From the NCBI GenBank assembly GCA_963763745.1, contig CAVXQJ010000016.1:449029-513028 (forward strand): DNA of 64,000 bases. The letters run 5' to 3'. The position numbers were made by a program, and so were the translations under genes. The notes beneath the pieces are model-generated. The model did no database searches, had not been told where the DNA came from, and saw nothing but the letters and a program-made list of their open reading frames with translations. This document shows positions 1 through 64,000 of this stretch, piece after piece. The stretch comes from an uncultured delta proteobacterium (GTDB taxonomy: Bacteria > Myxococcota_A > Polyangia > Polyangiales > Polyangiaceae). Numbering within the stretch: the first letter of the stretch is position 1; every line of letters starts with the position of its first letter.

Positions 1-1
1 C

Positions 2-745
2 ACCTCGAACTGGGCGGATCTCGAAGGCGCCGACGTGCTCATCGTCACCGCCGGCATTCCGCGCAAACCGGGTCAGTCGCGCGACGACCTCGTCGCGACG
101 AACCTCCCGATCATCCGCGACGTCGCGCAAAGCGCGAAGAAGCATTGCCCGAACGCGTTCGTCATCGTCATCTCGAACCCGCTCGACGCGATGGTCTACG
201 AGTACAAGCGCGTCACAGGTTGCCCGAAGGGCATGGTCGCCGGCATGGCAGGCGTGCTCGACAGCGCGCGCTTCGAGCTCTTCCTCGCGCGCGAGGCGAA
301 CGTGAGCATCAAAGACGTCCGCGCGATGGTCCTCGGCGGCCACGGCGACGACATGGTCCCCGTGCTCTCGATGTGCACGATCAACGGCGTCCCCGCGACG
401 CACTTCATCAAGCCCGATCGCATGAACGCGATCATCGAGCGCACGCGCAAGGGCGGCGGCGAAATCGTGAACCTCATGGGCACGAGCGCGTACTACGCGC
501 CCGCGACGAGCGCCGTCGCGATGGCCACGGCATACCTCCACGATCAAAAGCGCCTCCTCGCGTGTGCCGCGTATCTCGAGGGCGAATACGGCTACAAAGA
601 TCTCTTCATCGGCGTGCCCGCGATCATCGGCGGCAAAGGCGTCGAGCAGATCGTCGAGATCCCGCTCACGGGCGACGAAAAAGGCATGCTCGAGAAGAGC
701 GCAAAGAGCGTTCAGAGCGTCGTCGAAGTCTGCAAGAAGAGCTGA
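2..745 (+). CDS. mdh: malate dehydrogenase (LDH-like, NAD-dependent), 5' end truncated by window
   Basis: Frame continuous from nt 2. Motifs ADVLIVTAGIPRKPGQSRDDL, NPLD, GGHGD match MDH/LDH family. Stop at 743-745. Confidence 0.9.
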   Translation, partial: TSNWADLEGADVLIVTAGIPRKPGQSRDDLVATNLPIIRDVAQSAKKHCPNAFVIVISNPLDAMVYEYKRVTGCPKGMVAGMAGVLDSARFELFLAREANVSIKDVRAMVLGGHGDDMVPVLSMCTINGVPATHFIKPDRMNAIIERTRKGGGEIVNLMGTSAYYAPATSAVAMATAYLHDQKRLLACAAYLEGEYGYKDLFIGVPAIIGGKGVEQIVEIPLTGDEKGMLEKSAKSVQSVVEVCKKS

Positions 746-789
746 GTCGCGCTACCATTCCCGAAGGGCTTGCTTCGGGAGGTGATGCG

Positions 790-1572
790 ATGAAACGTAT
801 CGGAATTGAGCGTGCCAACGGCACGCGAAATGACTCTTGCTGGGAATTGCGGCGCAGCCGCAAGTTCCCAATTCTCGCGGGGATCTGTGGCGTCGCTGGG
901 CTCGTGTACGCCTGCGGTGGCGCGACGACGACGCTCGATGACGGTGGTGGCGTCGACTCCGGCAACGACTCGACGACAGGCAACGACTCGGGTGGCTCGG
1001 ACACCGGCACGAGCGACACGGGCGTCGGTGACGGCGGCTGCGGTGATGCGTGCGCGAGCTTCAACGGCGACTGCCCCGACGGCGGCTGCCCCGCGAACAA
1101 CGTTTGCGTGACGAGAACCGCGGGGCCAAGCACGACGCACCAGTGTTACCCGCTTCCCACGTGCTGCAGCGGAAAGCCGGCGTGCGAATGCATCGGCACG
1201 TGCGCGTGCGGAAACGAGCAGTGCCAACAATCCTCCGGCGGTGGCGGCATCTCGTGCCTCGGCCCGGTCTCGAAGCGCGAGTTCAAAACGGACATCGCGT
1301 ACGTGGACGAGGCGCAGCGCGCGGAGCTCGCCGAGGAAGCGCTCCAAACGCGCCTCGCGGAATATCGATACAAGAACGAGCCCGAAGGCGCGAAGCGCCA
1401 CCTCGGGTTCATCATCGACGACATGCCCGAGAGCAGCCCCGCCGTCGGCAGCGACGCGACACACGTCGATCTCTACGGCTACACGACCATGCTCCTCGCG
1501 ACGGTGCAGGAGCAGCAGCGGCAAATCGACGAGCTCAAGAAGCAAGTCGACACGCTCAAGAAGAAACACTGA
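790..1572 (+). CDS. secreted or lipid-anchored Cys-rich protein with C-terminal peptidase S74 (endosialidase intramolecular-chaperone) like domain
   Basis: ATG at 790 (M216 of the long spurious ORF 145..1572). N-terminal hydrophobic segment FPILAGICGVAGLVYACGG, then a Gly/Asp/Ser/Thr-rich linker and a Cys-rich module. The C-terminal ~100 aa (SKREFKTDIAYVDEAQRAEL...GFIIDDMPE...DLYGYTTMLLATVQEQQRQIDELKKQVDTLKK) resembles the PF13884 auto-processing chaperone domain. Confidence 0.6.
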   Translation: MKRIGIERANGTRNDSCWELRRSRKFPILAGICGVAGLVYACGGATTTLDDGGGVDSGNDSTTGNDSGGSDTGTSDTGVGDGGCGDACASFNGDCPDGGCPANNVCVTRTAGPSTTHQCYPLPTCCSGKPACECIGTCACGNEQCQQSSGGGGISCLGPVSKREFKTDIAYVDEAQRAELAEEALQTRLAEYRYKNEPEGAKRHLGFIIDDMPESSPAVGSDATHVDLYGYTTMLLATVQEQQRQIDELKKQVDTLKKKH

Positions 1573-1574
1573 CG

Positions 1575-2270
1575 TTGCGCGTCGCGGCGCTCGAGCTCCC
1601 AGCGCGCTTCGATCGCGTCTCCGAAAATCTGGCGCTCGTCGACTCGCTCCTCGCAAGCGCGCGCGCGGACATCGTGCTTTTGCCCGAGGCGTCGCTCACG
1701 GGATACGTGTCGCCCGAGGGCGACTTCGATCTCACGCGATTCGCGGAGCCGCGCGACGGACCCACGGCTCGCGCGCTCGCCGTGCTCGCGAAGAAACACG
1801 CGACGCACCTCGTCGGTCCGCTCATCGAGCGCGCCGGCGAATGCGTGTATAATGCAATGATCGGCTTCGACCCGACCGGCGCCGCGGTCCTCCACTATCG
1901 CAAGCGTCACCCTTGGTACCCGGAGACGTGGGCGACCGCGGGCGACGCGCCACACCCCATCGTCGACATCGCGGGCGCGCGCGTCACGATCGCGATTTGC
2001 TTCGACGTCCACTTCGGAGAGATCCCGCCCGCCGACGTCGTCTTGTTTCCGAGCGCGTGGGTCGAGAGCGACGACGACGCATCGCTCGAGCCCCTCCTCG
2101 CGAAGCTCGGCACGAACGTCGTCAACGCGAACTGGGGCGTTGGCGAGCCGCGCGTCCGCGGTCAGGGGAATTCATGCATTCTACACGCATCGGGCGAAGT
2201 CACACGCGTCGCACCCGGCGATGCCGTCATCAGTGGAACCGTTGCGCCGTCGAATCGCCCACGGAGTTGA
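1575..2270 (+). CDS. carbon-nitrogen hydrolase (nitrilase superfamily) family protein
   Basis: Probable TTG start at 1575, 3 nt after the upstream stop. Sequence RVAALELPARFDRVSENLALVDSLLASARADIVLLPEASLTGY...ICFD is typical of CN-hydrolase. Confidence 0.6.
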   Translation: MRVAALELPARFDRVSENLALVDSLLASARADIVLLPEASLTGYVSPEGDFDLTRFAEPRDGPTARALAVLAKKHATHLVGPLIERAGECVYNAMIGFDPTGAAVLHYRKRHPWYPETWATAGDAPHPIVDIAGARVTIAICFDVHFGEIPPADVVLFPSAWVESDDDASLEPLLAKLGTNVVNANWGVGEPRVRGQGNSCILHASGEVTRVAPGDAVISGTVAPSNRPRS

Positions 2271-2352
2271 TGCGCTTGCCGACCTTCTGAAACGTCGTGA
2301 AGGCCATCACTGCGATGACGACGAAGAGAAAGATGACGTGGTTCTTCGACAT
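2230..2352 (-). CDS. possible 40-aa single-TM membrane peptide (MSKNHVIFLFVVIAVMAFTTFQKVGKRINSVGDSTAQRFH)
   Basis: Small ATG..TGA ORF in an unusually AT-rich intergenic island; hydrophobic core. No clear SD. Speculative. Confidence 0.2.
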   Translation of the reverse strand: MSKNHVIFLFVVIAVMAFTTFQKVGKRINSVGDSTAQRFH

Positions 2353-2450
2353 GCAGGTGAATGTAGGTGCATATCGTATACCCGCATGCTTTCATTGAAA
2401 TCATTGATGAAATCGTGACAAAGGTGGATACCCAGCGATCCAGTTTGGGT

Positions 2451-2468
2451 AAGTTCGGATCCGAACTT
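2451..2468. terminator. 18-bp perfect palindrome aagttcggatccgaactt immediately 3' of the 2473..2928 minus-strand gene; candidate terminator or protein-binding hairpin
   Basis: Perfect inverted repeat seen directly in sequence, 5 nt downstream of the stop codon on the minus strand. No T-tract follows, as is common in high-GC genomes. Confidence 0.3.
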
Positions 2469-2472
2469 GGGA

Positions 2473-2928
2473 TTAGAAGCGAACGGCGAAGCCAAGGCGT
2501 GGACCGTCGCGCCACGCGAACGTCGGGGTCACGTTCACCTTCGTTTTCTGGTCGTACGGGACGAGCCCAACGCCGAGTAGGACGGCGCCCGTGAGCTCGA
2601 CGATGCCGTACGCGACGAGCCCTGGATCGACCCAAAGCGACGAACAGTCCGTTGTGTTCACTTGGAGCGGGCATGCGTGCGGGTTCGCCATGTCCCAACC
2701 GAAACCGATCCACGGTCCCGCGACGGGAATCATGATGAGCGGCGAGATGCCGCCAAAGCCCATGAGCCCCGCGGAAAGAACGCTCAAACCAAATCCGAGG
2801 CCGAGCAAACCTGCGCCCGTGAGCACGAGCGCCATGCGCGGCTTGTGCGCCACTTTGTAACCCGTCGTCTGCGCGGCCGCGGATTGCGTCGCGAGAATCA
2901 AGGCGAGGATGACGGCCGCGCGGCGCAT
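2473..2928 (-). CDS. hypothetical secreted/membrane-associated protein (signal peptide, Gly-rich hydrophobic core, C-terminal Phe)
   Basis: ATG at 2928. N-terminal [20 protein letters not shown] signal-like sequence; the protein ends ...GFAVRF. Confidence 0.45.
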
Positions 2929-2945
2929 GTGGTACCCAACTTCGC

Positions 2946-4126
<1,181 letters not shown>

Positions 4127-4130
<4 letters not shown>

Positions 4131-5029
4131 GCGTCCTCGTCGACAAGAACACGAAGCTGCTCGTGCAAGGCATCACCGGCAGCGCCGGGAGCTTTCACGC
4201 GAAGCAATGCATGGACTACGGCACGCAAGTCGTTGCAGGCGTGACGCCCGGACGCGGCGGAGAAAAATTCGAGGGTCCGTCGTCCGGCGCAGGAAGCGCC
4301 GGGGGGGTTCCCGTCTTCGACACGGTGAAACAAGCGGTGAAAGCGACCGGCGCGAACGCGACCGTGATCTTCGTTCCGCCGCCCGGCGCGGCCGACGCGA
4401 TCCTCGAAGCGTTCGACGCGGAGATCCCGCTCGTCGTGTGCATCACCGAAGGCATCCCGGTGATGGACATGATCAAAGTGCGCCGCGTGCTCGAAGGCCT
4501 CGACGGAAAGACGCGTCTCATCGGACCGAACTGCCCGGGCATCATCACGCCGGGTCAGTGCAAGATCGGGATCATGCCCGGGCACATTCACAAGGCTGGC
4601 AACATCGGCGTCGTGTCGCGCTCGGGCACGCTCACGTACGAGGCCGTCGGGCAGCTCACGGCGCTCGGCATCGGGCAGTCGACGTGCATCGGCATTGGCG
4701 GCGATCCCGTCGGCGGAATGGACTTCGTCGACGTGCTCACCTTGTTCAACGAGGACAAAGACACGCACGGCGTGATCATGATCGGCGAGATCGGCGGCGG
4801 CGCCGAAGAGCGCGGCGCGGCGTACATCAAAGCGAAAATGAAGAAGCCGGTCGCGTGCTTCATCGCGGGGACCACCGCGCCGCCGGGAAAGCGCATGGGT
4901 CACGCCGGCGCGATCATCTCGGGTGGAAAAGGAACCGCGGCGGCGAAGATGGAAGCGCTCATCGCGGCCGGTTGCAAAATCGCGCCGACACCGAGCGACA
5001 TGGCGTCCACGTTGAAGTCCATGATGTAA
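4127..5029 (+). CDS. sucD: succinyl-CoA synthetase alpha subunit
   Basis: ATG overlaps the sucC stop (ATGA). [24 protein letters not shown]...SRSGTLTYE...GIGGDP canonical SucD. Carries a ~10-aa Gly/Ser-rich insert ([12 protein letters not shown]) near the N-terminus. Confidence 0.95.
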
Positions 5030-5030
5030 A

Positions 5031-5321
5031 TCAGCGCGTGTCGTCGTCGCATTGCGCGACGATGCGCGCTTCGTGATCGCACGAGAGCGTGCACCCGTAC
5101 GATTCGCTCTCGTCCGACGAGCTCGTGCATCGCGCGGGCACGACGGAATCGCAGCCGATCGTCGTGAACGTAGAGGACGTGTCGCACGCGAGCGTGCATG
5201 TCGTCGTCGTTTCGCAGAAGATGGGCGCGGCCGCATCGGGTGTCGGCGCGGATGCGTCGGTGGAATTCCAAGTCGCATGCGAGCACGCGGCGACGAGCGA
5301 CAAGACCAGACTGCGTTTCAT
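5031..5321 (-). CDS. small Cys-rich lipoprotein (hypothetical)
   Basis: MKRSLVLSLVAAC lipobox-like signal; 12 Cys in the 96-aa protein; its ATG overlaps the stop of the upstream oxidoreductase gene. Confidence 0.4.
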   Translation of the reverse strand: MKRSLVLSLVAACSHATWNSTDASAPTPDAAAPIFCETTTTCTLACDTSSTFTTIGCDSVVPARCTSSSDESESYGCTLSCDHEARIVAQCDDDTR

Positions 5322-6898
5322 GCGCGCTCATCGGTCGCGCACGTAGTCAGTTGTGCGCCAAATCGGAAATCACGCGCGCGGCCGCGTTGTGACCTGCTGC
5401 GCCGATGACCGAGCCCGCCGGGTGCGTCCCCGCGCTGCACGAATAGAGATTCGCGATGGGCGTCGCGTACGGCAATCGATCGGCGAATCCCCATCCGTTG
5501 TCGACGTGATGAATGTGTCCGCGCGTGATGCCGAAGTGGCTCTCGATTTTCTTCGGGTGAAGCGCGAACACGTCGACGACGAGATCGCTCGTGCCGGGCG
5601 CGAAGCGATCGCAAATCGCGAGCAGCTTCTTCACGTAGCGCGCCTCTTCCGCCTCCCACGTGCTGCCCGCGATTTCGTACGGAACCCATTGCACGAAGAG
5701 CGCGGAGTTGTGGCGACCCTCGGCGTCTTGGAGCGACGCGTCGAGCGTCGTGTGGACGTACCACTCGATCGTCGGAAAATCGTAGAGCTCGCCGCGCATC
5801 GCTGCGTCGAAGCCGTCGCGCAAACGCGAGATGACCTCGCGCTCGTCGGGCAGAAGGTGAATCGTCGGCGCGAAAGGTTCGTCGAACGCGTTCGGCAGGC
5901 ACGTGAACTTCGGGAGCGCGGAGAGCGCGAGGTTCACTTTGAGCGTCGTGCCCGGTTTCTTCGCGTAGTCGTCGAGGCGGTCGTTGTATTTCTGCATCGA
6001 ACGCGCTTCGGCCCACGAGCTCGCGCATCGCGAACGGATCCGCGTTGCACACGATCGCGTCGGCCTCGATCGATTTCCCGCTCGCAAGCACGACGCCACG
6101 CGCGGTTCCGTTCTCGACGCGCACGCTACAGACCGGGTCGCCCGTTTGGATCTCCACGCCGAGCGCCTTGCAACGGTCCGCGAGCGCGCGCGTGACCGTG
6201 CCCATGCCGCCTTTCACGATCATCCACGTGCCGCCCGATCCATGCAGTCTGCACATGTTGTGAATGAGGAAGTTCATCCCCGTGCCGGGCGTGTCCCACG
6301 AGCCGCACAAGCCGGAGAACGCGTCGGTCGTCGCGTACATCGCTTGGAGCAGGTCGCTCGCGAAGTCGAATCGCGCGAGGTAATGCGAGATGGGTTTGCG
6401 ACAGAGATCGACGAAGATCGCGCGGAGCTCTTTGCGGACGTGGCGCTCGGCGGTGTCTTCGATCGAGAGCGGCGTTTCGAGCCACGTGGGCGCGATGTCG
6501 TCACGCAGCTTCGCGAGCTCGGCTTGCATCGCGGCGTGTGCGTCGTAGTCGCGCTGCGAGAAGAAGCGGATCATCTGCTCGCGCGTCTTCGCTTCATCGG
6601 AGCCGAAGAGGAGGTGGCGACCGGACGCGTCACTCGTTGGCAAGAAATAGTGTGGGTCGCGGCGCACGGTGGGGATGTCGATGCCGAGCTTCTGCATCAG
6701 CTCGGGCGGCATGAGACCGAGGAGGTACGCGCCCGTCGACGCGCCAAGCTCGGGCGCCTTCGTGAAGGGCCGCTCCGTGCGCACCGCGCCGCCGAGCACG
6801 TTTCGCGCTTCGATGACGCGAACGCTCGCGCCGGTTTGCGCGAGCATCACTGCGCACGCGAGCCCATTGTGACCACCACCGACGACGACGACGTTCAT
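5318..6898 (-). CDS. FAD-dependent oxidoreductase, phytoene desaturase (CrtI)-like family; carries one frameshift near 6000-6010
   Basis: N-terminal MNVVVVGGGHNGLACAVMLAQTGASVRVIEARNVLGG Rossmann/GxGxxG motif. The C-terminal half continues in another frame (ORF 5347..6099: ...MQKYNDRLDDYAKKPGTTLKVNLAL...). The junction is ...FAMRELVG / EARSMQKY. Confidence 0.7.
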   Translation of the reverse strand: MNVVVVGGGHNGLACAVMLAQTGASVRVIEARNVLGGAVRTERPFTKAPELGASTGAYLLGLMPPELMQKLGIDIPTVRRDPHYFLPTSDASGRHLLFGSDEAKTREQMIRFFSQRDYDAHAAMQAELAKLRDDIAPTWLETPLSIEDTAERHVRKELRAIFVDLCRKPISHYLARFDFASDLLQAMYATTDAFSGLCGSWDTPGTGMNFLIHNMCRLHGSGGTWMIVKGGMGTVTRALADRCKALGVEIQTGDPVCSVRVENGTARGVVLASGKSIEADAIVCNADPFAMRELVGRSAFDAEIQRPPRRLREETGHDAQSEPRALRAPEVHVPAERVRRTFRADDSPSARRARGHLAFARRLRRSDARRALRFSDDRVVRPHDARRVAPRRRGSPQLRALRAMGSVRNRGQHVGGGRGALREEAARDLRSLRARHERSRRRRVRASPEENREPLRHHARTHSSRRQRMGIRRSIAVRDAHRESLFVQRGDAPGGLGHRRSRSQRGRARDFRFGAQLTTCATDERA

Positions 6899-6971
6899 TG
6901 TAAAGGCGACGCTAGAACAAACGCGGGGATTGCTAAATCAGCTTCCGTTCGGTAGAAGCCGCAGCGTCAAC

Positions 6972-7400
6972 ATGGCTCTAGAACGCACGCTCTGCATCGT
7001 GAAACCGGACGCAGTCGAGAAACGAAAAGCGGGAGCGATCCTCGCTCGGCTCGAAGAAGAGGGCTTCGAGATCGTCGGGCTTCGCCGCACGCACCTCGAC
7101 AAGCGCACCGCCGAAGGATTCTACGCCGTTCACAGCGCTCGGCCGTTCTTCGGCGAGCTCGTGACGTTCATGACGCGCTCGCCCGTCGTGATCGCGGTGC
7201 TCCAACGCGACGGCGCGGTCGCGAAATACCGCGAAGTCATGGGCGCGACGGATCCCGCTAAAGCGACCGCGGGAACGCTCCGTAAGCTATTTGGAAGCAA
7301 CGTCGGCGAGAACGCCGTCCACGGGTCGGACTCGCTCGAGAACGCGAAGATCGAGATCAGCTACTTTTTCCCCGGCAGCGAGGTTGCTCCGGCGGCTTAA
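6972..7400 (+). CDS. ndk: nucleoside diphosphate kinase
   Basis: MALERTLCIVKPDAVEKRKAGAILARLEEEGFEIVGLRRTHL...NAVHGSDS canonical Ndk, 142 aa. Confidence 0.92.
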   Translation: MALERTLCIVKPDAVEKRKAGAILARLEEEGFEIVGLRRTHLDKRTAEGFYAVHSARPFFGELVTFMTRSPVVIAVLQRDGAVAKYREVMGATDPAKATAGTLRKLFGSNVGENAVHGSDSLENAKIEISYFFPGSEVAPAA

Positions 7401-7446
7401 TTTCGACAGAGCATTTTTCACGCGTGGGGGGATTGAAGGACTGCGC

Positions 7447-8280
7447 GTGGCGAGCAAGAAAGCAGACACCCCACACGAAACGACGCCACCGTCCGCCGAG
7501 CGATCGCGGAGCTCGGGAGCGGCGCCGCGATCGCACGAGGTCACGGCGCGGCGTGGGCGGGTGCGCGACGCGCTGGCGGCGCTCGGAAATCTCGAGACCG
7601 TTCTGCGATCTTCGGCGCGCGTGCTCGGCGGTGAAGAGCTCGACGAGCTTCGTCGCGGTCTCTCTTGGGTGCGCGAGTCGTTCACCGCGGCGACGCTCGA
7701 GGCCGACGGCGATCAACGCGCGGCGCGCGTGGAGCTCGAGAAGTTCGCGGCGTCTCGCGTCGGCGAGATCGAAGCAGCGCTCGACGCGCCGAACGCCGAC
7801 GCGATTTCCCGCGCGAGGCGAGATCTCGAAGCGGCCGCGGGCCTGCTCGAGCTCGCCGAGCGATCGACCGAAGGCGCGCAGGTCGACGTGTCCGTCGCGA
7901 CGCTCGCGGAGCAAGCGCTTCACCTCGCGTGGACGATTCGTTCGTACGGCGCGCTCGCGGTTCACGTGCTGCCGTGCGAGGGCGACTGTTCGGTGTCGTG
8001 CGATCCGCACGTCGTCGCGCGCGTCCTTGCCATCGCGGTCACGCTCGTCCGCGAGGCGGCGGGCGCGGTCGTCGTGCGGACGCACGTCGAAGACGACGCG
8101 GGCGTCATCGAGGTGACGCGTTACGCATCGGAGGATCTCGCAGCGCGCGTCATGCAAACGCGCGTCGCGCCGCTCGTCGCGCCGACGGACGTCGTCGTGG
8201 CGGCCGCCGCGCGCGCAGCGGGCATCCAGCTCGTCATCGCGCCGGCACGCGTGCTCGTGAGGTGTCCGCGCGTCGTGTGA
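7447..8280 (+). CDS. hypothetical protein with degenerate GHKL/HATPase-like C-terminal region
   Basis: Possible GTG start after ndk. The C-terminal ...VLAIAVTLVREAAGAVVVRTHVEDDAGVIEVTRYA...GIQLVIAPARV resembles a histidine-kinase ATP-binding fold without a visible DHp/His box. Start and function uncertain. Confidence 0.3.
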   Translation: MASKKADTPHETTPPSAERSRSSGAAPRSHEVTARRGRVRDALAALGNLETVLRSSARVLGGEELDELRRGLSWVRESFTAATLEADGDQRAARVELEKFAASRVGEIEAALDAPNADAISRARRDLEAAAGLLELAERSTEGAQVDVSVATLAEQALHLAWTIRSYGALAVHVLPCEGDCSVSCDPHVVARVLAIAVTLVREAAGAVVVRTHVEDDAGVIEVTRYASEDLAARVMQTRVAPLVAPTDVVVAAAARAAGIQLVIAPARVLVRCPRVV

Positions 8281-8298
8281 GTCGTGATAGGCAAAGGC

Positions 8299-9123
8299 AT
8301 GGACGACCGCGAGCTGCGCACCAAGATCGAGGCCGCGTTTGCCGATCGCGAAAAGCTGAAGGACGAAACCTACGAGCGCGCCGTGGAAACGGCGATCGCG
8401 CGACTCGATCGCGGCGAGCTGCGCGTCGCGGAGCTCGAAGGCGACGCGTGGGTGACGCACGCGTGGGTCAAGCAAGCCATTCTTCTCTATTTCGCGATTC
8501 GAAAAATGGAGACGCTGACGGTCGGCCCGTTCGAGTTCCACGACAAGATCCCGCTGAAGAAAGATCTCGCGGAGGCCGGCGTGCGCGTCGTTCCGCCGGG
8601 CGTCGTGCGATACGGCGCGTTCGTCGAGCGCGGTGCGATCGTCATGCCCGGCTACGTGAACATCGGCGCGCGCGTCGGCGCGGGCACGATGGTCGACACG
8701 TGGGCCACCGTGGGATCGTGCGCGCAGATCGGTCGCGACGTGCACCTCTCGGGCGGCGTCGGAATCGGCGGCGTGCTCGAGCCGCCCGCAGCGTCGCCCG
8801 TCATCATCGAGGACGGTGCGTTCGTCGGATCGCGCGTCGGTCGTCGTCGATGGAGTGCGCGTCGGCGCGGAGGCCGGTCATCGGCGCGGGCGTCGTGCTC
8901 ACGGCGTCGACGGCGATCCTCGACGTGAGCGGACCGAGCGTCGTCGAGCATCGCGGCGTCGATCCCACCGCGCAGCGTCGTGATTCCCGGGACGCGCACG
9001 AAGAAATTCCCCGCGGGCGAGTTCGGCGTTCCGTGCGCGCTCATCATCGGTCAGCGCACGGCGTCGACCGATCGCAAAATGAGCTTGAACCAAGCGCTGC
9101 GCGATTTCTCGGTGCCTGTTTGA
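8299..9123 (+). CDS. dapD: 2,3,4,5-tetrahydropyridine-2,6-dicarboxylate N-succinyltransferase, disrupted by 2 frameshifts (~8835 and ~8990)
   Basis: MDDRELRTKIEAAFADREKL...hexapeptide repeats...IIEDGAFVGSR, then the frame jumps to ...VVDGVRVGAEAVIGAGVVLTASTAILDV..., then again to ...IPPRSVVIPGTRTKKFPAGEFGVPCALIIGQRTASTDRKMSLNQALRDF*. All three pieces are DapD-like. Confidence 0.75.
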
Positions 9124-10180
9124 TCGACGAGACGCTCCTCTGGCTCTGCTCCATCGCGTCGCCCATCGGCGAAGAAGGCGCGATCTGCGATGCGGTCGAA
9201 GCGCGCCTCGCGAAAATCGCGGCCCCGCGCCGCTACGGGAGCTCCCTGGTTGTCCCATGGATCCGCGAAGGTTCGGATCCGAACCTAAAGCGAAAACACA
9301 TCGTGCTCGCCGGCCACCTCGACACCGTGCGCACCGAGAACGGGCCCGCGCGCATCGAGGGCGACCGCTGCTTCGGCTCGGGATCGAGCGACATGAAGAG
9401 CGGCCTCGCGGTGATGATCGAGCTCGCCGAAAACCGAAGGTTGCAGAATGCAGATACGACGTGACGCTCGTCTTCTATGCGCGTGAAGAAGGGCCGTTCG
9501 TCGAGAACGAGCTCGCCGTCGTGCGTGGAGCGCGATCCCGACGCTGCGCCGCGTCGACTTCGCCGTGTGCCTCGAGCCGTCCGACAACAGGCTCCAGCTC
9601 GGTTGCATGGGATCGATCCACGCGACGGTCACCTTCGAAGGGCGCACGGCGCACAGCGCGAGACCGTGGGAAGGCGAGAACGCGTTGACGAAGGCCGCGC
9701 CGTTCATCGCGGAGATCGGCGCGCTCGCGCCCGAGGAGCACGTCATCGACGGCCTGACGTTTCGCAGCGTGATGACGATCACGCAGGCGCAGTGACGGCG
9801 GGCGCGGGCGCAACGTCGTGCCGGACCGATTCGTCCTCAACGTGAATCATCGTTTCGCGCCCGACGTGACGCTCGAAGCCGCGAAGCGGCGCATCGTGGA
9901 GATAGTCGACGGCCGCGGCGCCATCGAGTTCACGGACTTGAGCCCCGCCGCGATGCCGCACCGCAATCATCCGCTCGCGCAGCACCTCGTCGATTGCGGC
10001 GTCGCCGCGGTCGAACGCAAACAAGCATGGACCGACGTCGCGCGCTTCGCGCAAATCGGCGTGGCCGCCGTGAACTTCGGCCCCGGCGAGAACGCGCAAG
10101 CCCACCAGAAGAACGAATCGACTTCGCTCGCGCTCGTTCACGACGGCTACGAGATCTTTCGACGCTTCGTGACCTCTTAA
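9120..10180 (+). CDS. dapE: succinyl-diaminopimelate desuccinylase (M20 peptidase), disrupted by at least 3 frameshifts
   Basis: The pieces IDETLLWLCSIASPIGEEGAICDAVEARL...HIVLAGHLDTVRTENGPARIEGDRCFGSGSSDMKSGLAVMIELAE / YDVTLVFYAREEGPFVENELA / CLEPSDNRLQLGCMGSIHATVTFEGRTAHSARPWEGENAL / FVLNVNHRFAPDVTLEAAKRRIVEIVD...AVNFGPGENAQAHQKNESTSL lie in different frames, and all match DapE. Confidence 0.7.
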
Positions 10181-10219
10181 ACGAACAACTCCACGCGCCG
10201 CGCGCCGACACGGGAACAA

Positions 10220-11584
10220 ATGGCGAAACTGCAAACGAGATACGTCTGCCAAGCGTGCGGCGCGAGCTTCGCGAAGTGGCTCGGTCGCTGCTCCGAGTGC
10301 GAGGCGTGGAACACGGTGTCGGAAGAAGTCGTGCGCGACAAACCGCGCGGCGCCACGCCTGCTGCGCGTGCGGTGCCGCTCTCCGAGGTGAGCGCCGACG
10401 AGTTCGCGCGCGTGCCGACGGGAATCGGCGAATTCGATCGCATCTTGGGCGGCGGCGTCGTGCTCGGCGGCGTCACGCTCGTCGGCGGCGATCCCGGCAT
10501 CGGAAAATCGACGCTCCTCTTGCAAGCGCTTGCGGGTCTCGCGTCGCGCAAGCTGAAGTGTCTCTACGTGTCGGGCGAAGAGAGCGCGGCGCAGACGGCG
10601 GCGCGCGCGCGGAGAATCACGCAGCGCAGCGGAGGCGCGAACGACATCGACTCGCTACTTCTCCTCGCGGACACGCAGCTCGAGAGCATCGAGTCCGCGA
10701 TCGACGAGCACCATCCGCGCGCGCTCGTCGTCGACAGCGTTCAGACGATTCGCTCCGCGGGTCTCGACGCGGCCGCCGGAACGGTGAGCCAACTTCGCGA
10801 GGTCACCGCGCGCGTCATCGAGCGAAGCAAGCGCGACGGCATCGCGGCGCTCCTCGTCGGTCACGTGACGAAAGACGGCGTGCTCGCGGGTCCGAAGGTG
10901 CTCGAGCATCTCGTCGACACGGTCCTTGCGTTCGAAGGCGAACGCTCACACGCGCTCCGAACGCTCCGCGCGCAGAAAAACCGTTTCGGAAGCGCGACGG
11001 AAGTCGGCGTGTTCGAAATGCGCGCCGAAGGTCTTCGCGAAGTGCCGAACCCGAGCGCGCTGTTTCTCGCCGAGCGTCCGCGCGGCGCGCCGGGAAGCGT
11101 CATCGCCGCAACCGCGGAAGGCGCGCGCGCTCTCCTCGTCGAAGTGCAAGCGCTCGTCGGCGCGCCGAGCAACAACGGATCGCCGCGACGCACGGCGAAC
11201 GGCGTCGACACCGCGCGCCTCGCGATGCTCATCACGGTGCTCGAGCGCCGCGCGGGTTTGCACGCGACGAGCTGCGATGTGTTTCTCAACGTCGCCGGCG
11301 GCGTCCGCGTCGACGAGCCCGCGGTGGATTTGCCCGTTGCGCTCGCGCTCGCGTCGAGCTTGCGCGGGCGTCCCGTCCCGGAGGACGTCGTCGCGTTCGG
11401 CGAAGTGGGCCTCGCAGGAGAAGTGCGTGGCGTGTCGCGCGTGCGCGCGCGTTTGGCCGAGGCGGCCGCGATGGGTTTTCGCCGCGCCATTCTTCCCCGC
11501 ACCGACGAAAAAGTAGACGGCATCGACCAGGTCGAACTGATCACCGTGCGCACCCTCGCCGAAGCGCTCGAAGTTGTTTTGTAG
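10220..11584 (+). CDS. radA: DNA repair protein RadA (Sms)
   Basis: MAKLQTRYVCQACGASFAKWLGRCSECEAWNT zinc finger; Walker A GGDPGIGKSTLLLQ; KNRFG; Lon-like C-terminal domain. Intact, 454 aa. Confidence 0.95.
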   Translation: MAKLQTRYVCQACGASFAKWLGRCSECEAWNTVSEEVVRDKPRGATPAARAVPLSEVSADEFARVPTGIGEFDRILGGGVVLGGVTLVGGDPGIGKSTLLLQALAGLASRKLKCLYVSGEESAAQTAARARRITQRSGGANDIDSLLLLADTQLESIESAIDEHHPRALVVDSVQTIRSAGLDAAAGTVSQLREVTARVIERSKRDGIAALLVGHVTKDGVLAGPKVLEHLVDTVLAFEGERSHALRTLRAQKNRFGSATEVGVFEMRAEGLREVPNPSALFLAERPRGAPGSVIAATAEGARALLVEVQALVGAPSNNGSPRRTANGVDTARLAMLITVLERRAGLHATSCDVFLNVAGGVRVDEPAVDLPVALALASSLRGRPVPEDVVAFGEVGLAGEVRGVSRVRARLAEAAAMGFRRAILPRTDEKVDGIDQVELITVRTLAEALEVVL

Positions 11585-11604
11585 GAGTGGTAGAGAGAAC
11601 CTTC

Positions 11605-12138
11605 ATGCGTTCTCTTCATCGCCTCTCTCTCCTCGCTGCCCTCGTTCTCGCTGCTTGTGATTCGACGGGCACGGGCGGCGGCGCCGAATCCGCCTCGGGA
11701 TCGTCTCACGAGCTCGTCGGCAAGCCCGCGCCGTCCTTCTCCGTGAGCACGGCGAACGGCAAAGGCAAAGTCGACATCGCGAGCCTCAAGGGCAAGGTCG
11801 TCGTCGTGGACTTCTGGGCGACGTGGTGCGGCCCGTGCAAAGAGTCGTTCCCGAAGTTGCAGGAGCTCTACACGAAGTACCAATCGAACGGCCTCGAAAT
11901 CGTGGGCCTCTCGGAGGACGACGAGAACCAAGGCATCGCCGAGTTCGGCCAAGCGCACGGCTCGGTCAAGTTCCCGATCGGCTGGGACAACGGCAAGAGC
12001 ATCGCGGGCCAATACAAGCCGCCGACGATGCCGACGAGCTTCGTCGTCGACAAGAACGGTATCGTACGTTTCGCGCACGTTGGCTACCACGACAACGACC
12101 AGGCGGAGATCGAGAAGGAGCTGAAGGGTCTTCTCTAG
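11605..12138 (+). CDS. TlpA/ResA-like thiol:disulfide oxidoreductase lipoprotein (thioredoxin fold)
   Basis: MRSLHRLSLLAALVLAAC lipoprotein signal; WATWCGPCKESFPKLQELY active site. The stop TAG lies inside the CTAG target duplication of the downstream IS. Confidence 0.85.
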   Translation: MRSLHRLSLLAALVLAACDSTGTGGGAESASGSSHELVGKPAPSFSVSTANGKGKVDIASLKGKVVVVDFWATWCGPCKESFPKLQELYTKYQSNGLEIVGLSEDDENQGIAEFGQAHGSVKFPIGWDNGKSIAGQYKPPTMPTSFVVDKNGIVRFAHVGYHDNDQAEIEKELKGLL

Positions 12139-13021
12139 AGGGCATCTCATAAACGTGTAGTTTGCAAGTGATCGGAATTGCTCCATGTTTCGCCCGGTAT
12201 TTCCATCCGCTCGCAGGCGTGCTGTGAGTGGTGGTCATGGACCTCACCGACAAGCAGTGGCGTCTGATCGAACCGCTGATACCGAGACGCAAACGTCGCA
12301 GCGACGGCAAAGGTCGTCCTCCGAAGGATCGCGCCCGAGCTCTCTTGAATGGGATGCTTTGGATTCTGCGCACGGGTGCGCAGTGGAAGCATTTGCCAAG
12401 AGAATATCCTCCGCGTGCGACGACACATCGTTGGTTCCAACGATGGTGCGCCGACGGAACTTGGGAATCGATACGACTCACGCTGCTGAACGACTTATGC
12501 GTTCGCGGCGGCCTGTCGCTCGAAGAGTGTTTCATCGACGGCAGCTTCGCGGCCGCCAGAAAAGGGGGCTCTGCGTTGGTCCGACGAAGGCCGGCAAAGG
12601 CACCAAGCGCATGGTGGTTGTCGATGGCCATGGCACTCCAATCGGAGTCTGCATCGAAAGCGCCTCGCCCGCCGAGATCAAACTCGTCAACGCGGTCCTC
12701 GACACCATCCCAGCGCACTTGCTCCCCGAATTCTTGATCGGCGATCGCGCTTACGACAGTGATCCGAAAGACGCCGAGCTGCTGAACGAATATGACATCA
12801 AGCTCGTTTCTCCGAATCGCAGCAATCGCATTCGGCAGACGCAAGACGGTCGAACGCTGCGACGATATTGTCGTCGCTGGATCGTCGAGCGCACGAACGC
12901 GTGGCTTTTGAATTTCCGCCGCCTCGCGAATCGCTGGGATCACCATGCGTCAAACTACGCGGGGTTTCTGCGGCTTGCGTGCATCATCATCATGCTGAGG
13001 CATTTCTGAGATGCGCTCTAG
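12135..13021 (+). mobile_element. IS5-family (IS427-group-like) insertion sequence, ~880 bp, 15-bp imperfect terminal inverted repeats, CTAG target-site duplication
   Basis: IRL ctagagggcatctca (12135-12149) matches the reverse complement of IRR tgagatgcgctctag (13007-13021) at 14/15 positions. ctag flanks both ends (12135-12138, 13018-13021). It carries two-frame transposase orfA/orfB with an A_AAA_GGG slippery motif at 12560-12566. Confidence 0.8.
12237..13009 (+). CDS. IS5/IS427-group transposase OrfAB (orfA 12237..12737; orfB frame to 13009; predicted programmed -1 frameshift at AAAAGGG ~12560)
   Basis: OrfA MDLTDKQWRLIEPLIP...GRPPKDRARALLNGMLWILRTGAQWKHLPREYPP (DUF4096-like). OrfB frame ...GKGTKRMVVVDGHGTPIGVCIESASPAEIKLV...IGDRAYDSD...RWIVERTNAWLLNFRRL (DDE). 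Neither frame contains a stop, so the element appears intact. Confidence 0.8.
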
Positions 13022-13028
13022 TCTCATC

Positions 13029-13050
13029 GCGCGTGCAAGCCTGCACGCGC
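13029..13050 (+). terminator. GC-rich hairpin gcgcgtgca-agcc-tgcacgcgc, candidate displaced terminator of the thioredoxin-like gene
   Basis: 9-bp perfect stem seen in sequence just outside the IS right end. A T-rich run (gctgctttttgtgtg) follows ~25 nt later. Weak. Confidence 0.25.
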
Positions 13051-13100
13051 GAGGAACGCGGCTTCTTGTCTGGCTGCTTTTTGTGTGGTGATCTTTTCGT

Positions 13101-13919
13101 GTGAGGGTATCGCGCGCGGTCGTTGTCGCGATCGCCGTCGGCGTCGTCCAGATTTTTGGACAGTCGGCGGTGGCGCAGGACATCTCCGTCTCGAAGCGCG
13201 AGCTCGCGTCGTCGTCGGATTATCGCGTGCGCGTCGCGTCGGCGCTCGCGCTCGGACGCAGCCGCGATGCGACCGCGCGTCCGCTCCTCGAGCAAGCGCT
13301 CTCCGACACGAACCCCGCGGTGCGCACCGCCGCGGCCGCTGCGCTCGGTGCGCTCGGCGATGACGCCGCCGTTCCCGCGCTCGAACGCGCGAAGGCGCAC
13401 GAAGCATCCGACAGCGCGCGCGCGCAGATGGAGAGCACGATCACCGCGCTCAAGCGCACCTCGAATCTTCAAGGCGTGCAGCTCGTCGTGCAAATCGGAA
13501 CGATGCGCAACAACACGTCCGTGCGCGGCACTGACGTCGCCGATGTCTTGCGCACCGCGGCCACTTCGCGCGCGCGCACGATGAACCACGTGGCCGTCGC
13601 GACGCCGCAAGACTCGACCATGGTGCTTCGCGCGGCGGGTGCGCAGCACATTCCGGTCGTGCTCCTCGACGGGAACGTCACGCGCCTCGCGCAGAGCGCG
13701 AGCGCATCGACGGTGACGTGTCAGGCCGAGGTCGAGTTCGTCGTTCGGAAGATTCCGGATCAAACGCTGCGAAGCACGCTCTCGGGGAAAGCCGCCGCGA
13801 TGGGAACGGGAACGACCTCCGCGCGCGGGATGGCGTCGCTTCAGGACCAAGCCATCGGCGGCGCCGTCGAGAGCGCGCTCCGAAACGCGGACGAGGGTCT
13901 ACGTCTCGCTGCGCGCTAG
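13101..13919 (+). CDS. secreted HEAT/PBS-lyase-repeat protein
   Basis: N-terminal signal (AVVVAIAVGVVQIFGQSAVAQ). Repeated ...VRVASALALGRSRDATARPLLEQALSDTNPAVRTAAAAALGALGDDAAVPALERA... HEAT-like repeats. Confidence 0.55.
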   Translation: MRVSRAVVVAIAVGVVQIFGQSAVAQDISVSKRELASSSDYRVRVASALALGRSRDATARPLLEQALSDTNPAVRTAAAAALGALGDDAAVPALERAKAHEASDSARAQMESTITALKRTSNLQGVQLVVQIGTMRNNTSVRGTDVADVLRTAATSRARTMNHVAVATPQDSTMVLRAAGAQHIPVVLLDGNVTRLAQSASASTVTCQAEVEFVVRKIPDQTLRSTLSGKAAAMGTGTTSARGMASLQDQAIGGAVESALRNADEGLRLAAR

Positions 13920-13949
13920 TCACGACCCTTTTCGAGTAGAGTCCGGCGC

Positions 13950-15041
13950 GTGCGCGTCCTCTTCGTGTCGAAGCCCATCGTTCCGCCGTTCGACGACGGA
14001 TCGAAGTGTCTCGTTCGCGACATCGCATGCGCGCTCACGGTCGCCGAGCCGACGGTGATGGTTTCGCCCGGAGGACCCACGCTCGGCGCGCGCGTTCACC
14101 GCGAGAACGTCTACGGAACCGCGTCGCGCTTCGCGCCTTCGCAAGCGGCGCTCGCGTTCAATCGTCTCATGTTCGGCGATCCGCAGGATCTATGGCACTT
14201 CGTGTTCGCGCCGAACGCGGCGTCTTCGTCGGCCGCGCGCCTCGCGATCCGATCGCAGCGCTCGCGCGGGTGGAAGGGCAAAGTCGTCCAGACGATCGCG
14301 AGCAAGCCCAAATCGTTCGAGGGCGTGCGCGCGCTCCTGTTCGGCGATCGCATCGTCGCGCTCTCCGAGTGGACGCGCGGGCAGCTCCTTCGCGCCGGCG
14401 TACGCGACGCGATCGTGCGCGTGATCCCGCCGTGCGTGTCCGAGCCGAAGCCGCGAAGGGCGCGCGAAGAGGTGCGCGCCCAACTCGACGTCGGCGATGG
14501 TCCGCTCATCGTGTACCCCGGCGACTTGCACATCTCGTCCGGCGCGGCGACGGTCGCGCTCGCTGCGTCCGAAGTGCTGCGCGCGGTTCCGGGCGCGCGC
14601 TTCGTGTTCGCGTGTCGGAGAAAAGGCAAAGACACGGCGATGTACGAAACGGGTCTCCGCGAAGCGCTTCACGGCCTCGAGCCCTACGTGCGCGTCGCGG
14701 GCGACGTGGACGACATGCACGCGCTCCTCGCCGCGTGCGACGTCGTCGCGTTTCCCGTCGACGATCTCTACGGCAAAGTCGATCTCCCGATCGTCCTCCT
14801 CGAATCGATGGCGCTCGGCAAACCGCTCGTGCTCGCATCGGGCGGTCCGCTCGAAGAGCTCCCCGGAAAAATGGTCGCGCCACGCGATCACATCGCGCTC
14901 GCGGACGCGCTCATCGAGCTCGCTCGCGACGTCTCGGCGCGCGCGCACTTCGGATCGCTCGGCCAAGCGACGTGGCGACAGCGTCACACCCCCGAAGTCG
15001 TCGCCGCGCAACACGACGCGCTGTATGTCGAGCTTGCGTGA
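13950..15041 (+). CDS. glycosyltransferase family 4 (GT-B, group 1)
   Basis: MRVLFVSKPIVPPFDDGSKCLVRDIA N-terminal fold. C-terminal ...VVAFPVDDLYGKVDLPIVLLESMALGKPLVLASGGPLEEL matches the GT1 E-x7-E region. Confidence 0.65.
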   Translation: MRVLFVSKPIVPPFDDGSKCLVRDIACALTVAEPTVMVSPGGPTLGARVHRENVYGTASRFAPSQAALAFNRLMFGDPQDLWHFVFAPNAASSSAARLAIRSQRSRGWKGKVVQTIASKPKSFEGVRALLFGDRIVALSEWTRGQLLRAGVRDAIVRVIPPCVSEPKPRRAREEVRAQLDVGDGPLIVYPGDLHISSGAATVALAASEVLRAVPGARFVFACRRKGKDTAMYETGLREALHGLEPYVRVAGDVDDMHALLAACDVVAFPVDDLYGKVDLPIVLLESMALGKPLVLASGGPLEELPGKMVAPRDHIALADALIELARDVSARAHFGSLGQATWRQRHTPEVVAAQHDALYVELA

Positions 15042-15064
15042 TGTGCTAAAAAACCGCGTCGATC

Positions 15065-17755
15065 ATGTCGCTCACAGGCGTTCCGGACGAGCTGAAGAAA
15101 ACTTCCGCGCAAGTGCGCGCCGCGTTCCTCGATTTCTTCGCGCAGCGCGGCCACTCGGTTCAGCCGAGCGCGTCGCTCGTTCCGCGAAACGATCCCACGC
15201 TCATGTTCGTGAACGCGGGCATGGTCCCGTTCAAAGACGTCTTCACTGGTAAAGAGACGCGTCCGTACAAGCGCGCGACGTCTTCGCAGAAGTGCATCCG
15301 CATCAGCGGCAAGCACAACGACCTCGAGAACGTCGGCGTCACCGCCCGCCACCACACCTTCTTCGAGATGCTCGGTAACTTCAGCTTCGGCGATTACTTC
15401 AAAGAAGAGGCCATCGCGTTTTGTTGGGAGCTCCTCACGAAGGGCTACGGCCTTCCGAAGGAGCGCATGGTGTTCACCGTCTTCGGCGGCGAGAGCGGCG
15501 TGCCCGCCGACGACGAAGCACGCGCGCTATGGAAGAAGATCGCGGGCGTCGGTGACGATCGCGTCATCGGCATGGGCGCGGCCGACAACTTCTGGCGCAT
15601 GGGCGACACCGGTCCGTGCGGCCCATGTACCGAGGTACATTTCTACCTTGGTAACTTGGACCACGGCGTCCCCGACTACTCCACGTTCGGCCAAGAGCCC
15701 GCGCCCGACGGCACGGGATGGTTCGAAGTGTGGAATCTCGTCTTCATGCAATTCAACCAAGGCGCGACGCTCGAGCCGCTCCCCGCGCCCTGCGTCGACA
15801 CGGGCATGGGGCTCGAGCGCATCACGAGCGTCGTGCAAGGCGTGACGAGCAACTACGACACCGACTTGCTCCGCGCGCTCGTCGACGAAGCCGCGAGCAT
15901 CGCGGGCAAACCCTATCGCGCGACGGGCGCGGACGACGACGTCTCGATGCGCGTCATCGCGGATCACGCGCGCACGACCGCGTTCTTGATCGCGGAAGGC
16001 GTCTTCCCCGATCGCGACGGCAAGGAATACGTCCTTCGTCGCGTGATGCGCCGCGCGATCCGCCACGGCCACCGCCTCGGGATCCGCCAGCCGTTCTTGC
16101 ATCGCGTCGCGCTGCGCGTCGTCGACGAGATGGGCGACGCGTATCCCGAGCTCCGCGAGCGCCGTGATCTCATCGCGAGCGTGTCCGAGCAAGAGGAAGT
16201 GCGCTTCCGCGAAACGATCGAGCGCGGTCTTGGATTGTTGAATACCGAGATTTCTACGACAGCATCGCTTGGCTCGACAACGATTTCGGGCTCAGCCGCT
16301 TTCAAACTCTACGACACGTTTGGATTCCCGTTGGATTTGACGCAGGTGATCGCAAACGAGCGAGGGTTTGATGTCAACACTGACGGCTACGCAGCGGCGC
16401 TCGAAGCGCAGCGCGCACGTAGCGCGGGATCCAAAGTCGGCGACGAAGCCGTCGAGAAGGTGTGGCACGAGATCGTCGAGAAGCACGGCGCCGCGAAGTT
16501 CACCGGATACGAGCGCGAGGACGGCGAAGCGCGCGTCGTCGCGATCGTGAAGGCGGGGGCGCTCGTCGACCGTGCAAGCGTTGGCGACGAAGTGTCGATC
16601 GTCGTCGATGTGACGCCGTTCTACGGCGAGTCCGGCGGGCAAGTCGGCGATCAAGGCGAAATCACGGGAAATGACGCTGGATTTCATGTGCAAGATACAC
16701 AGAAACCGATCGCGGGCATCATCGCGCACGTCGGCAAGGTGACGCGCGGCGCGATCGCGGTCGGCGATTCCGTGAAGCTCGAAGTCGATCACGCGCTCCG
16801 CACGGCGACGCGCCGCAATCACTCCGCGACGCACCTGCTTCATTGGGCGCTCCGCACCGTGCTCGGCGAGACCGCCACGCAAAAAGGATCGCTCGTCGGC
16901 CCCGAGCGCCTTCGCTTCGATTTTGCGCACGGGAAATCGCTCGGCGAAGACGAAGTGAAGCGCATCGAAGATCTCGTGAACGAGAAGGTGCTCGGCGACG
17001 CGCCGGTTCGGACCGAAGTGCTTCCGATCGACGAAGCGAAGAAGCGCGGCGCGATGGCGATCTTCGAAGAAAAATACGGCGACGTCGTCCGCGTGCTCAC
17101 GATGACGAAGGACTCCGTCGAGCTATGCGGCGGAACGCACGCGCGCGCGCTCGGCGAGATCGGCATGTTCAAGATGGTCAGCGACGCGGCGCTCCAAGCG
17201 GGTGTGCGTCGCATCGAGGCGGTCACCGGAATGAACGCGCTCGCGCACGTGCGCAGCGTCGAGAGTGCGTCGAAGCACGCGGCGCATTCGCTCGGCGTCG
17301 GCGTGTCGCAGCTCGTCGAACGCGCGGACAAATTGGTCGCAGAGAAGAAGGCGCTCGAGCGCGAGGTCGCGGACTTGAAACGCAAAGTGGCCATGGGCGG
17401 AAGCGGCGCAGCCGATCACACCGCGAACGCACGGGAGATCCCCGGTGGAAAAGCGCTCGCCGTGCGCGCCGACGTGCCCGACGCGGCGACGCTGCGCGAG
17501 CTCGCCGAAAAGCTTCGCGACAAGCTCGGCTCCGCGGTCGTTCTCGTCGGCGCCGCGAGCGCGGACAAAGCGATGCTCGTGCTCACCGTCTCGAAGGACC
17601 TCACCGATCGCTACAAAGCGGGCGACCTCATTCGCGGCATCGCGCAGCTCGTCGGCGGAAGCGGCGGCGGGCGCCCCGACATGGCGCAAGCCGGCGGGAC
17701 GAACGTCGCGAAGCTCGACGAAGCGCTCGAGAGTCTCTACGCGCGCCTCGCGTGA
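15065..17755 (+). CDS. alaS: alanine--tRNA ligase
   Basis: Full-length 896 aa with FLDFFAQRGH, class II motifs, editing-domain HSATHLL and C-terminal DHHA1. Intact. Confidence 0.97.
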   Translation: MSLTGVPDELKKTSAQVRAAFLDFFAQRGHSVQPSASLVPRNDPTLMFVNAGMVPFKDVFTGKETRPYKRATSSQKCIRISGKHNDLENVGVTARHHTFFEMLGNFSFGDYFKEEAIAFCWELLTKGYGLPKERMVFTVFGGESGVPADDEARALWKKIAGVGDDRVIGMGAADNFWRMGDTGPCGPCTEVHFYLGNLDHGVPDYSTFGQEPAPDGTGWFEVWNLVFMQFNQGATLEPLPAPCVDTGMGLERITSVVQGVTSNYDTDLLRALVDEAASIAGKPYRATGADDDVSMRVIADHARTTAFLIAEGVFPDRDGKEYVLRRVMRRAIRHGHRLGIRQPFLHRVALRVVDEMGDAYPELRERRDLIASVSEQEEVRFRETIERGLGLLNTEISTTASLGSTTISGSAAFKLYDTFGFPLDLTQVIANERGFDVNTDGYAAALEAQRARSAGSKVGDEAVEKVWHEIVEKHGAAKFTGYEREDGEARVVAIVKAGALVDRASVGDEVSIVVDVTPFYGESGGQVGDQGEITGNDAGFHVQDTQKPIAGIIAHVGKVTRGAIAVGDSVKLEVDHALRTATRRNHSATHLLHWALRTVLGETATQKGSLVGPERLRFDFAHGKSLGEDEVKRIEDLVNEKVLGDAPVRTEVLPIDEAKKRGAMAIFEEKYGDVVRVLTMTKDSVELCGGTHARALGEIGMFKMVSDAALQAGVRRIEAVTGMNALAHVRSVESASKHAAHSLGVGVSQLVERADKLVAEKKALEREVADLKRKVAMGGSGAADHTANAREIPGGKALAVRADVPDAATLRELAEKLRDKLGSAVVLVGAASADKAMLVLTVSKDLTDRYKAGDLIRGIAQLVGGSGGGRPDMAQAGGTNVAKLDEALESLYARLA

Positions 17756-17772
17756 GACGAGTCGAGTCGACC

Positions 17773-17784
17773 ATGAATATTCAT
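17773..17784. promoter_or_regulatory. AT-rich palindrome atgaatattcat in the alaS / ATPase intergenic region (candidate operator)
   Basis: 12-bp perfect palindrome inside an AT-rich stretch (catgaatattcatcattgaacattgaatatacatgg), ~40 bp upstream of the GTG start at 17820. The local AT-richness is striking for a ~70% GC genome. Confidence 0.25.
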
Positions 17785-17819
17785 CATTGAACATTGAATA
17801 TACATGGTAATATCGAGCC

Positions 17820-18956
17820 GTGGATCGAGCGGCTGCTCGCGGACGGATCGAAGCTCTACTCCGTGACAATCGCGTCGTCGCGCTTGTGGGCGCGCGGCAG
17901 GTGGGCAAGACCACGCTCGCTCGAGCGATCGCCCGCGATCGCCGCGCAACCTATTACGACTTGGAAGATCCAGTCGACCTCGCGCGGCTCGATGAGCCGT
18001 CGCTGTTCATGGAAAGCGCGCGAGGCCTCGTCGTGCTCGACGAGGTTCAGCGGCGGCCGGACATTTTCCCCGTCTTGCGCGTCCTCGCCGACAAGCCGCG
18101 TGGGCCACGTTTCTTGGTGCTCGGGAGCGCATCGCCCGAGCTCTTGCGGCAGTCGTCGGAGTCGCTCGCTGGACGCATCGCGTACATGGAGCTCGAGCCG
18201 CTCGGTCTCGCGGAAGTCGCGAATGCACTCACGAAGCTCTGGCTGCGCGGAGGTTTCCCCCGCTCGTTTCTCGCCGCGTCCGATGCCAAGAGCTTCGCGT
18301 GGCGCGAGAGCTTCGTGCGATCGTTCGTCGAGCGCGATGCGCCGCAGCTTGGTGTGAGCGTCAGCGCACCGACGCTGCGAAAGTTTTGGGCGATGCTCGC
18401 GCACGTCCACGCACAGACGCTCAATTACTCGGAGCTCGCGCGTTCGATGGGCGTGTCGGACATGACGATTCGCCGGTACGTCGACGCGCTCGCGCACACG
18501 TTCATGGTGCGCACGCTCCCGCCGTGGTTCGAGAACATCGCGAAGCGGCAGGTCAAGGCGCCGAAGCTCTTCTTCGCGGATACGGGGATTCTACACACAT
18601 TCTTCGACGTGCGTACGCAGAGCGAGCTTCGCGTTCACCCGCGCGTGGGCGCTTCATGGGAAGGCTTCGCGATCGACGCGGTCGTGCGCCGACTCGGCGC
18701 TCGGCGCGAAGATGCATACTTCTGGGCGACTCAGCAAGGCGCAGAGCTCGACCTGCTCGTCGTGCGCGGACGGACGCGCCTCGGGTTCGAGGTGAAGCTG
18801 ACGGCGGCGCCGAACGTCACACCCTCGATGCGCATCGCGCTCGCAGACTTGAAGCTCGACTCGCTCGACGTCGTCCACGCGGGTCGAGACACGTACCCGC
18901 TCGGCAAGAACATTCGCGCTCTCGCCCTGTCGCGCGTCGACAGCGATCTGGGGTGA
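17820..18956 (+). CDS. AAA+ ATPase, COG1373/DUF4143 family (paralog 1)
   Basis: Walker A VALVGARQVGKTTLA; LVVLDEVQ Walker B; conserved C-terminal DUF4143-like region (...WEGFAIDAVVRR...). ~60% identical to the 24325..25548 product. Confidence 0.8.
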   Translation: MDRAAARGRIEALLRDNRVVALVGARQVGKTTLARAIARDRRATYYDLEDPVDLARLDEPSLFMESARGLVVLDEVQRRPDIFPVLRVLADKPRGPRFLVLGSASPELLRQSSESLAGRIAYMELEPLGLAEVANALTKLWLRGGFPRSFLAASDAKSFAWRESFVRSFVERDAPQLGVSVSAPTLRKFWAMLAHVHAQTLNYSELARSMGVSDMTIRRYVDALAHTFMVRTLPPWFENIAKRQVKAPKLFFADTGILHTFFDVRTQSELRVHPRVGASWEGFAIDAVVRRLGARREDAYFWATQQGAELDLLVVRGRTRLGFEVKLTAAPNVTPSMRIALADLKLDSLDVVHAGRDTYPLGKNIRALALSRVDSDLG

Positions 18957-18989
18957 TTTCACGCAACCGGGCGCATCCGTCGTCGATGG

Positions 18990-19397
18990 GTGGGCATGAT
19001 CAAGCTCATCACGATTTCCATCGCCCTCGCGGCGGCGGCTGGATGCGGCGGCACGGTGATGACGTGCCCGCGCGTCGAGACGCCGGTGCTTCTCGGTCCG
19101 GTCGATCGCATCGGCGGCACGCCGAGCGCGGTTCCGTCGACTGATCGAACGCTCATCGCCAACGCGGAGTTCAGCTTCCAAATGGCGCACGGCGCGGGCG
19201 GCATGTACACGAGCGCCACGCGCACGGCGCGGTCCGCGGGAGCGGCGCCGGTTTGGGAAGCGCGCCTGCATCGCGACCAAGACATCCGCGTGGCCTCGGC
19301 GCGCACGAGCGGTTTCGTCTGGGACGCGTTCGGCATGTTTTGGATGGACAACGAAGTTCGACTCGAGATGGCCGTGACGAAGGCAGGTGCGAAATGA
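18990..19397 (+). CDS. hypothetical lipoprotein
   Basis: MGMIKLITISIALAAAAGCGG lipobox; first of three translationally coupled (ATGA overlaps) small lipoprotein genes. Confidence 0.45.
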   Translation: MGMIKLITISIALAAAAGCGGTVMTCPRVETPVLLGPVDRIGGTPSAVPSTDRTLIANAEFSFQMAHGAGGMYTSATRTARSAGAAPVWEARLHRDQDIRVASARTSGFVWDAFGMFWMDNEVRLEMAVTKAGAK

Positions 19398-19816
19398 AAT
19401 GCCTCTTGCCGCTTTTTGGGCTGCTCATCGTCGGTTGCGCCGGCGCGCGAACGGATGTCGTCGCACCGACTGCGTCGGTTCCCATCTCGTTCTCGCGCAG
19501 CGTGCGCGATCAGAACGGAGAGATCGTCTCCGAGGCGAATCGCCAAGTCGTCGGCCACTTCGAGTCGCGCCACAACGCGTGGGGACTTCTTTATTCGACC
19601 GTGAGGCTCGATCCGATCACGAACATCTCGAACGAGATCAACGAGCAGGTTCGCGCAGCCGGCGGCGATGCGGTCATCCGCTTGTCGATTCGTTCGAAGC
19701 CGTGCGCCACCGACTTCGTGCCCGTCTTCAACTTTCTGCCGTTCTGGCCTGGATGCACGCGCGTCGTCGTCGAGGGAGACATCATTCGCGTGCGACGCAT
19801 GGAGGCAAAGCGATGA
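19394..19816 (+). CDS. hypothetical lipoprotein
   Basis: MKCLLPLFGLLIVGCAG lipobox; ATGA overlap with the upstream and downstream genes. Confidence 0.5.
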   Translation: MKCLLPLFGLLIVGCAGARTDVVAPTASVPISFSRSVRDQNGEIVSEANRQVVGHFESRHNAWGLLYSTVRLDPITNISNEINEQVRAAGGDAVIRLSIRSKPCATDFVPVFNFLPFWPGCTRVVVEGDIIRVRRMEAKR

Positions 19817-20136
19817 AAACGATCAAGACGTTGTGTGTGGTTGCGCTCGCGAGCGTGGCGTGTGGCGGCGGTCGTCCGCCGGAGTTTCCGCAAACGTTCG
19901 TGAGCGAATCGCAAGACGAGTGGCTCGAGACGCACTGCGAGTCGCGCGGCATCCTCACAACGAGCACCGCAGCCTTCAACGATGCGATGAAGAACGCGGA
20001 AGCGAACTTCGGCGAAGTGGTGCACTACCAAGGCGGAATGATCGGCGCCGCACCGATCTCCGTGAAAGCGTTCGCCTGCAAATCGCGCCCGATTTGGTAC
20101 AGCCGCGACACGCTCGAAACGCCCGACGATCTCTAG
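19813..20136 (+). CDS. hypothetical secreted/lipoprotein
   Basis: MKTIKTLCVVALASVACGGG signal; third gene of the coupled triplet. Confidence 0.45.
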   Translation: MKTIKTLCVVALASVACGGGRPPEFPQTFVSESQDEWLETHCESRGILTTSTAAFNDAMKNAEANFGEVVHYQGGMIGAAPISVKAFACKSRPIWYSRDTLETPDDL

Positions 20137-21114
20137 TCAGCCCTCGTCCGGCTTCGGCGCGTTGCCGAGCACCTCGTCGATGCGCTTCATCGCGTTCTTG
20201 TCGAGGTTCTTCGCGACATCGAGCGCCTTCATGTTCTCGACGACTTGCTCTCTCTTGCTCGCGCCGGTGATCACCGAGCTCACGTTCCGATTCTTCAAGC
20301 ACCACGCGATCGCGAGCTGCGCCATCGTGCAACCGAGGACGCTCGCGATGGCCGAGAGGTTCTGCACGTACGCGATGCGGTCTGCGTCGAGCACGCTCTC
20401 GGCGAGCCACTTCATGTTCTCGAGGTCGAGGCGCGAGCCCTTCGGGATCCCACTGTTGTATTTTCCCGTGAGCACGCCCGACGCGAGCGGGCTCCATGTC
20501 GTCGTGCCGTAACCGAGCTCGGCGAAGAGCGGCAGGTACTCGACCTCCATGCGCCGCCGCCAGAGCATGTTGTATTGCGGCTGCTCCATCACCGGCGGCG
20601 TGAGGCCATTCTCCTTCGCGATGCCGTGCGCGCGCATGATCTCCGCCGCGCTCCATTCGCTCGTTCCCCAATAGAAAATCTTTCCCTGACGAACGAGGAC
20701 GTCCATCGCGCGCACGGTCTCTTCGATCGGCGTCTCGGGATCGGGCCGGTGGCAAAAACAGAGATCGACATACGTGAGCTGCAATCGATCGAGCGCGGCG
20801 TTCACGCCCTCGATGACGTGTTTGTGCGAGAGGCCTTTGTCGTTCGGCCCGTCGCCGCCCCAGAAAATTTTCGTGGAGATGACGTACGACGAGCGCTTCC
20901 ATCCCGCCTTCTTCAAGACGTTGCCCATCGTCTTCTCGGCCTTGCCGCCGCCGTACGCTTCGGCGTTATCGAAGAAGTTCACGCCCGCATCCCACGCCGC
21001 GTGCATGCATTCGCCCGCGACGTCCTCGCCGATCTGGCTCCCCATCGTGACCCACGAGCCAAGCGACAGCGCGCTGACTTTCAACCCCGATTTCCCGAGC
21101 CGGCGGTATTCCAT
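20137..21114 (-). CDS. aldo/keto reductase family oxidoreductase
   Basis: True start is M151 of the long ORF ([21 protein letters not shown]...[12 protein letters not shown]...). Only the C-terminal ~326 aa of the ORF is AKR-like. Confidence 0.85.
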
Positions 21115-21137
21115 CGGGGGGATGATAACGTCGTCGC

Positions 21138-21518
21138 ATGCGAGCGTGGGTCTTGTTGATCGTGCTGAGTGCGTGCCAAGCGAAGAGCGAGGCGCGCAAT
21201 CTCGTCGCGGCGGTCGACGCGTTTCGCGAGGCCAGCAACGACAACAAACCCGGCAAGGCCGACGCGCTCGACAAAGTCGAATGCACCGACAAAGAAGTCT
21301 GCGAGGTGAAGGCCGCGTGCACGAAATCCGCGGACGCGACGGCAAAGGGTCTACGCCTGCAACAAGACGTGCAGGCTCATGCGCACGACAGCGGACCTTA
21401 TCCGGACGATCTCGCGGACAAATGGAAAGAGGCGAGCTCCGATCTCGCGATGGGCTACGGCCTCCTCGAAGACTGTCGCAACAAGACGCTCGCGTTGAAG
21501 GAGCGGTTCGGCCTCTGA
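21138..21518 (+). CDS. hypothetical small lipoprotein
   Basis: [14 protein letters not shown] lipobox; helical, charged 126-aa product. Confidence 0.4.
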
Positions 21519-21545
21519 CAACTTTCGTGCTAATCCATCCGCCCC

Positions 21546-23168
21546 ATGTTCGACGCGCTCGCAAAAGGGTTCAAGCAAGCCAAAAATAGGCTCGCGGGCC
21601 TCACCGAGCTCACCGAGCAGAACGTCGAAACGGCGCTCCGCGAGGTGAGGCTCTCGCTCCTCGAAGCCGACGTCGAGCTCGGCGTGACGAAGGCATTCCT
21701 CGCGCGCGTGAAGGAGAAGGCGCTCGGCGAAGTCGTTCGCTTGAAGGCGAAGGGCAAAGACGGCGCGTCGATGAAGGTCACCGCCGCCGATCAGTTCGTG
21801 AAGATCTGCCACGACGAGCTCGTCGCGTTCATGAGCGCGGAGGGCGAAGCGATCACGTGGGTGAAGGGCGCGCCGACCGGCATCATGATGGTCGGTCTCC
21901 AAGGCTCCGGAAAAACCACGACGTGCGCGAAGCTCGCGCGCCTCCTCCAGAGCGAGAAGCACAAACCGATGCTCGTCGCCGCCGACATGCAACGGCCCGC
22001 GGCGGTCGAGCAGCTCCAAGTGCTCGGCGCGAGCTTGAACGTGCCGGTGTTCAACGTTCCGGGCGCGACGCCGCTCGAGATCTGCAAAGCGGCGCCTGCG
22101 GAAGCGAAGGCGAAGGGCTGCGACGTCATCGTGTACGACACCGCCGGCCGTCTCGCGATCGACGAAGCGCTGATGACCGAGCTCGCCGACATCAAAGCGG
22201 CCGTTCATCCCGAAAATATTTTCCTCGTCGTCGACTCGATGATCGGCCAAGACGCCGTCAAAGTTTCGAAGGGCTTCCACGATCGCCTCGCGATCACCGG
22301 CGTCGTCCTCACGAAGCTCGACGGCGACGCGCGCGGCGGCGCAGCGCTCAGCATCCGCGAGGTCACCGGCGCGCCCGTTCGGTTCATCGGCATGGGCGAA
22401 GGCACGGGCGCGCTCGAAGAGTTCCGCCCCGAAGGCATGGCGTCGCGCGTGCTCGGCATGGGCGACGTCGTCGGCCTGATGAAAGACTTCGAGCAAGTCG
22501 TCGATCAGAAAAAAGCCGCGGACGACGCGCTCCGCATGCTCGAGGGCAAATTCACGCTCGACGATTTCCTCGAGCAGATCCGCATGATCCAAAAAATGGG
22601 ATCGCTGCAGGACATCGTCGGAAAAATGCCGGGGATGGATCAGCTCCCCGAGGGCATGGCGCAGAACCTCGACGATCGCGAGCTCGTGAAGATCGAAGCG
22701 GTCATCTCGAGCTTCACGAAATTCGAGCGGCGCGATCCGAACGCGCTCATCCGCGAGCCTTCGCGCGTGAAGCGCATCGCGAAGGGATCGGGCTCGGAAG
22801 AGGGCGCCGTCAGCGAGCTCGTGCAGAAGTTCCTCTTCATGAAGCAGATGATGGAGGGCCTCGGGCAGAACATGGGCCTCCTCGGAAAAATTCCGGGGAT
22901 GAAAAATCTCGGCATGGCGAACGCGCTCCGCAAAATGCAAAAGGGCGGGGGAATGCCGGACTTGAGCGCGCTCGGCGGCATGGGTGGGCTCGGCGGGCTC
23001 GGTGGGATGGGCGGGCTCGGCGGCATGTTCGGCGGGATGCCGGGCCTCGGCGGCGGCGCGCCGGGCGAGAGCATGACGAAGATGAAAGTGCTCAGCGACA
23101 AAGAGCGCAACGCGAAGAAGGCCGCTCGCAAGCGCGAGAAAGAAGCGCGCCGCAAGAGTCGACGCTGA
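21546..23168 (+). CDS. ffh: signal recognition particle protein Ffh (SRP54)
   Basis: N and G domains ([20 protein letters not shown]); Met/Gly-rich M domain ([14 protein letters not shown]) and basic C-terminus. Intact. Confidence 0.95.
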
Positions 23169-24388
23169 TTTCTTCCATTCGCGATCGCAACATCTGGCTC
23201 GTCTACGCGAGCATCTTCCTCTTGGGCGTCGCGTATGGCGCATCGCTCTCGGTGACGCCGCTCCAGCTCGCGCACGTACACTTCTCGAAACGCGAGATCG
23301 GCACGCTCGCGATCTGCTTCGCGGGCGGCATCGTCGCGATGAGCATCCCGTCGGGCGCGCTGATTCGCCGATTCGGCGCGAAGGCGACGCTCATGGCCGC
23401 GCTCCTCGTCTATGCCACGTCCGTCGCGCTCTTCCCGCTGCAGACGACGTGGATCGGAACCGGTCTCGTTCGCTCGCTCGATGGCGCGGCGAGCGTCGGC
23501 GTGTGGGTCGCGTGCGAGACCGTCCTTCTCGCGCGCGCGGACAAAACACACAAGGCGCTCGTCATGAGCTTCTACGCGATGGCGATCGCGATCGGCTACA
23601 TCGCGGGATCCGGCTTCGCGCGCGTGCTGGCGATATTCGTAGAATACAAGTACACGTTCTTCACCTCTGCGCTGATTTCCGTCCTCACGGCGCTCTTCGT
23701 CTCGTCGCGGCTCGACCCGTCCGCGCAAGTCGCCGCGGAGGACCCAGGCGTCCCGTCGACGACCTCGAGCCTCGCTCTGCTCGTTCAGATCAAAACGTCG
23801 TGCGCCGCGACGTTCGCGTACGGGTACTTCCAAGCGGCGGTCGTCCTCTTCTTGCCGCTCTATTTGGTCGACTCGAAGAACGTCGCCGAGGAGAGCACCA
23901 TCCTCATCACCGCGTTCTTCGCGGCGGGCATGCTCATCTTCTCGAGCATCGCGGCGCGCATCGGCGACCGAGTCGGGCATTTGCGCGTGATGACGGTGCT
24001 CGCCGCGATCGGCGTCGTCATGATCATGGGCTTCGTGTTTCTCACGTCGTGGCCGCTCATGTGCGTCGCGATCTTCGTCGCGGGCGCGACGCTCGCGTCG
24101 ATTTCACCCGTGAGCTTGGCGCTCCAAGGCCACATCGCCGCGCCCGGCGACTACACCCGCGCGAACGCGATCTACAACGCGTGCTACGCGCTCGGCATGC
24201 TCCTCGGCCCGCCCATCTCGGGCGTCATCATCACGAAGTGGGGCGGGGCGGCGATGCTGCATCACTTCGCGGCTATGTGGGTCGGGTTCATCGTCATGAG
24301 CCTCGTGTTTCGGCGGGACGATCCTCACGCGATGTCCGAAAAGATGCGCGCAAGCGGCACGGCGCGAACGCGATCGCCGAGCGCGTAG
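23168..24388 (+). CDS. MFS transporter (start codon uncertain; no canonical start found just after the ffh stop)
   Basis: 12 predicted TM segments (IWLVYASIFLLGVAYGASLSV ... ). It sits in the +2 frame relative to ffh and runs from the ffh stop to 24388. It may be translationally coupled or have a non-canonical start. Confidence 0.6.
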   Translation: MSSIRDRNIWLVYASIFLLGVAYGASLSVTPLQLAHVHFSKREIGTLAICFAGGIVAMSIPSGALIRRFGAKATLMAALLVYATSVALFPLQTTWIGTGLVRSLDGAASVGVWVACETVLLARADKTHKALVMSFYAMAIAIGYIAGSGFARVLAIFVEYKYTFFTSALISVLTALFVSSRLDPSAQVAAEDPGVPSTTSSLALLVQIKTSCAATFAYGYFQAAVVLFLPLYLVDSKNVAEESTILITAFFAAGMLIFSSIAARIGDRVGHLRVMTVLAAIGVVMIMGFVFLTSWPLMCVAIFVAGATLASISPVSLALQGHIAAPGDYTRANAIYNACYALGMLLGPPISGVIITKWGGAAMLHHFAAMWVGFIVMSLVFRRDDPHAMSEKMRASGTARTRSPSA

Positions 24389-25548
24389 GTCTCGGTGCCT
24401 TCGTAGATCACGTCGAGACGATCGAGGCGCAGATCGGCGAGCGCGATGCGTATCGACGGCGTCATGCGCGGCGTGCTCGTTCGCTTCACTTCGAATCCGA
24501 TGCGCTTGGTTCCGTGGAGCACGAGAAGGTCAAGCTCGGCGCCTTGATGCGTCGACCAGAAGAAACATTTTTCGCGCCGCACGCCGAGGCGCGCGACGAT
24601 CTGATCGATCGCGAATCCTTCCCATGATGCGCCGACCTTCGGGTGACGCTCGAGCGCGCTCTGCGATGCGATCCCGAGCAGCGAATGGAGGATGCCGGAG
24701 TCGCCGAGATAAATCTTCGGCGAGCGCACCTGCCGCTTCTTCAAGTTCTCGTGCCACGGCTGGAGTTGCCGCACCATGAACGTGCCCGTGAGCGCGTCGA
24801 GGTACGAGCGCACGGTGCTCTCCGAGATGGCGAACGCGCGCGCGAGCTCCGCGCCGTTCCAGATTTGCGCGTGGTAGTGCGCGAGCATCGACCAGAATCG
24901 GAAGAGCGCTTGCGACGGGATGCGCAAACCGAGCGGCGCGAGATCGCGCTCGAGAAACGTTCGCACGAACTCGTCGCGCCAGCGCACGCTGTCGTTCTCC
25001 GTCCGCGCGAGAAACGAACGCGGAAAGCCGCCGCGTCGCCACAGCGCCCCGGTCTTCTTTTCGCCGACTTCGTCCGCGGTGAGCGGCGGCAGCTCGTGGT
25101 ACGCGATGCGACCCGCGAGCGACTCCGAGCCTTGTCGCGCGAGATCGCCGGCCGCGCTGCCGAGCACCAGAAATCGCGCGGGCACGCCGGGCCGATCGAC
25201 GAGGACGCGCAGCACGGGAAAGAGCTCGGGCGCGCGCTGAATCTCGTCGAGCACGACGAGGCCGCGAAGCGGCTCGAGTGCGAGGAGCGGATCGCGCAGG
25301 CGCTCGAGATCGCGCGGAGACTCCAAGTCGAACCGCGTGTGGCGCTTTCGCTCCGACGCGACGTGCGCCGCGAAAGTCGTCTTCCCGCTTTGCCTCGGAC
25401 CGACGATCGCAACGACCGGCGTCGTGCGGAGGAGGCCGTGGACGACGCGGACGTGTCTTGCGCGGGTGATCAAAGCGGCTCTCCATGAAAAGGCGCGCTG
25501 TGACCCACGAAATTCATGCTCCGAGCTTACCATGAAAAACATGGCCAA
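24325..25548 (-). CDS. AAA+ ATPase, COG1373/DUF4143 family (paralog 2; true start probably ATG at 25542 or 25533)
   Basis: VVAIVGPRQSGKTTFA Walker A; LVVLDEIQ Walker B; ...WEGFAIDQIVARL... colinear with paralog 1 over the whole length. Confidence 0.8.
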   Translation of the reverse strand: MAMFFMVSSEHEFRGSQRAFSWRAALITRARHVRVVHGLLRTTPVVAIVGPRQSGKTTFAAHVASERKRHTRFDLESPRDLERLRDPLLALEPLRGLVVLDEIQRAPELFPVLRVLVDRPGVPARFLVLGSAAGDLARQGSESLAGRIAYHELPPLTADEVGEKKTGALWRRGGFPRSFLARTENDSVRWRDEFVRTFLERDLAPLGLRIPSQALFRFWSMLAHYHAQIWNGAELARAFAISESTVRSYLDALTGTFMVRQLQPWHENLKKRQVRSPKIYLGDSGILHSLLGIASQSALERHPKVGASWEGFAIDQIVARLGVRREKCFFWSTHQGAELDLLVLHGTKRIGFEVKRTSTPRMTPSIRIALADLRLDRLDVIYEGTETYALGDRVRAVPLARIFSDIA

Positions 25549-25614
25549 CGCGGTGGATTTTCATGGTGCTTGGCGTCTCACCCAAACCCGCGAACTTCTG
25601 GTAAACCGCTCGGC

Positions 25615-27105
25615 ATGCTGAAAGCGCGAGCACTGGTTTGTGCGGCGATCGCCGCGTGTGCGATCGGATGCGTCGGTGGGTCGAAGGGCATCTCGAGCGA
25701 GGACAAGGAGAAGCTCAAGGCGTACATCGCCGACAGCGAGCCGGCCGACATCCCGCACAAGATCGACATCAACTTCGAAAACAAAGTGCACATGATCGGC
25801 TACAAGGTCGAGCCCGAGGTCGCCAAGCCGAACACGGACATCAAGATCACGTACTACTGGCGCTGCGACGACACGCTCGACGACGGTTGGGCGCTCTTCA
25901 CGCACGTCACCGACGAGTCGCAAGGCAAGAGCGACAACCTCGACTGGGCCGGCCCGCTCCGCGAGAACCGCGACAACAAGCAGCTGCTCGGCCCGTCTCG
26001 TTGGGAGCGCGGAAAATATTATCTCGACGAGCAGCCGTACAAAGTTCCGGACTGGGTCAAGGGCTCGGAGCTCACGTTCTACGTAGGCATCTGGAAGGGC
26101 AGCGCGCGCCTCCACGTCGTCTCGGGTCCGAACGACGGCGAGAACCGCGCGATCGCGGCGAAGGTGAAGACCGGAATCAACGCGCCGCCGCCACAAGAGA
26201 TCCACTCGGCGCTCCCCGACGCGATGCTCGGCAACAAGCTCGCGGCGAACGACAAGATCACCATCGACGGAAAAGCCGACGAACCCGCTTGGAAGGGAGC
26301 GCAGATCCTCGGCCCTTTCGTTGATGTGGGAACGGGCGCTGCCGCAGCGGCCACGTTCCCAGCGAACGGAAAGGTGCGTCTCTTGTGGGACGACACCAAT
26401 CTCTACGTGTTCGCAGAAATCACGGAGACGGATGTCGTCGGCGGATTCGACGACAAAACGAAGAAGGTCCCCGCGAAGGACGACAAAGCGGACAGCATCT
26501 GGACCACGGGCGGTCAGCCGAAGCTTTGGACGAAAGACGCGCTCGAGATGATGATCGACCCGGGCGCGAGCGGCGACAACAAGAACTACTTCGAGCTGCA
26601 GTTCAACCCGCAGAACAAAGTCTTTCACGCGCACTTCGACGACTTTCGCAATCCGTCGACGGAGCCGAACGGCCCATTCGGCCACGAGGATTGGGATCCG
26701 AAGTTGAAGAGCGCCGCCCTAGTGCACGGCACGGTCGACAAGGCCGATGATCAGGATCAAGGCTACGACGTCGAGATCGCGATCCCGTGGACGGCGTTCG
26801 CGAAGAACGCGACGAAAGCGCCGCCCGCGCCGGGCGACGTTTGGCGCATGAACTTCTACGCGATGAAGGCGAACAACGCGGTCGCGTGGTCCGCGCCGAT
26901 GGGGCAGGGGTTTCATCGCGCGGCGCGCTTTGGCCGCGTCCACTTCGGCCCGGCGATGCCCGCGGCGCTTCCGTTCGCGTCGGGGTCGGTCGGTCCCGCG
27001 AGCCCGATGGCCCCGCCGCCGCCGGGCATGCCGCGCATTCCGCGCATGCGCATTCCGGGCGTGCCGGGCCCCGTTCAGACCGCGACGACGAATACGAACC
27101 CGTAA
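25615..27105 (+). CDS. lipoprotein with carbohydrate-binding (CBM9/DOMON-like) domain and Pro-rich C-terminal tail
   Basis: MLKARALVCAAIAACAIGC lipobox (M34 of the ORF). ...KITIDGKADEPAWKGAQ...LWDDTNLYVFAEITETDV...NYFELQFNP...VWRMNFYAM pattern typical of CBM9-like domains. C-terminal PPPPGMPRIPRMRIPGVPGP. Confidence 0.55.
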   Translation: MLKARALVCAAIAACAIGCVGGSKGISSEDKEKLKAYIADSEPADIPHKIDINFENKVHMIGYKVEPEVAKPNTDIKITYYWRCDDTLDDGWALFTHVTDESQGKSDNLDWAGPLRENRDNKQLLGPSRWERGKYYLDEQPYKVPDWVKGSELTFYVGIWKGSARLHVVSGPNDGENRAIAAKVKTGINAPPPQEIHSALPDAMLGNKLAANDKITIDGKADEPAWKGAQILGPFVDVGTGAAAAATFPANGKVRLLWDDTNLYVFAEITETDVVGGFDDKTKKVPAKDDKADSIWTTGGQPKLWTKDALEMMIDPGASGDNKNYFELQFNPQNKVFHAHFDDFRNPSTEPNGPFGHEDWDPKLKSAALVHGTVDKADDQDQGYDVEIAIPWTAFAKNATKAPPAPGDVWRMNFYAMKANNAVAWSAPMGQGFHRAARFGRVHFGPAMPAALPFASGSVGPASPMAPPPPGMPRIPRMRIPGVPGPVQTATTNTNP

Positions 27106-27143
27106 ATTCGTCATCTGCGAAGGGCGTCCGATACGATGATGCC

Positions 27144-28205
27144 ATGCGTGTTTCGCTCGGCGTCGTGTTCTCGGGCGCGCTCTGTCTGATTGCGCAGAGC
27201 GCAACGGCGCAGATCACGTTCAGCCTCGACAAATCCCGTAGCGCCGCGGCGGATGGCGCACGCGCGAAAGCCGTCGCCGGCGATTGCAAAGGCGCGCTCG
27301 ATTTGTTCGACGAAGCGCTTCGACACTCGATCGATCCGACGCTCTACCGCGATCGCGGCGCGTGTCACGAGAAGCTCGGCAACGTGTATCCCGCGATCGA
27401 CGACTATCGCGCATACGTCTCGCAAGCGCCCACCGCGGGCGACGCGGACAAAATCCGCGAGCGCATCGAATCGCTCATCAAGACGGCGTCGCAAGACATG
27501 GCGCCGAGCCTCGGTCATGGCGGCGACTTCGAGTCCGAGATGCGCGGCGGCATGGTGGACGGCTCGACACCCGGCTCGACGACGAGCAGCACGACCAAAA
27601 AAGACGACGACTCGAAAGACACGCAGACCAAACCGGAAGACCCGAACAAGCCGCTGAAGACGGTCGAGTACGAAGAGGGCCGCGACAAACAAGCGGAGAG
27701 CGGCCCGCTGCGGAAGGGCAAAGGTCTCGTGCTCGGCGTCTTCTTGTGGCCGCGCTACGTCATCAACGACTACTCGTTCCAGTTCGGACAAGGCATCGCC
27801 GTGCGCGTCGGTTACTCGGTGAGCTCGTCGAGCACGCTCGCGATCGAGATCGGCTACATGAACCAGCTATCGACAGGCAGCGCATCGACCACCGACGGCT
27901 TCACGGGCACGTTCAACTACGAGTACCGCATCCCGCTCGATCGATGGGCCGACAACCAGCTCATCGTCGGCGCGGGCGCCGGCTTCGAAGACCTCAAGCG
28001 CAACGATCTCCAGCTCCAATACGCGAGCTTCGTGGGCCGCGGCCGCTTCGGTTACCGCCACGTCTTCGGCCCGTCGCTCGCGCTGGATGTCGCTGCGGAC
28101 GGCGGGCTCATGATCACGCTCCCAATTGACCCGCCGCCGGGCGTGGAGACGGCCAGCTTTGGGGGGTTCATTGGGGGGGTTGTGGCACTGAGTGTGGGGT
28201 TTTAG
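27144..28205 (+). CDS. secreted protein with N-terminal TPR-like region and C-terminal outer-membrane beta-barrel-like domain (ends ...ALSVGF)
   Basis: Signal peptide MRVSLGVVFSGALCLIAQSATAQ. Alternating-hydrophobic beta-strand pattern in the last ~200 aa and a terminal Phe typical of BAM substrates. Adjacent to, and convergent with, the Wzc-like gene. Confidence 0.5.
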   Translation: MRVSLGVVFSGALCLIAQSATAQITFSLDKSRSAAADGARAKAVAGDCKGALDLFDEALRHSIDPTLYRDRGACHEKLGNVYPAIDDYRAYVSQAPTAGDADKIRERIESLIKTASQDMAPSLGHGGDFESEMRGGMVDGSTPGSTTSSTTKKDDDSKDTQTKPEDPNKPLKTVEYEEGRDKQAESGPLRKGKGLVLGVFLWPRYVINDYSFQFGQGIAVRVGYSVSSSSTLAIEIGYMNQLSTGSASTTDGFTGTFNYEYRIPLDRWADNQLIVGAGAGFEDLKRNDLQLQYASFVGRGRFGYRHVFGPSLALDVAADGGLMITLPIDPPPGVETASFGGFIGGVVALSVGF

Positions 28206-28306
28206 ACGAGCAACATCGACGAGAAGACTGTTGCCGGCTTCGGCGACGAATGGGAGCGCTTCGATCAGCGCGCCGTCGATCCGGAGTTCAAGAGTTATTT
28301 CGACAA

Positions 28307-30588
28307 TCAGTTGGGCGGTGAAGCGCTCTCGCTCGGCTCGCCGTCATCATCGACGCCATGGGGTCGATACCCTTCGCTCCGATAGTAGTAATACTGTTGT
28401 AGTAGTAGCTATAGCTGCTCTTGCGTGAGGTCGACCGCGTTGAGCACCGCGCCGACGACGCGCGCGTCGACGTCGCGGAGAGCGCGCAGGCCTTGGCGCG
28501 CGAGGTGGTGGCTCGTCTTGAACGCGCGGACGACGAAGAGCGTAGTGTCGGCGAGCGTCGAGACGATCGCCGAGTCGGTCACGGCCGCGAGCGGCGGGCT
28601 GTCGATGACCACGCGATCGAAGTGCTCGAGCAGCTCGCGCAGGAACTTCTTGAAGCGCTCCGATTGGAGCAAGTCGGCGGGATTTGGCGGCGGCGGGCCT
28701 GCGGGGATGCGACACAGATTCGGAATCGCGTCGCCATCTGGTCCCGTCGAGCGCGGCTTCGCGACATCGCCGATTGATGCGTCGCCGACGAGGACCGCCG
28801 TGACGCCGGCGTCGCCCGAGCGCCCGAAGATGCGGTGAAGCCGCGGGCGTCGAAGATCGCAGTCGATGATGCACGCGCGTTGTCCCGCTCTGCGCCATCG
28901 CGATCGCGACGCTGCATGCGACCGTCGTCTTGCCCTTCCGAGGGCGCCGAGCTCGTCACGAGGAGCGTGCGGTGCGGCTGTCCGGGTTCATGAAATGGAG
29001 GTTCGTGCGGAAGCTGCGTGCAGCCTCGGCGACGCCGCTGAGCGGACGGTCGTGGACGTAGAGTGCCGGATCGCCGCTTGCGGCAGCGGCGCTCGACGTC
29101 GGCGCTTCTCCTTTTCTTGCCGCCGTACCGCCGTACGCAGGCGCGTCCTCGTCGAGCGAGGGAAGCATGCCGAGGAACGTGAGGTTGAGCCGCGTCTCGA
29201 CGTCCTCGGGCGTCTTCATCGAGCTGTCGATCTGCTCGCGCAAGACGGCCAAGCGCGATGCCGAGCGACGAGTCCGACGAGCGAGCCGATGCCGAGGTTG
29301 ATCAGCGTGTTCGGGCGGATCGGGCGCGCGCGGCTCGGTCGGCTCGTCGACGACGTCGACGTTGTTGACCTTCATGCGCCGCGCGAGGTCGGCTTCTTTC
29401 TGGCGCTCGAGGAGCGTGTTGTACATCTTCTCGTTCTGTACGCGTTGACGATCGAGGCGGTGGTACTCGAGCTCTTTCAGGTTGAGATCGACCGCGCGCT
29501 TGCTGCGCTTCTTCGTAGAGCGAGCTGTCGCCGGCTCTCTTGGTGCTTGATGACTGCGAGATCATGCTCGACGGCGCCCTGGATGTTGCGCACTTCGTCG
29601 ACGAGCGCGCGCTTCGCCTGCGTGATGCGCTCGTCGGCGGCCTTCACGAGCGGGTGGTTCTCGCCCTTGCCGCTCGCGAGAAGCTCCTGACGGTCCTTCG
29701 TTGGCGGCGAGATATTGCGTTCGAAGCGACTGGAGGAAACCGCTCGTGAGGAGCTCGGACGCCGGAAGCACGTCGACGTTGTCGATCGTCACCTTCGCGA
29801 GCTCGGCCTCGCGCGCCTCGAGCTCTTTGCGCTTCGTCCGCGTGTGCGTCAGCGCGTCGTCGTACGTCTGCATCTCGAGACGAATCATCTTGCTGACTTC
29901 TTCGACGGTGCTCGACGGGAGCTCGTTCTTCTCTTTGAACTCGTGGAGCGCGTTCTCGCTCGCCTCGAGCTCGGTGTTGTAGTGGTCGACTTGGCCGCCG
30001 AGCCAGAGCGCTGCGTCGGAGCTCTCGTCGACGCCCTTCTCGAGGTTGTGGTCGACGTACGCGTGCGCGACGGCGTGCGGAGCTGGGCGGCGAGCGCCGG
30101 GTCGGTGTCTTCGACGCGAACGTAGAAGAGGCGGCTGTTCTTGACCGGCTCGACCGTGATCTCCGCGCGCAGCGCGCGACCGCGTTTTCGTTCGCGAGCT
30201 TGGCCCGGCGCGACGCCACCGTTGAAGCGCGGATTGGCCTGAAGCCCCATGCTCGCGCACGACCTTCGTGAGCACCGTGTCGCTCGTCACGATCGTGAAC
30301 TGCGTCTGGTACATCTCCTGGCTGTCCAGGTAGAACATCCAGCCCGTCGTCGGGTCTTGCTGGTTGCCGATGGGGCGAACGGGGTTCGGATCGAACTCCA
30401 GCATCGACGACGCTTGGTAGATGCGCGGTCGCGATTTCGACCAAAGCAGCGCAACGCCGCTCACGAACAGCACCATCGCGACGACCATAGGCCCAATGCT
30501 TGCGGACTTGGCCAAGAAGCGCCTGAATGCTGAGGCCGCGACCGTCGTCTTTCGACCTTTGGGCGGTGGTCTCGGGTGGGCTTGCCAT
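28307..30588 (-). pseudogene. Wzc-like polysaccharide co-polymerase / BY-family tyrosine autokinase, broken by at least 8 frameshifts plus an in-frame TAG before the Tyr-rich tail
   Basis: All expected pieces are present but lie in different frames. They are: N-terminal TM plus Wzz domain (IGPMVVAMVLFVSGVALLW..IYQASSMLEFDP; LQANPRFNGG...VEPVKNSRLFYVRV), a second TM (NTLINLGIGSLVGLV), Walker A (LLVTSSAPSEG / KTTVACSVAIAMAQSG), IIDCDLRRPRLHRIFG, the Walker B region VVIDSPPLAAVTDSAIV, and a Tyr cluster (QQYYYYRSEGY) encoded after TAG 28409-11. Confidence 0.8.
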
Positions 30589-30731
30589 GGGCGATGAAGG
30601 ATGACGTCACTACCTCAAGATGAGGCGGCGTGCCAGTTCGATGCGTGGGACCTGCGGCGGATTCAAGCGTGAAAATACGAAAAATCTCGATGGTTTTCCA
30701 GCATGTGACGAGGGTAAAACGCGCGGATTCC

Positions 30732-32628
30732 GTGTGTGGCATTGCTGGCGTCTTTGGTCTGAGTCGCGTGAGCCTGACGCGACGGATTTCGCGCGGGCGA
30801 TGTGCTTGCGCATCCGTCATCGCGGTCCAGATGGGCAGGGGACCACGTTCGCTGCACGACGTTGCGCTCGGAATGGTCCGCCTCGCGATCGTCGACGTCG
30901 AGCACGGCAAGCAACCGATGCTCAACGATGACGGAGCAGTCGCGCTCGTCTTCAACGGCGAGATTTACAATGCGCCGGCGTTACGACGTGAGCTCCAGGA
31001 TGCGGGCGTTCGATTTCACACGCGAAGCGACACGGAAGTCATTTTGCGTCTCTACGAGCGTGATCCGCACGACGTCGAAGCGGCATCTCGCGGGCATGTG
31101 GGCGTTCTGCGTTCACGATCGACGTCGGCGCAGACTCGTCTTGAGTCGAGATCGCTTCGGCATCAAACCGCTTTACTTCGTCGACCGCGGAGCGCGCACT
31201 CGCGTTCGGATCGGAGCTTGGTGCTTTCGAGCCGCTTCGCACGACTACCAAGTTCGCGCCGGCGTTCGCGATCGATCACGGGGCCGCTCACGCGATGCTC
31301 GCGTGGTCGTACATCCCCAACGAAGACACGATCTTCGAAGGCGTCAAGCGTCGTCGCTCCGAGCACGCGCCTCGAAGTCGATCTCGAGACGGGCAGCGCA
31401 GACGACGACGACGTCACTACGTCGTTCGACCGTCCGACGAAGCCTCGCGCGTGAGAGCCTTCCACGACGCGTGCGCGCTGATCGAGCCGCTCCTGCGCCG
31501 ATCGGTACGCGAGCACCTCGAGAGCGACGTGCCCATCGCCGCTTTCTTGAGTGGAGGAATCGATTCTTCGCTGATTCTCGCGCTGGCTGCCGAAGAGTCG
31601 CACGCAAACCGATTCGTGCATTCTGCATTGGTTTCCGCGAGCCGCGTTTCGACGAGTCGCCATTCGCGCGCCGCGTCGCGGAAAAACTCGGCGTGGATCT
31701 GCACGTTGAAGTCTTCGACGAAGCATCCGCTGCAGCGTCTCTTGACGATGCGCTCGCCGCATACGACGAGCCGTTCGGTGATTCGTCGAGCCTCGCAACG
31801 TTCATGCTGTCGCGCGTCGTCGCGACGAACGCACAAGGTCGCGCTCGGCGGCGACGGTGGCGACGAGGTGTTCGCCGGGTACCACAAACATCAAATCGTT
31901 CGCATTCGTCAGGCGCTCGGGCGCGTCGCCCAAGCTGCGCGATGGTATGCGCGGGTCGTTGCTCGCGCACTGCCTGCTCGCACGGATCGCTCGAGCGCGT
32001 CTCGCCGAGGCGATGCGAGTCGTTCGACGCGTCGCGCGCGGGCTCGCAAGGGCGACGACTGCTGCTTACTGCGCGCTCACCCAGGTCGCGTCGCTCGACA
32101 AGGTCGCTCCGCTCGTCGTGAGCCCGGCGGCCCCGGCCCGATTCGTGGAGCCCATCCTTCGCACGTTTGCCGAAGCAGGAGGGAGCCGAGCTGCAACGAA
32201 CGCTCGTATGCGATCTCGCGAACGTGCTCCCGAACGACATGCTCACGAAAGTCGATCGCGCGAGCATGGCGTGCGGGCTCGAGGCTCGCGTGCCGATGCT
32301 CGATCATCGCGTCGTCGAAGCCGGGCTTGGATTGCCTGCGAAGTTCACCATCGCCGGTTCCGGTAAGCGTGTGTTGCGCGAGCTGTATCGGCGCCGCTTC
32401 GGAGAGGAGCTCGCGAATCGGAAAAAAACCGGATTCAGCGTGCCGGTCGAAGCTTGGATGCGCGGACCGCTCGCATCGAAGTGTGCGGATATGATGCACG
32501 GGCACTCGGACTTGTTGCATATGTCTCGCGAGCTATGGAGCGAGTGGCTTGCGCGAGATCCACAAGCGTTATGGCACGCGTTTGCGCTCCGCTCTTGGGA
32601 AGTGGCGCGCGCTGATGGAGTGCGCTGA
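30732..32628 (+). pseudogene. asparagine synthetase (glutamine-hydrolysing) family amidotransferase paralog 1, heavily frameshifted (at least 8 shifts)
   Basis: The pieces MCGIAGVFGL (GTG start, Cys2 nucleophile), REPDATDFARAMCLRIRHRGPDGQG, LAIVDVEHGKQPMLNDDGAVALVFNGEIYN, LAGMWAFCVHDRRRRRLVLSRDRFGIKPLYF, AAFLSGGIDSS, VALGGDGGDEVFAGY and the C-terminal ...MACGLEARVPMLDHRVVE... are scattered over three frames. Confidence 0.75.
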
Positions 32629-35133
32629 ATGGACGCGACGACGAGACGCGTCTGGGGAACATGGATATTCGCGCTAGCGGTCATTGGGGCTCCGCTCGCG
32701 ATTGGTGCGCTCGACCGAAGAGTGATGTGCGTCATGGCTCTTGTTATCGTCGTCGGTACAGCGCTCGTCCTCACCGCGTCGGAGCCTTATGGGCCCCGTC
32801 GGAGCGCGTCGATGCTCGTCGCGCTGATGGCGAGCCTGCTAGGATTCACGGCGCTACAAACGATTCCGATTCCTGCGGGCGTCGCTAGTCGGTTGAGCCC
32901 ACATGCCGCCGACATTTGGGCACGGTGCCTGCGGCCGCTTGGGGAAGCCGGACCTCGATGGCATCCATTGACCGTCGACCCACCTGCGACGCACCTCGAG
33001 GTTCTTCGATGGGCGACGTACCTCGTCGCGCTGCTCGGCGCACTCGCTATAGCGCGGACTCGCGAAGGAGCGAGGTTCTTGGTGCGCGTGCTCGTCGTCG
33101 GCGGAGTGTTGATCGCCGTTGCTTCCGTGATGCACGCCGCTCTCGGGCTCGACAAGGTCTACGGAGTCATCCGTCCGAAAACGCAAGTTGGGTGGATCGC
33201 GCCGCTCCTCAACAGCAATCACGCTGGAGGCTACGTCAACATTGCGTTGATGCTCATGGCGTCTGCCGTCATCTCGAAGGCGCCCGTCATACCGCGTATG
33301 CTCGCCATCGTCGGGTCGGTGGCCCTCGTTGCGTTCGAGCTGTGGAACGCGTCGCGCGGCGCGGCGGGGACGATGGTGCTCGGCCTGCTCGCGCTCGTAA
33401 TCCTGCATCGTCGCCACGGGCGCGTCGCGCCCGCGCACGGCGCCGTTCTTCCCGCGCTGTTGATACTCGGCGGCGTCGGAATGCTGGTGCTTGGCGCGTT
33501 CGAGAGCTCCGCGCGGGGTATCGCGGACACGAGCCTGACGAAGTTGAAGATCGTCGGCCGAGCCATCACGACGATGGTTCCCGCATATCCGTTTTTCGGT
33601 GTGGGACGTGGCGCGTTCGAATCATCATTTCCGGAGTTCATGAACGCGCGAAACGAGGGGTTCGTAGTCTTCACGCACCCGGAGAACCTCGTGGCGCAGT
33701 GGTTGTGCGAGTGGGGAGTCGTCGTGACGCTCGTCGCCGTGGGCGTGCTCGCAGTCGCGCTGCGTTCGCGAAACGCGCTCGCGCGTGGCGCAATTGCGAT
33801 TGGCGCTTGGGTGGCGCTCGTCGTCGTCGCGCTTCAGAACCTCGTGGATTTCAGCTCCGAGACTCCGGGCGTGATGCTCGCGCTCGTTGTGTGTGCGGCG
33901 ATCGTGACGTCCGGGAGTGGGCATCGCAGAAACGCTGATCGAGCGGACTCCTTCGCAACGCACCCGAATGCGGTCGCGGTGGTCTCCGCGATGGCGGTCG
34001 GACTCGCGTGTGCGTGGGTGTGCATCGAACGTGCGGAGGTTCTCGTCGACGCAAAACCGCACGTGCGCGACGCACTCTTCGACGCACGGTCGTCGCGCGA
34101 GGAGCGCACGATGCTCGAACGCAACTCGATGCTCGCTCATCCCGCTGAGCCGTACTTCCCGTTGCTTGGTGCGTTGCGCGCCGTCGCAGACAAGCAAGAC
34201 GTCCTTCCTTGGATCGAGCGCACGCTTGAGCGCGCGCCTATCTATGCGCCGGCGCATCTCGTGTTTGCGCGGTGGCTGCGTTCCCGATCTCCGTCGCACG
34301 CGCGGGTCGAATATCGCATCGCGACCGAAGAACTCATGGGTCCGCCAGCAAGTGAACTCTTGCCGCTCGTGGGATCGTTCGACGATGCACTCGAGGCGGT
34401 GCCCATCGACGCGACCGCTGCCGATACGCTAGACGGGTTAGCGAGTCTGCTCGAAAAAACTCACCCAGCAACGCGCGCTCTGATCGACGCAGAAATCGAG
34501 CGCCGCACACCGGGGCGATTGTCGGTCACCGCCCGCGCCGCGAACGACGCCTATGACGACGCGGTCGCACCCGATGTTTCGCCGTGGTGCAACGGCGACA
34601 GTTGTGCCCGGGATGCGCTTGCCCGCGCGGCGGACCTGGAACGTCGTGCGCCGCAATCGAGTATTGGATACGCCCTGACAATGAAACTGCTCGCGCTGCG
34701 CGGTGACGTCCGTGGCGCTCTAGCGCACATGCACGACGCATGCACCTTGCTCCGCGATCGGAGCGCGTGTTTGGTCGAAGTCGCGACGCTCGCAACCACT
34801 TCAGGCAGTGCCGAAGCTACGGAGGACATCGATGCGCTTGCGCGTGAAGGCTGCCCATGGAGCGAAAGCTGCGCGCAGAATCTCTTGTCGGCAGTGGCGC
34901 TTGAGCAACAACGGCACAACAAAAATCGAGCGCTCGTGTTTCTTCGGCGCGCCGCGGCGATCGACCCCGATCGCGCCGATTTGCAGGAGAGCGTTGCAGT
35001 ACAAGCGGCCGCCGCTGGCCTCCATGGAGAAGCGGCTACCGCGTACGAACGATTATCCCACCTGCATCCGACAGACCCGCGGTATTCAAAGCTTGCAGAA
35101 GGTGAACGTTTGCTCTCGCGCAGCAGCAACTAG
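32629..35133 (+). CDS. O-antigen ligase/Wzy-like polymerase family membrane protein with long C-terminal TPR-like soluble domain
   Basis: ~10-12 TM helices with the FTHPENLVAQWLCEWGVVV motif typical of the O-antigen ligase (Wzy_C) family. ~350-aa C-terminal helical repeat region. Intact, 834 aa. Confidence 0.7.
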   Translation: MDATTRRVWGTWIFALAVIGAPLAIGALDRRVMCVMALVIVVGTALVLTASEPYGPRRSASMLVALMASLLGFTALQTIPIPAGVASRLSPHAADIWARCLRPLGEAGPRWHPLTVDPPATHLEVLRWATYLVALLGALAIARTREGARFLVRVLVVGGVLIAVASVMHAALGLDKVYGVIRPKTQVGWIAPLLNSNHAGGYVNIALMLMASAVISKAPVIPRMLAIVGSVALVAFELWNASRGAAGTMVLGLLALVILHRRHGRVAPAHGAVLPALLILGGVGMLVLGAFESSARGIADTSLTKLKIVGRAITTMVPAYPFFGVGRGAFESSFPEFMNARNEGFVVFTHPENLVAQWLCEWGVVVTLVAVGVLAVALRSRNALARGAIAIGAWVALVVVALQNLVDFSSETPGVMLALVVCAAIVTSGSGHRRNADRADSFATHPNAVAVVSAMAVGLACAWVCIERAEVLVDAKPHVRDALFDARSSREERTMLERNSMLAHPAEPYFPLLGALRAVADKQDVLPWIERTLERAPIYAPAHLVFARWLRSRSPSHARVEYRIATEELMGPPASELLPLVGSFDDALEAVPIDATAADTLDGLASLLEKTHPATRALIDAEIERRTPGRLSVTARAANDAYDDAVAPDVSPWCNGDSCARDALARAADLERRAPQSSIGYALTMKLLALRGDVRGALAHMHDACTLLRDRSACLVEVATLATTSGSAEATEDIDALAREGCPWSESCAQNLLSAVALEQQRHNKNRALVFLRRAAAIDPDRADLQESVAVQAAAAGLHGEAATAYERLSHLHPTDPRYSKLAEGERLLSRSSN

Positions 35134-35234
35134 CTTAGTCTTAGCTAGCGCTCAGCGTGAAGTTTGACGGATCGGTCCTCACCGAGGAGTAGTCGAGGTC
35201 TTCGCCCATTTCGTCGCACTCTAATCATCTAGTG

Positions 35235-36992
35235 CTAGGCGATAGGCAGGAACAGAATGTCGAAAGCGGCATCCGCGGTAGCGGGTGCAGCACTCATCGC
35301 ATAGCCGACGAACCCGTTGGCTGGAGTTGTTTGCTTCATCACGCGTCCGGCCGTAAGTGTGCTGACGGTCACCGCATCCCCGACAGCGATAGACGCGGCG
35401 CCGTCATTGAGCACGGTCACCCGCTGGCCGACGCGAGCGACGCGCGTATTAACCATGGGCGACGCAGGATCCAGGCATGGCCCAAGGGCTTGGAACGATG
35501 AGTCTGACGTCTCTACGTGGGCCACGGTAGGCGCTCCATTAGTGGCAGTTCGCTTGACGAGCGCATTCGCGACTACGGTGGCGCTTGCGACTGCGAGGTC
35601 AGCCCAAACGCCAGACTGCACGATGACAGTACGCTTGGCTAAGGATCGGACGTTGGCTGCTAGCAGTGTGGGGGAATCGTGGATCTCCAATGAGTCGCAC
35701 GCAGAGTCTGCGGTGATGTAATTGGACGCGGCCGAATTGTTGACGACGAGGCCTCGAATCACTGTGCTCGCAACGGCCTTCAGCTCCAGCGTCGCCAGAA
35801 CAGCGACGGTATTGAAGCCTGTGTTGATGAGGCCATCAATGACAACTTGATTGACGTCTTGAAGTGAGACGCACGCCGTTGGACTGCCGATGATACTGGG
35901 GCTGAGAGTGTTGGACTCCATCTTGACGAACGAGACGTTGGACGTCGGACCACCAACGACGACGACAGAGCCGATGGCGCTCTCGTCAAAGATGCACCCG
36001 CGAATAACAACGCCGCGCTGCTGAGCGCCGGAGCCCGGTGGTTGTGAGTCATCGTGTCGGAACCATGGCCCCGCATTTGATGCGGTCTTGTCGGCGAGCA
36101 CATACCCGTTCATATGCCCAACATCATAGAACGTGCAGCAATCAAGCTCGACGTAGGCCGCGCCATTCGAGTGGACTACAGCGATAGGCGTAGTGCCGCT
36201 TATGGTCGCGCAATTTGTGAAGTCGCAGTTGCGAAAGACGACTGGCCCTACTTGGACGCGGACGACGTATTGAGCGCACGAAAAGTTGGCGAAGCGCACG
36301 CGCTCGAACACACACATATCCGTCGCGCTGACGGTAAAGCTGCTCGCGCAGTCCACGCCTGGCGTGGGTCCGTTGCCTAGGCAGGTGAGGTCGGCCGCCG
36401 AGAAGTCGTATATATTCGAGAAGATTGGCCCGTGTTCGCCACCGTTTTGGTATTGGATGATCGATGAGTCCATTCCGGTACCGCGAAGCCGAGCGGATGT
36501 CGTCAGACCGTTGAAGTCCCACGGGTTATTCGGCAATATGCTTGATAGCGTGAAGAGTCCTCGCGGGAAGAACCCCGTAAGTGGACTCTGCGGTAATGTG
36601 GCATTGTCCGCGCTGAGCGTGGTGAGCAAGACCCGCATGAGCTCAAAAGCCGAAGCGCAGTTTGTCGCGCCGGTCGCGTCAGCGCCGCAATCCATAACAA
36701 AGTCTACGTGTGGTCTACTCCCAATGGCGGCAACGAGGCCCCCGGCCGTGATGATGTGCGTGACCACGGCATTCGCAGCGTGGCAGGCGGCTGCCGTGCC
36801 CTCGATGCCGCGCACCACCGTGAACGTGGTCCCGTTCACGGCGGTGACGAGCAACAGCTCAGAGTGGATAAGGATGCGGAACTGTGGAACGGACGGGAAA
36901 GTTGCTGCAGATGCTACGACAAGCGACGTGGCGGTTGCCGTGATCGCGACGCTGAGCGCGGAGACGGCCTGGTTGGCGAATTGCTCCTGCAT
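35235..36992 (-). CDS. right-handed parallel beta-helix (pectate-lyase fold) repeat protein, 585 aa; possible glycan depolymerase or epimerase
   Basis: Start is M71 of the ORF (MQEQFANQAVSALSVAITATATSLVVASAATFPSVPQFRILIHSELLLVTAVNGTTFTVVRGIEGTAAACHAANAVV...). Many short beta-turn repeats rich in N/G/T/V/C (NCDFTNCATISG..., VVIRGCIFDES...). The N-terminal ~90 aa resembles the conserved head of phage tail-fibre/tailspike-like proteins (from memory, not checked). Confidence 0.55.
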   Translation of the reverse strand: MQEQFANQAVSALSVAITATATSLVVASAATFPSVPQFRILIHSELLLVTAVNGTTFTVVRGIEGTAAACHAANAVVTHIITAGGLVAAIGSRPHVDFVMDCGADATGATNCASAFELMRVLLTTLSADNATLPQSPLTGFFPRGLFTLSSILPNNPWDFNGLTTSARLRGTGMDSSIIQYQNGGEHGPIFSNIYDFSAADLTCLGNGPTPGVDCASSFTVSATDMCVFERVRFANFSCAQYVVRVQVGPVVFRNCDFTNCATISGTTPIAVVHSNGAAYVELDCCTFYDVGHMNGYVLADKTASNAGPWFRHDDSQPPGSGAQQRGVVIRGCIFDESAIGSVVVVGGPTSNVSFVKMESNTLSPSIIGSPTACVSLQDVNQVVIDGLINTGFNTVAVLATLELKAVASTVIRGLVVNNSAASNYITADSACDSLEIHDSPTLLAANVRSLAKRTVIVQSGVWADLAVASATVVANALVKRTATNGAPTVAHVETSDSSFQALGPCLDPASPMVNTRVARVGQRVTVLNDGAASIAVGDAVTVSTLTAGRVMKQTTPANGFVGYAMSAAPATADAAFDILFLPIA

Positions 36993-37420
36993 CACGGGGC
37001 CCCGACGCCAGGCTCTATCGACGCGAGCATCGAGAGCGGCGTGCCGAGCATGCCGGTGAATTGGGTCATTGTGATCTCGAGCTCTTCCTGCGTGGACGAA
37101 TCCTCCTTCCCAACGCAGCCCAGCAGCGCGGCGAGGGGTGAGACGCTTAGGAAAAATACGACCGAGCGGCGATGAGGGTCCACGCCACCGAATATACGGC
37201 ACCTCGTCCGAAGAACTAAGGGATCTCGCAATGGGTCACGCGCCGACGATGAAACGACGCGCGGAGTTGGTGTAAGTTGGCAGAATGTCAGATGGAATCG
37301 CAGTAGTTTGAACGTGCGAGCACGCGTATGCAACGCATGAGTGATGTCTCTTTCTCGTCGTGATCCAAGGGGCCAACGCGTGCACCGCGTCGGGCCAAAT
37401 GGTAAGACGGCGCCTCGACC

Positions 37421-38960
37421 ATGAGGGCATACATCGCCACGTTTGCGCTCGCGCTGGTCGTGTCGGCTGCGCTGACTCCTCTTGTTCGGCTGGTTGCGTT
37501 GCGTCTCGGTGCGACGTCGACGCCAGGCGGCCGAAACGTACACGTGACGCCAACGCCACGCCTCGGCGGTGTCGCGATTGTCATTGGCTTCCTTGCCCCG
37601 CTTGCCGCGCTGTTGTGTGTGAACTCTTCGGTCGCCACCTCCATTCGCAACGAAGCGCTACGCCCAATAGGGCTCCTCATTGGATCGCTAGCGATGTGTG
37701 TCGTTGGTGTGATCGACGACACCCGTCGCCTTCGAGCGAGTCACAAGCTTCTCGTTCAGGTGCTGACTGCAGCGCTTGCGTTTGGATGTGGGTTTCGGAT
37801 CGACTCCATCGCTCTCCCTTATTTCGGCACCCTGTCGATGGGAATTTTCGCTTTCGCCGTCACAGTTATTTGGATCGTCGGGATCGTCAATGCTGTCAAC
37901 CTGATCGACGGCTTGGACGGCCTCGCGGGCGGTGTCGTCCTGTTCGCCAGTTTGACGAACTTCGCAATCGCCGTAATCGAGGGCAACATTTTCATTGCGG
38001 CAATTACGGCATCGATTGTCGGCGCGGTTCTCGGGTTTCTATTTTTTCAATTTCAACCCAGCTCGCATTTTCATGGGCGACTCTGGAAGCTACTTTCTTG
38101 GTTATGCCGTGGCGACCGTCGCACTAGGTGGCCCGACGAGGTCGCAGAAGGCATCGACTGCTGTCGCGCTGCTCGTACCCTGTTTGGCGCTGGGAGTGCC
38201 CATCTTCGACACGCTCTTCTCGATGGTCCGTCGGTTCCTCGAGCGGCGCTCCATGTTTTCGCCCGATCGAGGCCACCTGCATCATCGGCTCATCGATATG
38301 GGTCTCACACATCGGCGCGCTGTGCTCACGCTTTACGGCGTGAGCGTCGTGCTATGTGTGTCAGCGATTGCGGTTACGTTCGGGCGCGGGTGGCAAGTAG
38401 GCCTTGCGGTGATTGTTGCCTCGTCCGTTCTGATGGCGCTCGTGCGCTTCGCCGGTTATTTCGAATATCTTCGAGTTCACCTGCGCCGCCGCGGGCGGAT
38501 GCGCAGTGGAGAGGCACAAGCGCTGCGTCGAGTCGTTCCCAACGCCATCGTGCAGCTGGCCGCGTGCAAGTCAGAGGCAGATGTTTGGAACAACGTTGAC
38601 GCGTTGACGGTGAAGCTGGAAAATCTTCACGCTGTCGTTAGAATTACGCGATTGTCGGACGGGAAGAGCATCTACCATTCCCCCACGCCGAGCAACGAGT
38701 CGAAGGACCTCGTAGTGATCAATACACCACTCGGCGACGAAGCAACGGCCGTCTCGCAAATCGTCGTCGCACTCGACATAGACAATGGTCTCGACATCGA
38801 AGTGGAGTTACTCGTGCAGTTGTTGGTAGATGCCATCGACGATGCGCTCGCGCACGTGAAGAGTCCGTCGGCTCGCTCATCTTCCCGTGTGACGGGCACG
38901 ACTCATGTTTGTGAGGCGATTGCGCCGACAGATCAGGTCGAGCCAAGCAGCTCGGCGTAG
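37421..38960 (+). CDS. WecA/WbpL-like undecaprenyl-phosphate N-acetylhexosamine-1-phosphate transferase (GT4 / MraY family) with ~170-aa C-terminal extension; one frameshift in a T6 run near 38046
   Basis: VIDDTRRL, IVNAVNLIDGLDGLAGG motifs. After ...GAVLGFLFF the frame shifts at ctattttttcaatttc to give ...NPARIFMGDSGSYFLGY...HLHHRLID... (second frame, ORF 37995..38960). Confidence 0.8.
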
Positions 38961-40066
38961 AGCTTGAGTGTGGCATGGGCGATTTGGTCGCTAGCGAACT
39001 CCATTGCAGCGAGATCACGACCACGTTGACCCATGTTCTTCCGCAAGACGGGGTCATCAAGAAGCCGGTCGATGGCGACCGCGAGCGCGCGCGCGTCGCG
39101 CGGAGGTACGAGCAGCCCGTTATCTTCGTGGCGTACGATTTCCCGGCATCCGGCGACGTCCGTCGCAACAATCGGCCGGCCACAAGCGGCTGCTTCCAAC
39201 AACGCTTTAGGCAAACCTTCTCCGTAGGACGGAAGGCATACGATTGTGGCCTGCGACAGCACTCGAGGCATATCATCACGCCAGCCGAGGAGTTCGACGA
39301 CCCCCTCGGTCGCCCACTCCCGAAGTCTAGCAAGCGGGACGGAGGCCGGATTGCCCGGATCCGGCTTCCCTGCGAGCGCGAAGCGCACGCTCGGTCGAGC
39401 ACGTCGCACAATCCGCGCAGCATCCACAAATTCACCAACGCCCTTGTCGTAAAGAAGCCGGGCCGGCAGAACCACGAGTGGGTCTCCAAGAGGCTCTGCT
39501 GTCTGCCGATACTCGTCGATATCGACACCTGCACCGCGAATCAGAGCGACGCGATCAGCGCGGATAACACCCCACGATACCCACGCAGCCACGTCGTCCG
39601 GATTCTGGAGTATGACGCGTCCGTTTGGCGCGTTGAGAAGAACGCGCAGCGCGGGCAACAGCGCCTGCCGGAGCGCGCGAGCGAAAAGCTCACCGGACAT
39701 GAACACATAGCCCATCCCCGCGATTGCGTTGACTACGGCGGGGACTCGTGTGAGCCGTGCCGCAACTGTCCCGTAAAGGATGGGCTTGAGTGCGACATGA
39801 TGTACAAGGTGAGGCCGCAGCGACGCATACAAGCGAGTGAGGCGCGTGACTGTCGCCAAGTCGGTCAGGGGGTTTCGGCCCTGACGGTCCAACGCGATTG
39901 GTACATAATGAAGGCCAGCCGCCTCGATTGTCTTGCGGTATGGGCCAGGTGGCGTGGCGACGTAAACATCGTACCCGCTCGCCGACACTCGCGTCGCCAA
40001 TGGCAAACGGTGACAACAAAAATACCAATCGTTCGCGACAAGGTAGAGAATACGACGGGGTGTCAT
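38933..40066 (-). CDS. glycosyltransferase family 4 (group 1)
   Basis: Start is M57 of the ORF (MTPRRILYLVANDWYF...). C-terminal ...VCLPSYGEGLPKALLEAAACGRPIVATDVAGCREIV matches GT1. Its 3' end overlaps the 3' end of wecA by 28 bp (convergent). Confidence 0.75.
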   Translation of the reverse strand: MTPRRILYLVANDWYFCCHRLPLATRVSASGYDVYVATPPGPYRKTIEAAGLHYVPIALDRQGRNPLTDLATVTRLTRLYASLRPHLVHHVALKPILYGTVAARLTRVPAVVNAIAGMGYVFMSGELFARALRQALLPALRVLLNAPNGRVILQNPDDVAAWVSWGVIRADRVALIRGAGVDIDEYRQTAEPLGDPLVVLPARLLYDKGVGEFVDAARIVRRARPSVRFALAGKPDPGNPASVPLARLREWATEGVVELLGWRDDMPRVLSQATIVCLPSYGEGLPKALLEAAACGRPIVATDVAGCREIVRHEDNGLLVPPRDARALAVAIDRLLDDPVLRKNMGQRGRDLAAMEFASDQIAHATLKLYAELLGST

Positions 40067-40149
40067 GAATCCCACGGCGATGATATCATGCGCTATGACC
40101 CTATGGTCACGACACGTGCGCCCAACGTGAAATACCGCGCAACCTGCTG

Positions 40150-41394
40150 ATGTTCGGCATCGTCCTTTCCATCGTTCTTGCTGTAGTGCTCGCGACGATC
40201 TTGCGCACGTTCGAGAAGACGAACCGACTCGCAATTCCTCTCCTCGCGGGTTACGTGCTGCGGCTCATCATTCAATCGTTCATTCGCGACGTGCCACTCT
40301 TCTCTCACGGTATCGGTGGCGACTACACCGCGTACGAGAGCTGGGCACAGGTAATCGCGGCCACATGGCACCATACGGGGTTACACTTCATAACGCAGTC
40401 AGAAGTTATCGAGGTGGGCCCCACGTCGCTACCGCCAAATCTGTTCGCCCTAGTCATCTATCTCAACGACGGTCTGACCCGCATCGGTTGTACTTCAACC
40501 GTGGCATTTGCGGCGGCCATGTCAATCTTCAACATCTACACTTTGTCCCTTCAATTCGGAGCAAGGGAAAAGGACGCGTTGCTCGTTGCGATGCTGCTCT
40601 ATTTTAATCCGACCTTCGTCTTTTATACATCCGACATGTTCAAGGACGGGTTGGTGGTGTGCTTTACAATAGGCGCACTTGCCAGTGCGATTCGACTTAG
40701 CTTCAAATTGTCTGCGTTGCACGCAATCATTGGATTGGCGTGTATCTTCGCACTCTGGTACGTGCGATTCTACCTCGTGTTCGTGACCGTTGCACCGCTT
40801 CTTGTCGGGTCTATTGGTATGGGGTCGAAGTCCGTAGTCCGACCGCTTCTCGTCGCCCTCGCACTCGGCGCATCGACAATCGCCCTCGTAGCGTTCACGG
40901 ACATACTGCAACTTGCGTCGCAACGCGCTAGCGACACTTTCCAAACGGCAACGGGCATCATGGTCCAAGCAAATGCTGCATCCGGCGGATCGAGCGTCGC
41001 GTTCGACGATGGCGGTTCACCGTTTGGTGCGCTCGGGGCGAAGCTCGCATATATGCTGTTTTCACCCTTTCCCTGGGCGAGTGGATCATTTGGGTTCCAC
41101 GTAGGGAAGCTAGATTGCGTTCTCTGGTATTATCTACTCTATCGGGCGGTGCGTGGAGTGCGCCTTGCCAATCCGCGACTCGTCATTGCGCTAGCAACGT
41201 TCATCGTGCCGTGTACTTTCATGTATGCAATGAGCATGGCGAACGTAGGGCTAATCGTCCGACAGCGACTCGTTGTAGTGTTCGCCACCGCCGTGTTGGC
41301 GGCATTGTATCGAACGAAGGAGCCGGTATCGCACGAATCGGTCGAAGACCCGAGACAAGCGAAGCTGTCGCGCTTCGTACGGGCGGCGCAATGA
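40150..41394 (+). CDS. polytopic membrane protein, possible second Wzy/EpsG-like polymerase
   Basis: ~11 TM helices with a large loop near the C-terminus; no soluble catalytic motifs. Sits in the middle of the glycan locus. Confidence 0.45.
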   Translation: MFGIVLSIVLAVVLATILRTFEKTNRLAIPLLAGYVLRLIIQSFIRDVPLFSHGIGGDYTAYESWAQVIAATWHHTGLHFITQSEVIEVGPTSLPPNLFALVIYLNDGLTRIGCTSTVAFAAAMSIFNIYTLSLQFGAREKDALLVAMLLYFNPTFVFYTSDMFKDGLVVCFTIGALASAIRLSFKLSALHAIIGLACIFALWYVRFYLVFVTVAPLLVGSIGMGSKSVVRPLLVALALGASTIALVAFTDILQLASQRASDTFQTATGIMVQANAASGGSSVAFDDGGSPFGALGAKLAYMLFSPFPWASGSFGFHVGKLDCVLWYYLLYRAVRGVRLANPRLVIALATFIVPCTFMYAMSMANVGLIVRQRLVVVFATAVLAALYRTKEPVSHESVEDPRQAKLSRFVRAAQ

Positions 41395-42374
41395 ACGACG
41401 AGCATGGCCCGAGTGCCTTGTGTCACGGTCGCGGTGATGATAATCGCCGGAACATGGTTGCGGTGGTGGTCTCGGACGCATTCATTAACGACGTATTCGA
41501 ACTCGAGCGGGACATCTGCGAACGCGTTAGCGGGCTGAGCGCAGAACAAACGCTTGCTCATATCCGGCAGATGGCGAACGCGACCGACAGTTCGTGGCTG
41601 CTGTTGCGCCATTTCCTTCCAAAATTTCGCGATCCGAAGATTCTCGAGGTGGGCGCCGGGTACGGCTTGGGGTTCTGTGGCCTGCTCTCGCGCGGTCTCG
41701 ACGCATTCGCTGTCGAGCCGGGACGCGAGCCCTTTGATGGGCGGTACCACATGGCGATGAGGTTGTTGAACGACAACGACCTCGATCCGGCGCGCCTACG
41801 TCGGGGTGTAGCGGAAGCGTTGCCATTTCCCAACGATACGTTCGACGTCGTCTACAGCAACGCGGTGCTCGAGCACGTACAAGATCCGTTGAAGGCGATG
41901 GATGAAATGGCTCGTGTGCTCAAACCAGGCGGTGTAATGTTGACGCACGTACCCAACTATCATTCGTTCTATGAGGGGCATTATCGTGTGTTGTGGTTTC
42001 CTTACATTCTGAAAAGCAAGTACGTGGCAAAAGCATACGTCGATCGCGTCCACGGTCGCGATCCAGCATTCGTCGATACACTCAACTTCGTTGACACTCG
42101 ATGGTTTCAAATCTGGGCGAAAGGTCGCGGCACGACACTGCATAAACTCCCCGTGCTGCCAGTCCTCGGCAGGGTCAACCGAGCGATCAGCATGGCCGAG
42201 CACCAAATCGCTCCGGAAGGGTCCCTCGCTTCGTGGTTGCAACGCCGCGATCCGCTGGCGCGAGGCATCCTGTCGGCATCCTGTCGCGTTGCCACATCGG
42301 TCGTCCTCTCCCTCGGGTTGGCGAAAGAAATCATCGTCGTGTGGTGGAAGGCCGACCAACAGAAGCCGCATTGA
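41391..42374 (+). CDS. class I SAM-dependent methyltransferase
   Basis: ILEVGAGYGLG (motif I), VVYSNAVLEHVQDP, VLKPGGVMLT. ATGA overlap with the upstream gene. Confidence 0.7.
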   Translation: MNDEHGPSALCHGRGDDNRRNMVAVVVSDAFINDVFELERDICERVSGLSAEQTLAHIRQMANATDSSWLLLRHFLPKFRDPKILEVGAGYGLGFCGLLSRGLDAFAVEPGREPFDGRYHMAMRLLNDNDLDPARLRRGVAEALPFPNDTFDVVYSNAVLEHVQDPLKAMDEMARVLKPGGVMLTHVPNYHSFYEGHYRVLWFPYILKSKYVAKAYVDRVHGRDPAFVDTLNFVDTRWFQIWAKGRGTTLHKLPVLPVLGRVNRAISMAEHQIAPEGSLASWLQRRDPLARGILSASCRVATSVVLSLGLAKEIIVVWWKADQQKPH

Positions 42375-42405
42375 CTTGCTTCGAGCCTGAGGTAGGCTCC
42401 CCGCG

Positions 42406-44235
42406 ATGCGAATTTATCTTGCGGATCTCGGACATAACCAGCTCACGAGAAGCTCGGATCCCTATCCGTTGGGCGTTGCCAACTTGGCCACGTACACCGA
42501 AGCCAACGTCCGCAGCGCGACGCCCTTGCAGATTTGCATGTTTCGCGAGCCCGAGGGCTTGAAGGCGGCGATCGACTCCGACCCGCCCGATATCTTGGCG
42601 CTGTCGAACTATGCGTGGAACGAAACACTATCGCTCCATTTTGCGCGCTACGGGCGCCGCCGCAACGAGCACACGCTTACGGTTCTTGGCGGACCCAACT
42701 TCCCGTTAACGGCACCCGAGCAGGAGGCCTTCGTTCGCGAGGTTAGCGACTCCGTCCACGTCGTCGTCAACGGCCCGACCTACGAAGGTGAGCGTGCGTT
42801 CGTCGGGTTGGTGCAACGGTTTTCGGATGCCGGTCGATCAATCGAGGGTCTGATGGAGGCACCCGTTGCAGGAAGCCTGTGGGTTGACTCGCAAGAGCGC
42901 TTCGTCGCTGGCGGCGAAGTTGAGCGGATCTCCGATCTCGACGAGATCCCCTCGCCATACCTCCGTGGTTGGATGGATCCGTTTTTCGCCACTGGGTACT
43001 TTCCGATGATGCAGATAGCGCGCGGCTGTCCGTTTTCCTGTGCGTTTTGCAACTCGGGAGTCGGGTCGAACAGCAAGATTTACGCGCATTCGATCGCGAA
43101 CGTGAAGGCTGACTTGGACTACATCGTTGCGCGCGTGCAGCCGGAAATCCCGTTGTGCTTCGCCGACGACAACTTCGGCATGTATCAGCGCGATGAGGAG
43201 ATTGCCGACTACCTCGGCTGGCTCCAAGAGAACAAAGCGTGGCCCAAGTACATCCGCACCACCACCGGAAAGAACAACTCGGAGCGAATCATCCGAGTGA
43301 TGCGTAAAGTCAAGGGCGCTCTACCCATGACGGCGGCCGTCCAATCCACTGACCCACACGTGCTCAAGTTGATCAAACGCGATAACGTCAAGCTCTCGAC
43401 CTACGCCCGGATTCAGCAGGAGCTGCGCGAACAGGGGATGCAGTCGTACGGAGAACTTATCCTTTGCTTGCCGGGCGAAACGAAGCAGACGTTCCTCAAG
43501 GCCGTACGCGATCTCATGGCAGCCGGTGCGAGTCGGATTTCCGCGCACCAGCTCATGCTCCTCCACGGCGCCGAGCTCTCCAATCCCGAAAGCCGTCGGG
43601 CGTTCGGCTTCGATACGCGATTTCGCATCGTCGCACGCAACATCGGTGATTATACGGGAGAGCCCGTGGTCGAAACGGAAGAGATGGTGGTGGCGACGCC
43701 GAGCTTCTCGTATCAGGACTACCTCGACACCCGCGTCTTCCATCTGCTCCTCACGATCTTCTACTACGAAGGCAACTTCGACGAGGCCTTCGCCCTAGCC
43801 AAAGAGGCTGGCGTGCAACCATTCGAGATCGTCGTCCACATGCAAGCGATGCTCGCTCAAGCACCGGCCGGCTTCCGGGCGCTCATCGACGACTTCCTCC
43901 GCGAGAGCCAAGACGAGCTGTTCACGACCCGCGCAGCGTGCGTCGAATGGGCAAAGAAGCACTTCGCCCAGCTGGTCGACGGCACGCTTGGCGGCAACTT
44001 GTTGAGCAAGTATTCCATGATCGGCCGCTTCCTGACGACGAAAGAAAGCCTGCGCTTCTTGCGAGATGGCATCGCGGGCGCAAGCGGGGTCGACCCTCGC
44101 GAGCTGGACGCCGTCATCGGATATCTCGACTGCGTTTTGCTGCGAGCGCCATTTCGGCGAAATGATCGAGGCGCGCCCGTGCTGGGAAACCGAGTTCGAC
44201 GTCGAGAGCTGGTACCAGAAAAGCAGTCGCAGTAA
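42406..44235 (+). CDS. B12-binding domain radical SAM enzyme (class B radical SAM family); may actually extend to 44443 through a T-run frameshift near 44131
   Basis: N-terminal B12-binding-like region; CPFSCAFC (CxxxCxxC) radical SAM cluster motif; long C-terminal domain. The downstream frame (ORF 44066..44443) continues protein-like with no break. Confidence 0.75.
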   Translation: MRIYLADLGHNQLTRSSDPYPLGVANLATYTEANVRSATPLQICMFREPEGLKAAIDSDPPDILALSNYAWNETLSLHFARYGRRRNEHTLTVLGGPNFPLTAPEQEAFVREVSDSVHVVVNGPTYEGERAFVGLVQRFSDAGRSIEGLMEAPVAGSLWVDSQERFVAGGEVERISDLDEIPSPYLRGWMDPFFATGYFPMMQIARGCPFSCAFCNSGVGSNSKIYAHSIANVKADLDYIVARVQPEIPLCFADDNFGMYQRDEEIADYLGWLQENKAWPKYIRTTTGKNNSERIIRVMRKVKGALPMTAAVQSTDPHVLKLIKRDNVKLSTYARIQQELREQGMQSYGELILCLPGETKQTFLKAVRDLMAAGASRISAHQLMLLHGAELSNPESRRAFGFDTRFRIVARNIGDYTGEPVVETEEMVVATPSFSYQDYLDTRVFHLLLTIFYYEGNFDEAFALAKEAGVQPFEIVVHMQAMLAQAPAGFRALIDDFLRESQDELFTTRAACVEWAKKHFAQLVDGTLGGNLLSKYSMIGRFLTTKESLRFLRDGIAGASGVDPRELDAVIGYLDCVLLRAPFRRNDRGAPVLGNRVRRRELVPEKQSQ

Positions 44236-44443
44236 GCTCGCGGAACTCCGTTTCGACGCTCCGCGCAAGTTCGTCGCCGAGGTCAGCCCCGACAACGCGT
44301 CTATGCTCAAGACGCGCCTCAAGACGTTCGGAGAGCATCCGTCGGGGCTTGGCAAGTTCACGCGTACGTTGTTCGCACGCAGCCTACGGCGCGAACTGCG
44401 TGATTCGGCCGCCGACTCTCATGGAGAGCGGCGCACAGCGTAG

Positions 44444-45583
44444 GTGACACTGCTGATTTTCTGCTCAACGGAGGTCGGCGGCTTCCCTTTTCAAATGGCC
44501 GCGATTCTCCGGCGTCACGGGTGGAACGCATATTACGTCTCGATTGACCGTGCCGATGGAGGACACGATTCGACGGTTTTCCATTTCGGTCGGAGTTCGG
44601 AGCCATGGGACCTGTCACACCGATTTACTGGGACGCTTTCGTCTCTGCAGGTGGTGCGACGTCTCAAACAGATCGCCCGCGAGTTCGGGATTTCGAACGC
44701 GCTCGCGACGGGCCTTCGGGCGTATTTGCTGCGCTCGGCAGGCATCGCATACCGTTACTGGACGTACGGTGCGGATCTCGACCAATACCACGTTACCCCG
44801 CCCGCACACGGCGACCTGCGCGGCATGATGCGCCTGCCGCTACGGTGGTTGTTCGTCAACGCATACATCCGGCCGATGTTACTCCGGACGTACCGGCGAG
44901 CCGATGCGGTGATGATTGCAGCTTATCAAAAGGACACTTTGCGACGCGTGCATCCGCATGCACCGCTGTTCTTTCTCCCGCATTTTTTCGAGACGCGATC
45001 GTGGGACGAGCTGCAGAAGCAGAGGCTGGCAGCGCACGCCGTTCTGTGCCGCCGGTTCGCTAGCGAATACGTCTTGTTCAGCTCCGTACGTCAATATTGG
45101 AAGGGCGCGAAGTGCCGCCGCAAAGAGAACGTGAGCAACTGCAAAGGCAACGACTTATTGATAGAAGCATTTGCAAAGTACTGCGTTGCCGACAAGAGGC
45201 GACGGACTACCCTCTTGTTGGTTGACAAGGGCCCCGACGTGGAAGAAAGCAAGCTCCTCGCGCGCAAACTCGGAGTGGGCGAACGAATTGTTTGGCTTAG
45301 CGAAGTATCTCGCAAGGAGCTCGACCAATACTATCTCGGAGCAAACCTCTGCCTAGGGAGCTTCGGAGAAGCTGGCGCGGCCAGCTTCTCCGCAATTGAG
45401 CCGCTCGCGTTGGGTACGCCGTGCATTTCGTGGCTCAAGGTGGACCCTGAAGTGCCGTTTTATTCCGAGGGCCCAACGCTGTTTTCATCCAGGAATCCGT
45501 CCGAGATCGGGCCCGTATTCGGAGCGTTCTCACTGATCCTGCAACGGAGGAGAAGCTATCGTACGAGGCGTGGAGTTGGGTGA
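44444..45583 (+). CDS. GT-B fold glycosyltransferase-like protein
   Basis: C-terminal ...LLLVDKGPDVEESKLLARKLGVGERIVWLSEVSRKELDQYYLGANLCLGSFGEAGAASFSAIEPLALGTPCIS resembles the GT1 nucleotide-sugar binding domain. The N-terminal domain is divergent. Confidence 0.5.
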   Translation: MTLLIFCSTEVGGFPFQMAAILRRHGWNAYYVSIDRADGGHDSTVFHFGRSSEPWDLSHRFTGTLSSLQVVRRLKQIAREFGISNALATGLRAYLLRSAGIAYRYWTYGADLDQYHVTPPAHGDLRGMMRLPLRWLFVNAYIRPMLLRTYRRADAVMIAAYQKDTLRRVHPHAPLFFLPHFFETRSWDELQKQRLAAHAVLCRRFASEYVLFSSVRQYWKGAKCRRKENVSNCKGNDLLIEAFAKYCVADKRRRTTLLLVDKGPDVEESKLLARKLGVGERIVWLSEVSRKELDQYYLGANLCLGSFGEAGAASFSAIEPLALGTPCISWLKVDPEVPFYSEGPTLFSSRNPSEIGPVFGAFSLILQRRRSYRTRRGVG

Positions 45584-45718
45584 ACGCGAATTGCTCTGAG
45601 GAAGCCTTTGTGCGAGCGATGTCGCAGCTTGTCTGAACCGCGCCATGCAAACTCGCACCGTATGATGGGCCCTCGACAGCGCGCGCAAATGTAGGTAGGG
45701 TCCACGGGATCAATTTCG

Positions 45719-47574
45719 ATGTGCGGAGTTTGTGGTTTCACTGGCGTACGCAATCACGAATCGCTGGTTCGGATGGCGACTGCCATCGCGCACCGTGGAC
45801 CCGACGACGCCGGCTACTGGGAGAGCGACGACGTCTCGCTGGGGATGCGTAGACTCGCCATCATCGACGTCGAGAGTGGCCAGCAACCGGTATTCAACGA
45901 AGATGGTTCAGTCTGCGTCGTGTTCAACGGCGAAGTATACAACCACGCCGAGCTCCGCGCCGACCTTGAATCAAAGGGGCATGCCTTTCGCAGCCATCAC
46001 TCCGACACGGAGGTGCTCGTTCACCTGTACGAAGAATACGGCGAGGAGTTCCTTCATCGGTTAAACGGGATGTTCGCGATCGCGATGTGGGACAACCGGC
46101 ACAAGCGTCTTATTCTCGCGCGCGACCGCGCGGGGATCAAGCCACTCTACTTCACGCAGAGCGGCGGCCGCGTTATTTTGCGTCTGAGATTAAGTCGCTG
46201 CTCGCGCATCCAGACATCAAGAGAGAGCCGTGCTTCACTGCGCTCTACCACTACTTCAGTTTCAAGCACGTGCCGGCGCCGTGGAGCGCATTCGCGGGCA
46301 TCGAACAGCTTCGCCCGGGCGAGAGGGTCATCTTCGAGCGAGGCGTGCTCCGTCGCGAGACTTGGTGGGCACTCAAGTTTCGAGAAGACGGCAAGCTTGA
46401 TGAGAGCGAGGCGGCGACGCGCATTCGCGCTCTCCTCGAAGACGCGGTTCGGATTCGCATGCGTTCGGACGTTCCGTTCGGCGCATACCTCTCGGGCGGC
46501 GTGGACAGCTCGACCATAGTGGCGCTCATGTCGCGCATTGGCGGACGGCGAGTGACAACGTTCTCGCTCGTCTACTCGGACGAGTTCAAACACAAGGCCG
46601 CCGACCAAGAATACGCGCGGCAGATGTCATCGCTTTATGGCACCGATCACCACGAGTACGTGCTCACGCAACGCGACGTTGTCGACAGCATCGGTGCTGT
46701 CGTTGCGTCCTTTGACGAGCCGTTTTCGGGAGTGACTTCCACGTATTTCATCACGCGGCTCATCTCGAAGCACGTCAAAGTCGCACTCTCCGGCGACGGA
46801 GCGGACGAGCTCTTCGGGAGCTACCTTGCGCACAGGCTGGCGCAACCCATTCATCATCTCGAAGTCATGCGCGATCGCTTGACGACACTCACGCCGGAAG
46901 AAAAGAACCTACTCCGGCCGTATCACGACAGACCGGAGTACCTAACAGCGATACTCGAACGCGGCGACGATGCGGCGCGTCGCGCGAGCCTCTACCTGTG
47001 GACCGACGCCGAGAAGGCTGAGCTACTGAGCACCGAAATGCTCGCGCGCGTGCCGCGCGCGAGCACGGAGGGTTTGATACGCGAAGTCTATGCGGCGTCG
47101 GGGACAAACGATCCGTTGAACCGTGCTCTCTACTGCGATTTCGTGACCCTCCTACCGGATCAAGTGCTCGCGTTCGTCGATCGGTTGTCTATGGCGCACT
47201 CGGTTGAAGTGAGGCCGCCGTTCCTCGATTATCGCATTATCGAGCTCGCTGGCACGATCCGCGGATCTATCAAAATCAAGGGCGGAAGAGAAAAGCACGT
47301 ACTAAAGGAAGCCGTCAAAGGACTGATTCCCGACGCGGTGATCAACCGTCCGAAAGAGGGTTTCGTTCTCCCGATCGACGAGTGGCTCGTCTCCGACATG
47401 CGGCCGTTCGTCGAAGAACTCCTCACGCCGTCGCGTCTCATGCGCCACGGCCTCGTGCGGCCTGAGCCCGTGCGAAGAATCTTGGACGAGCACTACGCGC
47501 GAAAGAAAAATCACGGCGCGCGAATCTGGAATCTGATGATGTTCCAGAGCTGGTGCGAGCGCTATGTCACATGA
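45719..47574 (+). CDS. asparagine synthetase family amidotransferase paralog 2 (one frameshift in a T-run at ~46175)
   Basis: MCGVCGFTG (Cys2), RRLAIIDVESGQQPVFNEDGSVCVVFNGEVYN, then a shift at gttattttgcg to ...FASEIKSLLAHP...AYLSGGVDSS...ALSGDGADELFGSY...VEVRPPFLD... Confidence 0.8.
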
Positions 47575-49042
47575 ATTGGCGCAGTTGACCCAGTGGTCGT
47601 CCGCGGCGGAGCGAGTCCTCCGCACCGCCTATGGGGCATTGCTTCTCTTGCAACTCGGCATGACGGCCCGGCAGTCGAAGCGGTTTTTCGTTTCGGAAAA
47701 ACACGGTGGTTACGTCGAGTCGTCGCCGCTGCGCGATAGGCTGCTTACTCCGTGGTCCGCACAGGTGGTGACGGTCGTGTGGATGCTCGCGGCTCTCGGA
47801 ATCGTCGCAGATGTTGCTCTGCTTCCCGCCACCATCGTTAACCTGGCACTCTGTCGCTACTTCTTCGTCGAGATGCGGTGGAAAGGCATCCTTCGCGGCA
47901 TGGGCGCGCCGGGCTACATGACGTATTGGATGGCATGCCTCGTGGCACTATTTGCCCTCGCACACGCCATTGATCGCACGGGATTGCTACGAGCCATTAC
48001 CCTTCTCACCTTCCGCGTCGACTACGCGTTGATCATGTTCATGGCCGGTGTGTACAAGTTGACTGCGGGGTACGCACGTGGTGAGGGATTCGAACGAGGG
48101 CTCGTCAATCCGTGGTGGGGTTTTTGGGCACGGCGGATGCGGAGGCTTCCGCCGCAGGCGGCGGCGTTTCGCGTCCTGAATCATTTGGGCTGGTCGGTGG
48201 AGATCGTCTGCGGCGTGCTATTTCTCGTTCCGCAAGTGGGAGTGTATGCGGGGGCACTCTTCGCCGGTAGTTTTCTGATGATCGCCGCAACGATTCGCCT
48301 CACTTTTCTCGCTGAGATGGTTGCCGTCGGCACCGTATTGTTCGTCTATCCCCACACCGGCTTCGACGATTGGTTGGTCGGCGTCATCCGTGTTTCGGAC
48401 GCGGCACCGTCCGGCTCCACGATTGGGGACGTATTGGCGTGGGCTCTCGTTGCCTGTTTGGTGGTGTACCTGGCGCTGCTTCCGCTCGCGTATGCTGGGA
48501 TGTCGGTCAACTTCTACGCGCGAAAACGCCTAGTGGGTCCGCTACAGCGCTGGCTTGACTGGTGGATCCGCCTGACAGGCCTGATCCTTTGGCGGGTATT
48601 TACGTCCGACGTGATCAACTTCTACGCGGACATCGGCATTCGATCGCAGGCTTCGGATCCCCCCACACCGTATCTGACCATGCGTCCCTGGGACGCGCGG
48701 ACCGAGTGGCGCTACATGCATGTCGGAGAGTTCATCTGCTTGGCGTCGATTTTCACCACTCTCAAGTACTATCCCAAAGATCGTGCGCTGTTCGAGGCGC
48801 GGATCCTACGTTACTGTCGCTCGCTGCCAGTGCCGTCCGGCGGCGAGGTTGTTTTCGACTATCGAACCATCGTAAAAGGTGCGACTGGCTTTGAGTTTCC
48901 CATCGTGGCACGCTTCGTCGTGAACACCGCGACGGGGAAAGTGGAAGAGCATACGCTCGATCCATCGTTCGACCTGCGCGCTCCGGCTCGCGCTTCTCCG
49001 GTATACGCCGGCACGCGCCCAGGCAGTTACGCGCCGAGTTGA
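47564..49042 (+). CDS. polytopic membrane protein, possibly HTTM (vitamin K-dependent gamma-carboxylase-like) domain family
   Basis: ~8-10 TM helices and Trp/Tyr-rich loops (NPWWGFWARRMRRLP). The 11-nt overlap with asnB2 suggests co-translation. The family assignment is from memory of sequence style, not verified. Confidence 0.4.
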   Translation: MSHELAQLTQWSSAAERVLRTAYGALLLLQLGMTARQSKRFFVSEKHGGYVESSPLRDRLLTPWSAQVVTVVWMLAALGIVADVALLPATIVNLALCRYFFVEMRWKGILRGMGAPGYMTYWMACLVALFALAHAIDRTGLLRAITLLTFRVDYALIMFMAGVYKLTAGYARGEGFERGLVNPWWGFWARRMRRLPPQAAAFRVLNHLGWSVEIVCGVLFLVPQVGVYAGALFAGSFLMIAATIRLTFLAEMVAVGTVLFVYPHTGFDDWLVGVIRVSDAAPSGSTIGDVLAWALVACLVVYLALLPLAYAGMSVNFYARKRLVGPLQRWLDWWIRLTGLILWRVFTSDVINFYADIGIRSQASDPPTPYLTMRPWDARTEWRYMHVGEFICLASIFTTLKYYPKDRALFEARILRYCRSLPVPSGGEVVFDYRTIVKGATGFEFPIVARFVVNTATGKVEEHTLDPSFDLRAPARASPVYAGTRPGSYAPS

Positions 49043-49046
49043 TTGG

Positions 49047-50387
49047 TCACGAGGGGCGCGCCGAGAACCCACGGCGCACGGCCGATCGAAACGCGGCCAG
49101 TTCCTGTCGAAAGTCCGGACGAATGAAATGTAACGGCGATTTACCGGAGACGACGCGCAATAGACCGAGCGTCATGCCAAAACCAATGAGCGTCGTGAGC
49201 ACGGTAGCCGTCGCGGCTCCGGCGCCGCGAAGCCGTGGGACCAATACGAAGTTTAATAACAACCCCAATACGCCAATTGCCACGGTGATGGCACCGTTGA
49301 TCCCGAACGCCCCTGCCTTGATGACGTAGGGCGCCGCGAACGACGACACCGACAGAGTCCACGCTGCCAAGATGAGCAGGCGAAACACGTCGCGCGCTTC
49401 CTCGAACGCGACGCCGCCGAACAGGTGCAACAACGGCCCGGCAAACAGCATCGACGGAAGTGTAAGGAGCACGCCACCGTAGACTGCGAGACGCAAAGAC
49501 CGAATCGTCACGGCAAATTCGTCGGACGCATGGATAACCCATGGGTAGAGCGCCATCTGGAAGGCGGCAAAACCGGTAAACAAGCCGAACGCGAGCGTAA
49601 GTGCGGCCGCAAAGAGCCCAGATTGCTTGTCCCCACAATAATGAAACACGATGAGTTGGTTAGCCTTCGTGTACGCGAATACGGATACGGTCGCGACGTG
49701 CTGCTTCAACCCGGCAGAGAGGAACTGCCAGACCGTTGCCGGCGTGAGGCCGCTGACGGGCGAGCGCGTGTCAATGCCCAATTTGCTCAGGAGCGTAACG
49801 CAACCGACGCCTTGAACGGCAATCGCCGTCAGAATCGCAAAGCGAACGTCGATGCGTCGCAGGAAGAACGCCGGGATGACGCACCCGACGTTCACGGTCG
49901 TCTGAAATATGGTCACGAGGGCGACAAGCTTCACGCGGCCGAGCGCCTGTCCCAACGTGACGAGGTTGACGCAGAAGATCGTCGTCACCAGCAGACCGAT
50001 CAAAAGCGGCGCATGAACGATCGCCTCCAACGAAACTTTGCTGGGCCATGCTTCGAACACAGTCAACAGCCCCGCCGCCGCGAGTACGGCCGTGGTGAGG
50101 CTACCGAGCACGACGATCAGCAAGCGCGCGCGGTCGCTCACGTCATATCGGTCGCGGTTGGCAAAGTGATAGATCGCTGTGTTGAGGCTGAGCCCGCAGA
50201 GCGAAACAAAAAGCGCGACCCACGTTTGCATCTCCGCGAGGACGCCGCGTCCGGCCGGCAAGAGAGCGCGGTTGATGAGAGCACCAGCGAACATAGCCCC
50301 TACGAGTTGCGAAACTTGCCCGGAGGCCGTCCAAAAAAAAGAATGTCTGAGGCTGATGATGGCACGCTCAGGCGACCTTATGCTCAT
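49047..50387 (-). CDS. Wzx-like polysaccharide flippase (MOP/PST family)
   Basis: 12-14 TM helices. Typical PST organisation with N-terminal ...WTASGQVSQLVGAMFAGALINRALLPAGRGVLAEMQTW. Last gene of a 5-gene minus-strand operon (ATGA overlaps). Confidence 0.75.
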   Translation of the reverse strand: MSIRSPERAIISLRHSFFWTASGQVSQLVGAMFAGALINRALLPAGRGVLAEMQTWVALFVSLCGLSLNTAIYHFANRDRYDVSDRARLLIVVLGSLTTAVLAAAGLLTVFEAWPSKVSLEAIVHAPLLIGLLVTTIFCVNLVTLGQALGRVKLVALVTIFQTTVNVGCVIPAFFLRRIDVRFAILTAIAVQGVGCVTLLSKLGIDTRSPVSGLTPATVWQFLSAGLKQHVATVSVFAYTKANQLIVFHYCGDKQSGLFAAALTLAFGLFTGFAAFQMALYPWVIHASDEFAVTIRSLRLAVYGGVLLTLPSMLFAGPLLHLFGGVAFEEARDVFRLLILAAWTLSVSSFAAPYVIKAGAFGINGAITVAIGVLGLLLNFVLVPRLRGAGAATATVLTTLIGFGMTLGLLRVVSGKSPLHFIRPDFRQELAAFRSAVRRGFSARPS

Positions 50388-51517
50388 TGCGACTCGTGCA
50401 CAGCGGCGTGAAGGGCTTCAACTGTTGCGCGGACATCGTCCTCAGGCATGCCTGGGTAAAAAGGCAGAGATAGCGTTTCATCGCCGATTGTTTCTGCAAT
50501 TGGGAACCGACCGCGGCGAAATCCGAATCGATTTACGAAGTAGGTTAGTAGGTGGATTGCGCGATAATTCACGACCGTACCAACGCCCGCCTCCCCAAGG
50601 CGCGCAACGACGTGGTCACGAATACGACCGTCCACGCGAACGGGAAAGAGATGTCGTGCGTGGACACCCGCTCGCGTTGCTGGCAGCCGAACACCGACGA
50701 TGGTCGAGAGTTTTCGTTCGTATGCGCGCGCCAGCGCGTGACGCGACGCTAGTTTTGCCGGCAATCGATTGAGCTGCGGGAGAAGTAGCGCGGCCTGGAT
50801 GTTATCCATGTTGTACTTCCAGCCAAGCACTAACATGTCCCAATGCCGATAACCTTCACGCTCGCGATCGGCGGCCGTCTTCGTCATGCCGTGCGAACGC
50901 AACAAACGTAAGCGTTCGGCGAGGTCGTTTCGGTCCGTCGCAACCGCCCCGCCTTCGCCGCATGTGAGGTTCTTCGTTGCATAAAAGCTGAAACAGACGA
51001 CATCCGACAGTTCGCCCGGTCTGACGCCGTCCCGTTCGCCCTCGATGCAATGCGCGGCGTCCTCGATGATCGCGAGGCCGTGCTGCTTGGCGACCCGGTG
51101 GATCTCGCGCATGTCGCACATCAAGCCGTACAGGTGAACGGGGATGATCGCCTTCGTCCGAGGTGTGATGGCTGCTTCGACCAGTCGTGCGTCGATGTTT
51201 GCGGTGTCGGGTTCGACGTCTACGAATATCGGCGTAGCCCCGGCTTCGAGGATAGCGGTGGCTGTCGCGATGAAAGTCATCGGCGTCGTGATTACTTCGT
51301 CGCCGGGACCGATGCCGAGCGCCATCAGCGCCATGTGCAACGCGCCCGTGCAACTCGTCACGCCGAGGACGTGACGACGTCCAATGAAAGCTGCGAACTC
51401 GCACTCGAAACGAGCGACGGTTTCTCCCGTCGTCAAGATCGGACCCGCCAGAACCGAGGCGATGGAGTCGATCTCAGGTTGGCCGAGGTCGTGCCGGTAG
51501 AACGGAACGCGCCTCAA
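50384..51517 (-). CDS. DegT/DnrJ/EryC1/StrS family PLP-dependent sugar aminotransferase
   Basis: ...FECEFAAFIGRRHVLGVTSCTGALHMAL..., FSFYATKNLTCGEGGAV (Lys in the SFxxxK-like motif). Full length, 377 aa. Confidence 0.85.
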   Translation of the reverse strand: MRRVPFYRHDLGQPEIDSIASVLAGPILTTGETVARFECEFAAFIGRRHVLGVTSCTGALHMALMALGIGPGDEVITTPMTFIATATAILEAGATPIFVDVEPDTANIDARLVEAAITPRTKAIIPVHLYGLMCDMREIHRVAKQHGLAIIEDAAHCIEGERDGVRPGELSDVVCFSFYATKNLTCGEGGAVATDRNDLAERLRLLRSHGMTKTAADREREGYRHWDMLVLGWKYNMDNIQAALLLPQLNRLPAKLASRHALARAYERKLSTIVGVRLPATRAGVHARHLFPVRVDGRIRDHVVARLGEAGVGTVVNYRAIHLLTYFVNRFGFRRGRFPIAETIGDETLSLPFYPGMPEDDVRATVEALHAAVHESQ

Positions 51518-52542
51518 TGCAGCTCCCTCGTGCCGTCAGCCAAGACGATGGGTATCTGCCGCATCCACCGCTGAGGAAGCCACCAGTCTTGGTTCGACTT
51601 ATACCAATCGATCGTCTTGCGCAGCCCCTCCTCGAACGAAATGTTCGACTGCCAGTCCAAGAGCTTTTTAGCTTTATTGGCGTTGCATGTGTGCCGAAAC
51701 ACTTGCCCGGGCCGATTACCTACAAAGGCAACTTCGCTCTTGGGGTTATCCATGAGTCGTCTTATCGCGACTGCAATCTCAAGGACACTGTGGTCCTGTC
51801 TGGTACCTAGGTTGATGACTTGACCGATGACGCGCTCGCGATCGGTGTGAATGAGTCTGTCGAGCGCGGTGCAATGGTCGTCGACGTGCAGAAAATCGCG
51901 GCGCGCCGAGCCGTCACCGTGGACGGTCAACGGCTCACCGAGGATGCAACTCGTGATAAAGCGCGGTACGACTTTCTCGAGGTGCTGATAGGGCCCGAAG
52001 TTGTTGAATGGGCGAACAATGATCGCGGGAAGCTGATAGGTCTGCTGATATGAGTACACTAGTCTGTCCGCGCCGCACTTTGCAGCGGCGTACGGGCTCA
52101 TCGGGTTGAGCGGATGGTCCTCGTCCATGTCTTCGGCAATGGCCGAGCCGTAGACTTCGGAGGTCGAGATGTGCACGAAGCGTTCGACGCGGTCGCGGTG
52201 CCGTAGAACGCTGTTGGAAACGACCTGCGTTCCGAGGACGTCGGTTTCGAAAAACAGTCGGTTGTCGAAAATGGATCGCGTGACGTGAGACTCCGCGGCA
52301 AAGTGCAGGACAATATCGGACCGGCTCACGAGCATGTCGACGAGGTCGGCGTTCAGCACGTTGCCGTACCAGAATTCGAAGCGCGAAGAGTTGAGACCGC
52401 CGCCGGGTAAGTTGGTGACGCTACCGGCGTAAGTGAGCGCGTCGAGGACTAGAAGCTGGTATTGTGGATATCTATCGTAGAGATAGCGGACGAAGTTACT
52501 CCCGATGAATCCTGCGCCACCAGTGATCAGAACCGTTTTCAT
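51514..52542 (-). CDS. NDP-hexose 4,6-dehydratase (dTDP-glucose 4,6-dehydratase-like, RmlB family)
   Basis: Start is M101 of the ORF (MKTVLITGGAGFIGSNFVRYLYDRYPQYQLLVLDALTYAGS...ISTSEVYG...YAAAKC). ATGA overlap with the upstream WbqC-like gene. Confidence 0.8.
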   Translation of the reverse strand: MKTVLITGGAGFIGSNFVRYLYDRYPQYQLLVLDALTYAGSVTNLPGGGLNSSRFEFWYGNVLNADLVDMLVSRSDIVLHFAAESHVTRSIFDNRLFFETDVLGTQVVSNSVLRHRDRVERFVHISTSEVYGSAIAEDMDEDHPLNPMSPYAAAKCGADRLVYSYQQTYQLPAIIVRPFNNFGPYQHLEKVVPRFITSCILGEPLTVHGDGSARRDFLHVDDHCTALDRLIHTDRERVIGQVINLGTRQDHSVLEIAVAIRRLMDNPKSEVAFVGNRPGQVFRHTCNANKAKKLLDWQSNISFEEGLRKTIDWYKSNQDWWLPQRWMRQIPIVLADGTRELH

Positions 52543-53228
52543 CGTGAGCCCTCCAATACGGCTGTACTCTCCGGTCCCATGTTCAGTAGTAGATCGAGGC
52601 CGGAAAGATACGGGCAGAAATCGCCGTGCAGTTGACGATAGACAGGATGCTCGTAACCGTGCCACACGACCGAGATGCCCGCGCGAACGAACATACTTTC
52701 GTCGAGGTAGTCCTTTGCCGAGTCGCCGCTGAGATAGCGGTCGGCACCGAAGTGAGAGCAGATCTGGACGAGGCGTTCGCTTTGCCCTCCGTGGATCCCG
52801 AGTTGCGAGGATCGCGCGATTGGCCGCCGCAGCCCAAGCCATTCACACATCAACTTGACGACTTGGATATCGAGATCGACGAGTCTCGTCCACGACTGCA
52901 TGAGGAGCTCCTCGAGTTTGGGCATATAGAGGCGCTTGTGAGGCGAGCGGGCGTAGCTCTGCGCGATGCTGGCGACGTGTTTGCGAGCCCAGTGCGTCCG
53001 GTTGTCGACCTCGACGTCCAGGAGCGTTTGCGTACTGCGGCCTTTCGACAAGACAGGAACCGTGAGCCAAATGGGCCCGCTTGCGGACTTGATGCGATTA
53101 CGATTGCGCCAGCCATGCTTGTCGAACTGCACGTCGTCGTAGTAGACGAAGAAATCGCAACGTCGCAGTTGATCGAAGAAGCCGAGCCACGGAAGGTAAC
53201 CGGGTTGCAAGACGACCACAGTAGTCAT
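52539..53228 (-). CDS. WbqC-like family protein (O-antigen cluster associated, function unknown)
   Basis: MTTVVVLQPGYLPWLGFFDQLRRCDFFVYYDDVQFDKHGWRNRNRI... matches the characteristic N-terminus of the WbqC-like family. Confidence 0.65.
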   Translation of the reverse strand: MTTVVVLQPGYLPWLGFFDQLRRCDFFVYYDDVQFDKHGWRNRNRIKSASGPIWLTVPVLSKGRSTQTLLDVEVDNRTHWARKHVASIAQSYARSPHKRLYMPKLEELLMQSWTRLVDLDIQVVKLMCEWLGLRRPIARSSQLGIHGGQSERLVQICSHFGADRYLSGDSAKDYLDESMFVRAGISVVWHGYEHPVYRQLHGDFCPYLSGLDLLLNMGPESTAVLEGSR

Positions 53229-53761
53229 CGGCCGATGTTAGTTGTCTGGGAGTATTCGTCCGCGAGGATTGACATCACGATCGAGTCGACGGGTGTGCCG
53301 TCGCGTCGTGTGTCGTGCCTCAAACGACCTTCGGTCATGAACCCGAGTTTCTCGTAGAACGCCTGCGCTCGGGGATTGTCGGCGAGCACTCGCAAATGCA
53401 CGCGATCGAGACGAAGAGCGGTGAACGCCCGACCAAGTAACTGCCTGACGGCAGTAGAGCCACCGCCACTTCCGCGACGCTCGCCCAGGTAGATCCAAAG
53501 CTCGCACTTCCTGCGGGTAACGTCGATGTTGCACAGCCCGCAGTTGCCAACATGACGGCCGTTCTCGACAATTGCGTAGTCCTCACGCGTCCGTTCGAGC
53601 CTTTTCGCGTGCCAATACGCGCGGTTGCTATCGGCAGTTGGTGCGGAGGTACAATCGAGTTGTTCGCGAAGTGCGGGATCTTGCAGCCAATCGTGAGTGG
53701 AGGCGAGGTGCTCGTCCGAGAGGCGAACAAGACGAACTTCATCGAGTGCAACCAACGACAT
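53225..53761 (-). CDS. GNAT family N-acetyltransferase
   Basis: ...HVGNCGLCNIDVTRRKCELWIYLGERRGSGGGSTAVRQLLGRAF... acetyl-CoA binding Q/RxxGxG/A motif. First gene of the operon. Confidence 0.75.
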   Translation of the reverse strand: MSLVALDEVRLVRLSDEHLASTHDWLQDPALREQLDCTSAPTADSNRAYWHAKRLERTREDYAIVENGRHVGNCGLCNIDVTRRKCELWIYLGERRGSGGGSTAVRQLLGRAFTALRLDRVHLRVLADNPRAQAFYEKLGFMTEGRLRHDTRRDGTPVDSIVMSILADEYSQTTNIGR

Positions 53762-53934
53762 CGTAAGGACTCGAAACTAGGCGCAATGTAGGCTGAACGC
53801 CGCAGCGATTGCTAGAAGAATCCGCAACATTGGGCGCGCGAAGAAGGCATGGCATTCATCCGTGGGGCTTGGGGGCTTAGGCCCCCAAGCCCTATGCTTG
53901 TGGAAGAGTTCACTGTGGGGGTTATGATGCCGAC

Positions 53935-54834
53935 GTGCGAGCCAGGACCATCGTTGCGCTGGCGTGTGCCAGCGCACTCGTAGCGCTAGCGGAATGTTCA
54001 CTCGATGAAAGCGGTACGGCAGTCGATGGTGCGGACGCGCTGATCATCGATGGAGGGGACGCGAGCTGCGTTCCGTGTGCTGATCTCATCACCTCGGGCT
54101 GGGAGCTGGTCGCGTACGCATCGGGAAACGTGACGTGCCCCAACGGATACGCGCAAGAAGGAGTTACCGCCAATCCGGTGCCCTCCGCCAGTACGTGTTC
54201 ATGCGCATGCGACTCGCCTGCCGGCCTATGCGAGAATGGAACAATCTCCCAGAGTTTCAATGGGTCTTCCTGCTCTACGGCTGCTTCACCTTTCATCGTC
54301 GACGGAAAATGCGTCCCATTCGGGAGTCAAGTAGGACTTTCGGATTATAACCAAATCTACTTCAAACCATCTTCGCCTCCACCCTGTACACCGAGGCAAT
54401 TGGACGCTGGGTCGGTCGGACAACCGGGTACGCTGTGCCGAGGAGGGACTAGCTGCGACGGGCGGCTCTGCTCGGGCACTCCGCTTCTCGGATTTGCTTC
54501 CTGCATAGCTACGCAAGGTGACGTGAGCTGTCCCGATGGTGGGTTTCAACAGCGTTCGCTCGTGGCGAATTCAGTTACGATCGTGTGCTCGCCGTGCTCG
54601 TGCGGTTCTGTGGCGGTCGCTTGCACGGGGGCTCTCAGCTACTACACGGACAAGGCGTGCGCCACGGACGCCCTTGACGTCGAGAACGAGGCGGGATGTC
54701 AGGCAAGTGCAGAGGCCGGAGCTCTCACGCAATCGTATCGATGGAACGGAGTGGTGCTCGACGCCGGTTGTCAGCCGAGCGGGAGCGACGCGTCCGTTAT
54801 CATGACCAACGAACGCACCGTGTGCTGCCGCTGA
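53935..54834 (+). CDS. secreted Cys-rich protein (299 aa, ~32 Cys), hypothetical
   Basis: GTG start; signal MRARTIVALACASALVALAEC; repeated CxC/CxxC spacing (CSCAC, CSPCSC). No recognisable catalytic motif. Confidence 0.5.
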   Translation: MRARTIVALACASALVALAECSLDESGTAVDGADALIIDGGDASCVPCADLITSGWELVAYASGNVTCPNGYAQEGVTANPVPSASTCSCACDSPAGLCENGTISQSFNGSSCSTAASPFIVDGKCVPFGSQVGLSDYNQIYFKPSSPPPCTPRQLDAGSVGQPGTLCRGGTSCDGRLCSGTPLLGFASCIATQGDVSCPDGGFQQRSLVANSVTIVCSPCSCGSVAVACTGALSYYTDKACATDALDVENEAGCQASAEAGALTQSYRWNGVVLDAGCQPSGSDASVIMTNERTVCCR

Positions 54835-54841
54835 CCCGTTG

Positions 54842-55747
54842 TCACTTAACGGGCTTGTAGAACCTGCGATTGCGGAAGGTGTGCACGTAGAGTCGTCCGT
54901 ACTCGTTCACGAGCGCATCCTTCAGCCGCCGGGGCATAGCGCGTACAACTCGACGAAGCACCGCGCGGCCGCGTGGCGTCTGTTGGAGAGCGCCCGGCCC
55001 TTCGTTCCACACGAGCGCGTAGTCGCTTTGCTGCGGAGCTCGCGCAAATGGCTCGGAGAGATGTCGTGTCTTGCGCGCATGAATCATGAGAAAGACCGGG
55101 AAACGGTTTGTTAGCGTAACGCGGTTTCGAAGCCGTGCTGGGTCCATGACGTCGTAAGGTCTCCCGCGAGCGCCGAACTCGCCCCCGAGATATTTCATCT
55201 CGATCGCCTGGAGGCGCTCGACGACGAACCCCGTATCGGGGCCGAGGCACCGGTAATAGAGCTCGGGGCTGAATTGGTAGAAGCCGTGTCCGAATTGGTT
55301 GTTGGCGGGCGTTCCTAGAAAGAGGTGACCGCCAACCTTGAGCGCGCGCATACAATTAGCGAGCGCTACTGGGAAGTTGAATATGTGCTCCAGGCAGCCA
55401 CCTTCGAGGACCGTATCGAAGGTCTCTTCCATGCCGTTCGGGAAGGGGAGATTCATGTCATGAAGGATCTGTGCACCTTCGTAATCGGAGTTGTCGACGG
55501 CGCTTAGTTGGTTGACGCCGAGGAAGACGCGGAAAAACTCGTCCGCGTATTTCTGTTTGACGCCGCGCGCGACGCGACCATCGATGTTGGCCTCGCGCGC
55601 GAAAGCGTCGAGTTGGCGCGAGCTCAGGTAGAATTCTTGGCGGCCGAGCGTGAGCATGTGGCCGAAAGGAACGCCGGCTCGTTTGGCGTCCCAAACAAAA
55701 ATCGCATTGTCGTTGGTTAAGGCCATTGAGAGATCGGATAGCCGCAT
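54842..55747 (-). CDS. class I SAM-dependent methyltransferase
   Basis: ...VLEGGCLEHIFNFPVALANCMRALKVGGHLFLGTP... motif II/III region. 301 aa. Confidence 0.65.
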   Translation of the reverse strand: MRLSDLSMALTNDNAIFVWDAKRAGVPFGHMLTLGRQEFYLSSRQLDAFAREANIDGRVARGVKQKYADEFFRVFLGVNQLSAVDNSDYEGAQILHDMNLPFPNGMEETFDTVLEGGCLEHIFNFPVALANCMRALKVGGHLFLGTPANNQFGHGFYQFSPELYYRCLGPDTGFVVERLQAIEMKYLGGEFGARGRPYDVMDPARLRNRVTLTNRFPVFLMIHARKTRHLSEPFARAPQQSDYALVWNEGPGALQQTPRGRAVLRRVVRAMPRRLKDALVNEYGRLYVHTFRNRRFYKPVK

Positions 55748-55769
55748 GCCTTTTGCGTGTCAAACCGCA

Positions 55770-56999
55770 TCACGCGATTGCGCGCAACAGCGTGGCGTAG
55801 CGTTCGACGCCAGCTTGCAGACCGAAATGCGGAGCGGTGATATCGCGCGCGCGCGCGATGGTTTCGGCGTCCGGCGCTGTATCGACAACACGCTTGGCTG
55901 CCATCCGAACGCAGGAGTCGTCGATGGAATCGAGGACGAAACCAGAGCCCGCCCGGCGTACCCACTTCATCATCTCCACGTTGCAACCGTGTACAATTGG
56001 CCTTACGCCTGCGGCAAAGAATTCTGCGAGCTTCGTAGGCATCGAACCGCGTTTCGCGGCGAGGTCCGGCAAGAGCAGGATACCCCAGTCAATCCAATGA
56101 ACCCATTGGGGCATCTCATCGTGTCGGGCGCTTGCGACTGTGAAGCGATCCGGACTCATGCCCGTGTGAGACAGCGCATCAACGTAGGCTTCGCGCTGTT
56201 GCGTCAGCACGAGTAGATGCGCGGTGTCGCTCGCTTCGCAAGCGAAGCCAGCCAACCGAAGCGCGGAATCGGTTGCATAGGACCGATTGAGAGACCCGAC
56301 AATCGCGATGACGTTCTTGTCTCGAAGGCGTCGCTGAATGTCCAGCGGAACGACCGTGCTGCTACTGGGCTTGGCGGGTCGCGACGACGAAATCCCAAAC
56401 TCATGATAGTCCGCGCAGGTAGGAACCACAATAACGCGCGTTGCGTCCCTTCGCCCGAAGGCACCGTCCACGACCTCGCGTGCGTGAAGTGCTGTGAGCG
56501 TCACGACCGCCTTCGCGTCCCGGTACAGGTGGCGTTCGACGAACTTGCCCGCCGCATACGACGACGGTGTCGAGAACCACTCGGGACGCTCTTCAATCCA
56601 GCAGCCGCGCGCATCGAAGAGATACGGAATGTCCGTTAAGCGTTTGGCCGCTTCGGCGACAAGAGCGCTCTGATACCCGCGCGCATGAACGAGGGCGATG
56701 CGCGAGCGTCGTACGATTCGAAGCACGGATGCGCTCATGCGCGCGAAGGCCTCCGCCGATCGAGCTGCCGAGCCGTTGAGGTCCACTCCAATTGCAGTCC
56801 ATCCCACTCCGAACCGAGACAGCGTGCTCCGTACGTGTTCCACGTTCGCGCGATCTTCGATGTCGCGCGTGCGTTCGACCGACAGCAGATGATAGGGGAA
56901 ACCGTGCCTCGCCAAGGCGACGATCACACGCACGACTTGCGAAAAGCCTAACGGTTGAAGCACACCGTCGAACGACACGTAGAGCAGCGACGACGTCAT
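55770..56999 (-). CDS. glycosyltransferase family 4 (group 1)
   Basis: Start is M5 of the ORF (MTSSLLYVSFDGVLQPLGFSQVVRV...). C-terminal ...MPTKLAEFFAAGVRPIVHGCN... GT-B. Confidence 0.65.
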   Translation of the reverse strand: MTSSLLYVSFDGVLQPLGFSQVVRVIVALARHGFPYHLLSVERTRDIEDRANVEHVRSTLSRFGVGWTAIGVDLNGSAARSAEAFARMSASVLRIVRRSRIALVHARGYQSALVAEAAKRLTDIPYLFDARGCWIEERPEWFSTPSSYAAGKFVERHLYRDAKAVVTLTALHAREVVDGAFGRRDATRVIVVPTCADYHEFGISSSRPAKPSSSTVVPLDIQRRLRDKNVIAIVGSLNRSYATDSALRLAGFACEASDTAHLLVLTQQREAYVDALSHTGMSPDRFTVASARHDEMPQWVHWIDWGILLLPDLAAKRGSMPTKLAEFFAAGVRPIVHGCNVEMMKWVRRAGSGFVLDSIDDSCVRMAAKRVVDTAPDAETIARARDITAPHFGLQAGVERYATLLRAIA

Positions 57000-57078
57000 T
57001 CGCGTGACCACACGTACCGCGTCCGCGCATGTACAGCAAGTTGCTTCAGCGCGCGACCTGGGCTACGTGATTGCTGAG

Positions 57079-58964
57079 ATGTGCGGCATCTTGGGCTCCG
57101 TGTTCGACGCTCAATGCATGGACGTCGCCGGCGCGCTCAAGCGCCTACGACACCGTGGGCCCGACGCCGAGGGCGTCTTTCGCGACGAGGGCGTGGTGCT
57201 TGGGCACACGCGGCTTTCGATTCTCGACTTAAGTCCGCTCGGCGTGCAACCGATGCGGAGCGCCGACGGTCGAGCCGTCGTCGTCTTCAATGGTGAAATA
57301 TACAACCATCATGAGCTTCGTGCGGAACTCCAGAAGTGCGGCCGTTCGTTTCGCTCTCGCTCCGATACGGAGGTGATCGTCGAAGGGTATTGCGAATACG
57401 GTGTAGCGTTTTTCGAACGACTTGACGGGATGTTCGCCATCGCCTTGTTCGACCGCAAACAGCGCCGACTCGTTCTCGTGCGCGACCGAACTGGGAAGAA
57501 GCCGCTCTTCTACACCCGCTGCGGCGGCAACGTACGATTCGCCTCGGAGATACGTGCCCTGTTCGCGCTTGGCACTCCGTCGACACTCCGATTGGCGTCG
57601 TTGCCGCTGCTGCTGTCACTCGGGTATGTGCCGCCGCCCGCGACGTTGTACGAACACGTTGCGCAGCTCCCACCGGCCACGATCCTTGACATCACGGAGA
57701 ACGCGTCGCCCGAGGTTCGCACGTTTTGGAGGGCGCCGTTCAACGCGGAGCCGCTCGACGTCGGCGTAATCGAAGCAACGCGCGAGGTGCGGCGCCTCAC
57801 CGAGCAAGCGGTGCTGAGACGCCTTGAAGCGGACGTGCCGCTCGGTGCATTTCTGTCGGGCGGCATCGATTCGTCGGTCGTCGTCGGGTTGATGGCGCGC
57901 ATGTCGACGAAGCGTGTGAAGACATTCTCCATCGGATTTTCGCAAGACGCCCGTTTCGACGAAACGCGTTACGCGCGAATCGCCTCCGATGCATTCGACA
58001 CCGATCACACTGAATTTACCCTCGAGCCAAGCTCGATCGACTTGCTCGATCGTCTCGTCGAGGCTCACGACGGTCCGTTCGGGGATTCGTCTGCAGTCCC
58101 CACGAGCGTCGTATCGATGCTGACGCGCAAGCACGTGACGGTAGCGCTTACGGGCGACGGTGGAGACGAGTTGTTCGCTGGATACAACATCTTTCTCCGC
58201 GTGACGGCCGCCGAAGCCGTGCCCCAACCGCTTCGAACGCTCGCACGGGCGCTAACAACACACCTTCCGTTAGACGGTCAAGCCTTCAATCGGTTGACAC
58301 GCGCCCTACACGTGGCGGCGCTATCGCTTCCCGAACGAATGCTGCACTGGCAGTCGTATTTCACGAACGACCTTGGCGCGCTCTTGACGCGCGAGCTGCG
58401 CACGAGCGTCGATTTGGATGCCGCTAAGAGTTGGATTCGTCTGCTCGGCGCGCGCACGGGGGCCGCCTCTCCACTAACACGCGCGTTGCAGATCAACTTC
58501 GATTCGTACCTACCATTTGACTTGCTGGTGAAGGCCGACCGTGCATCGATGCTTCATTCGCTAGAGCTCCGATCCCCGTTCCTCGACACCGAGCTCATCG
58601 AATACGCCTCACGGCTGCCGGATCGCTTCCGCCGGCGTCACAGAGTCACCAAATGGATCTTGCGGCGCGCCTTCCGCGACATTGTTCCAGCGCCGATTCT
58701 TCACGCGGCAAGATGGGATTTGGCATGCCGCTCGCGACGTGGTTTCGAACGAGCCTTCGGGAGCTCGTCCGAGACACGCTATGCAGGTCGGCTCGCCTCG
58801 GGCAGTTCGTCGATCTGGCCTACGTCGACCGCTTGCTCGATGAGCACGACAGCGGCGTGCGCGATCACCATAATCCGATATGGCTTCTCTTGACGATGGA
58901 GCGCTGGCTGCATCTTCTCCCCACGTGGACGCGAATGACGAACGCACCAGAGGTATCAGTATGA
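57079..58964 (+). CDS. asparagine synthetase family amidotransferase paralog 3 (one frameshift ~58705, probably a G-run indel)
   Basis: MCGILGSVFD (Cys2), TRLSILDLSPLGVQPMRSADGRAVVVFNGEIYNHHEL, AFLSGGIDSSVVV, ALTGDGGDELFAGY, LELRSPFLD. After ...APILHA the frame shifts to ...KMGFGMPLATWFRTSLRELVRDTL...*. Confidence 0.8.
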
Positions 58965-59986
58965 ATGCCTCGCCGCCGCTTGTGTCCGTGCTCGTTCCGA
59001 CCATCGGTCGCCCCGAGTTCTTCGACGACCTGCTGCGTTCGGTACGCCAACAGACGTATGCCAACATCGAAGTCGTAGTTCTCGACAATGCGAGCGGCGA
59101 CGACGCGGCGCGCGCATTCGCCGAATGGGCGCGCACCGACTCGCGTGTACGCGTGCGCCGGCTGGAATCACGCGTCCCGGTCTTTCGCAACCTCAACCGT
59201 GGCATTGCGGAAGCGAAGGGTAAATACGTCGTCTTCTTTCATGACGACGATGTTTATGCAGCGGCGCTTCTTGCGCGTGCGGTCGACGCGCTCGAGGCCT
59301 ATCCACGCGCTCGATTCTTCGCCAGCAACTACGACTTCGTCGACGAACGCGGCGTTCTGACGGAAAAGCGGCGATGGATTCGCCGCGACGCATGCATTCC
59401 CGGACGCCAATTCGTCGAAATGATGCTCCACCGCGGTCGCGGAATCGTGGTGACGCCGGGAGTCGTGTTCCGCCGTTCCACACTCGACGACGGCTTCGAC
59501 GAACGGCTATCGCTCCACTACGGTGATTACATAATACTGATGCGAATGGCCGAGCGCGGCGACGTGTACTTAGGCACCGACGCCCTCGTCAGCATTCGCC
59601 GACACGCTGCTCAGCAAAGTCTAGAGATGTCATTTTCCGCAGGCGATACGGCAGCGGACGAACTTGTTCCTCGATTATTGCGATGGATATCTGAGCCGGC
59701 ACCCCAACGATGCACGATTCATTCGCTCGATGAGGCGGCGCGTGATTTTGCTTCACCGTATCGGGCTCGTATGGGGATGGGCGACGGCGACCAACGACGC
59801 CGAGGCGTCGGCCTGCACGCGCGAACTCCGGGAAGCCGTCCGCGGTGTGGACCCGGCGCTGCGCGTTATCGAAGGTTTGAACGGCAGACGATGGGTTGGG
59901 CGCTTCGCGGGCCGCGCGAAGAAGCTAGGAGCACTTCTCGGTATGTAGCCACTCAAGCACGTCGCGCAGGCCTGATGTGCGATTGA
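58961..59986 (+). CDS. glycosyltransferase family 2
   Basis: VSVLVPTIGRPEFFDDLLRSVRQQTYANIEVVVLDNASGDD...FFHDDDV (DxD). ATGA overlap with asnB3. The last ~100 aa are low-complexity. An alternative C-terminus (ORF 59664..59948) suggests a possible frameshift near 59660. Confidence 0.7.
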   Translation: MNASPPLVSVLVPTIGRPEFFDDLLRSVRQQTYANIEVVVLDNASGDDAARAFAEWARTDSRVRVRRLESRVPVFRNLNRGIAEAKGKYVVFFHDDDVYAAALLARAVDALEAYPRARFFASNYDFVDERGVLTEKRRWIRRDACIPGRQFVEMMLHRGRGIVVTPGVVFRRSTLDDGFDERLSLHYGDYIILMRMAERGDVYLGTDALVSIRRHAAQQSLEMSFSAGDTAADELVPRLLRWISEPAPQRCTIHSLDEAARDFASPYRARMGMGDGDQRRRGVGLHARTPGSRPRCGPGAARYRRFERQTMGWALRGPREEARSTSRYVATQARRAGLMCD

Positions 59987-60833
59987 AATGTGGGCGAAAG
60001 CCCAGCTCCTCTCGCAGCCGCGCGACGTCGGCGACGATGTAGTCGGGGTCATCCGCGCGACGTGGCAGCGCTCCGAGGATGACCTTGCCACCGAGCAATC
60101 GTTCGAGCGTGCGTGCGATGTCGGCGACCACGACGGGCTCTCCGGAGGCTACATTGACGGGGCCGCTCACATGCGAGTCAATGATCGCGACCAACGCCCT
60201 GGCCGCATCGCCGACATGCATGAAATCGCGAACCTGGTGTCCGTGGCTGCAAAGGGCCTCTTCTCCGCGCAACATTGCACTTGCGATAGAAGTTACAAAG
60301 CGTCGCCGGTCTTCGTGCGGCCCGTAGAGAAAGAAGACACGTGCATGTGCCCAGGATAGGCCCGATTGAGTTGCGTAAGCCGCGACGACCCGCCTGAGTG
60401 CGTCTTTGCACACACCATAAGCGGTTGATGGTGCGATGCGCGATGTTGCTTCGCGAAGCGCTTCGCTTCCTTCCCACGCATACTCAGCGCAACTGCCAAC
60501 TGTAACGACGCGCTGCCCCCCCCCTTCACGGAACGCGCGAACGAGCTCGATCGATGCGGCAGCCCAACGCAGATTCTCAGGCGAATGCCAGAAGAGCCCA
60601 TGTTCGCTATACCAAGCGATGTGTAATAAGGATTCTGGCTTTGCGGCTGCCAGGAGCTTCGACCGTCCGTCCGCGGACAAAAGGTCGGCACGGTGCCAAA
60701 TGACGTGCTCAATATTGAGTGGTGGGATGGCCTCAACATGAGATGCATGCACTTCATACCCGGCCGCGAGCAGTTCGCTGACCGCATGACGGCCGATGAA
60801 TCCGCCCGCGCCAGTAACAAGGACCGATCGCAT
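59925..60833 (-). CDS. NAD(P)-dependent epimerase/dehydratase family protein (short-chain dehydrogenase fold; candidate NDP-4-keto sugar reductase/epimerase)
   Basis: MRSVLVTGAGGFIGRHAVSELLAAGYEV...YGVCK (YxxxK). 302 aa. Confidence 0.75.
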   Translation of the reverse strand: MRSVLVTGAGGFIGRHAVSELLAAGYEVHASHVEAIPPLNIEHVIWHRADLLSADGRSKLLAAAKPESLLHIAWYSEHGLFWHSPENLRWAAASIELVRAFREGGGQRVVTVGSCAEYAWEGSEALREATSRIAPSTAYGVCKDALRRVVAAYATQSGLSWAHARVFFLYGPHEDRRRFVTSIASAMLRGEEALCSHGHQVRDFMHVGDAARALVAIIDSHVSGPVNVASGEPVVVADIARTLERLLGGKVILGALPRRADDPDYIVADVARLREELGFRPHFNRTSGLRDVLEWLHTEKCS

Positions 60834-60836
60834 GGC

Positions 60837-62060
60837 TCAAACGATTCGAACGTCGGGTATCGGCACGATGAACTTGCCGCCGGCATCACGGTACGCCGCT
60901 TGTTGACGCAGAATTTCGTCCGCGAAGTTCCATGTAAGAAGTAGGCAGTAGTCCGGCATCGCCTCTGCAAGGTGCGCTGGGCCGAGAATCGGAATGTGTG
61001 AGCCTGGCATGTAATGATTTTGTTTGTGGGGACTGCGGTCAACCACGAAGTCGATTGTGTCGGCGCCGATACCCATGTACGTTAGTAGGGTGGTTCCCTT
61101 AGCCGCAGCACCATAAGCCGCGACACGCTTGCCTTGGCGTTTTAGATCGGCAAGCAGTGTCTTGAGAGTGTCGCGCAGTGTTTGGACTCGGCGCGCGAAA
61201 GTGCGGTAGAAAGCGAGATGGCCCATCCCCATGTGCGCTTCTTCTTCGAGAAGCCGTTTGACGTTCTCTCCGCGCTGAAAGCTTGATGCCGGAGACACAA
61301 AAATGCGAAGCGAGCCACCGTGCATCGGTATGTGTTCCACGTCCCGCAGCACCAAACCGCTACGGGCAAACAGTTTATCAAGCGCAGTCGCGGAAAAGTA
61401 ACAAAGATGTTCATGGTAGATCGTATCGAATTCGCATCGCTCAACGAGATCGCGCACATAGGGCGCTTCGATGATCGCAACACCAGTCGGCTTCAACAGC
61501 GTAGCAATGCCCTCAACCACCCCGTTGAGATCTGCAACGTGCGCGAGCACGTTGTTGGCATGAAGGACGTCGACACGTTTGCCATCGCGAGCAAGCTCAC
61601 TGGCTAACTCGGATCCGAAAAACTTCGCAAGCGTTGGAACGTTGCGTTCTTCGACGGCAACACGAGCAATATTGGTCGCGGGCTCGATGCCGAGTACTGG
61701 CACGCCGGCCTGGACATAATGTTGCAGCAGGTAGCCATCATTGCTCGCAATCTCGACAACAAACGAGTTGCGCGTAAGCTTTTCGGTTTCGATCATTCGC
61801 GTCGCGATGGTCTTCGCATGTGTGACCATCGTGTCGGAAAACGAGGAGAAATAGAGGTAGTCGGAGAAGAGCACGTCAGGCGGGACGGTCTCAGTGATCT
61901 GAACCAGCGTGCAGCAAGCGCAGAAGGCTAGGTCCAGTGGATACGTTTGCTCCGGACGCGACAATTCCTGCTCCGTGAGCAGTGAGTTCGCGAGCGGCGT
62001 CCTGCCAAGTGAGAGGATGAGGTCAAGATCAGTGGCCTGGCAGAGACGACAACGAGTCAT
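60837..62060 (-). CDS. NDP-hexose C-methyltransferase (TylC3-like family, N-terminal Zn-ribbon plus class I MTase)
   Basis: MTRCRLCQ...CACCTLVQ Cys4 ribbon; VVEIASNDGYLL; the C-terminal domain pattern matches sugar 3-C-methyltransferases. Confidence 0.7.
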   Translation of the reverse strand: MTRCRLCQATDLDLILSLGRTPLANSLLTEQELSRPEQTYPLDLAFCACCTLVQITETVPPDVLFSDYLYFSSFSDTMVTHAKTIATRMIETEKLTRNSFVVEIASNDGYLLQHYVQAGVPVLGIEPATNIARVAVEERNVPTLAKFFGSELASELARDGKRVDVLHANNVLAHVADLNGVVEGIATLLKPTGVAIIEAPYVRDLVERCEFDTIYHEHLCYFSATALDKLFARSGLVLRDVEHIPMHGGSLRIFVSPASSFQRGENVKRLLEEEAHMGMGHLAFYRTFARRVQTLRDTLKTLLADLKRQGKRVAAYGAAAKGTTLLTYMGIGADTIDFVVDRSPHKQNHYMPGSHIPILGPAHLAEAMPDYCLLLTWNFADEILRQQAAYRDAGGKFIVPIPDVRIV

Positions 62061-62207
62061 GCGTGATTCTTCTACTTTCTGCACCAGCTGCGTGCAAGAG
62101 CGGGTGGACGCTACAAGCCGACAATGCTAGAGACGCTGCGGAATCAGGGGACATTCACTGAATCCGGAGCTCGGAAGAGCAACGAACACACTCGTGCGGG
62201 ACGAATC

Positions 62208-63290
62208 ATGGCGAGAACAAGTGACGTTATCATCGAGGACGCGCGGTGGATCGTGGATCGGATGGAAACCGCCATGAATCCGTTACGTGGCACGACGTTG
62301 TTGTTGACGGGCGCCGGCGGGTTCCTTTGTAGCTTTATCCTGGACGTGCTGGTGGAGTTCAACAGGCGTCGGGGATCACCTGTGCGCATTCTCGCGGTTG
62401 ACAATTTCCTGAGCGGTGTGCCCGATCGCGTTGCACACCACAAGGGGCTTGCCGACGTCGTTCTGCTCACACACGACATGAGTAAACCGCTTGACGCACC
62501 AGAACCGTATCAATGGGTCATTCATGGCGCAAGCATCGCATCCCCCACGTTCTATCGCCGCTTCCCTCTCGAAACGATCGACGTGAATGTGAATGGCACT
62601 TGGCACCTACTCGAGATGTGCCGCACTCACCCCGAGATACGCAGTCTGGTATTTCTTAGCACCAGTGAGATTTACGGTGATCCGACACCTGATGCGATTC
62701 CGACGCCCGAGACGTATCGCGGCTTTGTGTCGTGTACCGGACCGCGTGCTTGCTACGATGAATCGAAACGCCTGGGTGAGACGCTGTGCACGACATACCA
62801 TCGGCTTCATCACATACCGGTGAAGACGGTTCGGCCGTTCAACGTCTACGGACCTGGTCAGCGGCTCGACGACATGCGCATCATGCCGGATCTCATTCGC
62901 GCGGCGCTTAGGCGAATGCCGATTATTCTCCATAGCGACGGTCGCGCAACGAGAGCATTCTGCTACGTGCGTGATGCAGCTTCGGCGATGCTTCATATCT
63001 TGCTCTCTGAAGCAAACGGAGAAGCGTTTAATGTGGGGAACGACGAAGAAGAGATTCCAATGACCGAGGTCGCCAAGCGCGTCGTGGAAGTCGCGGGGCC
63101 TCCTGCGATTAGAATCGACCACAAGGTCAGCGACGATCCGCTCTACCTTTCTGACAACCCTCTGAGACGCTGTCCCGATCTTAGCAAGCTGCGCAAGTAC
63201 TTCCCAACATGGTCGCCGACCGTGACCCTCCGCGAGGGCATCGCGCGCACCCTGCGTTCCTATCCGGCTGAGCCGGGGGAGGTCTCGTGA
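62208..63290 (+). CDS. NAD-dependent epimerase/dehydratase, UDP-glucuronate decarboxylase (UXS/ArnA C-terminal domain)-like
   Basis: Start is M29 of the ORF. LLLTGAGGFLCSFILDVL (GxxGxxG), STSEIYG, YDESKR (YxxxK). Confidence 0.7.
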   Translation: MARTSDVIIEDARWIVDRMETAMNPLRGTTLLLTGAGGFLCSFILDVLVEFNRRRGSPVRILAVDNFLSGVPDRVAHHKGLADVVLLTHDMSKPLDAPEPYQWVIHGASIASPTFYRRFPLETIDVNVNGTWHLLEMCRTHPEIRSLVFLSTSEIYGDPTPDAIPTPETYRGFVSCTGPRACYDESKRLGETLCTTYHRLHHIPVKTVRPFNVYGPGQRLDDMRIMPDLIRAALRRMPIILHSDGRATRAFCYVRDAASAMLHILLSEANGEAFNVGNDEEEIPMTEVAKRVVEVAGPPAIRIDHKVSDDPLYLSDNPLRRCPDLSKLRKYFPTWSPTVTLREGIARTLRSYPAEPGEVS

Positions 63291-64000
63291 ACGTCACGAT
63301 CTTCGGTGCCGGCTATGTCGGTCTTGTCACTGGCACGTGCTTGGCCGCGATTGGCCATGACGTAACTTGTGTTGATGTCGTACGCGAGCGCGTCGACGCT
63401 ATCAACGCTGGCAAAACGCCAATCTACGAAAGCGGTCTCGACAAGCTCCTCGCCGACACGCTATCCACCGGGCGTTTTCGGGCAACCGTCGACGCCGAAA
63501 ACGCGCTTCGGAACAGCGACCTGTCCATGATTGCTGTCGGAACCCCACCGCGCGGCGATCAGATTGACCTATCATACGTTGAACAAGTCGCCCGGACGAT
63601 CGGCCGCCATCTGCGCCACCGCGACGGGCGCCATACGGTGGTCGTCAAGAGCACCGTAGTGCCTGGCACGACGGCCGGACTTGTGCGTGAAAAATTGGAA
63701 CACGAAGCAAACAAGAAGGCCGGCAAGGACTTTGGGCTTGCGATGAACCCTGAGTTTCTCAGGGAAGGATGCGCCGTAGACGATTTCATGAATCCGGATC
63801 GCGTCGTCATTGGCCAGTTTGATGGCAGATCGGGCGATGCGGTTGCGGAACTGTATGCGCGCTTCGACTGTCCAAAACCTCGCGTGACGCTCGTCGATGC
63901 CGAGTTCATCAAGTACGCATCTAACACTCTTCTAGCCACGCTCGTTTCCTTCAGTAATGAACTCTATAGGCTTTGCGAAAACACCACCGGCGCAGACGGC
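63287..64000 (+). CDS. ugd: UDP-glucose 6-dehydrogenase, 3' end beyond window
   Basis: GTG overlaps the upstream stop (GTGA). VNVTIFGAGYVGLVTGTCLAAIGHDVTCVDV...GKTPIYESGL...MIAVGTP...AMNPEFLREG canonical UDP-Glc/GDP-Man dehydrogenase N-terminus. Confidence 0.85.
   Translation, partial: MNVTIFGAGYVGLVTGTCLAAIGHDVTCVDVVRERVDAINAGKTPIYESGLDKLLADTLSTGRFRATVDAENALRNSDLSMIAVGTPPRGDQIDLSYVEQVARTIGRHLRHRDGRHTVVVKSTVVPGTTAGLVREKLEHEANKKAGKDFGLAMNPEFLREGCAVDDFMNPDRVVIGQFDGRSGDAVAELYARFDCPKPRVTLVDAEFIKYASNTLLATLVSFSNELYRLCENTTGADG

Follow-up and report, generated by a model that had tools for sequence, protein, structure and literature searches.

A probable Wzx/Wzy-dependent polysaccharide locus of mosaic build in an uncultured Polyangiaceae bacterium

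What kind of glycan would be made by the long run of sugar-processing genes of an uncultured soil Polyangiaceae bacterium (Myxococcota), and is its gene content out of the ordinary? In the analysed DNA stretch of 64 kb (the window), glycan genes fill positions 27144–64000 end to end, leaving no space between them for others, so that a first-pass annotation, which had placed a glycan locus of more than 36 kb here, mostly holds (Table 1). Its assignment to the myxobacteria is correct, as Ffh is 88% identical to Polyangiaceae MAG proteins. Evidence from HMMs, the PDB or protein folds backs most of the gene identities that it gave. Judged from the observed family and fold assignments, gene order, synteny and co-occurrence, the locus is most probably a mosaic Wzx/Wzy-dependent cluster for a capsule- or EPS-type polysaccharide. 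As a large decorated cluster for a cell-surface or secreted polysaccharide, it is real but fairly ordinary.

Table 1 Features of the locus and its left neighbor. The start of MT1 was set at the ATG overlapping the stop codon of the preceding gene.
Feature	Coordinates	Strand	Evidence
Secreted CBM9-domain protein	25516–27105	+	Pfam CBM9_1 E 9e-15
TPR/β-barrel protein, signal peptide	27144–28205	+	Pfam TPR_9 E 2e-10; weak OMP_b-brl E 7e-3
Wzc-like PCP-2a co-polymerase/BY-kinase fusion	28313–30573	−	Walker A motif, Tyr-rich tail; ~16 frame changes
AsnB-1 glutamine-dependent amidotransferase	30732–32622	+	GATase_7 and Asn_synthase on fragments in different frames; 10 frame changes
Wzy-like polymerase, intact	32629–35133	+	Pfam Wzy_C E 2.5e-10
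Tailspike-like β-helix protein	35235–36992	−	PHROG tail fibre E 1.8e-9 (residues 9–83); PHROG tail spike E 6e-4; weak Pfam Beta_helix
WecA/WbpL-type polyprenyl-phosphate N-acetylhexosamine-1-phosphate transferase, ~510 aa	37421–38960	+	Pfam Glycos_transf_4 E 4e-31
GT4a glycosyltransferase, intact	38933–40066	−	Glyco_trans_1_4 E 7e-34; Glyco_trans_4_2 E 3e-16
Predicted GT-C-fold membrane protein (ArnT/Emb/STT3-like)	40150–41394	+	AF2 model pLDDT 88; PDB fold matches
MT1, class I SAM-dependent methyltransferase	41391–42374	+	Pfam Methyltransf_11 E 1e-18
Cobalamin-binding radical SAM enzyme, ~680 aa	42406–44443	+	Pfam Radical_SAM, weak B12-binding
GT1b, GT1/GT4-type glycosyltransferase	44444–45583	+	Pfam Glycos_transf_1 E 1e-10
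AsnB-2 amidotransferase	45719–47574	+	GATase_7 E 4e-44 and Asn_synthase E 7e-96, two frames
Membrane protein, predicted vitamin K-dependent gamma-glutamyl carboxylase fold	47564–49042	+	AF2 pLDDT 94.7; HTTM-type and C-terminal domain
PST-family Wzx flippase	49047–50387	−	58 homologues, 29–53% identity
DegT/PseC/ArnB-type sugar aminotransferase	50384–51517	−	Pfam DegT E 7e-116
RmlB-like NDP-hexose 4,6-dehydratase	51514–52542	−	NCBIfam TIGR01181, 333 bits (cut-off 365)
WbqC-family protein	52539–53228	−	Pfam WbqC E 2e-75
GNAT N-acetyltransferase, PseH-like	53225–53761	−	Pfam Acetyltransf_3 E 5e-18; NCBIfam PseH 63 bits (cut-off 93)
Cys-rich secreted protein	53935–54834	+	Signal-peptide-like N-terminus, many Cys (translation)
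MT2, divergent SAM-dependent methyltransferase	54842–55747	−	Pfam Methyltransf_11 E 4e-5, partial
GT4c, GT4-type glycosyltransferase	55770–57011	−	Pfam Glyco_trans_4_4 E 3e-12; N-terminal domain alone detected
AsnB-3 amidotransferase	57079–58964	+	Pfam Asn_synthase E 2e-79, profile positions 1–283 only
GT2-family glycosyltransferase	58961–59986	+	Pfam Glycos_transf_2 E 1e-23
Extended SDR (SDR302)	59925–60833	−	Pfam Epimerase E 2e-39, full length; weak NCBIfam GalE and RmlB
NDP-hexose 3-C-methyltransferase (TylC3/TcaB9/KijD1-like)	60837–62084	−	Pfam Methyltransf_13 and Methyltransf_14
UXS-like SDR	62124–63290	+	Top PDB matches human UXS1, E 1e-46; weak, mixed NCBIfam dehydratase matches
Ugd, UDP-glucose 6-dehydrogenase, cut by window end	63287–64000	+	UDPG_MGDP_dh_N E 2e-62; TIGR03026 260 bits (cut-off 190)

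The Wzx/Wzy-type assignment is borne out by the flippase, the polymerase, the PCP-2a Wzc and the PNPT initiating enzyme. The Wzx protein has no Pfam match of its own, and about half of its homologues bear PF01943 and a flippase name. In the Wzy protein, a 12-TM Wzy_C domain is followed by a long helical domain, TPR-like, at the C-terminus. It is 61% identical to Wzy836 of locus L086 and 42% identical to the Wzy of L012, and its gene carries no frameshift. A second Wzy-like protein had been reported; the candidate, encoded next to GT4a, lacks any Pfam match, including Wzy_C. The best PDB fold matches of its model are GT-C enzymes, with modest E values (6e-3 to 0.8) and probabilities near 1, whereas WaaL reaches a TM of only 0.25. 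The missing Wzy_C match and the resemblance of the model to GT-C glycosyltransferases rather than WaaL rule out a second Wzy, and point to a GT-C-fold enzyme. The protein has 115 homologues, the majority from metagenomes, those named by organism coming mostly from Polyangiaceae or Labilithrix; a distant one is named 'RgtA/B/C/D-like'. Residues G56-D58...Y62-E63 of the first loop are invariant.

The left part of the locus is conserved in relatives. The CBM9 protein, next to Ffh in 70 of the 80 related loci from Polyangiaceae, is a conserved left neighbor that possibly belongs to the polysaccharide system. Relatives keep the order Ffh, CBM9, TPR/β-barrel, Wzy and Wzc; since the first three stay together, the conserved unit probably begins at or before position 25516. 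The TPR/β-barrel protein contains a small C-terminal domain resembling an outer-membrane β-barrel, ends in Phe, and has orthologues of 59–60% identity at the equivalent position in L001 and L002. By sequence comparison, the segment with Wzc, AsnB, Wzy, GT4 and GT-C genes is syntenic with L086, a metagenome contig with a GC content of 0.59, in the order Wzc(−), AsnB(+), Wzy(+)...GT4(−), membrane protein(+). The proteins common to both are 61–73% identical over their full length after frame correction. L086 differs in carrying a PglF-like gene in place of the β-helix protein, which has a phage tail-fibre-type N-terminal domain and is a putative glycan depolymerase or lyase. GT4a is 66% identical to its counterpart in L086 and 54% in L084. 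A long ORF at 38975–40150 on the + strand is spurious, the real gene being the GT4 on the − strand. Beyond ~34 kb, the GC content drops from ~0.65 to 0.56–0.61. We hypothesize that a lineage-conserved assembly core (CBM9, TPR/β-barrel, Wzc PCP-2a/BY-kinase, AsnB-1, Wzy-TPR, GT4a and the GT-C-fold membrane glycosyltransferase) is linked to a variable region of lower GC content, which would make and attach unusual sugars.

Much of the variable region consists of cassettes that recur elsewhere. The genes of the predicted amino-sugar cassette (50384–53761, − strand) are confirmed by their profile matches, and the order GNAT, WbqC, dehydratase, DegT and Wzx is identical in L084, an unrelated metagenome contig that also carries AsnB, at 48–81% identity. 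Identities to L084 are 81% for the dehydratase (SDR342, full length), 71% for DegT, 64% for WbqC, 71% for AsnB-2 (AsnB617) and 41% for GT1b (GT1_404), the last being 39% identical to the GT1 of L088. In a Planctomycetota locus, a B12 radical SAM enzyme of the same family (68% identity) occurs alongside a 3-C-methyltransferase (43% identity), a GT2, an NTP-transferase and a pair of SDRs. On these comparisons, the locus appears as a mosaic of gene sets recurring in other bacteria. Much of the toolkit is shared with other loci and not a combination peculiar to this one, and the description of its tailoring as unusually dense lacks support: L084, L086 and L090 bear similar loads of AsnB, methyltransferase, radical SAM, DegT, GNAT and SDR genes. 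No near-identical characterised cluster, which would speak against the first-pass annotation, was found in a comparison that tests this only weakly.

The remaining tailoring genes largely agree with their earlier description. Both SAM methyltransferases, Ugd with the UXS-like enzyme (a putative UDP-glucuronate decarboxylase), and the β-helix and Cys-rich secreted proteins are present, the last having no Pfam, NCBIfam or PHROG match. Homologues of the B12 radical SAM enzyme, which may be a class B C-methyltransferase, measure ~680 aa and are 62–72% identical to it; the identification stands, with one frameshift near 44153, and the alignment with the L082 homologue spans two frames. The 3-C-methyltransferase has full-length PDB matches (5t64, 4rv9 and 3ndi, E 1e-83 to 1e-91), and SDR302 is its putative partner, a 4-ketoreductase or epimerase. 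Two SDRs had been listed beside it in addition to the RmlB-like and UXS-like enzymes; the locus has three SDR genes in all (RmlB-like, SDR302 and UXS-like), so one had been counted twice. The PDB contains no detectable solved structural relative of the WbqC protein.

Uronamides, an N-acetylated amino-dideoxyhexose and a 3-C-methyl sugar are plausible predictions from this gene content. Because the AsnB, DegT (PseC 327 bits, ArnB 309 bits), GNAT, RmlB-like and radical SAM proteins score below the curated NCBIfam cut-offs, their substrate assignments are guesses. Each predicted sugar feature has precedent, including uronamides, formed by WbpS/WbqG-type AsnB enzymes (PMC7468200), and 3-C-methyl sugars, a TylCIII-type methyltransferase having been proposed for virenose of Coxiella LPS (PMC3539893).

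We propose a pathway in which substrates, step order, polymer and the functionality of the frameshifted genes are predictions. The WecA-like PNPT would initiate the repeat unit on undecaprenyl phosphate, and four cytoplasmic glycosyltransferases would lengthen it with sugars from three routes. In the first, the RmlB-like dehydratase would yield an NDP-4-keto-6-deoxyhexose for amination by DegT and N-acetylation by GNAT, with WbqC, AsnB-2 and the carboxylase-fold membrane protein contributing further modification. In the second, the TylC3-like enzyme would 3-C-methylate a similar 4-keto intermediate, which the neighboring SDR would then reduce. In the third, UDP-glucuronate from Ugd would either lose its carboxyl group through the UXS-like SDR or stay a uronic acid, which one of the AsnB paralogues may amidate. 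Methyl groups would come from MT1, MT2 and the B12 radical SAM enzyme. Wzx would flip the repeat unit and Wzy polymerise it under the control of Wzc, and the GT-C enzyme may attach a side sugar in the periplasm from a polyprenyl-phosphate donor.

The carboxylase-fold cassette is the chief new lead of the locus. The membrane protein, previously called HTTM-like, has no Pfam match of its own, and HTTM weakly matches 3 of its 47 relatives; the label is correct at the fold level, as the model fits with confidence and GGCX structures fill all of the first 16 places among its PDB matches (E down to 8e-8). The neighbors of this protein across 56 independent metagenomic loci include AsnB (38), GNAT (29), dehydratase (24), WbqC (21) and DegT (21), with AsnB within 65 nt in 11 loci. 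This association, in which AsnB-2-type genes keep company with the amino-sugar genes and a Ugd relative occurs in none of the 56 loci within the flanks examined, suggests that AsnB-2 is a member of the amino-sugar cassette. Instead of acting on uronic acids, the AsnB paralogues might then turn N-acetyl groups into N-acetimidoyl groups, or amidate a carboxyl carried by an N-acyl substituent of the amino sugar. Acetamidino-forming AsnB homologues occur in glycan loci (WbpG, PseA and LfnA). However, AsnB-2 and AsnB-3 both score highest in NCBIfam with eps_aminotran_1 (TIGR03108), the family of the uronamide-forming WbpS/WbqG, at 307 and 445 bits, below its cut-off of 817; moreover, Ugd is present in the locus and adjoins the carboxylase-fold protein in L088. 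We regard a role away from uronic acids as a real possibility, though not the favored one.

As the sequence stands, six genes (Wzc, AsnB-1, the WecA-like gene, the B12 radical SAM gene, AsnB-2 and AsnB-3) are frameshifted, which the first-pass annotation overlooked. They include Wzc and the initiating transferase, so function is not to be assumed; the breaks, if real, would leave the pathway dead or crippled. All three AsnB genes first reported are present, and every one is interrupted, AsnB-1 by its 10 frame changes and AsnB-2 and AsnB-3 by one each; the C-terminus of AsnB-3 runs on in another frame. The locus might thus be a decaying remnant that yields no polymer. In agreement with this, 26 events cluster in one contiguous 4.3-kb stretch that begins and ends at gene boundaries, neither the 2.5-kb Wzy gene nor the TPR/β-barrel gene beside it has any, and a truncated 609-aa radical SAM product is among the deposited proteins. 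Nevertheless, decay is unlikely. The 734 and 618 corrected codons contain no in-frame stops: Wzc matches the intact 816-aa L012 protein at 429 of 734 residues across 16 frame changes, and AsnB-1, which keeps its N-terminal Cys, matches the intact AsnB621 of L086 at 454 of 618. The corrected identities of 58–73% compare with 61–66% for intact neighbors, so amino-acid divergence is not in excess. (A 78% identity of Wzc to the 750-aa L086 orthologue, with PF13807 GNVR and AAA_31, covers only 81 residues of the N-terminal fragment, the remainder of the gene lying outside the stretch compared.) Each event spans 1–2 nt, and larger deletions are absent. Those four that stand alone alter the length of a T-run, a change characteristic of long-read consensus errors: the T6 run at 38042 in the WecA-like gene, which matches a 525-aa L039 homologue at 268 of 485 residues after one correction, and runs at ~44153 (B12 radical SAM), ~46176 (AsnB-2) and ~58700 (AsnB-3). 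Frameshifts are absent from ~9 kb of housekeeping genes upstream, as they are from ~13.6 kb of genes elsewhere in the locus. The source is a 607-kb MAG contig, and assemblies of relatives appear, from record names only, to be nanopore-style. We consider the frameshifts to be mainly sequence errors.

A polymer from this locus could instead be an LPS O-antigen, ligated to lipid A-core by the 'Wzy_C' protein or a distal WaaL. O-antigens typically start from a WecA-type PNPT, O-antigen ligases fall within Pfam Wzy_C, and WbqC, DegT and AsnB cassettes were first seen in O-antigen clusters (Pfam family description; WbpS/WbqG). We find this improbable, because the co-polymerase is a PCP-2a/tyrosine kinase fusion with a Tyr-rich tail, of the capsule/EPS type like Myxococcus WzcB and not Wzz, and the conserved neighbors are TPR/β-barrel and CBM9 proteins. 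That the deoxysugar genes (dehydratase, DegT, 3-C-methyltransferase, B12 radical SAM and methyltransferases) decorate a secondary metabolite is scarcely credible: myxobacteria are rich in glycosylated natural products, the nearest solved C-methyltransferase relatives come from antibiotic pathways (TcaB9, mycarose and KijD1) and among NCBIfam models the radical SAM enzyme scores best with the kedarcidin KedN5 family (193 bits, cut-off 700), but the 64 kb hold no PKS, NRPS or terpene genes, the sugar genes are interspersed with Wzx, Wzy, Wzc, PNPT and polysaccharide-type glycosyltransferases, and the amino-sugar cassette accompanies Wzx in both L084 and L088.

Some expected genes are missing, which weighs against the capsule/EPS-type reading. 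Positions 27–64 kb hold neither a Poly_export (Wza) nor an NTP_transferase (RmlA) gene, so the absence first noted stands, and the window as a whole, which ends before the locus does, contains no Wza/OPX, RmlA or other nucleotidyltransferase. The outer-membrane exporter and nucleotidyltransferase would be encoded elsewhere. By analogy, such an arrangement agrees with Myxococcus, which likewise combines a PCP-2A Wzc with split Wzx/Wzy clusters: all three of its pathways of this kind are divided among at least two loci, with one wza at a distance of 1 Mbp (PMC7310880).

By gene order and sequence comparison, the glycan locus is a mosaic in which a conserved core is joined to a variable region. 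Its genes tile positions 27144-64000 without gaps, and almost every gene listed in the first-pass annotation is confirmed by Pfam, NCBIfam, PDB-sequence and fold searches. The left flank, from 1 to 25.5 kb, is made up of housekeeping genes with a GC content of ~65% (Mdh, SucC, DapD, RadA, AlaS and Ffh), together with an IS transposase and two AAA_14/DUF4143 ATPase genes. Past ~34 kb, the GC content of the window falls to 0.56-0.61. Ffh is 88% identical to its homologs in two Polyangiaceae MAGs, and its best 80 genomic matches are all from Myxococcota (80/80), mostly from Polyangiaceae or Labilithrix. The host is therefore myxobacterial, as had been guessed at first. The gene order Ffh, CBM9, TPR/β-barrel is kept in the Ffh-anchored relatives, with CBM9 present in 70 of the 80 loci, and in several of them a ~860-aa Wzy-TPR protein and Wzc come next. 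Conservation of this neighborhood in genomes of Polyangiaceae suggests that a core system for polysaccharide is fixed next to the SRP gene and that variable sugar genes are joined to it. The two paralogous ATPase genes bracket the Ffh region and the transposase gene lies upstream of it; both may be signs of local rearrangement. The whole 64 kb contains neither a tRNA gene nor an Rfam family at the gathering threshold, and so none marks a locus border; a scan of genome contigs with the UXS-like protein returned no match.

The related metagenomic locus L086 (ENA ERZ26871208 contig_45913; GC 0.59) contains Wzc(-), AsnB(+), Wzy(+), further genes, GT4(-) and GT-C-like(+), in the order of the window. 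With frames corrected, full-length identity of the shared proteins is 61-73%, and the visible N-terminal fragment of Wzc is 78% identical. Beyond the shared core, L086 has its own methyltransferases, Wzx, AsnB and MBOAT gene. At the syntenic position where the window, between Wzy and the initiating transferase, has a tailspike-like gene, L086 has a PglF-like dehydratase gene. Locus L084 (JGI Ga0172380_10000038) has the gene order GNAT-WbqC-dehydratase-DegT-Wzx exactly as the window, with identities of 52, 64, 81, 71 and 48%, and also shares AsnB-2 (71%), GT1b (41%) and GT4a (54%). Locus L090 (Logan SRR21229964_3290) has AsnB, the carboxylase-fold protein, WbqC, DegT and the dehydratase in common with the window (44-54%). 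The full combination of the window occurs in none of the three. The tailoring genes had been described as unusually dense, which is not supported, because related loci bear comparable tailoring loads. The core of such loci is conserved in the lineage, and portable cassettes are added to it.

Inside this 58-60% GC locus GC3 frame-plotting is uninformative, so homology-guided frameshift-aware alignment was used instead. About 26 frame changes are packed into a contiguous 4.3-kb stretch with sharp edges, formed by Wzc and AsnB-1. None were found in ~9 kb of upstream housekeeping genes or in ~13.6 kb of other locus genes, and Wzy, GT4a, the GT-C gene, GT1b, Wzx, DegT, the dehydratase, WbqC, GNAT, the C-methyltransferase and the UXS-like gene gave none. 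If the frameshifts were real, the locus would be decayed. We consider this unlikely, since the corrected Wzc and AsnB-1 contain zero in-frame stops and show conservation equal to or above that of their intact neighbors. The same observations favor, as the probable cause, a local error in the sequence of a long-read MAG, and the stretch looks like a low-quality patch of the assembly in which gene calls are unreliable. Wzc and AsnB of L086 are called as full-length genes. One ORF within the stretch was rejected because it reads the Wzc kinase domain in the wrong frame. With 26 frame changes per 4.3 kb and homopolymer errors elsewhere, the deposited MAG contig affects any automated reading of the cluster.

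Features of the window, with frame changes and the sequences used to correct them
Feature	Position	Strand	Frame changes	Reference and identity once corrected
IS-type DDE transposase	12185-13009	+		
AAA_14/DUF4143 ATPase, first gene	17820-18956	+		
Ffh, CBM9, TPR/β-barrel, ~860-aa Wzy-TPR, Wzc neighborhood, compared with L001-L080 (Ffh-anchored relative loci)	21546-35133			
AAA_14/DUF4143 ATPase, second gene	24325-25548	-		
Apparent low-quality patch	28313-32622		~26	
Wzc-like	28313-30573	-	~16	816-aa orthologue; 429/734
ORF out of frame with Wzc (rejected)	28347-28898	-		
AsnB-1	30732-32622		10	L086 orthologue; 454/618
Wzy	32629-35133			
Tailspike-like β-helix protein	35235-36992	-		
WecA-like PNPT	37421-38960		1 (38042, T-run)	
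GT4a	38933-40066	-		
ORF antisense to GT4a (rejected)	38975-40150	+		
GT-C protein	40150-41394	+		
B12 radical SAM	42406-44443		1 (~44153, T-run)	
GT1b	44444-45583	+		
AsnB-2	45719-47574		1 (~46176, T-run)	
Carboxylase-fold protein	47564-49042	+		
Wzx	49047-50387	-		
Cys-rich secreted protein	53935-54834	+		
AsnB-3	57079-58964		1 (~58700, T-run)	
SDR302	59925-60833	-		
C-methyltransferase	60837-62084	-		

The WecA-like initiating transferase matches Glycos_transf_4 (E 4e-31) and is 55% identical to a 525-aa homolog once its single frameshift, at a T6 run, is corrected. Wzc aligns as a full-length PCP-2a/BY-kinase homolog but is interrupted by ~16 frame changes, so that its intactness depends on sequence quality. 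Wzx is without a direct Pfam match; PF01943 is present in its 38-53% identical homologs, which are annotated as flippase or PST transporter. Wzy has 12 predicted TM segments and matches Pfam Wzy_C (E 2.5e-10; 40.8 bits versus a cut-off of 31.7). It is the putative polymerase of a Wzx/Wzy pathway, on a domain call that polymerases and ligases share. Two Wzy-like proteins had been proposed: this one has the Wzy_C domain, and the other is a putative GT-C glycosyltransferase (the GT-C protein), with no Pfam domain and no WaaL match. The SDR count included one entry twice, because only three SDR genes exist. Neither Wza nor RmlA is among the genes found in the window, as first reported, and the genes tiling 25.5-64 kb include no Poly_export-type gene for an outer-membrane export protein (Wza/OPX). 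In Myxococcus, wza lies away from the cluster, so the missing Wza does not disqualify a Wzx/Wzy pathway here. Direct Pfam and NCBIfam searches gave nothing useful for the Wzx-like, HTTM-like, GT-C-like, Cys-rich and β-helix proteins. For the WbqC, Wzx and HTTM families, PDB sequences yielded no match to phmmer or profile queries. A long ORF was rejected as the antisense of GT4a, the real gene being the GT4 on the minus strand. Of the XrtA/PEP-CTERM exosortase-associated EPS system, the window has no exosortase; the stp2 glycosyltransferase family scores 118 bits against a cut-off of 409, and eps_aminotran_1 is also under its cut-off. A secondary-metabolite reading of the sugar genes is rejected, because core biosynthetic genes are absent from the 64 kb.

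The carboxylase-fold membrane protein is composed of 492 residues and has no match to Pfam PF05090 at E values up to 10; of 47 relatives, only three match this family, with a best E of 1.5e-5. An exhaustive search found 312 clusters in the family. We built an AF2 model from the 47-sequence alignment, with a pLDDT of 94.7. In a Foldseek search against the PDB, the top 16 matches are all vitamin K-dependent gamma-glutamyl carboxylase (GGCX), with E from 8e-8 to 3e-2, probabilities of 0.99-1.0, ~470 aligned columns and TM scores of 0.34-0.49 (0.42-0.49 for the first 15); the next match has an E of 0.34. The earlier label "HTTM-like" thus has no Pfam match behind it, and the modeled fold is that of GGCX. 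The model indicates a whole-chain fold in common with GGCX at a Foldseek probability of 1.0, whereas the sequences are only 15-17% identical without a sequence-level match, and a search of the PDB with a profile of the HTTM-like family recovered no chain of GGCX. A Lys within an AGxYK motif is invariant across this family, and K165 is invariant. The context of GGCX is protein carboxylation, whereas that of the window protein is bacterial sugar tailoring.

Relatives of the carboxylase-fold protein are found in sugar loci. A metagenome scan retained 80 loci, 56 of which have at least 3 kb of flank and form the base of the neighbor counts. AsnB lies near the carboxylase-fold gene in 38/56 loci, GNAT in 29/56, a dehydratase in 24/56, and WbqC and DegT in 21/56 each. 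Wzx is a neighbor in 1/56, and Wzy, WecA-like, C-methyltransferase and radical SAM genes in 0/56. The control set of 80 Ffh-anchored loci gave zero AsnB, WbqC and GNAT matches. The carboxylase-fold protein and the AsnB, GNAT, dehydratase, WbqC and DegT genes are, by co-occurrence, a predicted portable cassette. With AsnB, GNAT, 4,6-dehydratase, WbqC and DegT, the carboxylase-fold cassette recurs in dozens of metagenomic loci (L088, L090-L092 and L093-L172). Literature searches found nothing relevant that ties HTTM/GGCX-like proteins to bacterial polysaccharides, and no functional study of WbqC. We speculate, while holding it improbable, that the carboxylase-fold protein lies at the center of a conserved AsnB/WbqC/DegT/4,6-dehydratase/GNAT cassette that has spread horizontally, and that it modifies a sugar, a lipid-linked repeat unit or the polymer in a GGCX-like, quinone-dependent reaction. 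We know of no such chemistry in bacterial glycan biosynthesis. If true, this protein and the cross-phylum B12 radical SAM enzyme would be two undescribed classes of glycan-modifying enzyme.

The C-methyltransferase has the three-part layout of TylC3, TcaB9 and KijD1, with an N-terminal zinc-binding domain (PF08421, E 1e-21), a SAM methyltransferase domain (PF13489, E 4e-17) and a C-terminal Methyltransf_14 domain (PF08484, E 4e-61). It aligns end to end, over residues 7-414, with PDB 5t64, 4rv9 and 3ndi (E 1e-83 to 1e-91), and is a putative NDP-hexose 3-C-methyltransferase. The nearest PDB entry to the UXS-like SDR is human UDP-glucuronate decarboxylase (E 1e-46). The best-scoring family for AsnB-3 (445 bits) and the C-terminal part of AsnB-2 (307 bits) is eps_aminotran_1 (TIGR03108), under its cut-off of 816.9 bits; the general AsnB model TIGR01536 (cut-off 267.1) is passed with 439 and 267.6 bits. 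The B12 radical SAM enzyme matches Pfam Radical_SAM with 35.7 bits (cut-off 29.5) and the B12-binding domain with 22.7 bits, under the 32.1 cut-off; precomputed Pfam assigns PF02310 to most homologs. The KedN5 C-methyltransferases (NF033712) are its nearest curated family, with 193 bits against a cut-off of 700 over profile positions 17-396 of 624, and the enzyme belongs to a subfamily related to but distinct from KedN5. Its own family is very large: the best 120 matches are 62-72% identical and ~680 aa long, and those with names are from Planctomycetota, Acidobacteriota and related groups. A small GT2 gene directly follows the radical SAM gene in the relative loci L081, L082 and L083. In L082, from Planctomycetota, the radical SAM gene is near a 3-C-methyltransferase 43% identical to that of the window, two SDRs, an NTP-transferase and the GT2. 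A literature search for ties between cobalamin radical SAM enzymes and bacterial polysaccharides found nothing relevant.

The AF2 model of the GT-C protein has a pLDDT of 88. Its top fold matches are GT-C enzymes (STT3, ArnT, EmbA/B, AglB, Pmt4, ALG6/12 and PglB) and not WaaL, with probabilities of 0.99-1.0, yet E values of 6e-3 to 0.8 and TM scores of 0.42-0.49. Residues G56-D58...Y62-E63 in the first loop are invariant. The family is without a Pfam model and has 115 homologs, of which those with an organism name are mostly from Polyangiaceae or Labilithrix. In the loci seen (the window and L086, 10001-11230), the GT-C gene always adjoins a GT4 gene. The N-terminal domain of the tailspike-like β-helix protein is of a type characteristic of phage tail fibers (PHROG, E 2e-9); the protein may be a depolymerase that has been domesticated, or the remnant of a phage. 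The Cys-rich secreted protein of 299 residues has no Pfam, NCBIfam or PHROGs match; in L082, the gene before the radical SAM gene also encodes a Cys-rich secreted protein, unrelated to this one.

From the families and folds of the proteins, the order of the genes and their co-occurrence, we infer the following pathway. The PNPT would start the repeat unit, and four cytoplasmic glycosyltransferases would build it. The first sugar would be an N-acetylated amino-dideoxyhexose with an extra cassette-specific modification, the second a 3-C-methyl-6-deoxyhexose, and the third glucuronate, its amide, or xylose, with O-, N- or C-methylation to follow. The unit would be flipped by Wzx and polymerized by Wzy and Wzc. 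The GT-C protein may add a sugar in the periplasm, the tailspike-like protein may trim the polymer, and export would proceed through distal genes, as in Myxococcus.

The locus is one more uncharacterized polysaccharide cluster among many in soil Myxococcota. To our knowledge, three recurrent glycan-associated families in it are without a studied member: the GGCX-fold membrane protein, the B12 radical SAM enzyme and the putative GT-C enzyme. The GGCX-fold family is tightly linked to AsnB, WbqC and DegT, and the radical SAM family keeps its 62-72% identity across phyla. The leads worth following are the carboxylase-fold cassette first and the cross-phylum radical SAM family second, and any of the three families is amenable to bench work in a culturable relative.

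Initiation in the window would be by a WecA-type PNPT, whereas M. xanthus uses WbaP-type enzymes. The M. xanthus BPS Wzx/Wzy pathway (PMC7310880) is from the same phylum and resembles the window in gene type, with Wzx, Wzy and a Wzc of the PCP-2A class to which a tyrosine kinase is fused; the Wzc gene of the window is interrupted as sequenced. Myxococcus has split clusters and a distal wza (PMC7310880), and the window would share with BPS uronic-acid chemistry and an outer-membrane exporter encoded far from the cluster. The tailoring set of 3-C-methyltransferase, B12 radical SAM, three AsnB, WbqC cassette, carboxylase-fold protein and GT-C is undescribed for BPS. WbpS/WbqG-type AsnB enzymes make uronamides (PMC7468200). 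In the WbpS/WbqG O-antigen loci (P. aeruginosa O6, E. coli O121 and P. gingivalis A-LPS) an eps_aminotran_1-like AsnB adjoins wzx and sugar aminotransferase genes, as in the window, which however has three AsnB paralogs and a different host and assembly core. A TylCIII-type route was proposed for virenose in Coxiella burnetii phase I LPS (PMC3539893). In this route and the TylC3, TcaB9 and MtmC antibiotic pathways, a full-length 3-C-methyltransferase of the type that acts on NDP-4-keto-6-deoxyhexoses goes together with a 4,6-dehydratase and an SDR of the reductase type, as it is predicted to in the window, and in both Coxiella and the window the methyltransferase lies inside a glycan locus. 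Unlike those pathways, the window has a second putative methylase, the B12/radical SAM enzyme. No near-identical characterized cluster was found, which is a weak test of novelty. Because each predicted sugar feature has a precedent, the polymer would be new in detail, not in kind.

Follow-up and report, generated by a model that had tools for sequence, protein, structure and literature searches.

The broken reading frames of two neighbouring genes, a Wzc-like tyrosine kinase and an AsnB-family amidotransferase, very probably reflect errors of sequencing or assembly in this part of the deposited consensus, and not gene decay or any biological feature. Judged by their sequences, both are almost certainly ordinary, functional genes. 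The first is predicted to encode a chain-length regulator and tyrosine autokinase and the second an amidotransferase, both belonging to a polysaccharide locus of the Wzx/Wzy type in a Polyangiaceae-like myxobacterium. We prefer consensus errors because the damage consists of indels only, with no in-frame stop, untouched conserved residues and NCBIfam cut-offs passed; because AsnB is intact in an independent assembly whose flanking proteins are identical; because a second patch of this kind affects dapD and dapE, which are housekeeping genes; because the affected stretch has sharp boundaries, clean flanks and a strong clustering of events; and because orthologous loci are intact, while a contig of a sister MAG has breaks of the same kind.

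Number, extent and clustering of the frame breaks

The window, i.e., the whole stretch of 64,000 nt analysed, contains the gene for a Wzc-like polysaccharide co-polymerase / bacterial tyrosine (BY) autokinase at 28307..30588 on the minus strand. AsnB paralogue 1, encoding a glutamine-hydrolysing asparagine-synthase-family amidotransferase, is found at about 30705..32628 on the plus strand. According to frameshift-aware protein-to-DNA alignment, the Wzc-like gene is broken by 16 to 19 single-base indels. Sixteen of these (12 extra and four missing bases) were recovered with seven of seven references, and up to three further events fall into a Lys/Arg-rich linker (29076-29129). For AsnB, the number depends on the frameshift penalty: strict settings gave 10 events and laxer ones 14, and about 17 are required to match the length of the intact copy in the independent assembly described below, so that 10 to 17 breaks are given overall. 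The earlier note had counted at least 16 breaks in both genes; they exist and are more numerous.

The affected stretch, patch A (28394..32187), reaches from the 3' end of Wzc across the intergenic region into AsnB, most of which it covers. Its single-base indels number at least 26 and probably about 35, with insertions and deletions at a ratio of roughly 4:1. In a GC3 frame plot, the frame flips repeatedly across the Wzc-AsnB region. The frameshift-aware comparison detected no event in the flanks, neither in 15184-28202 nor in 32631-35130. The TPR-like gene on the left (27144..28205, plus strand) is intact with no event against its orthologue on contig L001, and so is the gene of the 834-aa Wzy_C-domain protein on the right (32629..35133, plus strand). 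The patch boundaries are sharp, and the breaks end exactly at the starts of the neighbouring genes. For 26 events within 3.8 kb, the Poisson probability of such clustering is P = 6e-20. The strong clustering claimed before therefore stands, but the damage is not confined to this locus, since seven events are found in dapD-dapE and single ones at ~38040 and ~46175.

The indels are not linked to homopolymers (mean longest run 2.34, compared to 2.38 in controls). Insertion bias and lack of a homopolymer link differ from what usually remains as error in nanopore data after polishing. The patch coordinates are compatible with fixed polishing windows of 500 nt, in a comparison which has no statistical power. 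Two further candidates were rejected. The many frame switches which an HMM segmentation placed in 1-12 kb of the window are mostly true gene boundaries. Repeats or cross-mapping between paralogues were discarded as a cause, because the patch matches other AsnB copies in the window with only 68-80% over 50-145 nt, which is too weak for mis-polishing.

Conservation after frame correction

After frame correction, Wzc is 84% identical to the intact 764-aa protein P0001 and free of in-frame stops. All catalytic motifs are found, dispersed over three frames as the earlier note had described: Walker A (SAPSEGKTT), Walker A' (IIDCDLRRP), Walker B (VVIDSPP), the RK cluster and the Tyr cluster. The corrected protein scores 155.4 bits against TIGR01007 (cut-off 108) and is thus assigned to the BY-kinases of the Wzc type. 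The segment 28381..28420 does code on the minus strand for the C-terminal tyrosine cluster, as had been proposed; it reads SSYSYYYN-YYYY, spread across two frames, and the tail of its relatives reads ...DLTKSSYSYYYNQYYYYRREGY. The TAG at 28409..28411 (minus strand), formerly held to cut off this cluster, is present but does not truncate the protein. It is in frame only downstream of a +1 event at ~28423, and a -1 event at ~28394-28400 restores the frame beyond it. Bracketed by this +1/-1 pair, it is an out-of-frame stop and no nonsense mutation, and the tail aligns with all relatives once both events are corrected.

The corrected AsnB carries the motifs (V/M)CGIAG, with the catalytic Cys codon at 30735-37, and SGGIDSS. 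It reaches 419 bits against TIGR01536 (cut-off 267), which qualifies it as asparagine synthase (glutamine-hydrolysing). For TIGR03108, the amidotransferase of the XrtA/PEP-CTERM system, its 452 bits are below the cut-off of 816.9.

To check for stops, the corrected Wzc and AsnB were aligned against 13 reference proteins, and no in-frame stop was detected in either. Columns with ≥95% conservation were regarded as conserved. The number of violated columns is 0 of 198 in Wzc and 4 of 211 in AsnB, and intact homologues violate 0-7 under identical scoring. Both corrected proteins are 81-84% identical to their closest intact relatives and do not form a long branch.

These values bear on the possibility that both genes are genuine pseudogenes, i.e., that loss of selection has led to ongoing decay of one amidotransferase and of the chain-length regulator. 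Natural decay of accessory glycan loci does occur, and here the reading frames of two genes lying side by side in an accessory polysaccharide locus, which has two further AsnB paralogues, are disrupted by at least 26 breaks. True pseudogenes, however, gain substitutions, nonsense codons and larger deletions alongside indels. In a simulation of neutral decay with 5-10 substitutions per indel, 3-6 stops and 30-54 hits to conserved columns are expected, and a substitution-to-indel ratio ≥2 is excluded. Neither nonsense codons nor an excess of substitutions at conserved sites, as expected for relaxed constraint, were found in Wzc or AsnB. Together with the evidence from other genes given below, decay is largely refuted and a very unlikely origin of the breaks.

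The preserved protein sequence could also be taken to indicate expression despite the breaks, via programmed ribosomal frameshifting or transcriptional slippage, for which nothing beyond this preservation speaks. At least 30 sites would each need such recoding, and events of both signs, +1 and -1, would have to be accommodated. Break sites are not enriched in homopolymers or slippery runs, and the orthologues lack such sites and are read in a single frame; a slippery or homopolymeric motif conserved in orthologues was not found. The probability of recoding is hence regarded as negligible.

Independent assembly, relatives and other damaged genes

Consensus errors should be absent from independent sequences, and a Logan contig of 9,024 bp from run ERR11594405 allowed a comparison. 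It encodes a Wzy identical to the 834-aa protein and an identical 585-aa neighbour at identical spacing. Directly abutting Wzy, it has an intact AsnB of 636 aa, characterised by its length and Pfam content. It also contains an intact Glycos_transf_4 protein of 512 aa, the gene of which is exactly 1 nt shorter than in the window. Thus, the lesions of AsnB and of the glycosyltransferase are not reproduced in this independent sequence of the lineage. The contig ends 92 codons into Wzc, and the comparison covers Wzc up to this point. Between the divergent genes Wzc and AsnB, the intergenic region (30589..30704) measures 116 nt in the window and 114 nt in the Logan contig, as derived from the gene table and the start codons; being 2 nt longer, it is apparently affected by indels as well.

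Exact-protein look-ups gave no record of the TPR-like, CBM9, RadA, 492-aa, 609-aa and AlaS proteins. As AlaS, RadA and further proteins of the window have no exact copy in Logan, the run may hold a close relative instead of the same strain. A homology search did not return the 636-aa AsnB. Most likely, the searchable set represents the proteins of the run incompletely, as it lacks the exact Wzy, too. A scan of JGI metagenomes with an exact 38-mer gave no matches, and nothing on ERR11594405 was found in literature and supplements.

A comparison with orthologous loci, which the earlier note had suggested, showed both genes intact and in conserved arrangement on L001, L002 and the contigs of P0001 and P0008. 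Contig L010 of the sister MAG has the same kind of +1 breaks in sucC and sucD, which suggests a shared technical cause.

The damage is also found elsewhere in the window. Patch B (8839..9793, plus strand) comprises seven indels (six insertions, one deletion) in dapD and dapE, and its indel density and insertion bias equal those of patch A. Both dapD (8299-9120, plus strand) and dapE (about 9110-10179, plus strand) are affected, and the Pfam matches M20 and M20_dimer are split over three frames. In frameshift-aware alignment, dapD and dapE are 86% and 83% identical to their L010 orthologues. In both patches, the apparently spurious single-base indels are spaced at about one per 110-145 bases, with insertions predominating, and the adjoining sequence to both sides is clean. 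A WecA-like Glycos_transf_4 gene (37421..38960, plus strand) has one extra base at ~38040, which splits the Pfam domain between two frames. AsnB paralogue 2 (45719..47574, plus strand) has one frame break at ~46175, leaving the GATase and Asn_synthase domains in different frames. Accordingly, the breaks are indifferent to gene function, as they strike the essential dapD and dapE, a glycosyltransferase, a second AsnB and apparently non-coding DNA.

Decay of the two genes is contradicted by the same damage pattern in dapD/dapE, by the intact AsnB beside an identical Wzy in the independent assembly, and by breaks which halt exactly at the starts of neighbouring genes and apparently strike the intergenic region, too. 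Of the two explanations offered originally, decay or a poor assembly patch, the former is unsupported and a low-quality patch is strongly supported by the exclusive occurrence of indels, the untouched conserved residues, the intact Logan AsnB and the second patch in dapD/dapE.

Alternatively, the indels could be real and stem from a very recent, strain-specific burst of localised indel mutagenesis, for instance by error-prone repair synthesis over a few kb. Such a burst would have produced discrete kb-sized tracts with ~1% insertions and essentially no substitutions, striking Wzc-AsnB and dapD-dapE at once. The discrete patches (1 kb and 3.8 kb), their uniform density and their consistent insertion bias would suit this explanation, as would the possibility that the Logan run represents a sister strain, several exact proteins being absent there. 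A burst would, however, inactivate dapD and dapE, and the same pattern in sucC/sucD of the sister MAG contig points to a technical cause. We know of no bacterial process which gives ~1% single-base insertions without substitutions over kilobases. Such a burst is considered very improbable; if true, it would represent localised indel hypermutation of a kind not described in bacteria.

Proposed origin of the breaks and comparison with known systems

Gene-fragmenting indel errors in long-read and hybrid assemblies are covered in PMC12007338 (Kastor) and PMC11017572 ('Many purported pseudogenes in bacterial genomes are bona fide genes'), and nanopore-only MAG workflows include polishing aimed specifically at indel reduction (PMC12313526). 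The 607-kb metagenome-derived contig is probably a long-read or hybrid assembly. Polishing or consensus formation probably failed in stretches of ~3.8 kb (28394-32187) and ~1 kb (8839-9793), which would have left them at near-raw-read quality. This failure may go back to a locally low coverage, to reads that failed to map or to a mixture of strains.

The value of these results is mainly practical, and no new biology follows from the Wzc-AsnB frame breaks. Automatic annotation would either label Wzc, AsnB, dapD, dapE, the WecA-like transferase and the second AsnB pseudogenes or break them up into about 20 short ORFs. Such an annotation would understate the capacity for exopolysaccharide chain-length regulation and lysine synthesis. 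Error patches can be told from decay by sequence alone, using the exclusive occurrence of indels, the lack of stops, untouched conserved columns and sharp boundaries, and this test is applicable to other MAG windows.

Like Wzc and other PCP-2a BY autokinases (TIGR01007; Pfam Wzz, GNVR, AAA_31), the corrected kinase has a transmembrane co-polymerase part of the Wzz/GNVR type at its N-terminus, the three Walker motifs A, A' and B, an RK cluster and Tyr residues clustered at the C-terminus. Nothing biological sets it apart from this family. Against NF008568, the equivalog of E. coli Wzc, it scores 185 bits (cut-off 1068), as expected for a distant lineage. The corrected AsnB resembles AsnB-family amidotransferases of exopolysaccharide loci in its N-terminal Cys nucleophile, its GATase_6/7 and Asn_synthase domains and the PP-loop SGGIDSS, and its gene lies between those of Wzc and Wzy, in agreement with the orthologous loci. 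In contrast to the XrtA-associated amidotransferase, it remains below the TIGR03108 cut-off and is hence not filed as that equivalog. With true pseudogenes, such as those of Mycobacterium leprae and host-restricted Salmonella, Wzc and AsnB share interrupted reading frames, but they differ from them in having single-base indels only and a conserved protein background. The breaks resemble known indel errors of long-read and hybrid assemblies, in which single-base indels cut conserved genes, essential ones included, into several ORFs; here, the orthologues and an independent assembly are intact. Compared to such known errors, those in the window are biased towards insertions, have no tie to homopolymers and are concentrated in two patches with sharp boundaries, not scattered over the contig.

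Frame breaks in the Wzc and AsnB genes

A Wzc-like polysaccharide co-polymerase and tyrosine autokinase (28307-30588, minus strand) and an AsnB-family amidotransferase (from about 30705 or 30732 to 32628, plus strand) are encoded as a divergently transcribed pair. AsnB directly abuts an intact Wzy_C-domain gene of 834 aa (32629-35133, plus strand). Six-frame translation and a GC3 frame plot revealed frame jumping in both Wzc and AsnB.

Frame breaks were counted using a purpose-written protein-to-DNA aligner, which permits one-base insertions and deletions, guided by intact homologues. Seven Wzc references of 750-768 aa were taken from the homologues P0001-P0008. Sixteen events (12 extra bases, 4 missing) were common to all seven, and up to three further events lie in a Lys/Arg-rich linker. 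For AsnB, six references gave 10 events with a strict frameshift penalty and 14 with a laxer one, 12 of the latter being insertions. No in-frame stop codon was present in any reference alignment of either gene. The "at least 16" breaks of the earlier note were correct yet low, because the counts for both genes together give a robust minimum of 26 events, all within 28394-32187, and the true total is likely about 35.

The TAG at 28409-11, described before as cutting off the tyrosine-rich tail of Wzc, is present, but it enters the reading frame solely through a +1 event near 28423; the frame after it is restored by a -1 event near 28394-28400. With both events corrected, the tail becomes DLTKSSYSYYYN.YYYYRSEGY, in alignment with all relatives. 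The repeat at 28381-28420 is indeed the coding sequence of the tyrosine cluster, as had been proposed.

The flanks were searched with the same aligner, using orthologues from the syntenic 250-kb contig L001. No event was found in twelve kilobases of the left flank (alaS, ffh, the CBM9 gene and the TPR-like gene) or in Wzy on the right, which bears out the statement that the long neighbours alaS and the Wzy-like gene are intact. Under a Poisson model, 26 of about 35 events would fall inside 3.8 of 64 kb with a probability of 6e-20. The damage is thus strongly clustered as claimed, but the patch is not unique, with dapD, dapE and single breaks elsewhere also affected.

Constraint on the corrected proteins and an independent assembly

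Columns conserved to ≥ 95% were scored in the frame-corrected proteins, the Wzc set being derived from 58 homologues. None of 198 columns was violated in Wzc and 4 of 211 in AsnB; intact homologues had 0-7 violations under the same scoring, which therefore gave no sign of relaxed constraint in the two corrected proteins. Both share 81-84% identity with their nearest intact relatives, without a long branch, and pass the NCBIfam cut-offs for TIGR01007 (tyrosine autokinase) and TIGR01536 (asparagine synthase), respectively. Neutral decay was simulated with 5-10 substitutions per indel, taken as the usual range in bacteria. Between 3 and 6 stop codons and 30-54 conserved-column hits would be expected, whereas 0 and 4 were observed. 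None of 2,000 replicates matched the observed values at ratios of 5 and 10; at a ratio of 2, about 7% matched, even under a looser criterion of ≤ 12 conserved-column hits.

A Logan contig of 9,024 bp, assembled independently from run ERR11594405, encodes the 834-aa Wzy and a neighbouring 585-aa protein exactly as in the window, with identical intergenic spacing. It carries an intact AsnB of 636 aa, which ends one base before Wzy. By arithmetic from the gene lengths, this protein would fit the window given a GTG start at 30705 and a net 13 extra bases there, in agreement with the alignment-based count. This assembly supports intact genes. Of the two explanations in the earlier note, genuine pseudogenisation of Wzc and AsnB is rejected on the conservation tests and the independent intact copy, and a local assembly-error patch is supported.

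Further broken genes and the nature of the errors

A second patch (8839-9793) contains seven events, six insertions and one deletion, and splits dapD (8299-9120) and dapE (about 9110-10179) over three frames. It matches the Wzc-AsnB patch in insertion bias and in density, with an event about every 136 nt. The corrected proteins are 86% (dapD) and 83% (dapE) identical to their orthologues in the related contig L010, and ndk, radA, trx and other neighbours are clean. Selective loss of these lysine biosynthesis genes in a free-living myxobacterium is not plausible. The WecA-like Glycos_transf_4 gene (37421-38960) has one extra base near 38040; the Logan contig contains an intact 512-aa copy, exactly one base shorter. 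In AsnB paralogue 2 (45719-47574), the GATase and Asn_synthase domains are in different frames, thus a single frame break, near 46175, is likely. L010, which belongs to another assembly (ENA ERZ25039489 contig_200502), has +1 breaks in sucC (three) and sucD (two) at about 4079-6150, where its gene calls are fragmented; both genes are intact in the window. Noise of this type is therefore present in related MAG contigs too.

About four insertions were found per deletion. No homopolymer association was detected, the mean longest run in the 15-nt context being 2.34 versus 2.38 at random positions. Programmed frameshifting is excluded: the sites are too many, +1 and -1 events are mixed, and slippery contexts are absent at the events. 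A genuine local burst of indel mutagenesis is very improbable, since housekeeping genes would need to be struck too, and we know of no mechanism for it. The frame breaks in Wzc and AsnB are, with high confidence, an assembly artefact and not a real biological feature, as four independent lines favour error over decay: unrelaxed constraint, the Logan copy, the dapD-dapE patch and the breaks in L010. Discrete, sharply bounded patches with roughly 1% indel error in a metagenome contig as long as this one, 607,100 bp, suggest that consensus polishing did not succeed or was omitted there; local coverage may have been too low, reads may have failed to map, or strains may have been mixed. Long-read errors that fragment genes are recognised as a problem (PMC12007338, PMC11017572), and nanopore-only MAG workflows use a polishing round specifically against indels (PMC12313526).

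A DDE_Tnp_1 transposase domain is encoded by an ORF at 12185-13009, which lies in a stretch of 58% GC, between a thioredoxin-like gene ending at 12138 and a HEAT-repeat gene starting at 13188. The two are adjacent in L010, so this ORF looks like an IS insertion.

The glycan locus and its relatives

The window has a high GC content of about 64% up to 35 kb. The Wzc-AsnB module opens a large glycan locus, in which (about 35000-64000) GC falls from about 64-65% to about 59%. The locus encodes CapD-like and WecA-like proteins, methyltransferases, a radical-SAM/B12 protein, GT1, GT2 and GT4 transferases, a DegT aminotransferase, a dehydratase, WbqC and a C-methyltransferase. Three AsnB paralogues lie in the window, at 30.7, 45.7 and 57.0 kb. 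On the minus strand, the Methyltransf_11 Pfam match of 54842-55747 is limited to profile positions 49-95, and 55770-57011 has a GT4-like N-terminal domain without a C-terminal Pfam match to Glycos_transf_1; these partial matches might reflect divergence or further frame breaks.

The nearest relatives of the window are Polyangiaceae and Labilithrix-type Myxococcota MAGs. Comparison with orthologous loci, proposed before as a check, showed the module conserved in relatives: the TPR-like gene, Wzc, AsnB, Wzy_C, the CapD-like gene and the WecA-like transferase are kept. Once frame-corrected, the Wzc-AsnB region is a standard module with nothing unusual in its biology.

Follow-up and report, generated by a model that had tools for sequence, protein, structure and literature searches.

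Three AsnB-family amidotransferase genes dispersed in a Wzx/Wzy-type polysaccharide locus, one of them in an amino-sugar gene cassette

The stretch of DNA analysed here, 64,000 nucleotides in length and called the window below, carries a polysaccharide locus of the Wzx/Wzy type that starts at about 28.3 kb, continues to the window end and so measures at least 36 kb. To judge by the names of the nearest homologs, the host probably belongs to Myxococcota (Polyangia). Three genes for AsnB-family amidotransferases, here named p1, p2 and p3, are dispersed in it. A tblastn search of the window finds exactly three AsnB-like genes, all on the plus strand and at the positions reported in an earlier, sequence-only reading of this DNA, and no fourth. 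The features of the locus are, in order:

28310-30588, minus strand: Wzc-like chain-length determinant/tyrosine autokinase, divergent from p1; 18 frameshifts, no stops
30732-32628, plus strand: p1, AsnB-family glutamine-dependent amidotransferase, ~630 aa after mending of 13 frameshifts
32629-35133, plus strand: Wzy_C (O-antigen ligase/polymerase-like) polytopic membrane protein, 834 aa, intact, directly after the p1 stop
37409-38463, plus strand: WecA/MraY-family initiating phosphoglycosyl transferase, frameshift near 38045
38933-40234, minus strand: GT4 glycosyltransferase, TIGR03088-like, 118 bits
42406-44235, plus strand: B12-binding radical SAM enzyme, KedN5-like C-methyltransferase subfamily, 193 bits, below the cut-off
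44444-45583, plus strand: GT1-family glycosyltransferase of the p2 cassette, ~40% identity to the cassette glycosyltransferases in L002 and L023
45719-47574, plus strand: p2, AsnB-family amidotransferase, 618 aa once a missing T is put back
49047-50387, minus strand: Wzx-like flippase of the p2 cassette, 47% identity to an L023 gene with Pfam Polysacc_synt
50384-53761, minus strand: amino-sugar module of the p2 cassette, all four genes intact, composed of the next four entries
50384-51517, minus strand: DegT aminotransferase, PseC/ArnB/WecE-like
51514 to ~52545, minus strand: NDP-hexose 4,6-dehydratase-like SDR, dTDP-glucose 4,6-dehydratase-like
52539-53228, minus strand: WbqC-family protein (PF08889)
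53225-53761, minus strand: GNAT acyltransferase
55770-57011, minus strand: GT4 glycosyltransferase, divergent from p3; its ortholog in L018 is 63% identical
57079-58964, plus strand: p3, AsnB-family amidotransferase, 628 aa once a missing base is put back
58961-59945, plus strand: GT2 glycosyltransferase, overlapping the p3 stop, one frameshift near 59645
62124-63290, plus strand: UXS-like SDR whose domain starts at about residue 58, overlapping the Ugd gene
63272 to window end (64000), plus strand: Ugd, UDP-glucose 6-dehydrogenase-type, partial; TIGR03026 258.7 bits (cut-off 189.8)

The Wzc-like protein scores 155 bits against TIGR01007 (cut-off 108) and 222 bits against TIGR01005 and has a GNVR domain match; its gene is 80% identical to the ortholog in L015, one of the comparison loci, which are numbered with an L. 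The Wzy_C gene lies in a single frame and is 60% identical to its L015 ortholog, and its product has many hydrophobic segments and a Wzy_C domain match of 2.5e-10. About ten hydrophobic segments are found in the Wzx-like flippase. p1 has a GTG start, and its stop abuts the start of the Wzy_C gene. Two open reading frames were rejected as candidates: the 655-aa frame at 35235-37202 as a CapD-like gene, as it differs from the gene in that slot of L015, and 38975-40150 on the plus strand as a real gene, as homology places the GT4 gene on the minus strand.

All three amidotransferases begin with Met-Cys (fMet-Cys, in p1 by way of GTG) and contain SGGxDSS (SGGIDSS in p1 and p3, SGGVDSS in p2), as the sequence-only reading had described. 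A further motif that it gave for all three, DGADEL, is found literally in p2 only (GDGADELF), the corresponding stretches being GDGGDEVF in p1 and GDGGDELF in p3. In the numbering of E. coli AsnB, Cys1, Arg49, Asn74, Glu76, Asp98 and SGG[IV]DS are kept in p1-p3 and in their orthologs, and Asp351, Tyr357, Lys429 and Lys449 are kept in p1-p3. The three proteins share with E. coli AsnB (1CT9) the two-domain fold family, the glutaminase residues, the PP-loop and both lysines. They differ from it in overall sequence (28-32% identity), in an Asp at Glu348 in all three, in an insertion of ~90 residues and in altered acceptor-side columns at Lys376, Asp384 and Arg387.

Profile searches place p1, p2 and p3 within the family at large and apart from the E. 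coli enzyme. Whole-protein scores of 416, 481 and 448 bits pass TIGR01536, "asparagine synthase (glutamine-hydrolyzing)" (cut-off 267.1), and scores of 268, 311 and 279 bits fail NF006949, the equivalog of E. coli-type AsnB (cut-off 499). The best model for each is TIGR03108 (XrtA/PEP-CTERM, eps_aminotran_1), with end-to-end alignment for p2 and p3, although the scores of 440, 513 and 508 bits stay below its cut-off of 816.9. None of ten further AsnB homologs from glycan loci reaches this cut-off either (457-628 bits). The eps_aminotran_1 family is the one assigned to WbpS and WbqG (PMC7468200), and the likeness of p1-p3 to these two enzymes rests on this NCBIfam model and on gene context. The failed NF006949 and the best match to eps_aminotran_1 agree with the earlier proposal of WbpS-type glycan amidotransferases as opposed to housekeeping AsnB. 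The passing of TIGR01536, and the naming of homologs as asparagine synthases in public sources, would also suit one or more ordinary asparagine synthetases that make Asn and lie in the locus by coincidence. We regard this as very unlikely, given the failed equivalog, the acceptor-side columns unlike those of E. coli AsnB and the embedding of p1-p3, with overlapping stops and starts, in glycan-gene modules conserved across genomes.

The closest solved relatives are AsnB-fold enzymes (7ylz at 2e-80, 1ct9 at 2e-53). For p2 the best of them is 7ylz, a hydroxyamidotransferase, ahead of AsnB, and there are weaker matches to lasso-peptide and macrolactam cyclase models, both of which could point to a hydroxamate, a lactam or an intermolecular amide as the product instead of a primary amide. 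Such non-canonical chemistry seems extremely improbable, however: the cyclase matches lie far below the cut-offs of those models, and ammonia is the predicted nucleophile because the full set of glutaminase residues is kept in all three proteins. Family knowledge and the retained residues suggest a reaction in which glutamine would be hydrolysed by the N-terminal Cys and the freed ammonia channelled to the PP-loop synthetase domain. The acceptor carboxylate would be adenylated by ATP, and the acyl-adenylate would react with ammonia to give a primary amide. The most likely acceptors of p1-p3 are sugars of the locus glycan, or substituents on them, that bear a carboxyl group.

As deposited, none of the three AsnB-family genes is an intact ORF. 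A frameshift-aware alignment of p1 to P0124, an intact homolog with 82% identity to the corrected p1, reveals 13 frameshifts between 30766 and 32190, consistent with the earlier count of at least eight. One-nucleotide deletions, not mentioned in the sequence-only reading, are found in p2, in a T-run at ~46173-46176, and in p3 at ~58700; the number of frameshifts is one or two in each of p2, p3, the GT2 gene and the WecA-like gene. Gene calls in the deposited genome are shortened by them, to 371 aa for p2 (P0104) and 604 aa for p3 (P0244). The 13 frameshifts of p1 and the 18 of Wzc, the additional single shifts and the shortened gene calls would all be expected if p1 were a true decayed pseudogene, together with Wzc and perhaps the whole locus, and the amidation step or the polysaccharide had been lost; the sequence-only reading had described p1 as apparently dead. 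That verdict does not hold up well. The corrected frames of p1 (631 codons) and Wzc (757 codons) are free of in-frame stops, and the two genes are 80-82% identical to intact orthologs, a level as high as that of ffh. Corrected p1 is 73.9/69.2/67.4/64.9% identical to outgroups, compared to 74.4/68.3/68.5/65.8% for its intact sisters, which shows no rate acceleration. The 31 indels of the 28.4-32.2 kb region span both p1 and Wzc, in a block with sharp edges and clean flanks that ends at the Wzy_C gene. The surplus bases in p1 are scattered G/C insertions outside homopolymers, and the housekeeping gene dapD also has three frameshifts, within 122 nt. Decay of p1 is unlikely on these grounds. The frameshifts of Wzc and of all three amidotransferase genes, the 13 of p1 included, are most likely clustered assembly indel errors, though the single ones of p2 and p3 may also be real mutations. 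In the living organism p1 would therefore probably work. A frameshift-riddled gene in a long, probably long-read contig should not be called a pseudogene until it has been compared with its neighbours and with housekeeping genes.

Two other explanations for the broken frames were rejected. Stop-codon reassignment was considered for the many abutting same-frame segments, but all three stop codons (TGA, TAA, TAG) occur at the junctions, which are normal gene ends. The p2 T-run was also weighed as a site of programmed frameshifting, which is at odds with orthologs that read through and with shifts scattered over unrelated genes.

Pairwise identity between p1, p2 and p3 is 32-37%, and they fall into three separate deep clades (bootstrap 100/100 each) of a tree that holds no bona fide exosortase-type (TIGR03108) reference. 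Grouping with housekeeping AsnB was also checked in this tree, where E. coli AsnB is a distant long-branch outgroup. Judged by their sequences, p1-p3 are ancient paralogs. Orthologs of p1 always lie between Wzc and Wzy_C genes, with stop/start overlap, and the synteny is seen in L014-L016. Orthologs of p3 are found in Polyangia, and L018 keeps the order GT4, AsnB, GT2, epimerase. Those of p2 (58-75% identity) have neighbours of their own, described below. Separate deep clades, each with its own conserved neighbours, suggest distinct roles, which fits the earlier proposal that three paralogs imply distinct reactions or substrates. The clustering is not due to chance, since several AsnB genes per glycan locus recur in unrelated genomes: L009 has three within 13 kb, and L002, L014, L019/L020 and L023 have two each.

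The layout with three amidotransferases is already known, and the present locus is an ordinary further example, one more polysaccharide cluster with several AsnB-type amidotransferases. The Bordetella wbm locus contains wbmC, wbmI and wbmZ (PMC2615507), and the psc1 EPS cluster of Rubrivivax gelatinosus, Thauera and Rhodoferax contains three "wbpS" genes (PMC3684757). Both share with the window three dispersed glutamine-dependent amidotransferase genes inside one polysaccharide locus, and differ in phylum and in neighbouring genes. In addition, psc1 is a cluster of the PEP-CTERM/exosortase type. In the window, whose locus continues past the window end, the ORFs compared with Pfam or NCBIfam models show no exosortase domain, and no XrtA was found to accompany the sub-cut-off TIGR03108 matches. 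Deletion of the wbpS homolog PGN_1234 in P. gingivalis abolished glucuronamide (PMC7468200), and in an H. pullorum wbpS mutant HexNAcA replaces HexNAcAN (PMC6025236). Like these two enzymes, and like WbpS of P. aeruginosa O6 and WbqG of E. coli O121, all of which convert uronic acids to uronamides by genetic evidence, the enzymes encoded here belong to the AsnB family, are glutamine-dependent and lie among glycosyltransferase genes. By analogy, p1 and p3 probably act in the manner of WbpS on uronic-acid residues. When acidic sugars are neutralised by amidation, the surface glycan changes in charge and in antigenicity. With reasonably good confidence, the best overall explanation of the sequence data would be three glycan amidotransferases in a Wzx/Wzy locus whose frameshifts are assembly errors.

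Both enzymes of the proposed Ugd/UXS pair are present. The score of Ugd lies above the TIGR03026 cut-off, and the best solved relative of the UXS-like enzyme is human UDP-glucuronate decarboxylase (2b69, 1e-46). Ugd and UXS form the classical route to UDP-xylose, in which UDP-GlcA is consumed and its carboxylate removed, and the pair could equally well make UDP-xylose or supply uronate. In each of seven loci (L001, L002, L009, L014, L015, L018, L019) the ~10 kb around the orthologs are free of a UDP-sugar 6-dehydrogenase, and the called genes of L022-L025 include no uronate dehydrogenase. The earlier suggestion of a UDP-uronic acid substrate, drawn from Ugd and UXS, is weakened by the xylose route and by these seven loci. 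Ugd is the only dehydrogenase of the UDP-glucose 6-dehydrogenase type in the window. It may be observed separately that this sole uronate-forming enzyme is paired with a carboxylate-removing, UXS-like decarboxylase, an arrangement that speaks against uronate amidation.

For p2 the uronic acid proposal loses further ground, as the gene is tied to WbqC, GNAT, dehydratase and aminotransferase genes and not to a uronate pathway of the WbpO/WbpP type. The genes of the amino-sugar module are 60-74% identical to those in L001, L002 and L022-L024. In L002 and L022-L025 the p2 orthologs are followed, with overlapping stops and starts, by (GNAT)-WbqC and usually by SDR and DegT genes. p2 is part of a cassette that is horizontally mobile (AsnB-GNAT-WbqC-4,6-dehydratase-aminotransferase-Wzx-GT1), and its role may instead lie in making an N-acylated amino-dideoxy sugar. 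It is possible, though we do not favour it, that p2 and perhaps the other paralogs amidate no uronic acid at all, and that p2 joins the cassette enzymes in equipping an amino-dideoxy sugar with a carboxamide, be it an amidated N-acyl group or another. This is suggested by the conserved AsnB-(GNAT)-WbqC order and the occurrence of the same genes in the window, by the dTDP-glucose 4,6-dehydratase-like SDR and PseC/ArnB/WecE-like aminotransferase, and by flanks of L001 and L002 and called genes of L022-L025 that lack a uronate dehydrogenase. However, a shared substrate does not follow from gene linkage alone, and E. coli O121 reportedly carries wbqC in one cluster with wbqG, whose product forms a uronamide (PMC7468200). 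Carboxyl-bearing sugars or sugar substituents of the glycan are, as above, the preferred acceptors.

The function of WbqC is described as unknown (PMC5532660). Its fold gave no matches among solved structures with a single sequence or with a profile, and a single-sequence AlphaFold model has a pLDDT of 34. We suggest, tentatively, that the p2-type AsnB, WbqC and GNAT may form the conserved core of a mobile cassette for an uncharacterised amidated amino-dideoxy sugar, in which case the acceptor of the p2 AsnB clade would be something other than a uronic acid. The widely distributed AsnB-GNAT-WbqC cassette is the one lead worth following. Cassettes of the p2 type occur in Myxococcota as well as in Rhodocyclaceae, Magnetococcales and further Proteobacteria.

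A tblastn search of the window with the reconstructed proteins as queries recovered exactly three AsnB-like genes, all on the plus strand and all where the sequence-only reading had placed its AsnB-family paralogs:

30732-32628, + strand, p1, AsnB-like gene
45719-47574, + strand, p2, AsnB-like gene
57079-58964, + strand, p3, AsnB-like gene

The claimed Met-Cys start and SGGxDSS motif are seen in all three: each protein begins with fMet-Cys (from a GTG start codon in p1) and carries an SGG[IV]DSS PP-loop and a GDG[GA]DE[LV] motif. Corrected p1, p2 and p3 score 416, 481 and 448 bits against TIGR01536, asparagine synthase (glutamine-hydrolyzing), all above the curated cut-off of 267. The top model for all of them is TIGR03108 (XrtA/PEP-CTERM system amidotransferase, 'eps_aminotran_1'), at 440-513 bits, far under its cut-off of 816.9 bits. 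Such scores are typical of a broad group, since 10 further glycan-locus AsnB homologs also fall under that cut-off (10/10, 457-628 bits). All three fail the E. coli-type AsnB model (268-311 bits against 499 needed) and are most likely distinct from the housekeeping enzyme. In an alignment that uses E. coli AsnB numbering, Cys1, Arg49, Asn74, Glu76, Asp98 and the PP-loop are kept, as are Asp351, Tyr357, Lys429 and Lys449, and by this alignment the glutaminase and adenylation machinery is intact. In contrast to E. coli AsnB, Glu348 is replaced by Asp in p1-p3 and their orthologs, an insertion of ~90 residues follows the GDGxDE motif in p1-p3, and the columns aligned to Lys376, Asp384 and Arg387 differ; we infer an acceptor pocket that would differ from that of E. 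coli AsnB. The nearest solved structure to p2 is an AsnB-fold hydroxyamidotransferase (7ylz, 2e-80), with AsnB 1ct9 behind it (2e-53).

The mutual identity of p1-p3 is only 32-37%, about equal to their identity to E. coli AsnB (28-32%). A neighbour-joining tree of 52 sequences places p1, p2 and p3 in separate clades, each with a bootstrap of 100/100; with E. coli AsnB as its outgroup, it covers the three paralogs, 11 database homologs of each and the AsnB genes from the loci that were fetched. The presence of three amidotransferases in one glycan locus is real yet ordinary, as the arrangement has already been described. Three dispersed glutamine-dependent amidotransferase genes likewise occur in the wbm locus of Bordetella bronchiseptica (wbmC, wbmI and wbmZ; PMC2615507). 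In Rubrivivax gelatinosus the 75-kb psc1 EPS cluster, whose synteny extends to Thauera and Rhodoferax, also has three, each called 'wbpS' (PMC3684757). Among the homologous loci fetched from other genomes, L009 has three AsnB genes in 13 kb, and L002, L014, L019/L020 and L023 have two each.

None of the three genes (0/3) is an uninterrupted ORF. One T is missing from the run 'GTTATTTTGCG' near 46173-46176 in p2 and one base near 58700 in p3, and p1, aligned to an intact homolog, P0124, has to be put back in frame 13 times from 30766 to 32190, where at least 8 frameshifts had been claimed. The frameshifts are present in the deposited sequence, since its own gene calls for p2 (P0104, 371 aa) and p3 (P0244, 604 aa), from the same 607,100-bp contig, are truncated. 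The sequence-only reading took p1 to be dead. Two further genes bear on this claim:

28310-30588, - strand, Wzc-like chain-length determinant / tyrosine kinase, adjoining the p1 5' end
8305-9111, + strand, dapD, housekeeping

The Wzc-like gene needs 18 corrections relative to its L015 ortholog, to which it is 80% identical, and together with p1 it forms a sharp-edged block in which 31 indels fall within 3.8 kb. On either side the reading frames are unbroken: eight genes at 19.0-28.2 kb and the 2.5-kb Wzy_C gene each align in a single frame. No in-frame stops occur in the corrected p1 or Wzc-like gene, and their products share 80-82% identity with intact orthologs, on a par with ffh and the aldo-keto reductase (80% each) in the same comparison. 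The identities of corrected p1 to four outgroups are 73.9, 69.2, 67.4 and 64.9%, and those of its intact sister P0124 to the same four are 74.4, 68.3, 68.5 and 65.8%; this relative-rate check finds no acceleration of p1. Most of the extra bases in p1 are lone G or C residues inserted away from homopolymer runs. dapD carries three frameshifts within 122 nt (8839, 8867 and 8961) relative to E. coli DapD, and no stops, so clustered indel errors also occur outside the glycan locus. This point is decisive: genuine decay of p1, for all its 13 frameshifts, is improbable, and the apparent death of the paralog is most likely artefactual. Clustered indel errors of the assembly explain the frameshifts most simply. 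Relative to orthologs, the WecA-like initiating transferase (37409-38463, +) has a frameshift near 38045 and possibly another at 38436, and the GT2 downstream of p3 (58961-59945, +) has one near 59645; GT1, Wzx, DegT, SDR, WbqC, GNAT, two GT4 genes, an epimerase and the membrane protein at 40150-41394 are intact. Given 4-5 scattered shifts in ~29 kb, the chance that both p2 and p3 are hit is roughly estimated at ~0.08, and the coincidence is not significant.

Homologs of p1 reach 80% identity, and several are named Labilithrix or Polyangiaceae by their sources; those of p3 likewise come from Polyangia or Myxococcales. In L014, L015 and L016 (3/3) the p1 ortholog is flanked by a divergent Wzc-like kinase and a ~835-aa Wzy_C protein, the AsnB stop overlapping the start of the latter, and the ffh-CBM9-TPR genes upstream are common to L015 and the window. 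The L018 locus, with a p3 ortholog of 77% identity, retains the order GT4(-) / AsnB / GT2 / epimerase(-).

Among the sources of p2 homologs (58-75% identity) are Methylobacter, Rhodocyclaceae, Magnetospirillum and Magnetococcales. (GNAT)-WbqC lies directly 3' of the p2-type AsnB in L002, L022, L023, L024 and L025, usually followed by an NDP-hexose 4,6-dehydratase-like SDR and a DegT aminotransferase, to which L023 adds Wzx and GT1; two rSAM/SPASM genes often lie upstream. The window holds the same gene set reordered (coordinates 45719-53761), with GT1-p2 on the plus strand and Wzx-DegT-SDR-WbqC-GNAT on the minus strand. Its cassette proteins are 60-74% identical to their counterparts in other cassette loci, and the cassette spans phyla. 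G+C falls from ~0.64-0.66 to 0.56-0.61 over 35000-64000, the distal part of the locus, which is consistent with horizontally acquired modules; the 60-74% identities and the lower local G+C fit horizontal acquisition of the cassette. WbqC (PF08889) has no match among solved structures. This conserved mobile AsnB-GNAT-WbqC cassette is the sole lead with some novelty, and the tight linkage of p2 to WbqC, GNAT, dehydratase and aminotransferase suggests that its acceptor is other than a uronic acid.

A uronate substrate had been proposed from a linked Ugd/UXS pair. The pair itself is confirmed at the homology level: TIGR03026 identifies the gene that runs from 63272 to the end of the window as a nucleotide-sugar dehydrogenase (258.7 bits, cut-off 189.8), and the named equivalogs it matches best are UDP-glucose 6-dehydrogenases; the upstream, overlapping SDR is most similar to human UDP-glucuronate decarboxylase, with 162 bits where the next family reaches 107. 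Ugd and UXS form the standard route to UDP-xylose, in which the carboxylate is removed. The proposal finds no support in synteny: besides Ugd the window has no dehydrogenase of this kind, in L001, L002, L009, L014, L015, L018 and L019 none lies within ~10 kb of an ortholog, and among the loci compared only L012 has one near an ortholog. Uronic acids are plausible acceptors by analogy with WbpS/WbqG, PGN_1234 and H. pullorum wbpS, and the locus itself does not establish them; deletion of PGN_1234 in P. gingivalis leads to loss of glucuronamide (PMC7468200), and an H. pullorum wbpS mutant incorporates HexNAcA (PMC6025236).

The first 28 kb of the window hold housekeeping genes (mdh, sucCD, ndk, dapD, radA, alaS and ffh). 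The rest of the locus is consistent with Wzx/Wzy-type synthesis of a heteropolysaccharide whose sugars are heavily modified. It comprises a WecA/MraY-family initiating transferase, several GT4, GT1 and GT2 enzymes, methyltransferases, a KedN5-like B12 radical-SAM enzyme, a sugar C-methyltransferase, epimerases and polytopic membrane proteins. Individual genes and ORFs of this region are:

35235-37202, - strand, 655-aa ORF
38933-40234, - strand, GT4 glycosyltransferase, real gene
42406-44235, + strand, KedN5-like B12 radical-SAM C-methyltransferase homolog
60837-62084, - strand, sugar C-methyltransferase (Methyltransf_13/14)

Besides the last two there are three more SAM methyltransferases, and together these suggest a heavily methylated glycan. 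An equally long plus-strand ORF at 38975-40150 is spurious, the real gene there being the minus-strand GT4. The 655-aa ORF has no Pfam or NCBIfam match; its residues 76-153 resemble a phage tail-fibre-type N-terminal motif (PHROG 38058, 1e-9) and there is a weak match to a tailspike, which makes a beta-helix glycan depolymerase possible. The corresponding slot in L015 holds a CapD/WbpM-like gene, also of 655 aa.

What the first reader, a model, noticed from the sequence alone, without database searches (positions are those of the whole stretch)
42406..44443. B12-binding radical SAM enzyme embedded in the glycan locus, with a probable hidden C-terminal extension
The protein is a class B radical SAM enzyme (CxxxCxxC = CPFSCAFC) downstream of a SAM methyltransferase and upstream of a GT-like gene. 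Such enzymes methylate unactivated carbons, which fits further sugar C-methylation or another radical modification. The annotated stop at 44235 is followed by 200 nt of clean protein-like coding in another frame (ORF 44066..44443). A 1-nt error in a T-run at ~44131 probably truncates the call.
Basis: partly seen in the sequence, partly recalled or inferred. Interest (0 to 1): 0.55.

Follow-up and report, generated by a model that had tools for sequence, protein, structure and literature searches.

The report
Frameshifted B12 radical SAM methylase gene
One gene for a 678-residue vitamin-B12-dependent radical SAM enzyme, sitting in a surface-sugar gene cluster, is split in this sequence by a single extra base, so its last 95 residues were missed; the fix is routine, but the enzyme family is widespread and uncharacterised.

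Summary
ORF 42406-44235 (609 aa, frame 1) and ORF 44066-44443 (frame 2) are two pieces of one gene. More than 100 homologues of 666-722 aa (57-69% identity, at least 8 phyla) align colinearly across both pieces. Removing one base gives a 678-aa protein whose stop (44441-44443) abuts the start of the next gene (44444).

The repaired protein models confidently (pLDDT 90.9). It matches the cobalamin-dependent radical SAM methylases TokK and CysS over its full length (TM 0.71-0.77). It keeps the CxxxCxxC motif, the Trp placed under the cobalt, and a DDNFG motif aligned to TokK's DANFG. In TokK and CysS, residues about 30 from the C-terminus line the active site, so the 609-aa call is probably inactive.

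Error versus real mutation is unresolved. Four neighbouring glycan genes also carry indels, yet the rSAM sequence shows no decay, so I favour an assembly error (about 0.65).

Elsewhere the family sits in a conserved cassette: GT-C, reductase, rSAM, small GT2, sugar C-methyltransferase, CDP-glucose synthase, dehydratase. That points to radical methylation of a 6-deoxyhexose. No family member has been characterised. Interest is modest.

The parts
42406..44154 (+). Codons 1-583 of the radical SAM gene (frame 1). Approximate domains: cobalamin-binding Rossmann domain residues 1-190, radical SAM partial barrel about 191-432, first part of the C-terminal domain 433-583.
   Evidence: ORF list. Pfam and NCBIfam hits. 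tblastn frame-1 HSPs 42406-44154 at 65-72% identity. AF2 secondary structure. Domain limits are by analogy with CysS (PMC12846815).
42616..42618 (+). Trp71 codon. It is the equivalent of TokK Trp76 and CysS Trp75, which sit under the cobalt of cobalamin.
   Evidence: The HMM alignment to TokK places the family motif SNYAWN on TokK SCYVWN. W71 is invariant in 120 sequences.
43027..43050 (+). CPFSCAFC: the CxxxCxxC motif (Cys208/212/215) for the [4Fe-4S] cluster.
   Evidence: Translation. All three Cys are invariant in 120 family members and align to TokK C206/C210/C213.
44152..44155 (+). Frameshift site TTTC between CCA (Pro582) and GGC (Gly584). One of these four bases is surplus.
   Evidence: Frame-1 HSPs end at 44154 and frame-2 HSPs begin at 44153. 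Three-frame view. The spacing PF-x9-W matches the family only if one base is removed.
44156..44443 (+). Codons 584-678 plus the TAG stop (frame 2): the missed C-terminal 95 residues, including the conserved motif TFGEHPSGLGKFTRTLFARSLRR.
   Evidence: Alignments. All 19 columns that are at least 90% conserved are retained. pLDDT is 76-97 up to residue 670, falling to 53 in the last block. The stop abuts the next gene's GTG at 44444.
44156..44235 (+). Out-of-frame tail of the 609-aa call (RRNDRGAPVLGNRVRRRELVPEKQSQ*). It is not real protein sequence.
   Evidence: No similarity to any homologue in the alignment.
41391..42374 (+). Upstream class I SAM methyltransferase (327 aa from the ATG at 41391, whose ATGA overlaps the stop of the preceding gene).
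   Evidence: Pfam Methyltransf_11/23/25. Start analysis.
44444..45583 (+). Downstream GT-B glycosyltransferase (Glycos_transf_1), starting on the base after the repaired rSAM stop.
   Evidence: Pfam. Junction TAG|GTG.

Best explanation
42406-44443 is one gene for a 678-residue, three-domain, cobalamin-dependent (class B) radical SAM enzyme of the TokK/ThnK/CysS structural type. In this sequence it is interrupted by one surplus base at 44152-44155. Shown: gene callers therefore stop at 44235 and lose the last 95 residues, which form an integral, conserved part of the C-terminal domain. Inferred, about 0.65: the surplus base is an assembly or consensus error rather than a real mutation.

Inferred mechanism of the intact enzyme. 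One SAM methylates cob(I)alamin. A second SAM is cleaved at the [4Fe-4S] cluster to a 5'-deoxyadenosyl radical. That radical abstracts H from an unactivated sp3 carbon of the substrate, and the substrate radical takes the methyl group from methylcobalamin.

Inferred from gene neighbourhoods: the substrate is a sugar of a cell-envelope glycan, most likely a nucleotide- or polyprenyl-phosphate-linked 6-deoxyhexose.
For: One gene:
- All other copies (86 loci in all, from genome contigs, and encoding-contig look-ups) encode it in one frame; of the 83 tested, only L077 is shifted.
- Frame-1 and frame-2 HSPs meet at 44153/44154.
- The repaired stop abuts the next start codon.

Class and type:
- Radical_SAM passes the Pfam cut-off.
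- The best PDB sequence hits are TokK (4e-54) and CysS (8e-53).
- The AF2 model has pLDDT 90.9 and pTM 0.90.
- Foldseek aligns 650-707 columns to TokK and CysS at TM 0.68-0.77. The next hit, TsrM, reaches only 0.48.
- W71 aligns to TokK W76, a residue shared in that sequence context only by TokK, ThnK and CysS among characterised enzymes.
- DDNFG aligns to TokK DANFG, and invariant R284 aligns to TokK's substrate-binding R280.

The C-terminus matters: TokK Tyr652 (of 681) and CysS Asp607 and His617 (of 645) contact substrate or SAM.

Not decayed: the window protein deviates at 9 of 260 highly conserved columns (family median 5, 95th percentile 12) and at 0 of 19 after the shift. The post-shift stretch has no stop codon (95 codons, 584-678).

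Glycan role:
- A small ArnC/PpgS-like GT2 lies directly downstream in 54 of 79 loci.
- A sugar C-methyltransferase together with an RfbF-like cytidylyltransferase lies within 10 kb in 32 of 46 well-flanked loci.
- The gene order GT-C > reductase > rSAM > GT2 > C-MT > NTP-transferase > dehydratase recurs across phyla.
Against: - No read data, so error versus mutation is open.
- Five glycan-locus genes in this window carry indels, while roughly nine housekeeping genes checked (sucC, sucD, ffh, radA, alaS and others) are intact. That pattern could mean a genuinely decaying locus.
- The Pfam B12-binding hit is below its cut-off (22.7 versus 32.1 bits).
- The C-terminal domain has no sequence-level similarity to TokK or CysS. 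Equivalence of its residues with their active-site residues rests on fold and position only.
- TokK's active-site Trp215 is Ser217 here.
- The window lacks the family's usual GT2 and cytidylyltransferase partners. Transferring the cassette-based substrate inference to this copy is therefore weaker.
- Some class B enzymes are not methylases (OxsB, BchE, HpnJ, AprD4-like).
Confidence: 0.8

Rival explanations
1. The frameshift is a real mutation. The gene is a recent pseudogene (or yields a truncated, inactive 609-aa product) within a glycan locus that is being inactivated.
For: At least 6 indels sit in 5 genes between 30.7 and 58.9 kb: an AsnB-like gene with at least two shifts near 31.06 and 31.2 kb, a WecA-like gene in a T6 run at 38042-38047, the rSAM gene, an AsnB gene in a T4 run at 46176-46179, and an AsnB gene near 58700-58710. 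About 12 kb of checked housekeeping coding sequence shows none. A/T homopolymer density is the same in both regions.
Against: There are no nonsense codons and no excess of substitutions at conserved positions. All 19 conserved post-shift positions are kept. Under a uniform error rate the intact housekeeping genes are only mildly unlikely (my Poisson estimate, P about 0.08). MAG consensus quality is often worse in strain-variable islands (general knowledge).
Confidence: 0.3
2. Programmed +1 ribosomal frameshift at CCA-UUU-C: tRNA-Phe slips from UUU to UUC, so the full-length protein is made from the sequence as it stands.
For: UUU to UUC re-pairing in the P site is chemically possible. The sequence gives a seamless APF|GEM junction.
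Against: CGG, the next 0-frame codon, is not rare here (16% of Arg codons). I saw no Shine-Dalgarno-like stimulator in the sequence just upstream. None of about 200 homologues needs a shift at this site. The other broken genes in the locus shift in both directions in unrelated contexts.
Confidence: 0.03
3. A naturally split enzyme. A 609-aa catalytic subunit and a separate protein of about 93 aa (ATG at 44162, frame 2) assemble non-covalently.
For: An in-frame ATG exists at 44162.
Against: No ribosome-binding site precedes that ATG. No homologue is split. The 26-residue out-of-frame tail has no homologues. The AF2 model predicts folded strands and helices throughout residues 584-670.
Confidence: 0.02

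Closest known systems
TokK / ThnK (carbapenem C6 sequential methylases; PDB 7KDX, 7KDY)
   Same: Length is about 680 aa with three domains: Cbl-binding Rossmann domain, radical SAM barrel and a large C-terminal domain. Full-length Foldseek match at TM 0.71-0.76. The CxxxCxxC motif, the Trp under the cobalt (W71 = W76), the DxNFG motif and an Arg aligned to substrate-binding R280 are all shared.
   Different: Only 23-24% identity. Active-site Trp215 is Ser217. The C-terminal domain is unrecognisable by sequence. The genomic context is glycan biosynthesis, not a beta-lactam cluster, and the substrate is unknown.
CysS (cystobactamid iterative O-methyl to ethyl/isopropyl/butyl methylase; PDB 9N1B-D)
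   Same: The profile hit (8e-53) covers residues 12-533, with TM 0.68-0.77. It has the same Trp under the cobalt. Residues near its C-terminus (D607, H617) take part in substrate and SAM binding.
   Different: 19-20% identity. CysS acts on a pantetheinyl- or carrier-bound aminobenzoate. There is no evidence here for iteration or for an O-methyl substrate, although a class I methyltransferase sits directly upstream in the window.
NCBIfam NF033712, KedN5 family methylcobalamin-dependent radical SAM C-methyltransferases
   Same: It is the best NCBIfam model (7.8e-57), covering residues 21-402.
   Different: The score is 192.9 bits against a cut-off of 700, and the C-terminal 220 model positions are unmatched. 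The protein is not a member.
GenK / GenD1 / Fms7 (aminoglycoside sugar C-methylases, class B radical SAM)
   Same: They are cobalamin-dependent radical methylases acting on unactivated sugar carbons. This is the functional precedent for the proposed chemistry (list in PMC12931638; PMC5819394 listed).
   Different: They work in secondary-metabolite pathways. No specific sequence relationship was tested here. They are not associated with polyprenyl-phosphate GT2 and GT-C delivery genes.
ArnC/ArnT-type and GtrB/GtrC-type lipid-carrier sugar decoration modules
   Same: In most relatives the rSAM is translationally coupled to an ArnC/PpgS-like small GT2 and lies near GT-C (PMT_2-like) membrane transferases.
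   Different: Those known modules contain no radical SAM enzyme and no C-methyltransferase. The window copy has a GT-B enzyme instead of the GT2.

Membership tests
Radical SAM superfamily | CxxxCxxC motif within a domain matching PF04055 above its gathering score | tested here: met
   C208/C212/C215 are present. PF04055 scores 35.7 bits against a 29.5 cut-off over model positions 2-166 of 166. The cysteines are invariant in 120 relatives.
Radical SAM superfamily | SAM-binding elements retained (GGE-like motif after beta-2) | tested here: met
   A253-D-D-N-F-G258 is invariant or nearly so and aligns with TokK DANFG. Assigning this motif to SAM binding rests on general knowledge of the superfamily.
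Class B (cobalamin-dependent) radical SAM enzymes | N-terminal cobalamin-binding Rossmann domain | tested here: met
   By sequence alone it is sub-threshold (PF02310 22.7 bits versus 32.1). Most relatives carry a precomputed PF02310 hit. The AF2 model aligns over its full length with the Cbl-bound TokK and CysS structures.
Class B (cobalamin-dependent) radical SAM enzymes | Actual cobalamin binding and cobalamin-dependent turnover | not testable with these tools
   Requires purified protein.
TokK/ThnK/CysS structural subgroup | Three-domain architecture of about 630-680 aa with a large C-terminal domain | tested here: met
   Foldseek aligns 650-707 columns at TM 0.68-0.77. The next-best fold, TsrM, reaches 0.48.
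TokK/ThnK/CysS structural subgroup | Trp on the lower axial face of cobalamin, in the S-x-Y-x-W-N context | tested here: met
   W71 is invariant and aligns to TokK W76.
TokK/ThnK/CysS structural subgroup | Active-site Trp two residues after the third cluster Cys (TokK W215) | tested here: not met
   The family has invariant Ser217 (FCNSG) where TokK has CDWG.
TokK/ThnK/CysS structural subgroup | Sequential (iterative) methylation of one carbon centre | not testable with these tools
   Biochemical property.
NCBIfam NF033712 (KedN5 family) | Whole-protein score at or above the curated cut-off (700 bits) | tested here: not met
   192.9 bits, with only model positions 17-396 of 624 matched.
Uncharacterised ~680-aa glycan-locus B12-rSAM family (this work's grouping) | Colinear full-length homology including the C-terminal motif TFGEHPxGxGKFTRTxFAR | tested here: met
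   Met only after removing one base. Coverage is 97-100% at 60-69% identity. The motif is intact.
Uncharacterised ~680-aa glycan-locus B12-rSAM family (this work's grouping) | Small GT2 (about 260 aa) immediately downstream on the same strand | tested here: not met
   Present in 54 of 79 relatives. The window has a 379-aa Glycos_transf_1 protein instead and no homologue of the GT2.
Uncharacterised ~680-aa glycan-locus B12-rSAM family (this work's grouping) | Sugar C-methyltransferase (Methyltransf_13/14) and cytidylyltransferase within 10 kb | tested here: not met
   Both occur in 32 of 46 relatives. In the window the C-methyltransferase is 16.4 kb away (60837-62084, minus strand). No RfbF-like gene was found by tblastn across the window.
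Programmed ribosomal frameshift | Shift site conserved in homologues, with a stimulatory element or hungry codon | tested here: not met
   No homologue is shifted at this site. CGG makes up 16% of Arg codons. No SD-like element was seen upstream.

The most novel reading that the evidence does not exclude
This family would be the first cobalamin-dependent radical SAM methylase dedicated to a cell-envelope glycan. It would work with the co-operonic SAM-dependent sugar C-methyltransferase. It would add one or more further methyl groups to an unactivated carbon of a CDP- or polyprenyl-phosphate-linked 6-deoxyhexose, for example extending a C-methyl branch or C6. The product would then be delivered by an ArnC/ArnT-like GT2 and GT-C route. 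The cassette occurs across Planctomycetota, Acidobacteriota, Gemmatimonadota, Chloroflexota and marine Alphaproteobacteria, which implies a widespread, chemically undescribed sugar.
Probability: 0.35. Interest if true: 0.6.

Novelty: new member of a known kind. Interest (0 to 1): 0.38.

Why it matters
For this genome the result is an annotation repair. The deposited 609-aa product is truncated and carries 26 wrong residues at its end. Four neighbouring glycan genes need the same check, which flags either poor local consensus quality or a decaying locus.

Beyond the window, the repaired protein belongs to a very conserved family (57-69% identity across at least 8 phyla; 3880 of the 8000 scored candidates matched at E <= 0.001, a set that also includes more distant relatives). 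It has the TokK/CysS architecture, and no member appears among the characterised B12-radical SAM enzymes listed in a 2026 review.

Its tight coupling to a lipid-carrier GT2, a sugar C-methyltransferase and a CDP-glucose pathway gives a concrete, testable lead to radical C-methylation in cell-surface glycans. Cultured Ruegeria isolates carry the gene (L068).

Tried and rejected
- Looking up the deposited 609-aa protein's contig failed: it is not on record. The cluster look-up gave no accession or organism. A 90%-identity SucC cluster containing a Polyangiaceae MAG is the only taxonomic hint.
- The source genome was not among the 80 GTDB-representative loci returned (best 69% identity).
- An exact-pattern scan of metagenome contigs for the shift site, allowing 2-4 bases in the T-run, found nothing. 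No independent copy of the allele exists to settle error versus mutation.
- Searches with the C-terminal domain, as a single sequence and as a 22-sequence profile, found nothing in the PDB.
- GC3 and codon-usage frame plots confirmed the shift here but were too noisy to census frameshifts across the window.
- Three literature searches for a characterised B12-rSAM in O-antigen, LPS or polysaccharide pathways returned nothing relevant; a fourth, on B12-rSAM, glycosyltransferases and Planctomycetes, likewise.
- Programmed frameshifting and a split-gene arrangement were considered and rejected (see rival explanations).
Full report
**1. What is in the sequence**

The window holds ORF 42406-44235 (+, 609 aa) and, in the next frame, ORF 44066-44443 (+, 125 aa). 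The first ORF carries CPFSCAFC at residues 208-215. It matches Pfam Radical_SAM above threshold (35.7 versus 29.5 bits) and B12-binding below threshold (22.7 versus 32.1 bits). Its best NCBIfam model is the KedN5 family of methylcobalamin-dependent radical SAM C-methyltransferases. The score is only 192.9 bits against a cut-off of 700, and only the N-terminal 400 residues match.

**2. Are the two ORFs one gene?**

I joined the two frames and searched 5.8 billion proteins. Apart from the deposited 609-aa call itself (P0001), the best 119 hits are 666-722 aa long. They cover 97-100% of the joined 678-aa query at 60-69% identity.

In the alignment, frame 1 follows the family up to ...YLDCVLLRAPF. 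Frame 2 follows it from GEMIEARPCWETEFDVESW... to the end. The frame-1 tail (RRNDRG...QSQ*) matches nothing.

tblastn with five homologues, and later with all 83 fetched loci, puts the end of the frame-1 HSP at 44154 and the start of the frame-2 HSP at 44153. GC3 phase switches at the same place.

Family-invariant L579, P582 and F583 are encoded in frame 1 at 44140-44154. G584 onward is encoded in frame 2 from 44156. The surplus base is therefore one of TTTC at 44152-44155. Removing one base reproduces the family's PF-x9-W spacing.

The repaired gene is 678 codons. Its TAG stop at 44441-44443 is followed immediately by the GTG start of the next gene. Upstream, the methyltransferase start at 41391 overlaps the preceding gene's stop (ATGA). 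The genes 40150-41394, 41391-42374, 42406-44443 and 44444-45583 therefore form a tightly packed co-directional run, followed after a 135-nt gap by 45719-47574 and 47564-49042.

**3. What kind of enzyme?**

A profile of the family finds two solved structures: TokK (7KDX, E 4e-54) and CysS (9N1B, E 8e-53). An AlphaFold2 model of the repaired protein, built from a 120-sequence alignment, is confident (mean pLDDT 90.9, pTM 0.90). The last 95 residues are included, with block pLDDT of 76-97 up to residue 670.

Foldseek aligns 650-707 columns of the model with TokK (TM 0.71-0.76) and CysS (TM 0.68-0.77). The next fold, TsrM, reaches only 0.48. The protein therefore has the three-domain architecture of these cobalamin-dependent radical SAM methylases: Cbl-binding Rossmann domain, radical SAM barrel, and a large C-terminal domain (PMC12846815; bioRxiv 10.1101/2021.07.10.451909).

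Specific residues support this:
- Invariant W71 (SNYAWN) aligns with TokK W76. That Trp lies under the cobalt. Among characterised enzymes it is shared in this context only by TokK, ThnK and CysS.
- C208, C212 and C215 align with the TokK cluster cysteines.
- DDNFG aligns with TokK DANFG.
- Invariant R284 aligns with TokK R280, which binds the substrate carboxylate.
- TokK W215 is not conserved; the family has Ser217. This fits a different substrate.

By sequence, the C-terminal domain is unrelated to anything in the PDB.

**4. Does the missing C-terminus matter?**

In TokK, Tyr652 (of 681) binds the substrate. In CysS, Asp607 and His617 (of 645) contact the substrate and the SAM used to methylate cobalamin.

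The family's most conserved C-terminal motif, TFGEHPxGxGKFTRTxFAR (residues 640-658 of 678), sits at a comparable distance from the end. Equivalence at residue level is an inference, because I could not superpose coordinates. Even so, a 609-aa product that lacks residues 584-678 and ends in 26 unrelated residues is very unlikely to be active.

**5. Error, mutation, or something programmed?**

The window copy is not degenerate. It deviates from consensus at 9 of 260 highly conserved columns before the shift (family median 5, 95th percentile 12). It deviates at 0 of 19 after the shift. The 95 post-shift codons (584-678) are free of stop codons.

Programmed +1 slippage on UUU-C is chemically possible but unsupported. 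CGG is a normal Arg codon here (16% of Arg codons). I saw no stimulatory element upstream. No homologue is shifted at this site; only L077 has a shift, near codon 33.

A split-gene reading starting at ATG 44162 has no ribosome-binding site and no precedent among homologues.

The gene is not alone, however. Homology and Pfam show frame changes in four more genes of the same locus:
- an AsnB-like gene at 30732-32494, with at least two shifts;
- the WecA/MraY-like initiating transferase, in a T6 run at 38042-38047;
- an asparagine synthase at 45719-47574, in a T4 run at 46176-46179;
- an asparagine synthase at 57004-58916, near 58700-58710.

The shifts include both insertions and deletions, and most lie in short homopolymers. 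There are no nonsense codons.

The housekeeping genes I checked in 1-28 kb are intact: sucC, sucD, ffh, radA, alaS, an aldo-keto reductase and two AAA ATPases. A/T run density is similar in the two regions. Under a uniform indel rate, the intact roughly 12 kb of checked housekeeping coding sequence has P of about 0.08. This is my own Poisson estimate and is suggestive only.

An exact search of metagenome contigs for the site found no second copy. I judge a consensus or assembly error, perhaps concentrated in a strain-variable island of a MAG, at about 0.65. A real and very recent frameshift is about 0.3.

**6. What does the family do?**

I fetched 80 loci from GTDB representative genomes and six more from encoding-contig look-ups, and clustered their ORFs.

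The carriers are labelled in their record titles (some labels are doubtful) as Planctomycetota, Acidobacteriota, Gemmatimonadota, Chloroflexota, Rokubacteria, Elusimicrobia, Methylococcaceae and Alphaproteobacteria (Ruegeria, Henriciella, Parvularculaceae). The proteins are 56-69% identical to the window copy.

The most constant partner is a GT2 of about 260 aa directly downstream, often overlapping the rSAM stop. It is present in 54 of 79 loci. Its best NCBIfam hits are ArnC, PpgS and PgfS, which are polyprenyl-phosphate glycosyltransferases.

In 32 of 46 loci with at least 5 kb on both sides, two further genes lie nearby:
- a sugar C-methyltransferase (Methyltransf_13/14);
- an RfbF-like glucose-1-phosphate cytidylyltransferase (282.5 bits against a cut-off of 300.25).

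The recurring gene order is GT-C (about 709 aa, PMT_2-like) > SDR reductase > rSAM > GT2 > C-methyltransferase > cytidylyltransferase > dehydratase/epimerase.

This reads as a self-contained module. It would make a CDP-activated C-methyl-6-deoxyhexose, load it on a polyprenyl phosphate, and transfer it to a periplasmic acceptor. The rSAM would add a radical methylation somewhere along that route. All of this is inference from gene context.

Precedent for cobalamin-dependent radical methylation of sugar carbons exists in aminoglycoside pathways (GenK, GenD1, Fms7). A 2026 review of B12-dependent radical SAM enzymes does not contain the words 'sugar', 'polysaccharide' or 'glycan', and its list of characterised enzymes shows no evident cell-surface glycan member. 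My literature searches found none either.

**7. How the window copy differs**

The window copy lacks the GT2 and the cytidylyltransferase. Instead it sits between a class I methyltransferase and a GT-B glycosyltransferase, inside a larger O-antigen/EPS-type locus. That locus contains:
- a Wzy_C-domain protein;
- a WecA-like initiating transferase;
- several GT4 enzymes;
- three AsnB paralogues (two full-length-type genes and one degenerate AsnB-like gene);
- a PseC/ArnB-like aminotransferase;
- a dTDP-glucose-4,6-dehydratase-like SDR;
- a Methyltransf_13/14 C-methyltransferase at 60837-62084 (minus strand).

The substrate inference therefore transfers to this copy with less certainty.

**8. 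Verdict**

As an object it is an ordinary annotation artefact, or a recent lesion, in a new member of a known enzyme class. The added value is the family-level lead: a TokK/CysS-type enzyme embedded in a conserved lipid-carrier sugar-decoration cassette. Interest 0.38.

Noticed in passing
window 45719-47574 (+): An asparagine synthase is split into a GATase ORF (45719-46519) and an Asn_synthase ORF (46087-47574). Homologues join at about 46153-46177. A T4 run at 46176-46179 would need to be T5 to read ...GRVIFASEIKSL.
   Followed up: partly
window 37421-38960 (+): The WecA/MraY-like Glycos_transf_4 gene is split between ORFs 37421-38599 and 37995-38960. The frame change falls in a T6 run at 38042-38047. 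With T5 it would read ...LGFLFFNFNPARIFMGDSGS.
   Followed up: partly
window 57004-58916 (+): A third AsnB gene (629-aa ORF) has its last ~70 residues (RGKMGFGMPLATWF...) in another frame from about 58700-58710. This is another hidden C-terminal extension. It would overlap the start of the GT2 gene at 58880.
   Followed up: partly
window 30732-32494 (+): An AsnB-like gene has at least two frame changes (about 31061-31081 and about 31200-31283) and weak similarity to homologues (23-39% in its longer matches). It is the most degenerate gene of the locus.
   Followed up: partly
loci L011, L013, L014, L018, L028, L037, L040, L065, L080, L081 (around position 10000): The conserved cassette GT-C(709 aa) > SDR > rSAM > small GT2 > Methyltransf_13/14 C-methyltransferase > RfbF-like cytidylyltransferase > SDR recurs across phyla. 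It is often flanked by PMT_2 GT-C, GT2 and FAD amine-oxidase/GLF-like genes.
   Followed up: partly
window 5318-6898 (-): A flavin amine-oxidase ORF matches only Pfam model positions 3-266 of 443. The codon-usage best frame switches near 6000 into ORF 5347-6099. This may be a further frameshift outside the glycan locus, but it is not confirmed by homology.
   Followed up: partly
window ~9307-9464 (+): Only the first ~50 positions of a Peptidase_M20 domain are present at the end of ORF 7665-9464. This is a truncated or frame-broken gene.
   Followed up: no
window 12185-13009 (+); 17820-18956 (+); 24325-25548 (-): There is a DDE transposase fragment (model positions 34-199) and two paralogous AAA_14/DUF4143 ATPases, lying among housekeeping genes (radA, alaS, ffh, sucCD).
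   Followed up: no
L077 10001-12030; L033 3238-5280; L066 266-2443: Three other public MAG copies of the rSAM gene look broken. L077 has a frame change near codon 33. L033 and L066 give only 431- and 450-aa ORFs, although each matches in a single frame.
   Followed up: partly
window 30000-59000 vs 1-28000: The glycan locus has lower G+C (60.2%) than the housekeeping part (64.7%) and a weak codon-usage signal. This is consistent with an accessory or horizontally acquired island.
   Followed up: no
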